Below are positions 1-64,000 of a DNA stretch of 64,000 nucleotides, piece after piece; positions within the stretch are counted from its first letter, which is position 1; each line of letters begins with the position of its first letter. The position numbers and the translations under genes are program-made. The notes below the pieces were generated by a model. The model saw nothing but the letters and a program-made list of their open reading frames with translations, was not told the DNA's origin and made no database searches. Where the stretch lies: the NCBI GenBank assembly GCA_051362555.1, contig CM120640.1, forward strand, positions 1,612,001 through 1,676,000, given 5' to 3'. Origin of the DNA: Lingula anatina. Taxonomy: Eukaryota; Animalia; Brachiopoda.

Positions 1-94
1 AACACTATTTCTAACAATTTACAGCTGTGAAGTGATCATTTGTAAAAAAAAGCACATGGAAATGGGGGTGGGGCAACCTTTTTGACCAATGTTG
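1..94. mobile_element. Terminal fragment of a Tc1/mariner-type element (same family as 26941-28456)
   Basis: Ends caacctttttgaccaatgttg|TA; about 75 bp are similar to 28385-28456. Confidence 0.55.
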
Positions 95-1231
95 TAGAAA
101 TACCAGCTTCTTTGGATTATTTCCCAATATTTGCACATATATTTCCTACTTAATTGCTGTTCTCTACGTCAAATTTACCACCAGAACATTGAAGAAGGTG
201 CAGTTTAAAGCGTTTTTTCTGCTTCCCAAGGGACTTTTGTTATTTATTTATTATTATTATTTTTTGGTGGGGGGGGGGGGGCATGTTGATTTTATTTGTG
301 CTGTGTATAAAACTGGTGCTGATAACTTAATGGTAGACGTTAGATCCTACAAAGTAAGTTTTCTCGCTTCACATGTTTTTAAGTCATGTTATAATTAAGT
401 CATAATGATGCATCAATCATCGTCAGGGATTTTCATCAGAACAGAAGGACTAGGGACCGAAAGCCTGGATAGGATATTACATCTCTTTAGTAGATGTACA
501 TAGATGCGGCATTATGATAACTTCTTTATTTCTTAAAAAATCTATACAGTGATTTAATATAAGGCTTCATATATGTCCTTAATAACAAACTGACGAAGGC
601 AAAGACCTAGCCTCTTTGGTAGAGGTAATGATGGTTAGATATTTAAGTACTGGTATATGCACAAAATGAAAGAAAATGAAATTATAAAAAAGATTAAAAG
701 AGAACGAGAAGCAAAAGATTGGAGCTACATGCATCAGTGAAGACCTAAAGAATGTACTTCAGTCCCACCACGTCTGGGCCAGTGCACCAAACACGAAATA
801 AAGTCATTAATCAAAGTGCCCTCCGGCTAACCCTAAATACCTGGCAATATCCTTCAAGGCCCGTCGCGTCTCCCCCGTAATAAGCCTACTGGTAGTTAAG
901 TGTAATTTTTCCAAGTTGTGTACCAAACCGGTATTTAGGCCTACTTGCTCCAAGGTTTCACCTTTCACATAATCTGCTTTTTATTTTAAAAAATCTTGAA
1001 AAAAGTCATCAGTGCTGTTTTGGACATGCTTGCTCGCAAACAACAATTCTCTTTTTATTGGGTAAATGGTTCTGCTGGTAAAGTATAGATATAAAGTGTA
1101 TCCTTTGATCAACTCACACCCGAACCCCTAAATCATGTTGTCAGTTAATGATAACGGTACCTCTAAAGTGCTCGAATTTCAAACCAATATTAAATATACC
1201 TGGCATTGTGTTGCATGGGGCCGTGCGATCC

Positions 1232-1234
<3 letters not shown>

Positions 1235-1281
<47 letters not shown>
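1235..1281. repeat. (TA)n microsatellite
   Basis: Direct reading. Confidence 0.95.
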
Positions 1282-1283
<2 letters not shown>

Positions 1284-4200
1284 GCGTTGTCAGAACATGG
1301 CGGTGCGCAACATTTGATCTACACTTTAAAGCGGCCGGTGTCACGAAACTGAGGTTCCGTATAATAAAAAGTATGCCCTCCATATAGTTATAATGGTTAG
1401 GGTTAGGGCGAGGCTTACCTGTACAAATGAACAGGAAGCTGAGTCTCTAGCATGAGAGACTCGCTGTCACGTTACGCAGGATATATGAGTGATATAGTCT
1501 AATCGCCATGCAAGTGCTATTTATGTTCAGACGTCTTCGACGACGACGACGACGACGATATCCAATGACCCATTGACAAATCAACAAGATGAGGACCGTT
1601 GAAGGTCTGTTATGTGACAGACAAGTACAGTATATTGTCCAAGTTAGCAGGTGGATCAACTGTAGCGTTTAGAGCACAGCTTTAAATCTTATCCCAAAGC
1701 TTTGCACATGGAAATATAAACATGTAGCCATTGCATGGGTTGGGGTGTTTCTTTGTAATTGTTTTAAACTACCACACGGATCATGCAGAAAAAACTGAAC
1801 TAACAACCGTCCTTGTCGTGGGAGCAACATGATTGTAAGAAGGCTCGCTAGGAAAGCAGAAGTATTGTTTAAAACTTCATGTCGTTTTATTTTACGTTTT
1901 CAATTTACTGGAAACTGAAGTTCAACAACAACCGAAGTAAACAAATCAGACACATCAACCGCTGGATTATTAAATTTTCCTGTTCACTTCTGACAATTTC
2001 TCCATAAAAATCAAATTACAAGGTTTTGATGTGGATCCACATACCAAGCCTTGATTGACAATAAAATGGAAAAAGACGTGGAACAAGAAGACGTGTTCAG
2101 ACAATGGGGTGCAAGTACTGGGACTTTAAGCAGGAGGATCATTTGGGCCAGTGCTAGTATGCGAAACAAATACGAAAAAAGTTTAGAAGAGGGGCAAATT
2201 GATTTGGAAACAAGTAAAATTCTATTTCTGGGAGATTCTGGTGTAGGAAAGACATCCCTGCAACGCTATTTCAGAGAAAAGAGATTCTTAAAAAATTGCA
2301 ATAGTACTCGAGGAAATGAAAAACACCACGTGGAAACTGCCGCTGTAACGGATACTTGGGAAGATGTTAAGGATCCTGAAAACGAACAGCAATATGCAGC
2401 TAGTTACGCAGCAGTAAAAATGACCGATAATTCTGCTTCTCAAGCAGTTGATCACGGATCATCGTTTGATCAACATTTTAAACTTGTATTTGGATTGCTT
2501 TGCGTGTGCGTTGCTTTTGCTTTCTTTCCCATTGGGATATGTTCATTGAAAATCATAGGATGCCTCTTTTCTACGCTATTTTTTTCTGGCAACCTGCCCA
2601 TGGGTATAAGATATGGCGAAGGCACAGCTCTCAGTGTATTTTACAGATATGCCTGTATCGAAATCCTATACGTTGACATCAATATGCAACAGAGAATAGA
2701 CAACCCAGACTTGTTATTGGAATTCCAACTTGCTGTTCTTTGTTGCGGGTTGGTGGTAGGGTTTGTGTTAGGATTTGGGTGTAGGGCAGGAACCTCATTG
2801 GTTTTCAGCTTTGTCTGCCTCAAAAGCCAAGGTAGTATTCTTGGATTTTTCTCAATTGTTTTTGATATGCTCTGTGAATGGTGCCTTGACTTTAAACATG
2901 CACCAACTGTATTCCTGATTGTTTGCCTTACTTTGTTTTCATGCCATGCGTTTCGTGCCAAATTGTACCAAGAGAAACGAAACATCAAGCAAATAATAAT
3001 GAACGTTTGTTTCCAAGTCATTGTTTCAAACATTGGGATTGCCCTCTTATACCAGTTTATTACAAAAGGAATATATGTAAAGATGGACAGCCACGAGCGA
3101 GTGGTACTTGCCATTTTAACGTGGACAGGGGCTGCTGTTGGCGTCTACATATGCAAAAACACGTCACCAAACCTGCTGCGGAGACGCTTTTACATTGGGT
3201 TGCCCGTTTACGTAATAGCAATAACCGCGTGCTCATATGTTTTCCATCGTCTTATATTATGGCAAATGGAAAAGAAATTAAATCATTATCTCATTATCTT
3301 CTTGGCTTGTTCTTCAAGTGCTATGCTAGAATACACAGCAATGATGGTTATTGGCCGGTCTCTGGCAAAAGTTTACGATATACCTTTCTATACACGAAGA
3401 GCACTTGGGTTTATTCTAGGTGTCGCAATGATATATTTAATGGACTGGACGGTCGCTATTCCTCCTGGAGAATTTATTTTAGATCAGTTGTTGTCTGTTG
3501 GTATTGTTCTTGCATTCGAGATTTGGGGCTTTTGGCAGGTGAAACAAGCAATGACAACGGGTATTGATTTAACCAAAATTAGACTGGCAAAATCAAGATA
3601 TGAGAATGGAGTTTCAGGCATGCGTATTAGGTTTGTGTTAATTGACTGTGGAGGGCAAGAAGAATATCATTATTTCCATCATTTATTCATACCAAAGGAC
3701 GCTGTATACATCATTGTATTTAATTTTGAAGAAGCAAAAAGACTCATAGATAGCAACAAACTCCGCACACAATCAAGACAGCTTCGCTATTGGTTGAACT
3801 GCGTGTTGGCACATATATGTTTGCCTGATGACGAAAATTACAAAAATCACAGGCCTATCTTCATTGTTGGAACACACAGGGACAGTGTTGATAAGGAGGT
3901 CAGACAAACGATTTCTCAGGAATTGACACATTTTTTTGAAAGAGAGGGTATCGACAAATACATTTCCTGGAATGAGGGTACCTTGATATTTGAAGTAGAA
4001 AATTCGGGACAGTGCAAGAGGGACGCAGGGGGAAAGCACCTCAGAAAGCAAGTGGCGGGAATCGCAGTTTTAAGGAAACAAAAAACCGAGATCAAATGGC
4101 TTAAATTTTCGAAAATGATGCCAGAGTTATCTCCAATAATAAAGATAACAGATCTGGCAGATGTTGTCATTAAGAATGGCATCGTTAAAACTGAAGATGA

Positions 4201-5135
4201 ATTTGAACATTTTGTAAAATACTTCATCGAGAGGGGCGAAATTCATTGTTGCAACAGTGATAGTAGCGATTGCCAAACGCAGTTTGTCGTCTTGCGTCAT
4301 GGGCAGTCCTGGTTTGTTGACTTATTTTTGGAAATTCTAAATATGATAGAAAGAAAAGAAAAGAAGATAGGCATCTTAAATGAAAATACCTTATATCAGG
4401 CGATAGACTGCAGAACTGAGATCCTTTCTGAGTGCCAATTTATGACGCTTGAAGAAGCGAAACATTTAAAACACATTTGCCGAAGACTTCTTGAAGAAAG
4501 TAACTTAATCGTTAAGGTCCCTGGCAGCCCGTGCTATCTCGTGCAATTTCAGTTGAAACACGCTAGCCAAGAAGATAGAGATGATCTTTGGAAATTTTTT
4601 CCAGGAAGAGAAATTACGTTTGGTTTAGACTTTGAAGAATTTGAACCCAATCCAATTTTCTGGAGGCTTACTTCTACTCTGCTAAAAATGAGCGCAGATA
4701 TTAACTTCAAGGAAAAGAACTTTCGGCAAACTGTGTTCTCTGATTTTGCCGTCTTTACAGAGCCATCCACAGGAATCAAGTACAAATGAAATCCATTATT
4801 ACACAAAACGTGATTTTATTTACTACAGGTGCAGACCCTTATTTATCCGCAGGTGCCATAGAACAACAAACTTTTCAGGTATTTGCCAATCTTCAGAAAC
4901 AATTGAGTTATTTATGCAAGACATCTTTCCCTGGGCAAAAATATTCCGTGGGACTAGTCTGTCAGCTACAAGACGAACACACTTGTCTGTGGGAAGAAAA
5001 GGTGAGCAAGTTCTCTCACTTGTATTAAGAATTGATGGTCTATAACTGAAGAAACAATTCATATATTTAATTGAGAAATCAAACGATTGGCTTTCCAAAA
5101 AAAAAATATGACCAAGTGCCATTGACAAAGTTATA

Positions 5136-6675
5136 CAGACTTGACATTTAATATGGAATATTTTTTCCAAATCATAATTAATCAGTTTTTTTCCTATTTT
5201 GCTGACTGATAAATGAAAATAGGATTAAAATCGTGTTTTAAAAACTTTTGATTATCTGTTCGATGTTATTGTGACATGAGTCCATTAATTGAATTCGACA
5301 GTGAAGCAAACAAAAATACATTGCCTATTTTAAGTCATACGACAACCATTGAAAGCGATATTTGGATCTCCATATTTTCCAAATTATCGTCTTTAAAAGA
5401 GTTACACGCCCCACAAAGGCCCCTCATGTACGTGTCTAGTCACAGCAATGGTCGCTGTTACACCGGACCTCATCTTGCTGCTACCAGAGCTTTCAAGCGA
5501 CAAGGCATTCCTTAGAATGTTTTTTTTAGAGTTTAATCTGGAATAAAATTCCAGGCAACGGTTAAGACTTGGCCAGTTTGGTTCAGTTTTGTTGTACATG
5601 TAGGACATGCAGGCCGTTGATACAGCGAGTAATAACCTATCCACATATTGTCTATGTGGTTCAAATATGGCGATTTTGATGACCAAGGTAGCTGCTCATT
5701 CCCTTGGTTCTGTAAGTTATCTGCTATTGAAAGTGCTCTGTGTGAACCGGCAATCTCATCGTCCAACCTAAAATTGTTCCTAAGGTGCCCCCTATTAAAT
5801 GATGGTCAAGTGGTTCCCAGAGTATTCCTCTATTTGATCTGGTTCAGGTTTTCATCGATGACTGCCATTAGTGTTTTGGCACCAATGTGGTATCCACTCA
5901 ACTAATGATGCTTCCAATGACCCTAGTCACTTAAAAAGTGGCACACGTCTTGTCGTAGGCCTCTTCAGGATGTCTGTAAACTCTGTTTTGACCATTTTAG
6001 CGGTACGGGTGAAATCTGACTTCAATAAAGAAAGCCACGCGATTTCAGTGTTCTACCCAGAAACGGTCGCGTTTTGGTGACTATTTGCCCCTCATTCAAA
6101 ACGGACTGGGTGGTTTTGGTTTAATTGCAGCAGCATATCCTGAAGGACAGTGAGTCCTGTAACCTGGTGGTAAGATGTCGATACATTGGGCGTGGTCTCT
6201 GAGTAGGTGCATCAGTCTGGGCATAACCCTATAAAACTGTGCAGACCATTCCGATTGACACAATAATCTGTCTGGCAATGTCTGTCTTTTTCGCGCCATT
6301 CTGGCACAGCTTAACAATTTTAAAAAACACTGCTTAATTCATTTTACGCACTGCAAAACAGACCGTTTGCATGCAAAATTTCAAATTCTTCGATACAGTA
6401 GTTGCCGACATATGGATACTCTTTTGACAGAACCATGCTTCATCAAAGCCAAGCTTTGACCAGCCCAAAGGAGCACCAGCCAATTAAATCACTGCATATT
6501 ACACAATGCAGCAGTGCAACAGACTTGGTAGTCAGTTAACTTGTAGCGACACACCTGACTTCATACTTCTCCAGTCAGGTATCTTATGTGAGATCTGAGT
6601 TTTTTGAAAAAAGAAAGCATTATTACCTAGGTATACCTTTAAAACTGAAATATTCCATATTAAATGTCAAGTCTG
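5136..6675 (-). mobile_element. Degenerate Tc1/mariner element in intron 1 of paralog 1
   Basis: 28-bp perfect TIR cagacttgacatttaatatggaatattt with TA on both sides. Relic LPWSSKSPYLNHIDNMW resembles the Tc1 motif WPxxSPDLNPIENxW. Paralog 2 and 4 introns show the empty site gttaTAgattaaa. Confidence 0.9.
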
Positions 6676-7069
6676 TAGATTAAACATCAATCGCAATCGG
6701 CGCGGGGGTGGGGGTGGGGGGAGTTTGGTGTGTTTTGACAATTGTATAATCTTTAAAATGCTTTAAATTCACCGTCTGTCAATGAAATAGAAAATTTAAT
6801 TACATGTACGAAAATGTAGTTATAAATTTGTAGATGCTTTTCAATATTACATTGCTTAAATAATAGGATATAAATCTAACAAATCTTCGCCACGCAGATA
6901 ATACATTACGACTGACCAGGTAGCTGGTATGTGTTTTCACTCTGTTGCTTCTCGTCTCTCGCACTCATCTTACTATCTGATGACAGCAGTTTAGACAACC
7001 TGTATTTTATAGGGCAAGAATCCATGTATTCAAGCACACTGCGCCCTAAATGTCACCCACCTTCAACCC

Positions 7070-7218
7070 GGGCCCCGTAACTCGAAAGCATCGCGCATTG
7101 CGACCGAGCGCAAGCGTCTCGGTTCCATAACTCGCCCATACTCGTCCCATATAATACATTGTAGCCTCTATGTGATATCTCTATTCGCAACACGCGATGC
7201 TTTCGAGTTACGGGGCCC
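7070..7218. mobile_element. ~150-bp MITE
   Basis: 26-bp perfect inverted termini gggccccgtaactcgaaagcatcgcg. Confidence 0.75.
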
Positions 7219-8036
7219 CGATGTTTTCCAGAGTTTCATTATATGAATTCAGCTTTTGATGCTTTTCTTTTAGTATGAAAAAATAAGAAAAATTAATAAG
7301 ACAACATGCGCTTTCAGTTCAGTTGTTTTATCTGTAGGGTCACGTTCATATGTACCATCTGGGAGACAACAAATCTGGGCTCGAGTTATTTGATAATATT
7401 CCCAAGGGAATATCTGCTGTTTGTAAGTGTGGCGCTGCCCCAATGATGAAGATCTACCTGCACTCTGGCAAGGTAAGCAATGGGCATAATATTGTTGCAG
7501 CATAACTACTAAGTAGAAAAGTTCACAGACTTAAATGTGAAATTCAACATGATCGCGGAGTTTGATGGTTGTAAAACTAAAACAGAAGCACTTGCGTTTT
7601 TTTTTTTTTTTCAAAAATAAATCGTCGAAAGAAGATGAGAGAAAGAGGGGGGCTTTACAACTGTCATATTTTTGCTTTATATTAAACTTAAACTAAATTC
7701 ACATTTTATGGCTACGATAGTTTTAAACACATCAGGATTGATTATTACCTCTTTACAAAGTGTTACTGTCAGTTTGAATGAAATATTTCATATTTCTAAT
7801 TATTTTGCTTAAATTATTCAATATTAAGACAACTGCCTTGCCTTTTGTAATCAAATTCAAGGTTTGTAATTTTGTAGTTAACATAAAACAAAACAAAAAT
7901 GCAAGGTGTTTATCATACAATGGATGTTGGTCTGCAGTGCCCTCCATACATTTGTGGGGCGATTCAGAATAGGAGATCCGAGTATTAACTGATCTAAGGA
8001 TCAAATATGGCGGACCCTAAATGAAAGGTCTCCTGT

Positions 8037-8153
8037 AATGGTCTCTCCGCCTATCACACGCCTCCCCACACGTCGTCCCTGCAGGGGCACAGTGATTAAA
8101 TATCGGCTACATTCGACCAGACGCGTGGGGAGGCACGTGAGAGGCGGAGAGAC

Positions 8154-8183
<30 letters not shown>
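8037..8183. repeat. Hairpin with ~38-bp arms followed by an (ATT)n tract
   Basis: aatggtctctccgcc...ggcggagagaccatt, then ATT repeats. Confidence 0.7.
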
Positions 8184-8184
<1 letters not shown>

Positions 8185-8499
8185 TTTACCAAATTTGCAA
8201 CCCGATGTTTGGATAATTGCTATCATTGCATAGTAGTTGAATAAAAGTAAAGGGATATCAAAAGATATATATATATAAATTGAAACAAAATAACTAAAAT
8301 GCAAGGTTAAAATGAAATAAAAGTCTATCGGTTGATTTTGAAACTTGTATATCGCACGGGTTAAAAAGTCACTCAGGATTACAGGATAAAGTGGTTTTCC
8401 TTTTCATGTAGAATTCGTCATCTTTGATCCTTGGATCAGTTGATACTAGGGCTTTCTTTTCTAAATGGTCCCCATGTCAATCAACTGGTTGTTACAATA

Positions 8500-8824
8500 T
8501 TATTACCTCCGTCAAGGAGGTTATGTTTTTATGTCTCCTCCAAACTTTCCTTTGGTTCGGTTAGTTTGTCTGTCTGGCTGTCTGTCTGTAAGCAACATTA
8601 CAGAAAAAGTTATGGACCGATTTTGATGAAATTTTCAGGAACTGTCAGAAGTGGGCCAAGGAACAGATGATTAGTTTTTGGTGGTAATCCGGATCAGTAA
8701 TCAATTAATAGTCAATAATAAAAAAAACTGAATCATTTTAATATGAAAATTTAGGGGTGAAACGGCATTGAGTGGAGACTGCTGCCTTGGCGGAGGTCTG
8801 CGCTTTCGGAGTGCTTTTCTAGTT
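8500..8824 (+). mobile_element. HINE/DINE-1-like non-autonomous Helentron derivative
   Basis: Subterminal IR acctccgtcaagg / ccttggcggaggt, GTCT microsatellite near the 5' end, short 3' stem and ctagtt end. Confidence 0.7.
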
Positions 8825-8847
8825 ATATTTTATAACCTTCATTTTAG

Positions 8848-9177
8848 GAACCTCAAGAAAAAAGGAGACAATTCGAAAATCTTAAAGCCAATTGGAGTCG
8901 CTTTGAAGATGACCTCAGCCCTTTACCTGTCTTGTCCTACCTTTTAGAAAATGATGTTCTGGATATAGATGGCGTGGATTTTATTCGGGATGCATGCAGT
9001 AGTTCACGGAAAGAGGGGTGTTACGAACTACTGAAGAGAGTGTATAAATGTTCTCCAGAAAGAAATCCAATACGTCACTTTTGCAGCGTTCTGCGTCAGA
9101 AAAATTTCTCACATCTTGCTGATCTGTTGGAGCCATCTCCAGGAACTGCAGATGACACGGTGGTGAAATTGCTTTGA
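8848..9177 (+). CDS. CARD-like exon 3 of paralog 1 (out of frame after the upstream deletion)
   Basis: LKANWSRFEDDL.PLPVLSYLLENDVL...CYELLKRVYK...HFCSVLRQKNFSHLADLL fits a six-helix CARD pattern. Confidence 0.7.
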   Translation, partial: EPQEKRRQFENLKANWSRFEDDLSPLPVLSYLLENDVLDIDGVDFIRDACSSSRKEGCYELLKRVYKCSPERNPIRHFCSVLRQKNFSHLADLLEPSPGTADDTVVKLL

Positions 9178-11196
9178 CAATATCAGTCAAAAGTGACCGT
9201 AAACCTGCAGAGGGTAAATGCACATTTCATTTGCCCTCATCATTCAAATGTCTTATTTGAGGAAAATGGCGAAATGTACACGAATTAGCCAAACCTAGGA
9301 CAAATTGTGCGGTCATCAACTGCTGTAGCGACCACGTTGTTATCGTCAACCAGTCTCAATAACAAAATCAGCGGCTCTTTGCTGAGCATTTCTATTTCCT
9401 TTAACTTTAAAAAAGTACATGTACTGCATTAAAAGGAAACAAAATTATAAACCAAACGTCACTATTTTCATCATGTATTACAATCCAATATACATGTATT
9501 TCTTCCAATATTAGCAGTCATGTTACATAAGATGTTATTTTGTGTGAAATATTTTGTATTGTTATTTTAATGCCTCTTAAATAAGTAGTTATGTTTAAAT
9601 CAATTTCACCTGATGAAAAGTCTGCGTCCGGAGGTTATGAGGAACACATTCATTAATCACAACTAACACATTGCTGACTGTTAGATGTGGAGTGTATGTT
9701 ACCAAAATAGAAGTCCTTTGTATAGTTGACTTCTTCAAGTGTCAAGTGTGCAGCATCGAGGCCATGATCCTACAGTAAACTCATTTTTAAGTCGATCCGA
9801 TGAGTTAGTTATTGTTCACTTGTTGATTTGTTACAAAGGCAGTAAGGCTGTCAATGTGTGATGTTCTTTGTCTTGTCTACTTCTTTTCCTGCAATTTCCC
9901 ATAGAGCACACATTTTTCTATCCCATCTTTTCTGGTATGGCCCAGAGACTTAATTTGTATTTTCTACTAATCTTAACCTGTCTTAATCATATGGGACCAC
10001 GTTTTTTTATTTTTATTTATTTTTTTACTACCATTCTTGGTACACCTTGTATGCGTCGGCCTACAAAAATGATGATCAGTATATGTGACCGGTGTCATCA
10101 ATACCTTAGTTGTGCAGCTGACTTTATTTTGGAACTTTTAAACTGTTTATACATCTATGTATTGGTAGGTGGGTATTTGCATAGTTAACATGACATAATA
10201 TATATGTGAATAAATAAAACAAAAGAAAATAATGTTATAAAGGATTTAAAGAGGAAGAAGTAGCAAAAAATAAATTGGGGCTATCTGTTGATTCTTCAAT
10301 GATCGGATTCAGTCCCACCGCCGAAAGGCCGCTACACAGAGACCAAAAAATGAAATGAAAACATCTAAAAAGCAGTTCCCTCCAACAAACTCCTACATAG
10401 CCCTAGTCAATTCTCACCAGGACAATTAAGAAAACACATCTTTTAGCGGTGTAGTATATCCACGTTTTCTGCCACAGGTCTTTGTGGCAGTGTGAATAGG
10501 AAAACTGTTTGCACGACCCAGTTACAGTGTTGTGAATCACATTTGAACAGGTAGGAAGCGTAAACAGAAAAATGGCGTCCCACATTAGACTGGAAAGTGT
10601 TATTCTTTTTCAGAAAGTTAGCAACATTGATCCAGATTTTCAAGCCGCCTAAATAACGAGAGCGATAGCCAAAACATCGCTGTCATTTAATACTGTTCAT
10701 TTAAAGTTCACGTCTTCATCAACAATATTCGAGGACAAGTCGCCATTTAAACAAACAGCTGAGGTCAGTAATGGATCTTTGCATTCAGATCAGGATAGCT
10801 AAAACAGTGGATGAAACAGACACGTCTTGTGGTATGGTAGGAAGAATTGCCAGTAATAAACGGAACTGTTTAAGACTATTGTTTTTTAAACTTATCCCAA
10901 TATTTGCTGGATTCACAAAAATGTACATATGACAACTATTGAATGCCTCGTCGTTTTATCAGACTGGTTAAAACAACCCCACAGGTCATAAAAATCAATT
11001 TTTTAGCAAACAGTCGTCGTTGTTGTGGGAAAAAAACGCGGTTCTACGACAACCGTCCAGGAAAGAACTATATTTTTGTAAAAGTTAAACATTGTTTTAT
11101 TTTATGTCTTCAAACTAAACATATTACGAAAATCAAGTTACATTAATCGTTTGGTTCACGTTTGACAGCTTCACAATTCCGTAGTCATGTGCATCT

Positions 11197-14166
11197 ATGT
11201 ACCAATATTTGATCAACACCAGAATGGAAAACGAAAAAGAAGTACAGCAAGTCGACTTGTTCAGAACATGGGGTGCAAAGACTGGGACGTTAAGCAGGAG
11301 GATCATTGGGGCAAGTGCTGATCTGCGTCACAAATATGAAACGAGTATGCAAGAGGGGCAAATTTATTTGGAAACCAGTATAATATTATTCCTGGGAGAT
11401 TCTGGTGTAGGTAAGACATCCCTACAACGCTATTTCAGAGGAAAAGATTTCGTAAAAAGTCACAATAGTACTCGAGGAAATGAAAAGCATCACGTGGAAA
11501 CTGCTGCCGTAACGGAATCTTGGGAAGATGTGAAGGAACCTGAAAACGAACAGCAATATGCAGCTAGCTACGCTACAGTGCAAATGACTGACTATTCTGT
11601 TCCCCAAGCAGATGATCACGGATCATCGTTTGATCAACATGTCAAACTTGTATTTGGATTGCTATGCATATGTGTTGCTTTTGCTTTCTCTCCCATTGGG
11701 TTGTGTTCTTTGAAAATCATGGGGTGCCTCTTCTCTACTCTTTGGTTTTCTGGCAACCTGCCTATGGGTATCAGATATGGCGAAGGTACAGCTCTCAGTA
11801 TATTTTACAGGTATGCCTGTATCGAAATCCTATACGCTGGCACCAATATGCAGCATAGAATAGACAACCCAGACTTATTATTAGAATTCCAACTTGGTAT
11901 TCTTTGTTGTGGGTTGGTGATAGGGTTTGTGTTAGGATTTGGGTGTAGGGCAGGAACCTCATTGGTTTTCAGCTTTGTCTGCCTCAAAAGTCAAGGTAGT
12001 ATTCTTAACTTTTTCTCAATTATTTCGAATATGCTGTATGAATGGGTCCATGACTTCAAACATGCGTTAACTGTGTTTTTGATTGTCAGCCTTACATTGT
12101 TTTCATGGTATGCGTTTCATGCCAAATTATACCACGAGAAACGAAACATTAAGGAGATTTTAATTAAAGTTTGGTCCCAAGTCATTGTTTCAAATATCGC
12201 AATTGCCCTCTTTTTTCAGATTTATACACAAGAAAAGTATTTAAATATGTACAACCACGAGCGAGTGATACTTGCCATTTTAACATGGACAGGGGCTACT
12301 ATTGGCGTCCTCGTATGCAAATACGCGTCACCAAACCTTATGCTTAGTCGGTTTCATATGGGGTTGCCCGTTTACATTATAGCAATAATGGCGTGTTCTT
12401 ATGCTTTATATTGTCTCATTTTATGGTATATGGAAAAGTTTGTCCATCATTATATGATAATCTTCTTGGCTTGTTTTAGCGGTGCTATGTTAGAATACAC
12501 GTCAATGATGCTCATTGGACGGTCTCTTGCAAAAGTGTACGATTTGCCTTTCTATATACGAAGGGCACTGGGCTTTATTCTAGGTGTCGGAATGGTCTAT
12601 TTTATGAACTGGAAGGTCGCTATTCTTCCTGGAGAATTTATTTTAGATCAGTTGTTGTCTGTTGGTATTGTTGCTGCATTCGAGATGTGGGGCTTTTGGC
12701 AGGTGAAACAAGCAATGACAACGGGTATTGATTTAACCAAAATAAGACTGGCAAAAGCAAAACACGAGAATGGAATGCCAGGCATGCGTAAAAAGTTTGT
12801 GTTAATTGACTGTGGAGGCCAAGAAGAATACCATTATTTGCACCATTTATTCATACCAAAGGACGCTGTTTACATCATTGTTTTTAACTTCGAAGAAGCC
12901 AAAGGACTTCAAGACAGCAACGAACTGCGTATGCAATTCAGAAAGCTTCGCTATTGGTTAAACTGCGTGTTGGTCCATATATGTTTGCCTGATGACAAAA
13001 ATAATAAAAATGACAGACCTATCTTCATTGTTGGGACACACAGAGACAGTGTTGATAAGGAGGTCAGACAAACGATTTCTCAGGAACTGACAAGTTATTT
13101 TGAAAGAGAGGGTATCGATAAATATATTTCTTGGAATGGGGATACTCTGGTATTTGAAGTGGAGAATTCGGTACGGTGTAATAGGGACGAAGAGGGAAAA
13201 CATCTCAGGAAGCAAGTTGCTGAAGTTTCAAAAAGACAAAAAACTGAGATCAAATTTCTAAAATTTTCGAAAATCATGCCAATGTTGCCTCCAATAATAA
13301 CGCTCTCGGCATTGAAAGAAGCGGTCATGAAGGAAAACGTCGTTAAAGACGATAATGAATTTGAACATTTTCTTAAATACTTCAATGAGAGGGGGGATAT
13401 CCATTGTTGCGACGATGATAGTGGCGATTGTCAAACCAGATCTGTTGTCTTGCGTCATGGGCAGTCATGGTTTGTGGAGTTATTTTTGGAAATTCTAAAT
13501 ATGATAAAGAGAGACAAAAAAAAGAATGGTATCTTAAATGAAAGTACCGTGGATGAAGCGATAGAGCACAAAATCAATTTTCTTTCTGAGTGCCAATCGA
13601 TAAAACCCCAAGAAAAGAAACATTTAAAAGACATTTGTGAAAAACATCTCGAAGAAAATCACTTAATTGTAAAGGTCCCCGGCAGACCGTACTATCTTGT
13701 CCCATTTAAGTTGATAGACGCTACGCAAAAAGACAGAGATGACCTTTGGAAACATCTACCAGAAAAAGAAATTGTGTTTGGTTTTGACTTTGACGAATTA
13801 GAACCAAAGCCAATTTTCTGGAGACTTACTTCTACCCTGCTAAAAATGAGCGGTGACATAAATTTCACAGAAAAAAAGTTTCGGCAAACTGTGTACTCTG
13901 ATTTTGCTGTATTTGCAGAACCATCCACGGATTTCAAGTACAAACTTGAGATGAAATCAGTTATTTCACAGAACGTGATTAAATTTACTACACGTACAGA
14001 CCCTAAATTACCAGCAGGTGCCATAGAACAGCAAACTTTCGAGGTATTTGCGAATCTTCATAAACAATTGGATCATATATGCAATACATCTTTCCCTGGG
14101 CAGAAATATTCCGTGGGACTAGTCTGTCACCTACAAGACGAACACACTTGTTTGTGGGGGGAAGAG
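11197..14166 (+). CDS. Paralog 2 exon 1: Roc GTPase with inserted multi-pass TM bundle, plus COR (intact; alternative ATG at 11224)
   Basis: 990 open codons. G1 at 11395, G2 STRG at 11467, hydrophobic block 11641-12699, G3 DCGGQ at 12808, G4 GTHRD at 13033, COR motifs YLVP and FDELEPKPIFWRL. Donor GAG|gtgagc. Confidence 0.9.
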
Positions 14167-14386
14167 GTGAGCAAGTTTATAACTGAAATAAATATTCATA
14201 TATATATTATCGAATCAAGAAATCAAATGTTTAGCTGTGAAAAAGCGAGAAAGTGTCGTTGACGAAGTTATAGATTAAATATCAATCGCATCTAAAATTT
14301 ACCTTGGTCAGGTTAGGGTAACAATAGATAAAGTTGTATAAAAACAAATGTGCATATACATTAGGCTAAGGTTGTTCTATCTGTAG

Positions 14387-14521
14387 GGTCACGTTCACAT
14401 GTACCATCTGGGAGACAACAAATCTGGGTTCGAGTTATTTGATAATATTCCCAAGGGATTATCTGCTGTTTGTAAATGTGGCGCTGCCCCAAGGATGAAA
14501 ATCTACCTGTACTCTGGCAAG
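14387..14521 (+). CDS. Paralog 2 exon 2 (45-aa His/Cys linker)
   Basis: ctgtag|GGT...AAG|gtaagc; 135 nt, phase 0, conserved in all four copies. Confidence 0.88.
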
Positions 14522-15091
14522 GTAAGCAATTATCGTTTGCAATTCAATAAGGTAAATTTTCCTTTGTTTTTTGTCGATCTTGCGAACAGCACATTTCGAT
14601 GAAGGGCAATGACCATAGACCTAAATATATGTATGATGGCCAGTGTTAAAGTCAAGCTTGACGAATTTAAAGCCAACACATGTATTTGTATAAGTTCTTT
14701 AAATCGTAATTTAATGGCACTGAGAGAGTGGGGAAGAGAGAGCGTCATTCAGTTCGTTACACTTTACAGTTGTAATGCAAGATACAACATCTTTACAATA
14801 AAATACAAATTATATTTAAAAAAGAATTATTGAAATTGTTTTTTTCTTTGATTGAAGCAACATTTGAAAAACATTCGTTTGCTTCCTGTATTCATAATCC
14901 ATGTACCCTGTATTGCAATAAGGTGTAAATCCGACATGTGGCACAATATGTGGGACTGTGAATATTACAGACACTTCTAATTCCAGTAGGTGAACATTTT
15001 AACAGGGAGATGAGGTGATTGCTATACAAAACATGTTTGTCTGATGCCACAGAGCTCTTCATTTGTTTGTACAATGTTTATTTTATTTTAG

Positions 15092-15421
15092 AAACCCCAG
15101 GAAACTGAAAGACAATTCGAAAAGCTCAGAGAAAACTGGACAGAAATTGAACAAGACCTCGAACCTAAACCTCTCTTGTCCTACCTTTTTGCAAAGAAGG
15201 TTTTGGATGAAGATGATATGGATGTTATTCTGAATACACTTGAAAGGAAAAGCAGGTGCCATGAATTGCGGAAAAGACTGCGAAAATGTTCTCCAGAAAA
15301 GGAGCCTATGCGTCACTTGTGCACCATTCTGCGTGAAAAGCAGCCACATCTTGCTGATCTGTTGGAGTCATCCCCGGAAACTACAGATGACAGGGCGGTG
15401 AGAACGACTGATAATATCTGA
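15092..15421 (+). CDS. Paralog 2 exon 3: CARD-like death-fold domain
   Basis: ttttag|AAA; LRENWTEIEQDLEPKPLLSYLFAKKVL...HLADLL; in frame with exon 2, spliced product about 1144 aa. Confidence 0.85.
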   Translation, partial: KPQETERQFEKLRENWTEIEQDLEPKPLLSYLFAKKVLDEDDMDVILNTLERKSRCHELRKRLRKCSPEKEPMRHLCTILREKQPHLADLLESSPETTDDRAVRTTDNI

Positions 15422-16717
15422 GAAGAAAAACGCCTTTTTCAAAGGAAAAATATTCTGATATTATCAACTGGTTTCAATACCAAAATAAATATTCAATGGA
15501 TGTTAAATTCCTTTGACTCGAAGTGAAGAAGATGCATATATATTTGTGATAGATTGATAGCTTAAAAGGAAACGATAAAGAACTGACCTGAATGACACGT
15601 TGTATATCGGTCTTCATCGATCTTGAATAAATTTATGAAAACAACCTTTGTAAAATTATCAAAACAAGGTTTACTTCCGATGCTAACATCAGTGATATTA
15701 TTTCAGATGGGTGTGTAGCTTTATTACTGTTATTTCACTATGGAAAGGGGTGTTTTAAATAATCAAAACTTGGTGAAAGTAGGTCTCTTAGATGTAAAAT
15801 GTTTTAAACTGTGCATTGTGCAATAATTAGAGCAACCATATTGCGATATGTAATCATTAGAACAGTTTTAATTTTGACATTTTAATCCTTTGATAAAAAA
15901 CTGTAATCGCTCACCTGAACTGAGCAGATTCCAGTAATATACAGATGAGCTATATGCGTTACTTGTTTACCTGACTGTTATATTCACCAGAACATGATGA
16001 TGCTGAGGTTGCAATGATTGTTTAACTGTTATTTATAACTCCATTAGCAATGTGTTTTGCAGGATATGATCAGTTCTTTTTCGGCTAACAATGTCTAAAA
16101 GGGCATATTTTCACCCATCCACCCCTCCGCTCACCGAAGCATGATAATTTATTATATATTGTTTCTGACCATATAAAACTGTGTTTGTGTGATTTTACTT
16201 ATGAAAATTATTTAGTGGCACTAGCCAATACTTAAAAATAGTCTGGAACAGGTCTGTACGTGTATGATTCAGGTAGAAAACAGGGGTCCTATTTTTTATA
16301 CCTGCCTATTGTACCATAGCCAATGCACGTGCAGAGGCCAAAATGAAATAAAACTATTAGACCCTGTCCCCTTACTGCCTCTACAAGACCCCAGTATTTA
16401 CCGACCCGGGGACCTGTTTCTAGCTGAAACGTTCGCACATACGTGCAGCTCCAGCAACGTTTCCCTCAGTGTTTAAAGAAAAATGAAGTGACTTAAAACA
16501 ATCTTGTACATATTAACCGATTACAGTGACGTCATATTTGCTCCGTAACACTAGTCCCGCGGCCATGCTGGAGGGAATGAACGACGGGGAATCCTTACTT
16601 TTCACATGACGTCATCATTTTATGCGAACATTGGGTGTCCGCCATTTTCCTACACCAGGCGGGAGATACTATCGTGCTGAGTTTTTTCACTTTTTATCAC
16701 GTACACACAGCACAGTC

Positions 16718-18588
16718 ATGCCGATATGTGGAGTGGTTGGATGTTCAAATAAACCGTCCTCACAGAAAGGTATCAGTTTTCATAAAGTACCAACAATCAT
16801 TAGAGGTCAAGGCGAGGAGACGCAAAAGTTATCTGAAGAAAGACGGCGGTTATGGAAAGCAGCAATAAACAGGAAAGATATTACCTCGGAGGAAAAGTGG
16901 GATCGAACCCTTGTTTGTTCGAAACACTTTGTAGGCGGTATGTATATATGTTACTTGTTGGTATCATATAAATGTCAGAGAATAAGGTTTTTGTGAAGGA
17001 CGGATCTTTGAGTCACAAATGGCAACTACACGTACCTGTTACTCGGTGGAGTCTTTGTCTGTCTTATATGCTCCCTGTATCCTGTGTATCTCAGACAATT
17101 TCGGACACAAAATTCTTTTTTGATGTACAATTTCAGCACATTTACATGTTTTTACAAATGCAATATAATTCTCATTCTCATGTTGGATTGTTTTTATCAT
17201 TGCCATGTCTAAATTTTCTAGGTATCAAGGCCTACCTACATGACAGGACCAGTCCGTCCTGGCTTCCAACATTATGCCTAGGGCATTCAGCCTGCATTTC
17301 AGAATCAGCAGCCACCAGTAGATACAGGCGTGCCAGTCAGCGTGGGGAAAAGAGGAAACGTGCAGATGCAATAACTTCACTTTTGAACCTCAAAACGCCA
17401 AGGCTTGAATCAGACCTTCAAGTGAATGAACAAACTCAACTTCAAGACAGGAGTACAAGTGATGGCAATAGTTGTGAACAATCATCTCTTGACAGTGATT
17501 TAGACATAGAGCTAGAGATTCAAGACACAAACTATGAAGTACAGGAATCCAAAGATAGTACTACTGGTACAAGTAAAGAGGTACAAACTGAATTAACAGT
17601 TAATGATATTGAAAATATTGAAAATGACAATAAAGCTAGACTTGCAGATTCCAACTGCAAAGTGCCATTCACACGGCAAGATCTCTACAGTTTTGAAGGG
17701 TATGAAAAAGATCCAGACAAAGTTTCTTTTTATACTGGATTGCCTAATTTAGGGGGTTTGAAACGAGTGTTTAATTTCATAGAAGCACAAATGAGCAATG
17801 GCTCAAAAAACCTGACCAAAGAAAACCAATTCATGTTATGTCTTATAAAATTAAGAATGGATTATGCTTTTCAAGACATGTCAGTTCAGTTAAATGTGTC
17901 AGTTGCCACTATTCATAGAATATTTCATGCCACACTGAACATTCTTTACAAAAGACTGAGTTTCTTGGTCCACTGGCCAGAAAGGGAGCATGTCAGAGTA
18001 TCAATGCCGATGACATTCAGAAAAGAATTTGGTGATAAGGTTGTTGTTATTCTTGATTGTTTCGAACTCAACATAGAAAAACCAAGTGGTTCTCTTAACA
18101 AGGTGTATACATACTCTAATTACAAGCATCGTCATACAGTTAAATATCTGATAGGGATAGCCCCACAAGGTACAATAACTTTTATTTCTGAAGGTTGGGG
18201 CGGTAGGACCTCAGATAAACACATCACAGAAGAGTCTGGACTTCTAGACAATCTGTTACCTGGTGATATTGTCATGGTAGATCGTGGTTTTTCCATTGAA
18301 GAATCTGTCAATTTTTACCAAGCGAAATTGGCAATACCTAGTTTTACACGAGGGAAGTCTCAATTACATCCAATGGAAGTAGAACAGACGAGAAAAATTG
18401 CAAATGTACGTATTCATGTAGAGCGGGTTATTGGACTACTTTGTAGGAAATTTAGGATTTTTGACAGTGTTGTACCCTTGGAGTTTCTGAAGTTGAAAAG
18501 TGGAGAAGAGGTACCTACAATTGACAAAATTGTTCAAGTATGTTGTTGTCTCACAAATTTATGTCCCTCTGTTGTTCCATTTGATTGA
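16718..18588 (+). CDS. THAP-domain DDE transposase; join(16718-16937,17222-18588), about 528 aa
   Basis: THAP motif CGVVGC...W...C..HF...LPTL. Catalytic motifs ILDCFE, MVDRGF, IHVERVIG. A phase-1 GT-AG intron joins the exons in frame. Confidence 0.9.
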
Positions 18589-18728
18589 AGTGAAGGAATG
18601 TCTAAGTGTTTGGAAACAATTGAAGCATGTATGCATCTATAACAACAATTTTAGTGAAATAAAAATATGTATTGAAAACCATTTATTTTCTCATTTTTTT
18701 TCTTTAGAAAAACTTTCCTTGATCCTAG

Positions 18729-19625
18729 TGGACCAAGATTATCAGAATTCCACACAGCTAACATATTTAGCACCGGGCCGTGGTGACTGCAAAAACTGAA
18801 TGGCTGAACAACTGAATCCAAGAAAAAAAAGGTTCAATTAGAAGCACCATTGCACTGTAAAAGGTATATTAAGACTAGCACACAAGAACTGAATACTGGT
18901 ATCACATCCAAAAAATGGGTAAATAGAAAAACACATCCGAACAATCTGTATAACTTTACAATAACTGACATCATATGTTAAAAAGATGTAAGGCATTGCA
19001 CAATAAAATGTCAGAATGGACCAAGATTATCAGAATTCCACACAGCTAACATATTTAGCACCGAGCCGTGGTGACTTCAAAAACTGAATGGCTGAACATA
19101 TGAATCCAAGAAAAAAAAGTTCAATTAGAAGCATCATTGCACTGTAATATGTACATTAAGACTAGCACACAAGAACTGAATACTGGTATCACATCCATAA
19201 AATGGGTTAACAGAAAAACACATCCGAGCAATCTATATAACTTTACAATTACTGACAGCATATGTTAAAAAGATGTAAGGCATTGCACAATAAAATGTCA
19301 GAATGGACCAAGATTATCAGAATTCCACACAGCTAACATATTTAGCACCGAGCCGTGGTGACTTCAAAAACTGAATGGCTGAACATATGAATCCAAGAAA
19401 AAAAAAGTTCAATTAGAAGCATCACTGCACTGTAATATGTACATTAAGACTAGCACACAAGAACTGAATACTGGTATCATATCCATAAAATGGGTAAATA
19501 GAAAAACACATCCCGAGCAATCTATATAACTTCACAATAACTGACAGCATTTGTTAAAAAGATGTAAAGTATTGCACAATAACATGTCAGAATGGACCAA
19601 GATTATCAGAATTCCACACAGCTAC
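18729..19625. repeat. ~288-bp tandem repeat (3 units plus a partial) between the two transposon genes
   Basis: tggaccaagattatcagaattccacacagcta recurs at 18729, 19017, 19304 and 19593. Confidence 0.9.
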
Positions 19626-21916
19626 ACATTTCTACATTTATTGCAAAACCACCTTCCTTTTGGGACTCTCTTCATCTTTATACAACTCATATGGTACCAC
19701 ACTGTGCTGCAGTTCTCATTATCGCATGCTACCATCTTGCGACCATCGTCACTTCCATTACAAATACAGTACTTTGGCTCCTGAGAGTTTGAAGAGCAAT
19801 TATTGGTCACAACCTCCTTCAACACACGCTTCATGGTAAAATACCCACACAACAATTCAGGCATGACAACCTGCTTATGAAATAATTTTGCTTTTACAGA
19901 AATAATATCCCATAAACTTTGATCTTTTACTATTCTTTCACAATGCGATGCATATGGGCACCACACAAAAAAATCGCAATAGTCCAAATTTGACATAAAC
20001 AGTTGCATTTGAACTTGGTAGTAGTAAGCAGTGTTTTTCTTTAATTTCAGTCCTCCCTCTGTGTTTTCCAACCAGGTCATCTGAATACTGTCTGCTTCAC
20101 GCAGGGTAAAAGGGCACTTGATCTCTAAAAGACCCTTCCCACAGCAGTTACACGATACAAACCCATCCGGACTGGCCCCAAACTCTGGGAAGTCTGGATT
20201 TAATAGAAGTCCAGATCTCTCAACTTGGAAGTCCACATGGAATGGTGCCATGTCCTTGCAGTACTCTTTTCTTGCCACCCTCTCTTTTTTGATGCCCCAC
20301 TCTGTTGATGCACTGCTGAAGTATTGTGGATAACACACCGACTTTACAACTGACATAGATGGCTTATCTATGTCTGTGTGTACAGCAGAATACAATTGTG
20401 AAGCAGTAATACGCCCAAGTCTGTATTTCCTCCAGTGAGTCGATTTACACTGGTCCCTTGTGTGCAGTTCAACATGGGCAGCCTCTGCTTCTGTTACAGC
20501 TATACTGATCCCTGCAGTATGGGCTAGGATATCGTCTATGTTGGAATTGTGAAAGTTTGTGTCTTTTAAAGAAGACAAATCCACTGGCCACTGCCCAAGA
20601 AGAGCTTTTGGCTTGAAAGTGTGGGCAAATTCAGGGTTGATGGCCAATATACTTGCATCACTGACATCTGACTGATACCCTTGAATAAAGCTGTCCATTT
20701 CATTCTTTGTGGGCGAAGAGAAGTCATCCATTGATGTGGACTCTTTCCTCCTCAAATCCCCTGTTTTTCTTTTTTTGGTAGCTGACTGGAGGTCCATATC
20801 CACGATGCGGTGAAATGGGTCTTTCAGGTTGCTGGAAGACGGAGCCATCCAATAGGCAGGGACGTCTGTCACAGTGGTCTCTTTCCTTATTCTGGTCCAT
20901 GTTTCTAGGGCAAATAGCATGGCAGCTATATGACTGCAGCTCTCCCCCAGACCAGCCATGCAAGTGCAATGTGCACACTCAATGGACCCCTCTCCTTTTA
21001 TGATCACCCAGGGCTCTAAGGGCTTCTCCCTTATGCGCAAAGAATGATGCACCTAAAATGTGAAAAAGGGAAGAATAAGTCATCTTAACATAAACGCATG
21101 GATAGGTATTAAATCACATATGGGCTTCTTTTACACACGATGGTAACTTCCTGTTATTTTCCACATGAAGCTTTCGTTACTTTAAGTAAAATCTATGACA
21201 TATCGCTGACAAACCATGAAAGCAATTAAGCAAAATGCTGTCTACAGCCTACATGCAGATATGGGGAAACTGCAGGATGGACAGGATCAGACCTGTTAAA
21301 AAGCCACAGGCAGGACCTATAAGATTTTGTTCTGCAGGTCCTCCAGACTGGCAAGGTTTATGGAAAAATACTATATAAACTTTTTTGGAGGTTCTATAGA
21401 TTTTTAGGCAGACCTGTAGATTTTTTGGAGTGTAAGCCATACAGACCTGCAGTATTCTCGCCATGTCTGTACATGGAGTATTCCCCATTAATATATTTGG
21501 GTCAAAAGTATACAATACATGAAATAATGTCTATTCTTATGAATACATGTAGAAACAAAAATTTAAATCCGTGTTTATGCAAAATATCTTATGAGTATTC
21601 TTACCTTAGACTTTATTAAGTGAGAGCCATTTATTTCAATGTGCCTCATGTCCTTAATCCAACCGTCTTGGAAAAGTTTGTAGGCCTCCAATGCCTTGTA
21701 ATTCCGCAATTCTTCCTTAGTGTATGCAGATCTTTGAAATATCAGAAAGTGAATAACATCTACTAAATTCACCTCTGGCCACGAAGCTTTGTCTGTGCTG
21801 CAATCCTTGGATGACACCGTGTAGGGGTCTACTCCAATTTCCTTTGTCTTCTCATCATATCTTTCTCTCACATCTGCCGGTAAGGACTGTCTGTATAGAT
21901 TGGTGTCCTTCTCCAT
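19622..21916 (-). CDS. SWIM finger + YqaJ/lambda-exonuclease + PHD finger protein; complement(join(19622-21052,21605-21916)), about 580 aa
   Basis: CTCMAGLGESCSH (SWIM); RITAS, GASPDG, LEIKCP, YYYQVQMQ (YqaJ); YCIC...ACDNENC..WYHMSC...WFCNKC (PHD). Phase-0 GT-AG intron. Confidence 0.9.
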
Positions 21917-24495
21917 AACAATAACAAGCAAAATAACAAATGAACAACCAACAAGTGAAAATTCAACAATAAAACGATGATTTGTACAGCAAAGCTCGGC
22001 GTGTCGTGCGTGTCGTCTCGATAGCATGGGTAGAAAAATGGCGGTTCACGGGGCATTGTGGGATAGCACACTCGGAGTTGTGACGTCAGTGAAAAGTAAG
22101 GATAGTAGCGTAAATATAGGTAAACCAAATAAAATAAAGTAAACTTCATATCACGATCAAGGACACCAAAGGGAAAAGGATATATACAAGCTGAGGCTTC
22201 AGCTGATCAGCGGGATCGACCGATATGAACTCAAGACAGTCTAAAAACGTGAAATCCTACTAAATGCTACTTACCCAACATCGTGTTGTCAGAAGATAGT
22301 TCAGTTATCTTGTACTTCATTTATCTTGTTCAATGGGTAATAACAGTTATAGTTTGAGAGAGTTTAATGTGTAATCATAAGTTTAACCATAAATAGAAGC
22401 AACTGTTTTCATAAAGGATAGATATAAATAAATTTGAGCTGATCATTAGGATAAACCCTTGTGGATTCAAGGAAGAATGTATGATTGTCTTATGACATGA
22501 AATATTGCTGTTAGTTATGACTTATCTTTACATCGTGAAGCTGTCAGAAATTATTTCAGCATTCTTGTACTTCATATTGGTTCATTAGAAAGTACATGTA
22601 ACAAGACTGTTGTTCATTCATATAAGCAGCATTGTTAGCATTTTATTATTAGTTCAGTCATTCACAGAAGCATTTGTTAGGCACTATAAATATCCTCAAA
22701 CCTCAGTTTAAGTGGGACTTAGAGAATGGAATTTGCCATGGGACTATACACTTGATATCAATGGAGCAATAGAAACTATGTCAATGATGAAAAAGACGTG
22801 TCCTTTGTATCAAAATAAAGCTGGTGAGTTGTGTTGTAAATAAGTTTTCAAAATACATCTACTGTCATAAAAAGTATTGTATCAAACTGATTTTATAAAA
22901 TTTTATATACCATTTGCATTGAGAATATTTTGCTAGGTATTCAGTGAACAAAATTCATGTATTTTAAATTTACTTTAAAACTGCAATATCAGGTATTTGT
23001 TGTTCTCTTTTTTTAATGTAAAGCCTAACTATATTGGGGATTTTCAGATGCTATTGTTTATACAGTACAGAAGTAAAGTATGCAGAACATTTGCTCTATA
23101 CCATCATCAACTTTTTAAATTATTTCAGCATTCTTGTACTTCATTTTGGTTCATTAGAAAGTACATGTAACGAGACTGTTGTTTGAGAGAGTTTAATATT
23201 CACCATGAATGCAACCATTCATATAAGCAACATTGTTAGGATTTTATTATTATTCAGTCATTCACAGAAGCAAGGCATTTTTCACAATCATGTATTTATG
23301 ATGTCCAATGTAAAATAATAATTCAGTTCATGAATTGATTTCTGCAACCATTTGCTTAAACATATAGGAAAAGTGCACATTTTGTATGAATAAAAGTGAA
23401 CATGAAATGCTGAGTTCTGAGTGTTGCTTCAATTAAATAACTCCTGTCATGCACTGGATTTCACTCTCCTGATGTTCAGATCCTGTCTCCTCAGCTGGTC
23501 ACAAAGATTTAACATTTTTACAGAGGAAAGTGCAAATTCATTTCATGAGGTTATATGTCAATTACACCTGAGGAAGAATTTACTTGCAAAATAAAATTAC
23601 TCTTATCACTGCACCAAATCGAAAATTAAGCCACTAACTTCCAAATACACTTCATACAGGTAATTGATTGGCCCAACTCAGCTGTGTACAGTAGGCCTAC
23701 AAATATAGCCTTAACACTAATTGGCAATAATGCTAACCAGGTATTAAAGAGGTAGGTGACAGCCGATAAAATCTAGAGAGCACCGTAACTGATAACAAAT
23801 TACACCCAAGGCAATAGGTGAGTCTTCATTATAAAAGTCGAAACCCTGCCTGGGTATTTCCACACGTTTTAACAAATTAACACACTCTCCACCCAAACTT
23901 ATTGGGCACTACTTTAAATAAATATGCAGTGTACGTGTGCCCCAAACGTACACACCTAGGTCTTTGGTTTTGTACTGTTTTTTCTTTTATGGTAAAATCT
24001 GCACAGCTGGCTCTTCATTCTTTGCTATAAAATAGATTAGTTTTATTCCTTTACTTTTCAAAGCCACCTCGCCGTCTCTCCTCCGTTTATGGTTTTAGTT
24101 CCTTCATCATGGATTGTTACCACTGCAGGCAAGTGTGAACGCTTGTAAAGTTAGTTATCTTTTCTCGATCAAATAACCTGCAGTAATTCATCATTTTGCT
24201 CGGTTAATTATCAAAGGAAATACAGAAAACGAAAAATGAACTACTGACATGGCTTGTTCATGCGCAGCAGACGATTCCGGTCTCCCTCCAGAATGGCTGC
24301 TGTTTGTTTTGATGACGCAGGCTCTAATGGGTCAATACAAGTATATGACTGGATTTAAGAGATGACCTCGAAAAAGTGATTATTTGTTCATCAATAAAGA
24401 AACACGCAGTCATGAAAGCTATTTTGTCATTTGACAGATTGATGATTGGTCATAATAATTTTAGTTTCTAATTGTTAATTTTAAGATATACGCAT

Positions 24496-25456
24496 AATAG
24501 AGTCTTTTCCACGAAATCGTGAGCATGCGCAGTTCGCGCCATTTTGTGCGGGACTGTTTCTCAGGGGGAAAGAGTAGAGGGGGCCTTCGGTACTTTTGTA
24601 GTATACCCCCCCCCCCCCCCCCACCCTGTAACTTTCTGTAACTTTCACTTTTCAAACAGTTTTATACATTTTATTGTTTATCTATGTCAAAGCTGTTGAA
24701 ATAAAATGCTTTTGTAATTACCTGTGGACTTTTTATTAGTGTTAATCACGTTAAATCCAGCCCATTGAAATACAAAGTTAGAATCTTCAATTTACACCCG
24801 CAGTCAATAACTTGCCGCATTTTCGTTGGCTAACCCTAAGGTAATTTTATGTGAACAAGTAGCTCATAATAATTTCACAGAGGAAATCCAAGTATACAGT
24901 GTATCAATCCTATGTTCATATAAAATAAAGTAGAGTTAGCCAACGAAAACGCAGCAAGCTGCGGTTACATTGTAAATTTTCACATTGTATTTCAATGGGA
25001 TGGATTAAACGTGATTAAAACTAATAAAAAGACCACAGGTAATTACAAAAACATTTTATTTCAACAGCTTTGACATAGGTGCAAAAGACAATGTAAAAAA
25101 ATGTTTGAAAAATGAAGGTTTCAGGAAGTTACAGGGTGGGGGGGGGGTATACTACCAAAGTACCGAATGTCCTATCTTTGCTGTCGATGAGGTACGTTTT
25201 TAGTTCTTTCATTGAAAAGTCATCAGGTACTTCTGCTAAATTTCTATTCCAACTGCTCCCATGAATGTGTTTTCGAAAAAAATCAGGTGTTAACATGTTA
25301 CGAAACTTTGAAAATTCAGATTGAAATGAGCACTCCTCGATATGGCGTCCGTTGTGTACACTCCACACTTTCCCCCTGAAACTTCAAATCCCGCAAAATC
25401 TCGCGTTCTCACGGATAATTTAGCGGAAGTCACGTGACCGTGGAAAAGACTCTATT
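24496..25456. mobile_element. Internally deleted TIR element with a nested long inverted repeat (24586-25167)
   Basis: 18-bp TIR aatagagtcttttccacg; inner ~250-bp imperfect arms beginning ttcggtac and ending gtaccgaa. Confidence 0.75.
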
Positions 25457-26940
25457 TTCACAGTGGCGACTAGATGTTATGACATAAATGAAATAACACT
25501 GATTTTTTTAAATCTTCGTAACTGGGGCTGTAATAGGAAAATATCTTTGCGATTAGCAGTGTAATCGTAAAACGCACTTCGACCAGTGCAATAAAGGTGA
25601 CTTTACAAAGTGGAATGACCGATTTTATCAGCCTTAGCTTAGTCCATGAAATTTACCGGTTTTTGTACAAACCCCGTACAAAAACTGTTTACATGTTTTA
25701 CCCAAACAGTAAACCTAAGTACCCTCTACCAGGGCTGCATATTATAATAAATAGACACTGACTCGACCACGTGACTTTTTGCCAAATTTTAAAAACCTGC
25801 ATGCGTACAGATGGCATTGTACCCGCTCTGCAGAGCCCAGTGGGTGCAGGGCACCGCGCCAATGTGAATAACACAACCTGTTTAATTCTCTTGTCTGTCT
25901 GCTGAAACACGTGTTTTGAAGAAAAACTCTGAAAATACCAAAGCTATTTTTGTTGTCACAGAAGAGCAAATTACTGTCTTGATTGCAAGGGGACTAGGAT
26001 GGGACTTGTTAGGCGGCAGTTCTTGTGTACATGTAGTTACATGTGTGCAAACAATAACCAGCCATGTAATCATCCTTGAGATTTCATTACAGGGTCACAG
26101 TGCAGAAAACTGACGTCAATTTAACCTGAGATATATCTGTGAATCAATCTGTGCCCCTGGCAAAGGGTAAGGCCCAACCCTTTTCCACGGTTGTGCACCA
26201 GGCGGGTAATAGGGCCATGATTTGTCTAGAAGATGCATAGGTATACTGATAGTAGACAGGGGCGTATCCAGTTAGCCTTGAGGCCCAGGGACCTGTAAAG
26301 TTGACTCAACAAAGTAATCTTTCCTATTTTAGCAGCTGTAACTGATAACCTCAATATGCATGTGACAGGTCCTACATTTACACCTTCACGTCACCAGAAA
26401 GAAAAAATACGACTGGAGAGACTGGGAAGTATGTTTTTTGACGCTGGCAACCTTTGATGTTAACTTTTAACTGCCTGCAAAAAATAATCGAAGCATTATC
26501 TTCATGAAATATCGTTTTCAGATAGGATATTGTAGCAAATCAACAAACTGTTAAGGTCAGTATTTAAAGCGTCCGAGTGATGAGAAAAAAAGTTGTATGT
26601 ATGTTCGAATATCAACTTTGAAAAAAATTACAGGAGTGATCAGTGTTACTAAAATACATTTTGGTTTGGAAAATAGGCTGAATAGGACCATGTTTCCTGA
26701 AGTTGTCTTTGTTATTTTATTTGTTGATTATTTTTCAGCCTTATTATACTACATGGAATACAGATAACACATTTAAAGGAAAACCGATAGGCCTTTTGTC
26801 TTCAAACTTACACGGATGATCAATATTATTAAAATACAGGTTGAAGTCGAACATTAGCCTAATAGGACCATGTTTTTGAAGTTATGTTGCTTTTTGTTTG
26901 TTTGTTTGTTTTTTAGCATATACAAGCTTTTTGTGCTTTT

Positions 26941-28456
26941 ATGTGCTTTTATTTATAAATGATCGCATCACAGGTGAAAATTGTTATAAAGAGTAATTTT
27001 CATTCCAGATACCACAACTAACATGATTAGTGGTACAGAAAATACAAACTAGAGTGAAGATATCAATATTTTATACCATTTATTCACATTTATTGCAAGT
27101 ACCTCCTTAATTCCGACGTTTTCACATAGAGAAAGAAATGTCCATTCAGTTGAAAAGATGTCACCAAATATCACCAAATTTACAAATATTTAGCATTCGG
27201 GTGTGCTCGTTAAAGGTTACGTGTCTAAAAGCGTTTGTGTCTACCGCGTACTGTAATTATCTCCTGCCTCCAATAAGGGTAACAATTCTGTTTTGTGGGA
27301 TATTGTCCTATTCATACTAAAGAGCCCGGAGGGACTTGGTCCACATTATTAGGAGTTTGGTTCTCCTTTGCATTGCACACTCCAATTCATGTCACAGATG
27401 CTTAGTAGAGTTAATAATAGGGCTCAAAGATGGTTGCTCCATCCTCTAAATATTGGGTTTCTGCAACAAATTACTCAGTAGACGAGAGCTGTGTGCAAGT
27501 GCATTTCCACGATGACACCTGCAGTATCCCTGAAGTCACCTCTTGCAAATAGCATGAGATATTTGTTGAGAATGTTTCAGTGAATTCTCCCAATAACGTT
27601 CTTTTCCGGAAAGAACAATGTACTAAAACCATGGGCTTGGAATGCTCTCCAAACGTGGACTGACCAGACACCTCGGGCGATATTATCCTGCACACATCTT
27701 CCCAAAAAGCATTCTGCAACATGTCTACGGGCCCTAACTTGACCGTCAAAGGCATACAAGGAATACATACAGGTAGATTCACCAGCAAAACCAACTTGTT
27801 CCTAGTGGTGTTTGATCAAGTTCTGGTAGTTGTGGGTTCAGTGAACGTAACTGATACTTCATTCCGTCTGCAAGAGGGGACTTCGGGGTGATCCAGGCTT
27901 CATCATGACAGCACACTTGCACACAGTTCTGGTCTGGTGAGATTTGTTGCAGAAACCCAATGTTCTGAGGCTGCAGAAACCATGTTTGAGTCCTGATAAT
28001 AAACCTACTGATGAATTTAAGTGTGCGATCTAGAGGAGAACCAAACTCCAAATAGCCTGGACCAATTCCGCCAAGCTTTTTAGGAAACATAGGACAATAT
28101 CCCGCAAAACAGAACTGTTACCCTTGTTGAAGGCAGCGGCGCCGTCTACAGGAGCTAAATGTGTGTAAATTTGGTGACATTTGGTGGTATCCTTTTAATT
28201 AAATGAATATGTCTTTACCTCTGTGGAAATGACAATGGAACATCGGATTTTAGGGGGTACATGTAATAAATGTGAATAAATTGTATTACATATGGATATC
28301 TTAACCACTAGTTTGTATTTTCTGTATCACTAATCATGTAAGTTATGGTGTATGGAATGAAAATCACCATTCATAGTAACTAACTCCTGTGATGTGATCA
28401 TTTATAAATAAAAGCACATGAAACTGGGGGTGGGACAACTTTTTTGACCAATGTTG
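26941..28456 (-). mobile_element. Foldback derivative of a Tc1 element
   Basis: Diverged ~600-bp inverted arms. The spacer encodes the relics VGFAGES and DGQVRARR...SVHVWRAF (Tc1 catalytic region). The right end is followed by TA. Confidence 0.7.
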
Positions 28457-30235
28457 TATTAAATTGTCTTCAAACTTACACGACTGATTTAAATACAGGT
28501 CGAGTTTGTAAACCATATAGATCATTATTTTTTCAAATGTTATTCTGGTTTTATTCAGCTCATTTGTTACTATAAGCAATGATGATACTACATTTCATGG
28601 AAAACCACTTGACTGATTATCCTCAAACTCACAGGACTGATAAATATGACATATACATAGATACAGGTCTAGTTTGTAAACCTGCTGCCTGATCGGAATC
28701 CTTATTGTTATTATTATTTATTTATTTATTTATTTATTTTTTTTTTTGAAGTTATTCTTTTTTTTTGTGAAATGTTAGTTCATTACGGCATTTTCAAGAT
28801 ATGAACTCTCGTGTACCTATGCCTTATGCTACCTACATATACCTAACATCTGTGTTCCATGTTATGCATAAGTAAAATTTGGTGTTGACTAAACTGTTAA
28901 GCATAATGAACAATTGCAGCAAAGTTGGCAAAATAACATTTATGAATATTATTTTTTTGCTTTTTGTCTGCAATTTAGCAGCTGTATCTTTTCCAGTAAT
29001 TGATGTAAAACACGCAATGAAGAATTCCCTTTTATCATCATAGTCTATAAGGTGTCCCTTAATATCTTTCAGACCATTTCCATAACTGCAGGTGTAATTT
29101 GTGTCTTGTTTTAAAAAGTGTAAAATAATAAAAAATATTGTAGACTGTTAACGATACCACATGTGCCAAATTTTGGTAGGTCATCATTATAACATTTTGT
29201 TCTTTTGGAACAATTTACACCCCCTCACCAATAAGAAAGCTTATATTCCCAGTAATAAGGATAATTTGGCCTTGACGTTTTTCGGCGGACTGACTTATTT
29301 CTGAGCAATATTCACTCTCACTCTCCTAGCTTTTCCATGGTATTGACGGTCAAAGTCAAAAGAGAGTTCGCGTTAATTTGAGTTGGCTGGCCAACTCACC
29401 ATTTTCATAGGAAAAAAGTTCCAGCCTAAATGTTCAAATCATGGAATAATGTGCAAGAAATATGAAGTCAGCGGGTCCAAAAGTAATTTACTCTGGGACA
29501 ATTGCGATTCATAACATTCCAAATATTTTACACTCTCAAAAAAATTGGAAGAGAATGTTAATTTCTAAGCTTATTTCCCGACCAGACCTTCTGGACCATC
29601 AGACAGATTGATTTTTTAGCTTTTACGTTAATTGTATGACATTTGTGGCATATTTTTTATTTTTGTTTATCTTTGTAATTTCAGCTGTTATGGGAAAACA
29701 ACTTGCCTTTAACAGCCTAATCGTTAAAGCTCTTAGACCAATGCAGTACAGGTGACATTACAAAGTGTTCTAAACGATTTTGCAGTCTTGGCTTAGTTCG
29801 TGAAATTTGCCGTTCACAAAGACAGACTCCAAATAGTAACCCTTTTCTAAGTTGTGCACCAGACAGGATCTTTATAATTTGTCTAAATAATTTGTCTAAA
29901 AATTGCATAGGCATACTGATAGTAGAGAGGGACTTTTTAAGTTTTGAGACCAGGATGCTGTTAAAAGTTGACTAAACAAAGTAGGCTTTACGATTTTAGC
30001 AGCTGTGAGCTGAACTTAAATATCAAGTTCTACATTAAATCCTAAATCCTTGTCTTCAGAAAGAAAATTGGCGATGTACAGCAGACTGACGAGTAGGTTT
30101 CGGTGTCAGAGAGTTGGCGAAATTTAGTCTAGACTTTTAACTTAAACAAAGAGAGCCCAAAGCATCACCACCATATACAAACATTAAAGATAATTTCAAC
30201 AAACCAACAAGCAGCTGAGACCAGTAGGCGTCTTA

Positions 30236-30449
30236 GGGTGCATTCCCATAGATTTTAGATCGATCTATCCCCGTGGGGAGTCTCACTAGATTACTGTCAA
30301 TTAATCCGGCTTAAATGCCCGTCCCGCCTACTACAAGCTGTAAGGGGGTAATTAAATTTCCTGCCCCCTCGGCTGACGGCTATTTAGCATGAACCCCCAG
30401 AGAGTTAGGTCTATCTAGTTGGATCGATCTAATCTCTGGAAATGGGGTC
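30236..30449. mobile_element. Tourist/Harbinger-type MITE
   Basis: Flanked by TTA on both sides; inverted copy at 36067-36273. Confidence 0.7.
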
Positions 30450-31192
30450 TTAGTGTTGACATCAGGAAAGTCCAATGTCTGTTTAAATATCAGCTGTTAA
30501 CTGATAGCCTCAATCACCTGATTTGGTCTCAAAGTGCAATTTCAGATCAGAACTGATCTGACGTGGTTTTAAAGATAAACCATTCTAAACCATTCTAAAA
30601 TTATACTGACTTTGAAATTAATATCAATACTTAAGGCGCAGTAGTGAATAAAATTATAGTGATAAACGGATAATTAGAGGGAATAATTGTAGACTAATCT
30701 CAAAACCTTATGCATTGTACACGAAATTTACATGTAACCAGTGGCTGCGTTCAAAACAAGTTGATCCGCGGAATAACAGATCAGCGGATCAAATATGGCC
30801 GACCCTTGGCGCATATCCCCTAATAGACACTAATTAGATGCCCTGCAGAGATTACGCGACCCGTATTCAAGTGGGTCGGCGACATTTGATTGCTGATTAG
30901 TCCGCTGTTGTGTAAATTGATATCCTGTGTTAAACAACGACCTTAAATTAACCAGAACTAACGTCCTTATTGTGTGAACAAAAGAATTCTAGGAAGGCTG
31001 TAAATAGTTGTATTTTACGTATTTTACAGAAAATGAAAAGCTGAAGGACAGAAATCTGACATCACACCATTCAAGACTTATCAAGATTTTTGCCTTTTAC
31101 TACTGACAATCTCTCTTCCACAAGTGAAATAATATTTCGCTTCACTACGTAGTAATTGGTCATCTATTTGACGTTCTTTAATTATCAGCATA

Positions 31193-34100
31193 ATGGAAAA
31201 AGAAAAACACGAGGAAGACATGTTCAAGCGCTGGGGTGCAAGTACTGGGACTTTAAGCAGGAGGATCATTGGGGCAAGTGCTAGTATGCGAAACAAATAT
31301 GAAACGAGCATGCAGAAGGGGACAATTTATTTGGAAACGAGTAAAATATTATTTCTGGGAGATTCTGGTGTAGGAAAGACATCCCTGCAACGCTATTTCC
31401 GAGAAAAGGGTTTCTCGGAAAAGTATAATATCACTCGCGGAAATGAAAAGCACCACTTGGAAACTGCAGCCGTAACGGACACTTGGGAAGATGTTACTGA
31501 CCCTGAAAACGAACAGCAATATGCCGCTAGTTACGTAACAGTGAAAAAGACTGATTCTCCTTCAGAATCTCAAACAGCTGTAAATGGTGCATTGTTTGAT
31601 CAACATTTCAAACTTACAATTGGATTGCTATGCGTATGCGTTGCTTTTGCTCTTTTGCCCTTTGGGTTATGTTCTTTAAAAATCATAGGGTGCATCTTCT
31701 CTACTCTGTTTTTCCCTAATAATTTGCCGATGGGTATCAGATATGCTGAAGGTACAGCTCTCAGTATATTTTACAGATATGCTCTTATTGAAACCCTATA
31801 CGCTGACAGAAATATGCAACAGAGAATGAACAACCCTGACTTGTTCTTAGAATTCCAACTTGGTGTTCTTTGTTGCGGGTTGGTGGTAGGGTTTGTGTTA
31901 GGATTTGGGTGTAGGGCAGGAACCTCGATAGTATTTAGTTTGGTCTGCCTAAAAAGTGAAGGCAGTATGCTCAACTTTCTCCCAGTTGTTTTTGATATTC
32001 TCCGTGAATTTTGTCTTGACTTTAAACATGCATCAGCTGTAATTGTGATTGCCAGTCTAACGTTGTTTTTATGCCAAGCGTATTTGTACCACGGGAAAAT
32101 AAACATCAAGCAATTTTGTCTTCAGGTTATCGTTTCAAACTTTGCAACTGCCCTCATATATCAGATGATAAACGGAGAAAAATATCCGAGTTTATTCAAG
32201 GACGACCAAGCAACTGTTATCACACTGATTTGGTTTGGGGCTGCTGTTGGCATCTACGTATGCAAAAACACGTCACCAAGTCTGATGCGTAAACGGTTTT
32301 ATATTTGGTTGCCTGTTTATATGATAGCGATAAGTTTGTGTTCTTATTTCCTCTGTGGTCTCATTTTATGGTGTACGGAAAAAATTACCGCCATTATTTT
32401 ATTATCTTCTTGGCTTGTTCTTCAAGTGCTATGCTAGAATATACGGCAATGATGGTAATTGGCCGGCCTCTTGCAAAAGTTTATGATTTGCCTTTCTATG
32501 CACGAAGGACACTGGGCTTTATTTTAGGTGTCGGAATGGTTTATTTTATGAATTGGACGGTCGCTATTCCTCCTGGAGAATTTTTATTAGATCAGGTGTT
32601 GTCTGTTGGTATTGTTGTTGCATTCGAGTTGTGGGGCTTTTGGCGGGTGAAACAAGCAATGAAAATGGGAATCGATTTAACTAAAATAAGACTGGCAAAA
32701 TCAAAGTACGAGAATGGAGTATCAGGCATGCGTATTAAGTTTGTGTTAATTGATTGTGGAGGACAGGAAGAATATCATTATTTCCATCATTTATTCATAC
32801 CAAAGGACGCTGTATATATTATTGTATTTAACTTTGAAGAAGCTAAAGGACTTAAAGACGACAACGAACTGCGCGTACAATTCAAAAAACTTCGTTATTG
32901 GTTAAACTTCGTGTTAGCACATATATGTTTACCTGCTGGGAAAAATCGCAAACAGCACAAACCCATCTTCATTGTTGGGACGCACAGGGACAGTGTTGAC
33001 AAGGAGGTCAGATTCCTGATCTCTCAGGAATTGACACACTTTTTTGAAAGGGAAGGTATCGATCAATACATATCTTGGAATGAGGACACCCTGATATTTG
33101 AAGTGGAGAATTCGGGACAGTGCAAGAGGGACGAACAGGGAAAATATCTCAGGCAGGAAGTTGCGAAAGTTGCAGTTTTTAAAAGGCAAAAAACTGAGAT
33201 CAAATGGCTAAAATTTTCGAAAGTGATGCCAAGTTTGCCTCCAATCATAACGATCTCAGAATTGAAAGACTTTGTCATTGAGAAAGGTGTCGTTAAAGAC
33301 GAGAATGAGTTTGAAAATTTTGTTAAATATTTCAACGAGAGGGGGGATATTTATTGTTGCAACAGTGATAGCAGCGATTGTCAAACACGGTTTGTCGTCT
33401 TGCGTCACGGACAGTCATGGTTCGTAGACTTGTTTTTGGAAATACAAGACATGATGAAAAGAAAAGAAAAAAAGAAAGGTATCTTAAATGAAAATACCAT
33501 GAATCAGACAATACACTGTAAAATTGATAGCATGTCTAAGTGTCAATCGCTGACATGTGAAGACACAAAACATTTAAAAGACATTTGTGGAAAACTTCTT
33601 GAAGAAAGTAACTTAATCGTTAAGGTACCTAGCAGCCCGTACTATCTCGTGCCATTTCAGTTGGAAACCGCTAGCCAAGAAGACAAAGACAGTCTTTGGA
33701 AAACTTCGCCAGGCAAAGAAATTAGGTTTGGTTTGGACTTTGAAGAATTTGAACCAAAGCCAATATTTTGGAGGCTTACATCTACTGTGTTAAAAATGAG
33801 CGGAGACAAATATTTCAAGGAAAAAAAACTTTCAGCAAACTGTGTATTCTGATTTTGCTGTCTTTACAGAGCCATCCACAGGGATCAAGTATAAACTTGA
33901 GATGAAATCCATTATTTCACAAAACGTGATTTTGTTTACTACTAGTAGAGACTCTCGTTTACCTGAAGGTGCCATAGAACAACAAACTTACGAGATCTTC
34001 GCTAATCTTCACAAACAATTGAATTATATTTGCAATACATCTTTCCCTGGGCAGAAATATTCTGTGGGACTAGTCTGTCAGATACAAGGCGTACACACTT

Positions 34101-34978
34101 GCAACTGGCACGAAAAGGTGAGCAAGTCCTGTTACTTTTTGAGTTCATGGTCTATAATTGAGGAAACAACTCATATTTTTAATTGTACAATGAAATGTTT
34201 GTCTTTGAAAACATTAGTGTCATTGACATAGGTATATTTTAAAATTCAATCGGCTCTTTTCCTAATGCTGATTAGATTAGGATAACAATAGATAGAGTGA
34301 TATAGGAGGACATGTGTATTACTGTTGTTTTATCTGCAGGGTCAAGTTCATATGTGCCATCTGGGAGACAACAAATCTGGGTTTGAGTTATTTGATGAAA
34401 TTCCTAAGGGAACACCTGCCGTTTGTAACTGTGATGCAACCTTAAAGATGAAAATCTACGTGCACTTTGGCAAGGTAAGCAATTATGATTTACAATTCAA
34501 TTACATTAATATAATTTGTATTTTTGTCGATTCCGCAAGCAGCACATTTTGATAACAAACAGTAGTGAGTGGAAATTTTAACAAAAAGATGAGGTGATTG
34601 CTTTACAAAACATGTTGGTTTGCCATTACAATGAAAATCTCATTTTAGAAGCCCCAGGAAACTGAAAGACAATTCGAGAAGCTAAGAGAAAATTGGACAA
34701 AAATTGAAGAAGACCTCGAGCCTATAGATATCTTGTCCTACCTTTTTGAAAAGAAGGTTCTGGGTATAGATGACATGGATGTTATTCGAAATACACTCCA
34801 TAGGAAAGACAGGTGCTACGAATTACTCAAAAGTCTGCGTAAATGTTTTCCAGAAAAGGAGCCTATGCGTCACTTGTGCACCATTTTGCGTGAAAAGCGC
34901 CCACATCTCGCTGATCTGTTGAACCCATTTTCAGAAACTGCAGACGATAGGGCGGTGGGAACGGCTGACAATATCTGA
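31193..34978 (+). pseudogene. Roc-TM-COR-CARD paralog 3; exons 31193-34117, 34340-34474, 34649-34978; two 1-nt frameshifts (may be sequence errors)
   Basis: All motifs and splice sites are present. One A is missing in the run at 32379-32384 and one is extra in the run at 33821-33828 relative to the paralogs. Confidence 0.75.
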
Positions 34979-36066
34979 GGGGGGAAATGCTTTTCTCAAA
35001 AGAAAAGTATTTTGATGTCTCAATGACAAAATTAATGTTTATTTCCCTTGTCTTGAAGAAAAAAAGATACATAGATATTTGTGATAGATTGATGGCTTGA
35101 AAGGATACGATAAAGAATGACCTGAATGACAGGTTGTATATCGATTTTCTTCTATTGTAAATAAAATTATAAAAATAACTCAAAACAACCCAACAGTGAT
35201 TTTATTTCAGATGCGCGAGTAGCTTTGTTATTTAGTATTCCACTAAAATGGAAAGGGGTGTTTTAAACAATTAAAAACAGATAAAAGTCGGACCACATCC
35301 ACACTTCCCAACTAACACAATGCAGATTCTTAGATGTAATGTATTAAACTGTGTATTGTGTGAATAGCATTAATTGCGGCAAGAATGTTGCGATATTAGA
35401 ACTGCTATTATTTTGAAATTTATATCCTTTGATAAAAAAAACTGTTATCGCTCAATTGAACTATGCAGATCCCAGTAATTTGCAGACGAGCGCGACGCAT
35501 GTTCAATGCAAGTGGGTCGGCCATATTTGATCCGCAGATCCTGTGTTAAACAACAATCTGAAATTTATCTGAGCTAACGTTTTTTTGTGTGAGCAAAACA
35601 ATTCTAAGAAGGCTGTAAAGAGTTGAAAAAAGAAGCTGAAGGACAGAAATCTGATATCAAACCATATCAACCATAGACTTTTACCATTGACAATCTCTAC
35701 CACAAGTGAAGTAATGTTTCGCTTCACTACGTAGTCATATGTCATCTACTTGACGATCATTATCTATCATTATAACATGAGTTTTATCAACAAATTCTGA
35801 AGTTATGGATAATGCACAGCTATTGTAAAAATCTATTTTGTGGAACAATACCTATATCATGAGGAATAATTTACCTTTATTTCTCGTTGGATAAAAAATG
35901 GAATTATTTATATCAGAGATTTAGTTAGAGAAAATAGACTTTGTTCTTATAAAGATATTTCACAGGTGGTTGGGCGGAATGGAATTACCTTTGTGGAATA
36001 TCAAGTTTTAAGAAATTGCATTACTCATCACTTAATTGAGGACTATGGTAAATCTGGAGAGTGTAA

Positions 36067-36273
36067 GACTGCATTCCCACAGATTAAAATCGATCCATCT
36101 GGATCGACGTAACTCCATGGAGGTTCACGCTAAAATGCTGTCAGCCGAGCGCACACAAAAGTTAACTACCCCCTTACAGCTTTTAGTAGGCGTTTAAGCC
36201 GGCTCAGCCGACAGCAATCTAATGAGACTCCCCACGGGGATAGATCGATCTGAAAATATATGGGAATGCAGTC
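36067..36273. mobile_element. Tourist/Harbinger-type MITE
   Basis: TIR gactgcattccca with TAA target duplication. Confidence 0.8.
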
Positions 36274-36484
36274 TAAGTTAACCGTTCAAAGAATTCAACT
36301 AAAAGATATTACTTCCAGAGAAAACTTGTTTTGAATAAATTAGAAAATATTATATTCCTTAATGTAAGAGTACCAAGTGTAGTGTGGAATGACATACATG
36401 TATTTTTGGCATGTACTCAATCTGTAATAAGAGCAGCGCGGTGGAAAATTTTGCATGAAATTTATCCAACAGGGAAATACTTAA

Positions 36485-36837
36485 AGGGATAATAACTCTT
36501 TTTTTTTGGCCAAAAAAATGAATTTTCTTGGAGTAAACAACAATTTTCCCATACTTACCAATGGTTCATGAATCCATTTTTACATCCAAAGTTAGTCCCT
36601 GTTTTTTTTCTAAAAAGTTTTTTTTTTTTTTTTTTTTTTTGTTAAAATCTCTTAATAGAGATTATAACAGAGTAAAGCCATCAATGGAGGTCACGCGGCC
36701 TAAATACATGTTCAGATATCAGAATAATAGCTATAACTGCCGTTTTTGTGGTAAAACAGAATATATTCTATTTCTATGAGTTGTTCACAATGTTTTTATT
36801 GTAAAATATATATCTCATAGGAAGAGTTATTATCCCT
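36485..36837. mobile_element. TTAA-flanked MITE (Kolobok-like termini)
   Basis: ttaa|agggataataactctt...aagagttattatccct|ttaa; second copy at 58370-58699. Confidence 0.8.
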
Positions 36838-37147
36838 TTAAAAAATGTAAGATTTCAGAACGTCTGTACAGGATGATAATTTTGCACTTCTTTGTAGAGT
36901 GTTCAAAATTTTCAAAAATATAGAAATTTATAAACCGTGAAAAACTCAGAAGAGAGGAAAAAAGGGAACATATATTTATCAACAAATATATATATATAAA
37001 GATAAAGGTTGCTAAGAATATCATTTTCCTATATAAATTTAGAAATGAAAGAACTTATATCGAGGCATTTTTACCATCATTATGTTTTATTTACTTGTAC
37101 ATACTCTAAATTGGTAAATAAATTTTAATTAAAACACTATCAACCAA

Positions 37148-37500
37148 ATGGAAAAAAAAGCAGGAAGAAAACATGTTCAAGCGATGAGCTGAAAGTACTG
37201 GGACTTTAAGCAGGAGGATCATATTTGATCTACTGATCTATTAGTCCCTTATTGTGTAAACTTGCATCCTGTGTTTAACAACGATATCAAATTAATTTCA
37301 ACTCCAGTCATTTTACGTAGTTTACAGAAAATGACGAAAAACTGAAGGACAAAAATCTTAACCTTAAAAATCTGAACCTTAGACTTATCAATATTTCCCC
37401 CTATGCTGCTGACAATTGAAAGAATATAGTTTTACTTCACTTTCTATTTGAAGATCTTTGACCTTCAACATAATGGAAAAAGAGAAACAGGAAAAGTACT
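37148..37500 (+). pseudogene. Two 5' stubs of additional Roc-TM-COR-CARD copies
   Basis: 37148-37222 reads MEK...MFKR*AESTGTLSRRI. 37473-37500 reads atggaaaaagagaaacag and follows sequence similar to the paralog 3 upstream region. Confidence 0.75.
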
Positions 37501-39044
37501 AATAATTCTGAAAAAAAGTCCAATATATTTCTTTCAATATCAGTCAGTTTCAGCAGTAATATTATATGATCATAATATAATTTTTTGTGAAAGGACGTGT
37601 TGTTATTTTAATGCCTATAAATAAAAAAGTTATGTTGTAATCAATTAAACCGGATGAAAAGTCTCCGTCCATAGGTAAAGAGGAACACATTCATTTAGCA
37701 CAACTAACACATCGCTGACTGTTAGAGGTGAAGTGTATGCAACAAGAACAGGAGTCCTTAGGAACCGTTCCCCATTACTTCAGCCCATATACTACTACTG
37801 ATACGACCAACCCTCACCCGTACTAATCATATGGGACCCCGGACATCCAGTTTTATAACTACCATTCCTGTTTCACCTGGTATGTGTCGACTTGCAAGGA
37901 CACGATGATCAGTATATGTGACCGGTTTCATTAATATCTAATATCTTTGTTAACTTTATTTTTGAACTTTTAAACTCTCTCTCTCTATCTCTATCTCTCT
38001 CTGTGCATTTGTGTGTGTGTATGTGGGAGTGCAAATGTGCACTCGAGCGCGTGCGTGTACATAGTTAAAATATAATTATGACAAAATATATGTGAAAGAA
38101 TGAAATAAAGTAAAAAAAATAGCATTTAAAGAAGAAGAGAAGAAGCAAAAAATGGAGCCATGTTGGAACGTCAGTCCCACCACCGAGAGGCAGCTACACA
38201 GGGACCAAAATATGAAATGAAAACATAAAAAAGCTGTTCCCTCCAACAGGCTCCAACATAGCCCTAGCCCTTTATCGACAGACTTATTAACCAAATACTT
38301 CTCCTTTTGTATACAGGTTGTGCACTACAGGTCTTTGTGGCAGTGTGAATAGGGAAATGTTTGTATGACCCAGTAACATTATTGTGAATCAAATTGATTT
38401 TTGAACACGTAACAATGGAACAAAAACGGCGTCGAACAGCAGATTGAAGAGTGATTCTTTTCAGAAAGTTTGCGAGATTGATCTAGACTTCCAAGCTGCT
38501 TGAATAACAAGAGTAATAGCCAAAACATCACCGCCATTTAATAGCGTTCTTTTTTTCTTTGAGGCTCACGTCTCCGTCGACAATATTCAAGGACGTGACG
38601 GCATTTCAACAAACTGTTGAGGTCAGTAATGCATCTTTGCATTCAGATCAGGATAGCTAAAGACCGTTGATGAAACAGACACGTCTTGTGGTATTGGTGG
38701 AATTACAAGTAAGAAACGGAACGGTATAGGACTATTGTTTTTTTTAGTAATCTCATAGTCTGATGCATTTGACAGACAAATGTACACATGGCAACTATGG
38801 AAAGCCTTGTCGTTTTATCGGACTGATGACAACAACCCCACGGATCATATCTTAACTTTAACAAACAAACGACCATCGTTGTTGTGGGGAAAATACGATT
38901 CTACGACAACCCTCCAGGAAAGAACAATATTTTCCACATTGTTTTATTTTATGTCTTCAAACTAAACATATTGGAAAAACTCACATCACATCAATCGTTT
39001 AGGTCACGTTTGACAGCTTCACAATTCCGTAGTCGTGTGCATCT

Positions 39045-42011
39045 ATGTACCAATATTTGATTAACACCAGAATGGAGAACGTAAAAGAAGTACAAGTCGA
39101 CAAGTTCAGACCATGGGGAGCAAGTACTAGGACGTTAAGCAGGAGGATCATTAGGAGAAGTGCAGATCTGCGTCACAAATATGAATGGAGCATGCAAGAG
39201 GGGCAAATTGATTTGGAATCTTGTAAAATATTATTCCTGGGAGATTCTGGTGTAGGAAAGACATCCCTGCAACGCTATTTCAGAGGAAAAGATTTCGTAA
39301 AAAGTCACAATACTACTCGAGGAAATGAAAAGCACCACGTGGAAACTGCCGCCGTAACGGACACTTGGGAAGATGTTAAGGACCCTGAAAATGAACAGCA
39401 CTATGCAGCTATGTACCTTACAGTGCAAATGACTGATAATTCTGCTTCTCTAGCAGTTGATCACGGATCATCATTTGATCAACATGTCAAACTTGTATTT
39501 GGATTGCTATGCATATGTGTTGCTTTTGCTTTCGCTCCTGTTGGGTTATGTTCTTTGAAAATCATGGGGTGCCTCTTCTCTACACTTGTGTTTTCTGGCA
39601 ACCTGCCCATGGGTATCAGATATGGCGAAGGTGTAGCTCTCAGTATATTTTACAGATATGCCTGTATCGAATTTCTATACGCTGACAGCAATATGCAACA
39701 GAGAATAGACAACCCAGACTTGTTCTTAGAATTCCAACTTGGCGTTCTTTGTTGTGGGTTGGTGGTAGGGTTCGTGTTAGGATTTGGGTGTAGGGCGGGA
39801 ACCTTATTGGTCTTCAGCTTTGTCTGCCTCAAAAGTCAAGGTAGTATTCTTAACTTTTTCTCAATTATTTCAAATATGCTCTATGAATGGGTCCATGACT
39901 TTAATCATGCGCTAACTGTGTTTCTGATTGTCAGCCTTACATTGTTTTCATGCCATGTGTTTCATGCCAAATTATGCCACGAGAAACGAAACATTAAGCA
40001 AATTTTAATTAAAGTTTTGCCCCAAGTCACTGTCTCAAATATCGCAATCGCCCTCTTTTTTCAGATTTTAACACAAGAAAAGTATTTAAATATGTACAAC
40101 CACGAGCGATTGATACTTGCTATTTTAACATGGACAGGGGCTGCTGTTGGTGTCTATATATGCAAATACATGTCAACAAACCTAATGCGGAGGCGGTTTT
40201 ACATTGGATTGCTCATTTATATTATAGCAATTATCGTGTGTTCTTATGTTTTACATTGTCTCATTTTATGGTATGCGGAAAAGCATGTCCATCATTATAT
40301 GATTATCTTCTTGGCTTGTTTTAGCAGTGCTATGCTAGAGCACACGGCAATGATGCTCATTGGACGGTCTCTTGCAAAAGTGTACGATTTGCCTTTCTAT
40401 ATACGAAGGGCACTGGGCTTTGTTCTAGGTGTCGGACTGGTTTATTTAATGAACTGGAAGGTCGCTTTTCTTCCTGGAGAATATATTTTAGATCAGTTGT
40501 TGTCTGTTGGTATAGTTGCTGCATTCGAGGTGTGGGGCTTTTGGCAGATGAAACAAGCAATGACAACGGGTATTGATCTAACCAAAATAAGACTGGCAAA
40601 ATCAAATTATGAGAATGGAGTTTCAGGCATGCATGTTAAGTTTGTGTTATTTGACTGTGGAGGACAAGAAGAATATCATTATTTCCATCATTTATTCATG
40701 CCAAAGAACGCAGTTTACATCATTGTATTTAACTTTGAAGAAGCCAAAAGACTTAAAGACGACAACGAACTGCGCGTGCAATTCAAAAAGCTTCGCTATT
40801 GGTTAAACTGCGTGTTGGCTCATATGTCTTTGCCTGAAACTAAAAAAAATCACAAACCTATCTTCATTGTTGGGACACACAGGGACAGTGTGGATAAGGA
40901 GATCAGACAAACGATTTCCAAGAAATTGACACAATTTTTTAAAACAGAAGGTCTCGACAAATACATTTCCTGGAATGAGGGTTCTCTGATATTTGAAGTA
41001 GAGAATTCGGGACAGTGCAAGAGGGACGTAGAAGGAAAAAGTCTCAGGGAGCAAATTGCAAGAATTGCTGTTTTAGAAACGCAAAAAGTCCAGATCAAAT
41101 GGCTTAAATTTTCAAAAATCATGCCAGAGTTATCTCCAATAATAAAGAAAACAGATCTGGCAGACGTTGTCATTAAGAACGGCGTCGTTAAATCTGAGGA
41201 CGAATTTGAACATTTTGTTGAATATTTCAACAAAAGGGGAGATATTTATTGTAACGATAATGCATGTGGCGATTGTCGAACACGGTTTGTCGTTTTGCGT
41301 CATGGACAGTCATGGTTTGTTGATTTGTTTTTGGAAATTCTAAAAATGATAGAGAGAAAAGAAAAGAAGATAGGGATCTTAAGTGAAAGTACTATGGATC
41401 AGGCATTAAACCGTAGAATCGAGACCCTTTCTAAGTGCCAATCACTGGCATTTAAAGAAACAAAACATTTAAAAAACATTTGTGGTAAACTTCTTGAAGA
41501 AAGTCAATTAATCGTTAAGGTCCCTGGCAGCCCGTACTATCTCGTGCCATCTCAGTTGAAAAACGCTAGCCAAGAAGACAGAGAAAACCTCTGGAATCTA
41601 TCGCAAGACAAAGAAATTACGTTTGGTTTGGACTTTGAAGAATTTGAACCAAAGCCAATTTTCTGGAGGCTTACTTCTACTCTGCTTAAAATGAGCGGTG
41701 ACAAAAATTTCACGGAAAGAAAGTTTCGGCAAACTGTGTACTCTGATTTTGCTGTCTCTACAGAGCCATCCACAGGAATCAAGTATAAACTTGAGATAAA
41801 ATCCATTATTACACAAAACGTGATTTTGTTTACTACACGCACAGACCCTTATTTACCAGCAGGTGCCATAGAACAGCAAACTTTTGAGGTCTTCGCTAAG
41901 CTTCACAAACAATTGCATCATATATGCAATACATCTTTCCCTGGGCAGAAATATTCCGTGGGTCTGGTCTGTCAGGAACAAGAGGAACACACTTGTTTGT
42001 GGTGGGAAGAG
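39045..42011 (+). CDS. Paralog 4 exon 1: Roc GTPase with inserted TM bundle, plus COR (intact)
   Basis: 989 open codons with the same motifs as paralog 2; donor GAG|gtgagc. Confidence 0.9.
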
Positions 42012-42256
42012 GTGAGCAGGTTCTGTTACCTGTATTAACAGTTCATGGTTTATAATTGAAATAATTATTTATATATTTAACCGAATCAAGAAATCAAATG
42101 CTTAACTGTGAAAAAGCGAGAAAGTGTCGTTGACGAAGTTATAGATTAAATATCAATCGCATCTAAACTTTACCTTGGTCAAGTTAGGGTAACAATAGAT
42201 AAAGTAATATAAAACAAATGTGCATGTGTATTAGGCAATGGTTGTTTTATATGTAG

Positions 42257-42391
42257 GATCACGTTCATATGTACCATCTGGGAGACCACAAATCTGGGTT
42301 CGAGTTATTTGATAATATTCCCAAGGGAATATCTGCTGTTTGTAAATGTGGCGCAGCCCCAAAGATGAAAATCTACCTGTACACTGGCAAG
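42257..42391 (+). CDS. Paralog 4 exon 2 (45-aa linker)
   Basis: atgtag|GAT...AAG|gtaagt. Confidence 0.88.
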
Positions 42392-42916
42392 GTAAGTAAT
42401 TTTCGTTTGCAATTCAATAAGATAAATTTTCCTTTGTATTTTTTCCGATCTGGCGAGCAGCACATTTTGATAAAATGACAATTACCATAGGCCTGAATAT
42501 ATGCATGATGACCCGCGTTAAAGCCATGTTTGACGAATTTAAATCCAACACATGTATTTGTGTGAGTTCTTTAAATCGTAATTTAATGGCACTGAGAGAG
42601 AGGGGGCAGGGAGAGCGTTATTCTGTTCGTTTCACTATACAGTTTTAATGCAAGATACAGCCACTTTACAATAAAAAATACAAGTTGTATTTTACAAAAA
42701 TAATTCATTTTAAATTGTTTTTTTCCTTTGGTTGGTCCAATAATTAAAAAGCATTCGTTGCCTTCTGTATACATAGTCCATGTACCCTGTATTGCAATAA
42801 GGTGTAAATCCGACCTGTGGCACAATATGTTTGACTTGACACAGACACTTCTAATACCAGTATGTCTGATGCCACTGAGCCCTTCATTTGTTTGTGCAAT
42901 GTTAATTTCATTTAAG

Positions 42917-43225
42917 GTACCCCAGGAAACCGAAAGACAGTTCGAAAAGCTCAGAGAAAATTGGACAAAAATTGAAGAAGACCTCGAACCTAAATCTCTC
43001 TTGTCCTACCTTTTTGAAAAGAAGGTTCTGGATGAAGATGATACGATTGTTATTCGGAATATACTTGAAAGGAAAGACAGGTGCCTTGAATTGCTAATTA
43101 GACTGTATAAATGTTCTCCAGAAAAGGAGCCTATGCGTCACTTGTGCACCATTCTGCGTGAAAAGTGCTCAAATCTGGCTGATCTGTTGGAGGGAGATGA
43201 CAGGGCAGTGAGAAAAATATTCTGA
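42917..43225 (+). CDS. Paralog 4 exon 3: CARD-like domain (alternative in-frame acceptor at 42926)
   Basis: LRENWTKIEEDLEPKSLLSYLFEKKVL...NLADLL; acceptor is aag|GTA or cag|GAA. Confidence 0.82.
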   Translation, partial: VPQETERQFEKLRENWTKIEEDLEPKSLLSYLFEKKVLDEDDTIVIRNILERKDRCLELLIRLYKCSPEKEPMRHLCTILREKCSNLADLLEGDDRAVRKIF

Positions 43226-43436
43226 AAAATATTCTGATATTATCAACTGGTTTCAATAGCAATATAAATGTTCAACGGCTGTTAATTTCCTTCGACTCGA
43301 AGTGAAGAAGATGCATATATATTTGTGATAGATTGATGGCTTGAAAGGAAACGATAAAGAACTGACCTGAATGGCACGTTTTATATCGATTTTCTTCTAT
43401 TGTAGATAAAATTATAAAAACAACCTTTGTAAAGTT

Positions 43437-46400
43437 TGTTACGTTATAATGTGTTACGTTATAATGTGATTGTGGTATCTCGTGACTTTTTGACCAATCG
43501 GAACGTTGCAAATTGCACGCTCCAGAAGAGAAAAAAAGGTCAAGGTCAAGTGAACGCAACAGAAGCGTTTTCTCCGCAGCATGGCGATACATGTACTGAT
43601 GACCGGGGCTGATGAATGGTGCGAGATTTGTCATTGATCTACGATTCAAACATGAGAAATATTCTGGGAAAAGGACCCGTGTACAACATGTATGGATTCC
43701 CAATGGAGAGAGGTATTTTGTATGTGACTGAATGACGTTTGCCTCCGAATCCGTCGATGCATAACTATTAACCCATTGTAGCCCTAGTCATCAAAACAAA
43801 CGGCAGCCATACTGGAGGGAGACCGGAATCGTCTGCTGCGCATGATCATGTCTACATGTACAATTTAGCATTTAATTTCTGTGTTTTCTTTGATATTAAA
43901 CCGAGTAAAATTACTGCAGGGTATATGATAGAGAGAAGATAAATAACTTAACAAGCGTTCACAGACTGCCTGCAGTGGTAACAATCCAAGGTGTAGGGAC
44001 GAAAACCGTAAACGGAGGAGAGACTGAGGAGTGGCTTTGAATCAAGACTCATCGTACAAGTAAAGGATAAAACTAATTTATTTTACAGCAAAGAATGAAG
44101 ACCCAGCTGTGCAGCCTTTACCATAAAAGAAAAAAGTAGAAAACCAATGACCGAGGTGTATAAGATATGAGCGCACGTACTCTGCATATTAGTAGTGCCC
44201 AAAAAGTCGTGGTGGAGAGTGTGTTGTAAAAACGTGTGGAAATACCCTGGCAGGGTTTCGACTTTCATTATGAAGACTCACTTATTGCCTTGGGTGTAAT
44301 TTGTTATCAGTTATGGTGCTCTTTGGATTTTATCTGCTGTCTGTCATCTACCTCTTTAATACCTGGTAAGCATTATTGTCAATTAGTGTCAAGGCTACAG
44401 TACTATGTACACAGCTCAGCTGGGCCAATTAAATCAATTACCTGTGTCATGTGTATTTGGAAGTTAGTGGCTTGATTTTAGATTTAGTGTAGTGTTAAGA
44501 GTAAATCTGTTTTGTAAGTATATATTCTAGCTCAGGTACCATTTAATTGAATGAACTTATGAAATGAATTTGAAAAATGTTGAATTCTGTGTTTTCCTAC
44601 TGTATTATGATGCAAGTTACAATATGAATAAAAATAAATATTGTTGCCTTTTTTGTTAATTTACATTTAGGAAATTAAGTTAATTAAGTTAATTTACATT
44701 TTCCCACCAAGCCACACCGAATTAAGTTAATTTACATTTTCCCACCAAGCCACGTTGAATGATTGGGTGCAAATAAATCTTGGTTATCAAAAAAAAAAAA
44801 AAAAAAAAAGGTGACAGGTACAGAAGGCAGCTAGATGGCACACAAGGTAGAAGCAGCGAAAAAAATATTCTTATATCTTTGTGACCAGCTGAGGAGACAG
44901 GATCTGAACATAAGGAGAGTGAAATTCAGTGCATGACAGGAGTTATTTAATTGGATTTGTTTATTTATTTAATTGTTCATTTGTTGTTTTAAAGTTGTTA
45001 TCCTGATAGCTTGCATACAACAAGGACAGGTTTTCTATTTATTTAGAATTGTGAGCAGAAGCACAAGAAGAAATGAAAACTCTTTTTTCTTTCTCATATT
45101 TTTAAAGGCTAAATGGAAAAGTTTGCAAGAAATATAAATTTTTGTATGGTGCACCTCCCACAGATGGTCTGATATGCAGAAACAGATGGCTGTTGTACAT
45201 GTAGGTTGTGCATTTTTAAATTGTGACCACCAGTTGTGGAATTCTCCTAAATAAAATTACAAACTGCTTAGTAACACCATCTAAGGCCTTATATGTACAT
45301 ACCCACACAGCACATATCAATTGTGAGTCTTCAATCAAGCATTTCTCTAGACATAGATTAAAATATACTAAACAGGTTTCTCAAATTATGGTGGCTTGAT
45401 TCGACTTAATATGCTCATGTACATGTTGCATTGCATCATTAAAAGTATGGAAATATTTTTCATGTCAGTGTTATCAACCAAAAGGAAAGGGACCCTGATA
45501 ATCTGTCATTGAATTGTGCAACAATGTTTTGCATTTCATGTTTACTTTTATCCATACAAAATGTGCATTTTCCTATATTTCCAATCAAATAAAGATCAAT
45601 TCATGAGCTGAGTTGTTGTTATGTTACATTTAATGTCAGAAGTTTGAAAAATACATTGCTTCTGTGAAGGTCTGGTCTAATAATAAAATGCTAACAATGT
45701 TGCTACTGTGAATGGTTGAATTCATGGTGAAATATTGAACTCTCAAACAACAGTCATGTTACAAATACTTCCTAATGAACCAAAATGAAGCACAAGAATG
45801 CTGAAATTTCTGACAGCTTCATGATGTACAGTTAAATAATATCTGACAGCAATATTTCTTGTCACAACCCTGCATACTCTCTTCTTTGAGTCCGTAAGGG
45901 TTGATCCCGATAGCTCAAATTTCTCCTTATATCTATCCTTTATGAACTTATGATTACACAGTAAACTCTCTAAAACTATAACTTTTATTACCCAATGAAC
46001 AAGAAAAATGAAGTACAAGATAACTGAACTAGCTTCTGACAACATTCCACGATGTTGGGATACAGGGGTAGGTCAGGATTTCACGTCTTTGGACTGTCTT
46101 GAGTTTATATGGGTCGATCACGCTGATCAGCTGAAGTTTTCACATGTATATACTATTTTCCTTTTGGTGTACTTGATCACGATATGAAGATTATTTCATT
46201 TTATTTGGTTCACCTATATTTACGCTACTATTCCCCGTCGTTCTTTCCCTCCAGAATGGCTGCTGGACGAGTGTTACGGAGCAAATATGACGTCACTGTA
46301 ATGGGTTAATAGCGGTGACAGTGTGACTTGGATTTTCATGAGAAACTGTGCCGCGGGAGAATGTTATTGAGGTGAACAATAATTTGTTTGACAATGTGGA

Positions 46401-46679
46401 TGTATTTAACTTTAAAGCGAGGAGGAGGATGTGGCGATAGGCCTGACTGCCCGAGGTGGCATTTATTGACATACATGTGTGCACCATCCATCAACTTCAA
46501 GACATTATAATCATTCATGTACAAATGACTTTTAAGATTAACTGTAATATTGTTTATTCTTGTTTAGCTTGTTATATTATGTTCTAGTTCTGAAAATTGT
46601 TATGTGTTAATCATAGCTTAGTAATATAGTAAAATTGTTCAAGAACATTGCTTTATGTTATGAGAATCCGTCCGTAACA
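43437..46679. mobile_element. Solo LTR (~700 bp) with nested element X
   Basis: tgttacg...cgtaaca termini and 4-bp AGTT duplication; the paralogous flank near 15650 shows the empty site. Confidence 0.8.
43768..46309 (-). mobile_element. Element X, copy without the ISL2EU insert
   Basis: ttaacccatt...aatgggttaa termini; reverse complement of 16513-16592 plus 22104-24335. Confidence 0.85.
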
Positions 46680-47942
46680 AGTTATCAAAACAACCCACAG
46701 GTTAACATCCTTCCTAACAACAGTGATTTTATTTCAGATGGGTGTGTAGCTTTATTATTAAGTATTTAACTCAAATGTAAAGGGGTGTTTTAAACAATCA
46801 ATGGCACATCCATTTGTCCCAACTAACACATTGCAGACTCTTAGAGGTAAAATGTTTTAAACTGTGCATTGTGCATTAATTACGGCAATTATATTGCGAT
46901 ATGTATCATAATAACAGTTTTGATTTTGACATTTTAATCCTTTGATAAAAAAAACTGTTATCGCTCATCTGAACTGAGCAGATTTCAGTAACATGCAGAT
47001 GAGCTATATGCGTTAGTTGTTTTCCTTAATGTTATATTATATTCATCAGAACATGATGGTGCTGAAGTTGCAATAATTGTTTAACTGTTCTTTATAACTT
47101 TTTTTACAATGTTATTGTGCAGGATTTGATCAGTTCTTTTTCGGCTAACAATGCCTATAAAAGCATGTTTTCACCCATCCACCCCTCCGCCCACCGAAGC
47201 AGGTTAATTTATTATATATTGTTTCTGATCACATAAAACTGGGTGATCCCTTGACATTGTGTGATTTTACTTATGAAAATTATTTGGTGGCAGTAACCAA
47301 TACGTACTTATAAGCGTAAGCGAATTAGAATATAACAACATTGGGACATAGGCAACATGGCGCCGTTCTTGTGAGCACGCTTTCCGCTTAGAGCATCATG
47401 CATCGTATTTTGCTTCATATTCATAAATAACGGAAATGTCACATTAAACACATACAAAAATGTCAGGGAACAGAGCACGCTGCGATCCTGAATCGGCAGT
47501 TAAACAGCGATGACATGAAATCGTCTCTTGTGTTCACGCTTTTATTTTATAATAAACATCGTAATTTGCTTAATATTCATAGAATTGGGAAAATGAGACA
47601 TTAAATGCATATAAAAATCATCAGGGAAGAGTACACGTAAGTTCACAGAGTTGGGAAAGCACACTGCGATCCTGAATCGGCGTTTAAAAAACAGCGAATT
47701 GACATGTAGTCGTTTTTCGTGAGTTACACACGAGTGAGTTGCAAAAAGTAGGGACCGGGTATAGCTAATTTTAATATTCATGTGACAGGGTCATTACGTC
47801 ATCAGTGGAAATTTCCACTCTTTCATCTGAATGGGAAAACGAAACTACATGTTAGCTGTAGGGGTCCATGTTCCACCCTACCCAGGTTCTTCTAATATTT
47901 CGCTTGTCACTGATGCATGGGAGAGGGAATATAACCACACAT

Positions 47943-49096
47943 GGCCAGAAATGCGCAGCATTCACGCGATACGCGAGGGCGCTTCAGTAGGGCTTCACGT
48001 GACTCAACTAGCCAATCACAGCACAACAATGGCATCGGACTCTGTGATAAGTGCTCAGCCCAATGTCAAGTTGTGTTAGTTCATGGCAACAAGCGTCTGA
48101 CGTGCAGAGAATTTTATTGTAATATATATTGTTCTTATTATATTCTTACATTATTAAATCTAACTCTGTATCCAAGTAGTAACTATACTGTACCAAGTCA
48201 GGTACTGATGATGTGCAGAGGTCATATATTCCAGAATAAGCCATTACCACTAATTTATAACTTTAATTTGTTTAATATGTTATTCATGAAAGAGTTCATG
48301 GAAGATAATTTTAATTTGTAAAATCGTGATCTTATTCTTTTTATATTCAAATAATTGAATAATGTGGGTAAAATTGGTCTTCCACTTCTTATTTGCATTT
48401 TTTCTTTTACTACAAGATTATTTTGGAACAGTTGCAGCATTAAAATTTAAAATAAATAGCAATCTGAAAGAAGGATTTTGCATTATTATTACATGATAAT
48501 AGGAATTTTGAATTAAGAGATTAGTTAAATACTGAGTAGTGATATTGTCAGTAAATTTATGTAGAATCTGAAAATATGATTGAAAATACTGATTGAATTC
48601 TTGGTCTTGCACTTGGCAGTTTCACAATTGTGCCAAGTACTTTTTTGGACTCCATTGTACATGTACAGTGGTAAAAGTTCTTCAATTCCCATGAAAGTTT
48701 TTAATCAGACTCTGTATGGTGCTGCTATCTGCTGGAGCTATCGGCAACGAATTAGTTTGCCTTTGTTTCTGAGTGAATCTACCGTCTAAAATCACTATTT
48801 CTGAAAATACATGTATGTGCGTTTTGCTGAGGGTAGGCTAGGCAATACACGGCAAACTTCTTAGTACGTGTGTACAACAGAATTTTTTAAAAAACCCTAG
48901 CGATATTTAGTTAGGAGTTGCTTGAAGCACAGAACAGCCTTGTTGTCTATCGGCATCAGGCCGTTAGTTTGTCAATTATCACGAATTACCCACAAATCGC
49001 GAACCCATTCATTTTCCTATGGCAATCTAGCAACCCATTAAAAGTGCACGCATGCGCAGTGGGCTAAGCGTGACGTCATGCCGTGCATTTCTGGGG
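47943..49096 (+). mobile_element. 1.15-kb non-autonomous TIR element flanked by AT
   Basis: at|ggccagaaatgc...gcatttctgggg|at; inverted copy at 59185-60330. Confidence 0.8.
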
Positions 49097-49417
49097 ATGC
49101 AAACACAAATCTTCAGTCCCAACTCTAAATTGTGTTTATTAAGTCCAAGCATTCAGATTTTATACCTTCTCGATCTACAAGGAATCTATCTGCTTATGCC
49201 ACAGTTGCAGCAACTGATTTACATACTAATTGTAATGCAGTAGTTAACAATTGAGGGTTTCTACAGATATCCATTTGTCCCAGGCAAACTTATACAAAGA
49301 ATGATAAATATTCATGCAAGACTGAAGCAAAGTGACTGATAATGCAATATGATGACTGATTATAAATATGTGATGTGTAAATGAGTGAGTTTATCACTTG
49401 CCTTCAGAGGACCTTAA

Positions 49418-51585
49418 CCCTCATCCACAAGGAAATGGAACCCTACGTAAACCCTGAAATCGGGCCTCAGAGGCCCGGTGTACCATGAAAATCTGACTCC
49501 CCCCAAAAACATTCAAAAATCTAATCTATTTTGAGTAAATGACTATGATCATGTAGTATGCATAATGTAGGACACATTGGCACTTTTTGTTAGTTTGCAG
49601 GTGAAAAGTTTCATGAAAAAATTTTTAAAAAAATTAAAGATTTGTATTTTACCACCCAAGGACTCCCCTATGAAAAAGCTATTAATTTGACATTTGATGA
49701 CCATTTCAACATCTTTTCTTTGAGGATACTTTATGAGGAATATATTGAAAGTGCTTGAAAGTTTAATGGTTAAAAAATTGGGTGAAAAAAAACAATAATA
49801 AAAAAACATTAAAAAATAAGAAAAATTAAAGATTTATATTCTAACACCCAATGACCCCCCTATGAAAAAGCTATTTATTTGATATTTGATGATCATTCTG
49901 ACATCTTTTCTTTGAGGATACTTTATGAGGAATATATTGAAAGTACTTGAAAGTTTGATGGTTAAAAAATTGGGTGAAAAAGAATAATAAAAAAACACAT
50001 GAAAAATAAGAAAAATTAAAGATTTGTATTCTAACACCCAATGACTCCCCTATGAAAAGGCCATCTATTTGATATTTGATGATCATTCTGACATCTTTTC
50101 TTAAGGATACTTTATGAAGAATATATTGGAAATATTTGAAAGTTTGAATGGTAAAATACTGGGTATGCTATATAAGAAGAATTCAGTAAAAAGGCGATGG
50201 GGCCAATTTCTTGAGTTAAAAATGTAGCATTTTGACATGGAAGTGCAAAACCTACAGGTAGTAAGATGAATACTTGTTTTAAAAATATTCACCAAAGTTT
50301 TCACCACCAAACTGTCAAATAATAAAAAAATGTACATCTCTGTGCAAACTATGTAGAAAACAATGGTATGGTGACTGAATATAAAACAGGTCCTTTTCTT
50401 TATGGGAATCCAAATCTCATGGGTATAAAAATGAAGATTTTCATGATTTATTTTTCATTCTTTCACTCACTATTTTATCATCAAACTTTTAAATATTTCC
50501 AATATATTTTTCACAAAGTATTCTAATAGAAAAGATGTCAGAATGATCATCAAATATCAAATAAATAGCTTTTTCCTACGGGAGTTATTGGGTGATAAAA
50601 TGCACATTTTTAATTTTCAATTTTTCATTTTTTTTTTTTTTAGTTTTTTCACCCAATAGTTTACCATCAAACTTTCAAATATTTCCAATATAATCTTCAT
50701 AAAGTAAATTTAAAGAAAAGATGTAGAAATGATCATCCAATATCAAATAAATAGCTTTTTCAAAGTGGAGACAATGGGCAGTTAAGTGCACATTTTTGAT
50801 TTTCTTATTTTTTTATGAAAATATTCACCTGCAAACTTAAAAAAAGTGCCAAAGTATCCTCCATTTTACATACTACAAGATCACAGTCATATACTCAAAT
50901 AAAATAAGATTTATGAACATTTGTGAGGGGGGAGTCAAATTTCCATGGGGAGTCAGATTTTCATCATGAAAACCTGACTGGGGGAGTCAGATTTTCATGT
51001 TACACCAGTCCCTTGCTCGCTTTACCTCCACCTGGGTGCATGAGTATACATGTACACTGTGTATGGAAAATGCGAAAAAACATTTTTTTCTCAAAATGGA
51101 AAGTTTCGCAAAGGTAGCGCAGTCTATCAGGTATGTAATAATGATAGACTTAAACTGATATCTGCATATCAGGTGACCAAGGTGACCGATTACTCATAAA
51201 TAATAATTTCTCCAGGTCTGGAATCTTTCACAGGCAGATTTCATTGACCATACTGATAGTCATAGCACACATGATATTGCTTGTGTAAAACATTTTATGG
51301 CAAAGATATTTGAGGTAACATGGACTTATTTATCCCATGTGGAAGTAAAATTATTAAGCGACCGGGCCTCAGAGGCCCGGTTTCCAGGAAATGGGACTAA
51401 CTTTTGGAAAAGTTAATTTCTACATATGTTGTAAATTATTTCAAAACTAATTATTTATCCATTGATGGGGTATAAGTTGCTTGAGGATTACATGAAAGGA
51501 ACAGGCTCAAAACCTCATGCGAACGACGAGAGAGCAAGAGATACATGGGTCCGGGCCTGCGAGGCCCCTGAAAGGTGATTGAGGG
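49418..51585. mobile_element. piggyBac-like non-autonomous element
   Basis: ttaa|ccctca...tgaggg|ttaa; subterminal palindromes cgggcctcagaggcccg near 49461, 51363 and 51552. Confidence 0.7.
49477..51006. mobile_element. Foldback-like element with internal ~185-bp tandem units
   Basis: ggtgtaccatgaaaatctgactcccc / ggggagtcagattttcatgttacacc; tandem units mirrored in the two arms. Confidence 0.75.
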
Positions 51586-52618
51586 TTAACATAGCAGTGG
51601 TTTCGTTGTAGTGCGAGTCTGGAGGAAACGAAACAGGATTGGGACATAACACCTGTGATTACACATGCTAAGATGAAAGGATTTACCTATACATTGTTGT
51701 TTTATCAAAAGCAGAGTGTATTTCATGTATTTAAATCCCAAAATTTAACAATTTGTTTAGTTCACGTGTATTGTAGATACTACTTTGTACTGAAGTTGAA
51801 AGTGAAATAACGCACAACTCGTTTTCACCATCCATAAAAATTGCGAAGTGCGAAGAAGAGCAATAAATTTGTTTTCTCTAGTGTGTGTGTGTGTGCCGTA
51901 ATTGATCCCTGAGATTTCCAAAAAACCATGAAAATACTATTCTGAGAACTTTATTTTCCATAAAAACGGATTTGAATTAACACCACATTTGTTATTCAAA
52001 CTTTTGATTATGAAAATAATGCCAAAACAATACCTTTAACTCCAACAATTTCATGCCCTACTTATGTATAAATACACCATGTTATTTCATTTAAATAAGC
52101 TAGTTTACATCTTGTTGTTTAATACATACAAGAGCCCTGATACATATTATATGGCCTTAAACTGTTGATATAATAAGCTTTCGTCTCTATGTTCATATAT
52201 AGTAAAATATGGATAATATAAAGTGGAAAGAAAATGAATGGTTAGCTATGGTTACTAAATAATTGTGAAAAGAAAAATAGAAATCGAACTGCTTCTTCCA
52301 GTATTAGCCAGTTTCAGCAGTAATATTTTATGATTCTACCTTATCATACAGCATGATGGATCCCGCGAGATTGCGCATGCGCACTGGAAGCATCATGTGT
52401 CTGCGAACTTGTGAAGCGTCAACACAGTTCTTTCGTACCTCGGTGGTTATATTTATTTTTCATAATACTATCGACAAATCAACACCAAGAACTTTATATT
52501 TTATTGCCAATTGATTTATCGTTCTTTTGAAGAACGTATTGGGAGATTTCCTCCCTTAAGCACTGGGCGTAAGGCCTTTTTGGTGCTAAGCTAGACCATT
52601 CGGAACTAGGTTGCCGTA

Positions 52619-53845
52619 ATGGCTGATGAAAGCACATGTAACCTAGCGTTGGCTAGCGAGAAAGAGAGCTCTAAGAAGAAGGAGCATTCTTCCAAGTCTT
52701 CAGATGGACATGCAAGCAGCTCAAAAAGCCATTCACATGGCAGTAGCTCTCATAAAAGCAGCAAAAGCAGCGAAAAAGCTATGGAAAAGACTTTAAAGTC
52801 TATTCAAGACCAACTGAAAACCATCACAGCAGGCCTTGCCCATGTGACTCCCATCGTCACCGAGCTCAAATCTGCGTATGATAATGCCCTGGTGGAGCAG
52901 GAGTATGATTTTTACGAGGCAGAGAATAGATCATTCGAGCTCAGTGATGGAGAGATTGAGGAAAATCAGATTTCAGACGAACCTCCATGCAAGCTATCTA
53001 AAATGGTAGCCGTGCACACGTCGCATATTAACACTCAAGATGGCGGCGGTGCAGAGTGCATTGACAGCTCACAGTTTGACAGTTTAGCAAAACTCGCCAA
53101 CAAACCTGAACCGGACGGACCGGAAATAAATGCCAAACTTGCAAAAGGAGTAACAGACCTGCTACAGCTTGGTATGAACCAAAATCACAGGGCCACTAAG
53201 ATGGAAAGCATCAAAACACCTTCAAACTGCAGCAGGCTGGATGTGGTCAGAGTCAACCCTGGCCTGTTCCAAACGTTCTCCAAAGAAACTAAAACGGAGG
53301 ATATTATGTTACAAAAAGTCCAAAAGCCCCTGTTAAAGGGTGTAACACATATTGTAAGGCTGAAAAACGATATCCATAAACTGGAGAAAACGCAAATTGC
53401 TGACATTCTGGATGACGCTATTGCATTAATAGCAGATGGATCACATGAGCTAGACTTGAGACGGAGAGCCTTACTTAAGCCAGGATTAAAACCACAATTT
53501 AAGTCTCTGGCAAGTGAAACGCAGCCTGTCACTGATCTACTCTTTGGAGAAGATTTAGAAAAGACTGTTGAAGAATTGAGTAAGTCCCATAAAGTGTCAG
53601 CCACAGTAACTGTCAATACAAGTAACAACAGGAAAAGAAGGCACTTTAGCCAGTATAATACTCATCAAGAATACTCAAAAGACAAGAGGTTTCCTTTTTT
53701 AGGACAGTCTCAAGGAAACAGTGCCAAAGGAACAAACCTCAGCAGTTACAGAGGCCGGCCGATGAATGTGGCACACAACAAACAAAAATTTCACCAGGGC
53801 TCTCAGCCGAAAGGCCAAAAGAGCTATCCCTCATTCACTCACTGA
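52619..53845 (+). CDS. DIRS-type retrotransposon ORF1 (gag-like)
   Basis: 408-aa ORF with P.NC..L.V.RVN, D...QK.Q, LDLRRR and LLFGEDL motifs, directly upstream of a DIRS-like RT. Confidence 0.75.
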   Translation: MADESTCNLALASEKESSKKKEHSSKSSDGHASSSKSHSHGSSSHKSSKSSEKAMEKTLKSIQDQLKTITAGLAHVTPIVTELKSAYDNALVEQEYDFYEAENRSFELSDGEIEENQISDEPPCKLSKMVAVHTSHINTQDGGGAECIDSSQFDSLAKLANKPEPDGPEINAKLAKGVTDLLQLGMNQNHRATKMESIKTPSNCSRLDVVRVNPGLFQTFSKETKTEDIMLQKVQKPLLKGVTHIVRLKNDIHKLEKTQIADILDDAIALIADGSHELDLRRRALLKPGLKPQFKSLASETQPVTDLLFGEDLEKTVEELSKSHKVSATVTVNTSNNRKRRHFSQYNTHQEYSKDKRFPFLGQSQGNSAKGTNLSSYRGRPMNVAHNKQKFHQGSQPKGQKSYPSFTH

Positions 53846-53859
53846 GTGACAGTGAACAG

Positions 53860-55236
53860 GTGAGCAGTAAATCTTCTTGTGACATGCTAAGAATTGATCC
53901 TATTTCTATAGATTTTGTTGCTGGGAATATACAAAATCATTTATCTAATTGGGGAAAAAATCACATCTGATATTAATGTTCTGAACATGGTGAAAGGCTA
54001 TAGAATTGAGTTTAATTCCTTGCCAGTACAGCACCTTGAACCAAATGAATGCAAGTTTTGCAATTCCGAAAAAGAGATAGTTAAGGAAAAAATTTTGAAA
54101 CTTGGAGAAAAAGGAGTAGTTGTGCTATCACAAGAGGAGCCAGGACAATATGTATCTCCTATTTTTCTACGGCCCAAAAAAGACGGCAATTTTCGTATGA
54201 TCCTCAACCTGAAAAAACTCAATCACAATGTTCATTACAAACATTTTAAAATGGATACCTTACAGTCTTGTGTAAACTTGATGTCACCTTCATGTTTCAT
54301 GGGCTCGATTGATTTGACAGATGCTTATTATTCTGTACCCATTCACAAAGAAAGTCAAAAATTTCTGAAATTTAGATTTGATGGCCAACTCTATGGGTTT
54401 ACTGTAATGCCAAATGGGTTAGCCTCTGCACCCAGGAATTGGACCTTATTGCTCAAACCAGTTTTTGCTTATCTTAGGGGTCAAGGCCACTTGTCCAGTG
54501 CATACCTAGATGATATTTTTCTGGCTGGTGATACATGGCAACAATGCCAAAATAATATTCAGGCAACTTTGAAATTGTTAAGAAACCTGGGATTTTTCAT
54601 AAACATCAAGAAATCTGCCATTATTCCTACACAAACAATAGAACACTTGGGAATGACAATAGCGGTCAATCAGGAAAAAATTGATAAAATTAAAACCTTA
54701 GGTTTTAAACTGATAAACTCACACATATGCAAGATCAGACAAGCAGCTCAGTTAGTTGGAACCATGGTGAGTTGCCTCCCAGGTGTTAAATTGGGAAAAC
54801 TGTATTACAGACACCTTGAACTAGATAAAATACTGGCTCTTAGGAAAAATGCTGGCAATTTTGATGCTGCCATGAAAATATCAAGCAGGGCAAAACAGGA
54901 CATACTTTGGTGGATTAGTAAGGCACATATAGATAAACAACCCATAGCTATAGGCAGTGCAACTATCATTTTAAAAACTGATGCCTCAAACAAGGGTTGG
55001 GGCGCATTTAGGGAAGGTACAGAACCGACAGGTGGTAAATGGGCAGCTGGTGACCTTTTTCAGCATATTAACTATCTTGAACTAAGAGGAGCCTTGTTAG
55101 GACTCCAGGCCTTGTGCAGTGACTTGAGTGATACTCACATTCTCCTGCAACTTGACAATATGACTGCTGTATGTTATATTAACAATATGGGAGGTAGTCA
55201 TAGCTTAAGCTGTAACAAGGTGGCTAGGGACATTTG
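53860..55236 (+). pseudogene. DIRS-type RT-RNase H, frameshifted near 53950 and truncated by an insertion
   Basis: SPIFLRPKKDG, IDLTDAY, PNGL, YLDD; TDASNKGWG, HINYLEL, DNMTAV; reading ends at VARDI. Confidence 0.88.
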
Positions 55237-56941
55237 TATGGTGGCCCCTATTGGATATTGCGACTTTTCGACTTTTAGAGTTTGCGACTTTTAGAGTTTT
55301 CGACTTTTCGAGTTTGCGACTTTTCGACTTTTTTCTGCGGACAGCTTTTTGCTGCGGAACTTCTGCACATTTGGCACGCGGAAAGCAAGCAATGGAAAAT
55401 CTTATTACTAGTTATTATTTCAAAGCAGGATATACACAGCAACTGAGATTGCTAAAACTTTGTCACTTGCCCATGGCACATATGTAAGGTGAGTGTAACT
55501 TCCCCTATGATATGGTACTGGAAAGGTTAGTATCCTCACTCATCAAACTTAATTATTGTAACTGATTATGCAAGGGGTCACGTCGGTGCGGGGGAGTATC
55601 CGGATGTAGTCTAATGTAATACTAGTTTTCAGTGCTTAATTAAGCCTCGAGGGCTTTGCACATTTATTTATTTGTATTTTATATTGCAAAAAGATGTCAT
55701 CTTTGCTCCCTCCTTTCTCTCCCCCCCTTCATCAAGCTTTTGCATTCTTGCATATTTAAACATTTTATGTTAGGCCTAAAGATATATATTTGCATGTTTT
55801 GTATTTATTTAGATTGTTGTACAATGTATACATATTTTCTCATTTCATACTTAGTGAATCCTACTTGAGGAAACGTCTTGTCAAATTGAACTTAAGAAGA
55901 AAATCAACTGAAGAGGATTTACCTGAAGTGATTCATGCAATGAGAGTGAGTCTTCTAAAGAGAAACTATATGATTGTAAAATGTTAAATATCCTGCTAAC
56001 TCATACATGTAGTTAAATTTGAAAACTTCTGCAAGTTTTGGCCTTTATTCTCATTTTGCACCAGGTAGTGCAAAATTCATGTACAAGCACTTCTTACTGG
56101 TGATTCTGGTATGCTTTGCCTATATCTGAATTGTCAATAGGAGTGCTACATGTAGTGCATGAATTTCGTGCTATGCACCAGGGTGTCTTTGAATGATTCT
56201 TTTTTAGCTCATTTTAGTCTTTATAGCATGTTACACTGAGGAATGCCTGTTTTTTTTTCCATGCAAAAATTTGATGTCCAGCTTATGATCTCAGCTTCTG
56301 AAATGAATTGACAAACAGTGCAATATACCAGTCGTTGAGCCCAATGAACACTCTGTTAATATTATTATGTTTACCAAGTCCAAAATTTAAATTATTTTTT
56401 GTTAAATCAGTATCAGGGGGTAACTCTTACTCCACTACAGTGAAGATAGGGTTTATTAAATTAGTAACTCATGTTTTAAGCAACATTTTCAGTTGCCTTA
56501 CATGCCTTGTTGCAAATAATGTAGTTTATAAGCTTGGATAATTATAGAAGATGCATTTTACAATTTACTATTCTATAATATTATTTATTACTATTTTACT
56601 ATTGATTATTTTAATTATAATGGGTTTTATGTAAGAATTAGACTGTTTGTAATCATTGTCTTTATTGTAATCTATTTTTTTTTAATTTGAGAATGTGGTT
56701 TATTATGTAGAATCTTGTGAAAATGAGGTTTAAATGCTTGTTTTTCATGTACTGTCACTAAACATGTGAAAATGGATTTTCATTTTCTGAGGCTGTTTTG
56801 CTGTAAAACCTTTGCAGGAAGAACTTGAAGGAACTGGCAGATGTCTTGGTTATCGTGGTATGTGGTCCCGACTGAAGAAAAAGTATGGTCTATCTGTAAA
56901 AAGGTACAGAAAACGTTTTTTTTTTTTTGCACTCAGCTTTG

Positions 56942-58280
56942 TTATTGTACCACCAGCGTAGGCGCTGGCGGTACACATGGTTTTAGTCCCGTCTGGATCA
57001 TTCTGCCCTCTCTGCCACCATGTTACCGTCTCCTCCTAGACTACAAGGACCTGCATACCCATCTCTTGGATTTAGGTCACCTATAATCTCAATTCGTTCC
57101 ACGTTAAATTTGGGCTTTGTCGGTGCTGGGGTCTAGATGTGGTGCTCATTGCAGTGCACCCTTGTCCAAAAATGGCAAAATTAAATGCTAATTATCTACC
57201 ATATCGAAGGAATTATGAGAAAAATTTCTACAGATGGCTGACTGAAAGTCAATTATATGTGGAGATTTCAAATATGCCCTTGGATTTGACCTGGAAAATA
57301 AAATATAAGGCTTGGCAAGGCAGACAACTTTGGGTCAAAAATGCCATTATTTTATGAAATTTGAACATCAAGAACTTCTGAGCACCTCCCATTTCAAGAA
57401 TTTCAACCAAAATGACCTTTTCTTTATTTCAATTAATTTTTTTGTTGGAAATTTATGGCATTATTGTAACTCCAAAATTGTAACATTTAGTCCCTTATAT
57501 CTCCAAAACTGGCAGAGATAGGTCCATAGTTACTATTGAAGTTGAATAGGAAGTCATATACTGGCAATTTGACTGTGACCTTGAAATTGACCTTTGACCT
57601 TCTTTTCACCAAGAACTTTGCAACCATTAACTTTGCAACCATTAACTTTGCAACATTTAAGTCCCTTATATCTTTTCACCACGAACTTTGCAACCATCAA
57701 CTTTGCAACCATTAACTTTGCAACATTTAAGTCCCTTAAATCTCCAAAACTGGCAAAGAAATGCCCATAGTTACTATTGAACTTGAATAGGAAGTCATAT
57801 ACTGGCAATCTGTGACCCTAAAATTGACCTTTGACCTACTTTTCACCATAAACTGAACTTTGCAACTTTTTTAATGCTTATACTTTCAAAACTGGCAAAG
57901 ATACACCCATAGTTACTATTGAATTTGACTAGGAAGTCATGCGAGGCAATTTAACTGTGACCTTAAAATTGACCTTTGACTTACTTTTCACCATGAACTG
58001 ATCTTTGCAAATTTTCATTCCGTTTTATCTCCAAAACTTACAGAGATTGGTGCATAGTTACTATTGAACTTGAATAGGAAGTCATATACTGGCAATCTAA
58101 ATGTGACCTTTAAATTGACCTTTGACCTACTTTTCATCATGAATTGAACTTTGCAACTTTTTCAGTGCTTATACTTTCAAAACTGGCAAAGATATGCACA
58201 TAATTACTATTAAATTTGAATAGGAAGTCATATATTGGCTATCTAACTGTGACCTTGAAATTGACCTTTACCTACTTTTT
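56942..58280 (+). repeat. HINE-like element with ~145-bp tandem units (gaccttgaaattgacctttgacc core); a further unit lies near 62085-62240
   Basis: 5' palindrome gtaccaccagcgtaggcgctggcggtac; about 5 units containing catagttactattgaa..aggaagtcat. Confidence 0.7.
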
Positions 58281-58369
58281 ATGAATGGTAAGAAGATTTT
58301 GTCTTACAATTTTAATCAAAATCGCTAGGGCAGAAATATGAAATTTGAAATATGAGAGAGCGTCCTTAA

Positions 58370-58699
58370 AGGGATAATTAAGGGACTCTTCGCTTTGGAC
58401 AAAAAATGAATTTTCCTGGAGTAAACAACAATTTTCCCATACTTACCAATGGTTAATGTATCCATTTTTACATTCAAAGTTAGTCCCTGTTTTTTTCTAA
58501 AAAGTTTGTTTTTTGTTTTAATCTCTTAAGATATTATAACAGAGAATAGCCATCAGTGGAGGTCACATGGTCTAAAGACAAGCTCAGATATCAGAATAAT
58601 AGCTATAACTGCCGTTTTTGTGGTATATCATATTTCTATGAGTTGTTCACAATGTTTTTATTGTGAAATATAGATCTCATATGAAGAGTTATTATCCTT
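58370..58699. mobile_element. Second copy of the TTAA-flanked MITE
   Basis: Similar to 36485-36837. Confidence 0.75.
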
Positions 58700-59014
58700 T
58701 CAAGGAAACAGCTTAATTGGGCAAAAAAAGGAAAAAGCACTACCACTAAATGTTCAACAAATAATACCAATCCCTTTAGCTTTATGTGGAGAAGATGGAT
58801 CCCCCTATGGAGAAGATGGACCCCCCTATAAAAGAAATAAGTCTTTATCAAGACATTTTTTTTTCAATCAAATTACCCACAAGCTTTTAATACAGGGTTC
58901 CCTAAAGAAATTGCCTATACTAACATAGTTATTGATGCAATGTTTCAGGTAATAGCACCACCATTACCATTACTTTCAAACAATATGCACAATCTTTTTA
59001 CAATAGGAATATCT

Positions 59015-59181
59015 GGGGTAGCGCTAACACTCACCAATTTAGCCAAATGCTAAAATTGGCTTAAATTGGTTAAAGAAAAAGGGCTTGATTTGATGTTTTA
59101 GCCAAATTATAACCATTTTGATAACAAACTGACAAAAATGTGGTGATTTGGCTAAGTGAAAAAAATTGCTAGCGCTACCCC
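59015..59181. mobile_element. Short MITE or hairpin
   Basis: ggggtagcgcta...tagcgctacccc with an inner ttagccaaat/atttggctaa pair. Confidence 0.6.
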
Positions 59182-59184
59182 CAT

Positions 59185-60330
59185 CCCCAGAAATGCACTG
59201 CATGACGTCACGTCTAGCCCACTGCGCATGTGTGCATTTTTAATGAGTTGCTAGATTGCCATAGGAAAATGAATGGGTTCGCGATTCGTGGGTAATTCGT
59301 GAGAATTGACAAACTAACGGCCTGATGCCGATAGACAGCAACGCTGTGCTATGCTTCAAGCAACTCCTGACCAAATATCGCTAGGGTTTTTTAAAAAATT
59401 CTGTTGTACACACGTACTAAGAAGTTTGCCATGTATTGCCTAGCCTACCCTCAGCAAAACGCAAATATTTTCAGTAATAGTGATTTTAGACGGTAGATTC
59501 ACTCAGAAACAAAGGCAAATTAATTCGTTGCCGATAGCACCAGCAGATAGCAGCACCATACAGAATCTGATTTAAAACTTTCATGGCAATTGAAGAACTT
59601 TTACCACTGTACAATGGAGTCCAAAAAAGCACTTGGCACAAATGTAAAACTGCCCAGTGCAAGGCCAAGAATTCAATCAGTATTTTCAATCATATTATCA
59701 GATTCCACATAAATTGACTGACCATATCACTACTCAGTATTTAACTAATCTCTTAATCCAAAATTCCTATCATCATTTAATAATTATGCAAAATTCTTCT
59801 TTCAGATTGCTATTTGTTTTAATTTTTAATGCTGCAACTGTTCCAAAATAATCTTGTAGTAAAGGAAAAATGCAAATAAGAAGTGGAAGACCAATTTTAC
59901 CCACATTATTCAATTATTTGAATATAAAAAGAATAAGATCACGATTTAACAAATTAAAATAATCTTTCATGAACTCTTTCATGAATAACATATTAAACAA
60001 AAATAAAAGTTATTAATCAGTGGTAATGGCTTATTCTGGAATATATGACCTCTGCACATCATCAGTACCTGACTTGGTACAGTATAGTTACTACTTGGAT
60101 ACAGAGTCAGATTTAATAATGTAACAATAAGAACAATATATATTATAATAAACTTCTCTGCACATAACAGACGCTTGCTACCATGAACTAACACTACTTG
60201 ACAATGGGCTGAGCACTTATCACAGAGTCTGTGTGCGATGCCATTGTTGTGCTGTGATTGGCTAGTTGAGTCACGTGAAGCCCTACTGTTGCGCCCTCGC
60301 GTATCGCGTGAATGCTGCGCATTTCTGGCC
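59185..60330 (-). mobile_element. Inverted copy of the 1.15-kb AT-flanked element
   Basis: Reverse complement of 47943-49096; AT on both sides. Confidence 0.8.
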
Positions 60331-60339
60331 ATGAGAATA

Positions 60340-61450
60340 TACTTAAATTATTTAAAGTCAAAGATATTGTGGAAATTCATGTTGTTTTCGATAAACCAGT
60401 GGACAAAAATAAATATTATCCTAAACAAGTTGAACATGATAGGAGAGATCAGGGTTGCTTAGGATTAAATGTGGAAGAAATTACTCATGAAACCTCTTTA
60501 CCAGCAGTCTGGCATGATTTTTTAAGCAATATCTAGATCTACCAAGGGTAAACTAATAGCCTACCTTGGTGATACCTTATTGCAGTTTCACTGTGAACAG
60601 TCACACTGAGATATAGGAGTACTAGGTTGTGTGTAGCTGGTAGTTATAATGACATATGCAAGTTAGCTGTCAGTGGTTCTGTTAGGGGGGATGCTTTATT
60701 TAGTTCAAATCATGAAGAAGGGGACAGTTTAGTCTGGCTTCACAGTCTGAATAGTTCAGAAAATAATATGATTATCATATCACCAGATACTGATGTACTA
60801 GAAATAGGGCTTGGTTTGTATGATAGCAGAGAGTACCTAGGTAAGAACATTTTGATAAAATTAAGTTGTAAGTTGTATGAGGAAATTTATGTTAATGTTA
60901 ATAGGTTGCATGGTTACATAGTTAATGATCCCGACTTGAGTAGGTTAGATAGGTCAAAGGTGGGTAAATTATGCAGGTTTTGTTAGTATGTTCTGGGTGT
61001 GATTATGTTTCGTTTTTTAGGGGATTTGGTAAAAAAACAATCTACTCTGTATTTTATAGGTATGCTGACTTTATATCTGGAAAAATTGCTGTAGTAACTC
61101 TTGATGAAGTAGGTGCAGGGAACTACAGAAGTCGACTATTAGCTTTTTACAGTCTGTCTCTTAGGTTGTCTTTATTTTAGAAAATGCTGCACAGGATAAT
61201 TTTAATTTCTTAATGAAAGGGTGTATAGTTGTAGGAAGGTAGACCACATGTGGCAACCGTTGTTGGAAGTTGTGTATGTGAAGGGGAGTGTTTAAATAGC
61301 TTAGATAATTTATGTAGTGAAGAAATTATAAAAGAAAACAGTGATAGTGAAAATAGTTGTAGTGAAGCAGAACTTAAAAAGCAATTCGAACATGCAAACA
61401 TAAATAGCTAGGCATGCTTTATTGAAAAGCAATTCGAACACGCAAACATA
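60340..61450 (+). pseudogene. Academ-like transposase relic (XPG/FEN-like nuclease region)
   Basis: NHEEGDSLVWLH, ISPDTDV and SGCDYVSFFRGFGKKT, with frameshifts and stops. Confidence 0.65.
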
Positions 61451-64000
61451 AATAGCTAGGCATGCTTTATTGTTGACAGAATTTTGAATGGCTACAGAAT
61501 TTGAATGCTTTGGGTTGCACACTTTTAGATTGATGTGTCAGTAATAAATGATCCAACCTTGATGTCAAAGCTGATTTCCTTAAAATTTCAGTGGATGTGT
61601 CCACATAATTATTTTGGTTTAGAGAATATGAATGCTTTGGGTTGCACACTTTTAGATTGAAATATCAATAATAGATGATTCAATCTAGGTGACAATCTTT
61701 GATCATAGGCTTTGATTTGATTTTATTATATTCGTATTTCATTAGGTGTTTCTACAGAATTATTTTGGGTTTGAAAATTTGTTGCTTTGGGTTGCACACT
61801 TTTACAAAGATATATCTTCAACAACAAAATTGTATATATTCTTAATGGGGCAAGTCAAATTTCTTTAAAAAATGAACGACATTTTATCAAAATCAAATGG
61901 ACTAGGTACTTGTTTTTTTCAATGAAAAATCACAGACAGTTGTGAATTTTACACATACTGTATTTTTTAATTCATATTTTTTAATTGTAATTTTCTCATT
62001 GAGTGGTACAACAAAAATAAGAGTGCCTTACAGTTTTATTCTTTATAATAGAGAGACAAATCCTACATGGAAATATATTTTTGAACTGAACTTTGCAAAT
62101 TTTCTATCCCTTATATCTCGAAAACTGGCAGAGATACGCCCATAGTTACTATTGAACTTGTATAGGAGGTCATATTCTGGAAATCTCACTGAGACCTTGA
62201 AGTTGATCTTTGATTTGCTTTTCACCATGATCTAAACTTCTCAATTTTTCAATGAATGCTATTATTTGTCAAGGGTAGAGTTACACACTATTTATAGAAC
62301 TTTCTTAATTGTCGGAGTAAAATAAAGATTTTATTATTACAGGTGTTTAATCAGTTGAATTTTATTTAGATAAGACAGATTACTAATGTGCTATTTATAT
62401 TTTTCAGTAAATGAAAAAAGAGACAGGAAGTGAGAGGTCTTCAACAACTTTAATAAAACTCTTAAGTCTTAACCTAACCACACCTTACCAGCTGACTGCC
62501 CACATACCTTGTATAAACTATGGATTCTGCTATGGTCTGATAGCCAAGGTATGAAATACAGCCCGTAGTATAGAAATTGCATATATGTAAAGGTGGATGA
62601 TTAAGAAAGTAGTTTTAATGAGGAAAGTTGCTTTGGAATATAAAACCTTTGAAACATTCAAATGTGAATTTGTGTGAAATAATTTTTAAAATTAGCTTTG
62701 TTTCATTTTTCAGATAACAGCATTGCAAGGGCCACATACTGATCAAAAGGACATACAAGGAATGCATACTGTTTGCTGTTAAGAAGAGACAAGAGATGGA
62801 CATTTTATGTATTTTTTTTTTGTGTGTCTGTTGTTTAATTTCAAATGGTTGAATGTCTCATGTGCCTAGATGTTACTGTACAATTATATATTTAGCTTGG
62901 GGTATTTTATATGCTAAAATTATGTCTGCATATATTAGTGTGTTGCCATTGTCTGGTGGCAGCGTGGATTTTTTGCTTTTTTATTGCCAAAGATAAAGCC
63001 TGATTTAAATAAAGATGGAAAGTGACATCAGTGCAATTTAAATTCAACTGATTAAAAATTATTTAATACTAGCATCTCATCTGCTGAGAACATCAAGGTT
63101 ATTGTAATGTTACTGTAGAATTAAAATAGTATTTAGCTGCTGTAAAATTAAAATAGTATTTAGCTGAGGGGTACACTCCCATCTAGACAGATAAATTTTA
63201 ACTAGAAAAACTTGATTTAAGATACATCTGCTAGAAGCTACTTTTATGATATGATTTTTAAAAATTTTTAATTTAAATTAAATGTTGAAATTGGTACAAG
63301 CATTTAAGAAGTGGTTGCATGCCTGAAATGTGCAATAAATTCTTTTGTTTAATGGGCATAATGGTCTAAATGCCCATTTTGTTGCTAATAAATTACCACA
63401 TATATATATATACATGTGCATAGTTGTTTTTTCTTTCATTATAGATTTTCTTAAATAAAAATATACTTGCCATAATTGTTAAAAAGTTGACATAAGACAA
63501 AATAAGTTATAAGTAATTAATAAGTAATAATGATAAGTAATATCGGAGTTTTTTTTTCATTTTTCATTATTATTTTTTATACAAACATCGTATATGTTTC
63601 TTGTCTTCCATATGTATTCTCAAAACAAGAAGTACATTTTAACTATCAGTTGCTCTTGTCTTGATAAACAAATAACACTGACATCTGACGGCTAGTATCA
63701 CGATGCCAGTTTTCCGACTGGTAAAAAAGTTGCCAGGTTAGATTTTAATGAAACTTGATAGTCAATTTTCTCATGCGAAAAGCCACCTTCCATTGACGTG
63801 AATAAGTTGCACAGTTTCTGTGACATGAGATATCTAAAAATGTTAGTGTTGCTATGGCCAAAAAGTGACCAGTTGGCTGACTTCGTCGAGATCTACCTCA
63901 TTCATTGCTTCTTACTTCTGAATATCTTCCTACGCGCAGCCAGTGTATGACTGGTAAAAAAGTCGCAAACTCGAAAAGTCGAAAACTCTAAAAGTCGCAA

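Follow-up and report, generated by a model that had tools for sequence, protein, structure and literature searches.

A duplicated Roco gene cluster in Lingula anatina with a hydrophobic helical insert inside the Roc domain and a C-terminal CARD exon

Our analysis supports the presence, in Lingula anatina, of a duplicated cluster of Roco genes whose products carry a hydrophobic helical insert inside the Roc domain, each gene having a CARD exon at its 3' end. The window, the whole stretch of 64,000 nucleotides that was analysed, contains four tandem, colinear copies (A to D) on the + strand, each with three exons and phase-0 introns, which encode in the same order the N-terminal half of Roc (G1-G2), a hydrophobic insert of ~390 amino acids, the C-terminal half of Roc (G3-G5), COR with a Cys/His tail, and a CARD. 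All eight donors are GT and all eight acceptors are AG. The four colinear three-exon paralogs that had been proposed from the sequence alone were thus borne out, as were the two intact copies of about 1140 residues, the spliced models of copies B and D being free of internal stops and 1135 and 1127 amino acids long, respectively. The features are as follows.

2066..5001, + strand: copy A exon 1, N-terminal Roc half, hydrophobic insert, C-terminal Roc half and COR, frame broken near 4785 (Pfam)
7338..7472, + strand: copy A exon 2, 45 codons, Cys/His tail of COR
8848..9177, + strand: copy A exon 3, CARD (Pfam), further diverged than the other three (54% to B)
11224..14166, + strand: copy B exon 1, open
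14387..14521, + strand: copy B exon 2
15092..15421, + strand: copy B exon 3, CARD (Pfam), whose top sequence match among solved structures is the CED-4 CARD (E 8.9e-4)
31193..34117, + strand: copy C exon 1, single-base shifts near 32383 and 33828, net zero
34340..34474, + strand: copy C exon 2
34649..34978, + strand: copy C exon 3, CARD (Pfam)
37149..37223, + strand: stub, start of an exon 1 (5' piece) with an early stop
39072..42011, + strand: copy D exon 1, open, 980 codons
39240..39317, + strand: copy D motifs of the N-terminal Roc half, P-loop G1 (39240-39263) and switch-I Thr (39315-39317)
39474..40565, + strand: copy D insert of hydrophobic helices, about residues 135-498, without a Pfam match and predicted to form a multi-pass membrane bundle
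40653..41009, + strand: copy D motifs of the C-terminal Roc half, G3 (40653-40667), G4 (40872-40886) and G5 (40998-41009)
41085..42011, + strand: copy D COR, start approximate (LRRK2 match, profile of relatives)
42257..42391, + strand: copy D exon 2
42917..43225, + strand: copy D exon 3, CARD, AAG acceptor (Pfam)

The identity of the nucleotide-binding domain rests on the Pfam Roc family, which scored above its cut-off in two stretches of exon 1 in copies A, B, and D (52-62 bits against a cut-off of 27) and in both open reading frame pieces of copy C. G1, the G2 threonine, G3, G4, and G5 were all located in copy D, and G1-G3 and G5 are nearly invariant over an alignment of 48 rows. When the architecture was checked with domain profiles, Roc and CARD were confirmed above cut-off, whereas Pfam COR-A gave, across the four copies, a single weak match below its cut-off (copy C, E 1e-4), and COR was recognized by other means: LRRK2, the protein linked to Parkinson's disease, matches residues 526-831 of copy D (E 8.9e-6), and a COR profile built from 120 relatives matches copies D and B with E values of 1.4e-11 and 1.4e-13, compared with 0.11 for the reversed control. 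The Cys/His stretch previously described as a linker before the CARD is present, but it more probably belongs to COR as its tail, because CARD-less relatives have, judged by eye, a comparable stretch at their end. Pfam matched neither exon 1 nor exon 3 to an LRR, ankyrin, or kinase domain at E values up to 1, in agreement with the earlier statement that neither LRR nor kinase is visible, and membership of the LRRK, MFHAS1, or DAPK families was rejected on this ground. Membership of the STAND proteins (NLR, Apaf-1, CED-4) was rejected as well, no NB-ARC or NACHT match being found in the window proteins, and so was membership of the KAP NTPases, since the domain is Roc and KAP gave no match at E up to 1.

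Copy C is 98% identical over 329 amino acids to Lingula anatina XP_023932953.1; a retrotransposon or contaminant origin was rejected, the genes being spliced, of animal type, and matched in Lingula. The sequence-only reading had counted two copies as disrupted. This holds for copy A, which has a 7-base deletion near 4785 outside any run of A, but is doubtful for copy C, whose shifts (-1 near 32383, +1 near 33828) both fall inside runs of A, so that this copy may be intact and the two shifts assembly errors. Stubs of more copies had also been proposed; one coding stub was found (37149-37223), and besides it tblastn detected no additional exon-1 or exon-3 copies within the window. Of the suggested birth-and-death mode of evolution, duplication is therefore evident, while loss amounts to the one clear lesion in copy A and the one stub, with copy C doubtful. 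The copies are under purifying selection: between copies, dN/dS is 0.17-0.63 across the exon-1 regions and 0.41-0.70 for the CARD exon, and for the insert it is 0.36-0.44 in four long comparisons and 0.63 in one 101-codon piece, similar to Roc and COR.

Exon 3 scored above the Pfam CARD (PF00619) cut-off of 23.9 bits in all four copies, with 24.6, 37.2, 35.0, and 24.6 bits for A to D, two of them only narrowly over it. Whether this exon reaches the product was approached through RNA mapping, which covered copies C and D with four of nine same-species runs. Exons 1 and 2 are joined by three reads on copy D, derived from a sister copy or allele, while a joint between exons 2 and 3 was not listed in these four runs, in which depth was low and a threshold of three reads applied. 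One could argue from this that the CARD exon is never or rarely joined, or that the cluster is largely decaying, and that the functional protein is a membrane Roco without a CARD. The CARD-less relatives in crinoids and corals, the broken copy A and the stub, and the depth over coding exons of C and D (below 2 in two runs, about 0 in the other two) are in line with such a product, which we nevertheless consider quite improbable. In all four copies, exon 2 ends without a stop in an in-frame GTAAG donor and exon 3 begins at an in-frame acceptor preceded by 9-13 pyrimidines per 17 bases. In three of the four, the acceptor's TAG forms the codon just before exon 3, and exon 3 has its first methionine at residue 43 or later or none at all, so that the CARD exon needs an upstream exon. 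Its dN/dS below 1 and the RNA reads on the CARD exon of copy C and the 3' end of copy D also speak against a CARD-less product. Judging from these sequence features, the CARD is likely joined to the Roco exons in the product.

The insert is predicted from its sequence to form a multi-pass membrane bundle. It is 54-55% hydrophobic and 12-13% charged, compared with 21-30% and 30-41% in two Roco proteins (P0126, P0127) that carry soluble inserts at the same site. The number of helices varies with the scale: 7-8 by Kyte-Doolittle at >=1.6, 8-11 at >=1.4, and 5-7 by an approximate insertion-energy scale. The loops are short, there is no large ectodomain, and no internal repeats were found within the insert. 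Pfam yielded no family for it at E up to 10, except one at 7.3. A search with the insert alone recovered one relative (P0002) among 1.84 billion representatives, and the same query found no match in the Atlas; such blanks are no proof of absence, because the 1.84-billion search also missed the crinoid inserts.

Beyond this locus, a split Roc was found in five crinoid proteins and in a large coral-type family (184 matches). Examples are XP_033114595.1, XP_033117377.1, and XP_033114261.1 from Anneissia japonica and XP_020612349.1, XP_078367729.1, and XP_022794761.1 from corals, all named 'uncharacterized' at NCBI. Like the window proteins, they have a COR and a Cys/His tail after a Roc that a hydrophobic insert interrupts at the same site; unlike them, they have no CARD (it is missing from all 10 coral-type and all 3 crinoid proteins scanned), and the identity is only about 20-22%. 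The crinoid and coral members stop after the Cys/His tail with no other effector domain, indicating that the core works without a CARD.

Judged by sequence, the inserts of Lingula and the crinoids are probably homologs. With the composition correction switched off and matched decoys, a profile of the five crinoid inserts scored copies B and D at 33.7 and 29.0 bits, above all 300 shuffles (maximum 23.0) and all 113 coral inserts (maximum 18.9), although the insert of copy A, at 20.9 bits, did not exceed the shuffle maximum. Pairwise similarity between the two groups is weak (best blastp E 1.3e-4, hhalign E 0.052, local z 0.6-4.1). Neither HMM nor hhalign nor pairwise scores revealed homology between the Lingula and coral inserts. 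One common origin for all membrane-split Rocos appeared in 0% of 200 bootstrap trees, in an alignment with one incomplete row and with long branches meeting; the tree requires two changes for these proteins, subject to the same long-branch warnings.

A single-sequence AlphaFold model of copy D exon 1 was poor (pLDDT 38.7). The coral relative P0027, modelled with 109 rows, gave a pLDDT of 73 and a pTM of 0.71. Whole small GTPases align with this model over residues of about 34-567 (5xc5: 165 of 167 residues, rmsd 3.1, Z 17.7), and LRRK2 Roc-COR aligns over 429 residues (Z 23.6, rmsd 3.9); LRRK1/2 and bacterial Roc-COR are also among its fold matches. In P0027, both Roc halves are thus modelled as one G domain with COR, which suggests that a Roc split in such a way can reassemble. 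Roc-COR and small GTPases filled the fold searches, which barely probed the fold of the bundle. The P0027 insert has no detectable homology to that of the window proteins.

We favour, with a probability of roughly 45%, a nucleotide switch at the membrane that brings CARDs together and so recruits a caspase or adaptor which itself carries a CARD, in defence or cell death. The insert is predicted to sit in a hairpin between the two switch regions and both Roc halves to refold into one cytosolic G domain, which would require the chain to cross the membrane an even number of times. A change in the bundle, caused by membrane state, a lipid, or a membrane partner, could then be passed directly to the switch regions; by analogy with other Rocos, the nucleotide state would alter COR-mediated self-association, and CARDs gathered on the membrane would recruit a CARD partner, with the Lingula caspase-Y paralogs or CRADD as candidates. 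The CARD lies C-terminal of COR, which the available text of a study of AP-GTPase/COR systems describes as a variable effector position (PMC8195603). A paper on Lingula caspases reports six caspase-Y paralogs with a CARD, and neither APAF-1 nor caspase-2; the same paper proposes CRADD as the activator (10.1101/2023.12.11.571055), so that no gap needs to be filled, a point against the favoured switch. The coral-type insert, with a mean identity of 0.29 against 0.62-0.71 for Roc/COR, is far more variable than its surroundings, as expected of a sensor; the Lingula insert, with 0.77-0.86 identity among copies against 0.67-0.89 for Roc-COR, is no more variable, and this speaks against a rapidly evolving ligand sensor at this locus.

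Alternatively, the bundle could be the output, a GTP-controlled pore, ion leak, or transporter, to which the CARD was added late in Lingula as an accessory. The absence of any other effector in crinoid and coral members would suit this, as would the glycine-rich helices with buried arginine and glycine motifs common to the Lingula and crinoid inserts, and a bacterial transmembrane P-loop NTPase, Tmn, is described in the available text as exporting Mg2+ in phage defence (PMC13001434). The 29% mean identity of the coral inserts is low for a conserved transport path, however, and the insert has virtually no Pfam relatives, which makes an output role unlikely in our judgement. Equally hard to favour is a bundle that merely anchors the protein to an organelle membrane for trafficking or remodelling, with the CARD as a scaffold free of death or immune output. 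Purifying selection with no hypervariable parts in Lingula, the short loops, the tolerance of unrelated soluble inserts at the same site, and a link between Roco proteins and vesicle trafficking, as far as the source is available (PMC4104024), fit an anchor, but one or two helices would suffice for it rather than about 390 residues, and tandem copies and the many coral-type paralogs would be unusual for a housekeeping function.

Characterised Roco proteins are, to our knowledge, soluble and reach membranes through partners. The window proteins share Roc followed by COR and the G motifs with LRRK1/2, MFHAS1, DAPK1, and the Chlorobium tepidum Roco, and differ from these in the ~390-residue hydrophobic insert that splits Roc and in having almost nothing N-terminal of it; they also lack the LRR, ankyrin, and kinase domains of LRRK1/2, MFHAS1, and DAPK1. 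With Apaf-1, CED-4, and NLR activators they share a predicted nucleotide switch and a CARD, that of copy B weakly matching CED-4, but they are predicted to be GTPases instead of STAND ATPases, with a C-terminal CARD, a predicted integral-membrane location, and no WD40 or LRR. The KAP P-loop NTPases (Kidins220, PifA), reportedly treated by Aravind et al. in 2004, are said to have membrane segments inside the NTPase domain, a similar design, and in some cases a role in defence; they belong to another NTPase class, reportedly with fewer helices, and have no COR or CARD.

No description of a Roc split by membrane helices was found in the literature searched, and in this respect the architecture, which had been suggested to be undescribed, does appear new; the combination of Roc-COR with a CARD does not, since Roco proteins carrying CARD or death domains are already on record from Trichoplax in the available text of PMC4104024. 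The new element is the membrane insert and not the CARD, because the split core spans crinoids and corals mostly without a CARD and Roc-COR-CARD is known from Trichoplax. Brown-algal Rocos are, in the available parts of two sources, clustered, expanded, proposed immune receptors with insertions reported within Roc, and some have a C-terminal domain resembling transmembrane proteins (PMC11378527, PMC4104024); as described there, they differ from the window proteins in having LRR sensors, a membrane-like part that is C-terminal and not within Roc, and no CARD.

These proteins may form a family of immune or cell-death switches at the membrane that has so far escaped notice. If a natural Roco carries a membrane bundle between its switch regions, it would show how Roc-COR can be driven directly from the membrane, and its compact, kinase-free layout offers a system for asking how Roco output depends on nucleotide state and on COR association. 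For CARD-caspase activation in animals from which Apaf-1 is reported to be missing, the window proteins are candidates that can be tested, and they lead to a large coral family that has not been annotated and whose membrane inserts vary greatly. A bolder proposal, which we regard as rather doubtful, is an undescribed class of animal membrane receptors with the bundle wired into the Roco switch, of an age that would explain its occurrence in both brachiopods and echinoderms, and paralleled in corals, in which Lingula gained the CARD and with it a GTP-driven, membrane-bound activator of CARD-caspases, its lineage having lost Apaf-1.

Death-fold domains accompany Roc-COR in other invertebrates. 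Mollusc Roco-TIR/Death proteins are reported in the available text of PMC9334734, and, as far as these sources go, the Trichoplax, mollusc, and sponge-cluster Rocos share with the window proteins Roc-COR, a death-fold domain, and an expanded family, while no membrane insert inside Roc is described there for the Trichoplax or mollusc proteins. The sponge-dominated cluster was seen in the Atlas, with Roc at 40%, COR-A at 48%, and CARD at 26%.

Six-frame translation and self-comparison of the window identified one gene in four plus-strand copies, A to D, each encoding the N-terminal half of a Roc domain, a hydrophobic insert, the C-terminal half (Roc(C)), COR, a Cys/His tail and a CARD. Every copy comprises an exon 1 of ~2.94 kb, an exon 2 of 135 bases and an exon 3 of 309-330 bases, with phase-0 splice sites carrying GT at 8/8 donors and AG at 8/8 acceptors, which bears out the four colinear three-exon paralogs proposed in a sequence-only reading. 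Its two intact products of about 1140 aa were recovered in B (1135 aa) and D (1127 aa), both uninterrupted by internal stops. The other two copies had been called disrupted; this holds for A, which has a 7-base deletion near 4785, outside A-runs, but is doubtful for C, whose frame shifts (-1 near 32383, +1 near 33828) may be assembly errors, because both lie in runs of A. Where stubs of further copies had been reported, exactly one was found.

2066-9177 (+), copy A
11224-15421 (+), copy B
31193-34978 (+), copy C
39072-43225 (+), copy D
37149-37223, exon-1 stub with an early stop

A search with the insert against 1.84 billion representatives returned a sole relative, P0002, a protein of the brachiopod Lingula anatina (NCBI name XP_023932953.1), which shares 98% identity with copy C across 329 aa. 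Compared with window positions 31193-32289, this public model shifts frame near 32179, by another A-run, where the window is open. Homopolymer errors may be hiding the gene family from annotation. Units B (10020-15657) and D (37851-43436) form a 5.7-kb duplicate (82%). The synonymous distance separating them is only 0.16-0.17 over the N-terminal half but 0.34-0.47 over Roc(C)-COR; such a mosaic is suggestive of gene conversion among the copies.

RNA from four of nine same-species runs was compared with copies C and D only, with 6% of each run read. The joining of exon 1 to exon 2 in transcripts, put forward earlier as a check on the models, was seen in three reads of one run, at the predicted GT..AG intron. 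Since their exon-2 portions show at least 7 other differences from D, plus an A at 42287, as in copies A, B and C, these reads support the gene structure of the family and not copy D itself. Two runs covered the coding exons at a depth of <2 and the other two at about 0, and at this depth no exon 2-3 joint was listed from C and D in the four runs, as would be expected if the CARD were not joined to the Roco exons. We consider this quite unlikely: in-frame donors and acceptors are present in 4/4 copies, a stop lies immediately upstream of exon 3 in 3/4, and an early Met is absent, so that the genomic signals favour an exon 2-3 joint. Repeat fragments at 35952-37214 show high RNA depth from other loci, with 58-81% of reads continuing into unlike sequence.

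Pfam Roc matched two separate parts of exon 1 (about 50-92 and 492-607), with 461 residues between G1 and G3, and copy D retains 5/5 G motifs. The insert lies between the switch-I strand and G3. Across 48 aligned rows there is almost no variation in G1, the switch-I Thr, the G3 Asp/Gly or G5. At the G4 acid position the Lingula copies have Asp, whereas 8 rows, including crinoids, have Glu and 30/48 have Gly; from this variation, the coral-type relatives (those found with protein P0001) may have altered nucleotide specificity. Although Pfam COR-A matched only weakly, in copy C (E 1e-4), the proposed COR after Roc is upheld by alignment of LRRK2 to residues 526-831 of copy D (E 8.9e-6) and by a COR profile of 120 relatives (D, E 1.4e-11; B, E 1.4e-13). 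In the Atlas search, the Roc clan was common to the ten best matches having a family. Exon 3, described earlier as CARD-like, passes the Pfam CARD cut-off in 4/4 copies; the CARD of B weakly matches CED-4, and that of A has an insignificant match to MDA5 (E 0.31). The Cys/His stretch, which runs from the end of exon 1 through exon 2, had been taken for a linker before the CARD, but is better read as the end of COR, because CARD-less relatives have similar tails. The genes are Roco by membership, with a variant design.

The insert is 54-55% hydrophobic and 12-13% charged, compared with 21-30% hydrophobic for the soluble inserts that occupy this site in relatives P0126 and P0127. By hydropathy it has 7-8 strong segments, or as many as 11 when the threshold is lowered, and by an approximate energy scale 5-7; loops span 2-22 residues, the sequons listed for copy D all lie outside the insert, and a single-sequence model of poor quality has about a dozen helices. 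The insert is predicted to be membrane-integrated. Selection on it (dN/dS 0.36-0.44, with 0.63 in a single short piece) is no more relaxed than on Roc or COR, the ranges being 0.17-0.63 for exon-1 regions, 0.41-0.70 for the CARD exon and 0.51-0.91 for the short exon 2. Inter-copy identity is 0.77-0.86 for the insert, against 0.67-0.89 for the other regions. These values argue against a sensor that diversifies quickly in Lingula. Together with the short loops, they are what a bundle serving as an anchor and nothing more would show, a reading that we regard as unlikely.

A whole-exon search gave one match among 7991 candidates, P0001, which carries its own hydrophobic insert at that position, and P0001 as query gave 184 among 7998. 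In the 116 rows parsed among the 120 of these matches listed, the median G1-G3 distance is 385, and strong hydrophobic segments number 1-8 (median 5); three listed rows are stony corals (Orbicella, Oculina, Stylophora). In coral-type P0060, P0068, P0074 and P0090 this distance is 126-312, showing that the insert can shrink. A Roc(C)-COR search gave 7 matches among 5519, five with a hydrophobic insert (three Anneissia japonica crinoid proteins and two others) and two with a soluble one; two additional crinoid sequences were found beyond these. Scanning for CARD gave 0/10 in coral-type proteins, a group in which many of the listed rows resemble single-exon ORFs with C-termini that cannot be judged, and 0/7 in the Roc(C)-COR matches. 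Such absence would fit a bundle that is itself the effector; this is improbable in our view, as coral inserts are just 29% identical on average (Roc/COR, 0.62-0.71). The inserts of Lingula and crinoids are colinear when aligned and have Gly/Arg motifs in common, with weak pairwise support; against a five-crinoid insert profile, B and D outscore 300/300 shuffles and 113/113 coral inserts, and A does not. No link of the coral insert to either was detected by HMM, hhalign or pairwise scores. In a tree built from the Roc(C)-COR part of 24 selected rows, with long-branch warnings, the membrane-split proteins do not all fall on one side of a branch. The membrane-split Roc may represent one old family or repeated invention at a permissive site.

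A model of the coral relative P0027 from a 109-row alignment (pLDDT 73, pTM 0.71) has about nine insert helices. Foldseek ranked LRRK1, LRRK2 and bacterial Roc-COR highest among its matches; VIA aligned it with LRRK2 (Z 23.6, 429 residues, rmsd 3.9) and aligned entire small GTPases over both Roc halves, comparisons that barely probed the bundle's own fold. The split-Roc design is thus coherent in the relative's model, an outcome that likeness to solved Rocos favours.

Our leading reading, to which we give a probability of roughly 45%, is a membrane-bound nucleotide switch. Its COR-driven association would gather the C-terminal CARDs, and these would recruit a CARD partner. It is disputed which state of Roco proteins, dimer or monomer, GTP favours. 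COR dimers and a dimer-switch model are described for Roco (PMC4104024), as is a C-terminal position of the effector domain (PMC8195603); a Lingula caspase study reports APAF-1 and caspase-2 missing and six caspase-Y paralogs, and proposes CRADD as activator (10.1101/2023.12.11.571055).

The architecture had been thought undescribed. Within the parts of the open literature available, a Roc split by membrane helices was not found, and supplements (e.g. the PMC8195603 architecture data) may bear on this; Roc-COR with CARD, in contrast, is known, as Trichoplax Rocos combine it with CARD or death domains (PMC4104024), like the Lingula copies. Aplysia has a Roco with TIR/Death (PMC9334734). Brown-algal Rocos have Roc insertions and membrane-like domains (PMC11378527, PMC4104024), but these domains are C-terminal, whereas the Lingula insert lies inside Roc.

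The window also contains mobile elements and repeats.

16610-18585 (+) and 19625-22045 (-), transposon between B and C with a THAP piece and a DDE_Tnp_4 transposase (Pfam)
24496-25456 and 26937-28423, two fold-back elements, each a long and imperfect inverted repeat
47940-49099 and 59182-60333, inverted duplicate of 1.17 kb (93% identity), one copy on each side of the retroelement region
52610-55291 (+), overlapping ORFs, one Gag-like and one for reverse transcriptase (RVT_1, E 3e-22)

The transposase between B and C faces an ORF of YqaJ exonuclease-PHD, a layout that we take to resemble PIF/Harbinger-related ISL2EU elements, and the Gag-like/RVT_1 pair is presumably a piece of a DIRS-type retrotransposon.
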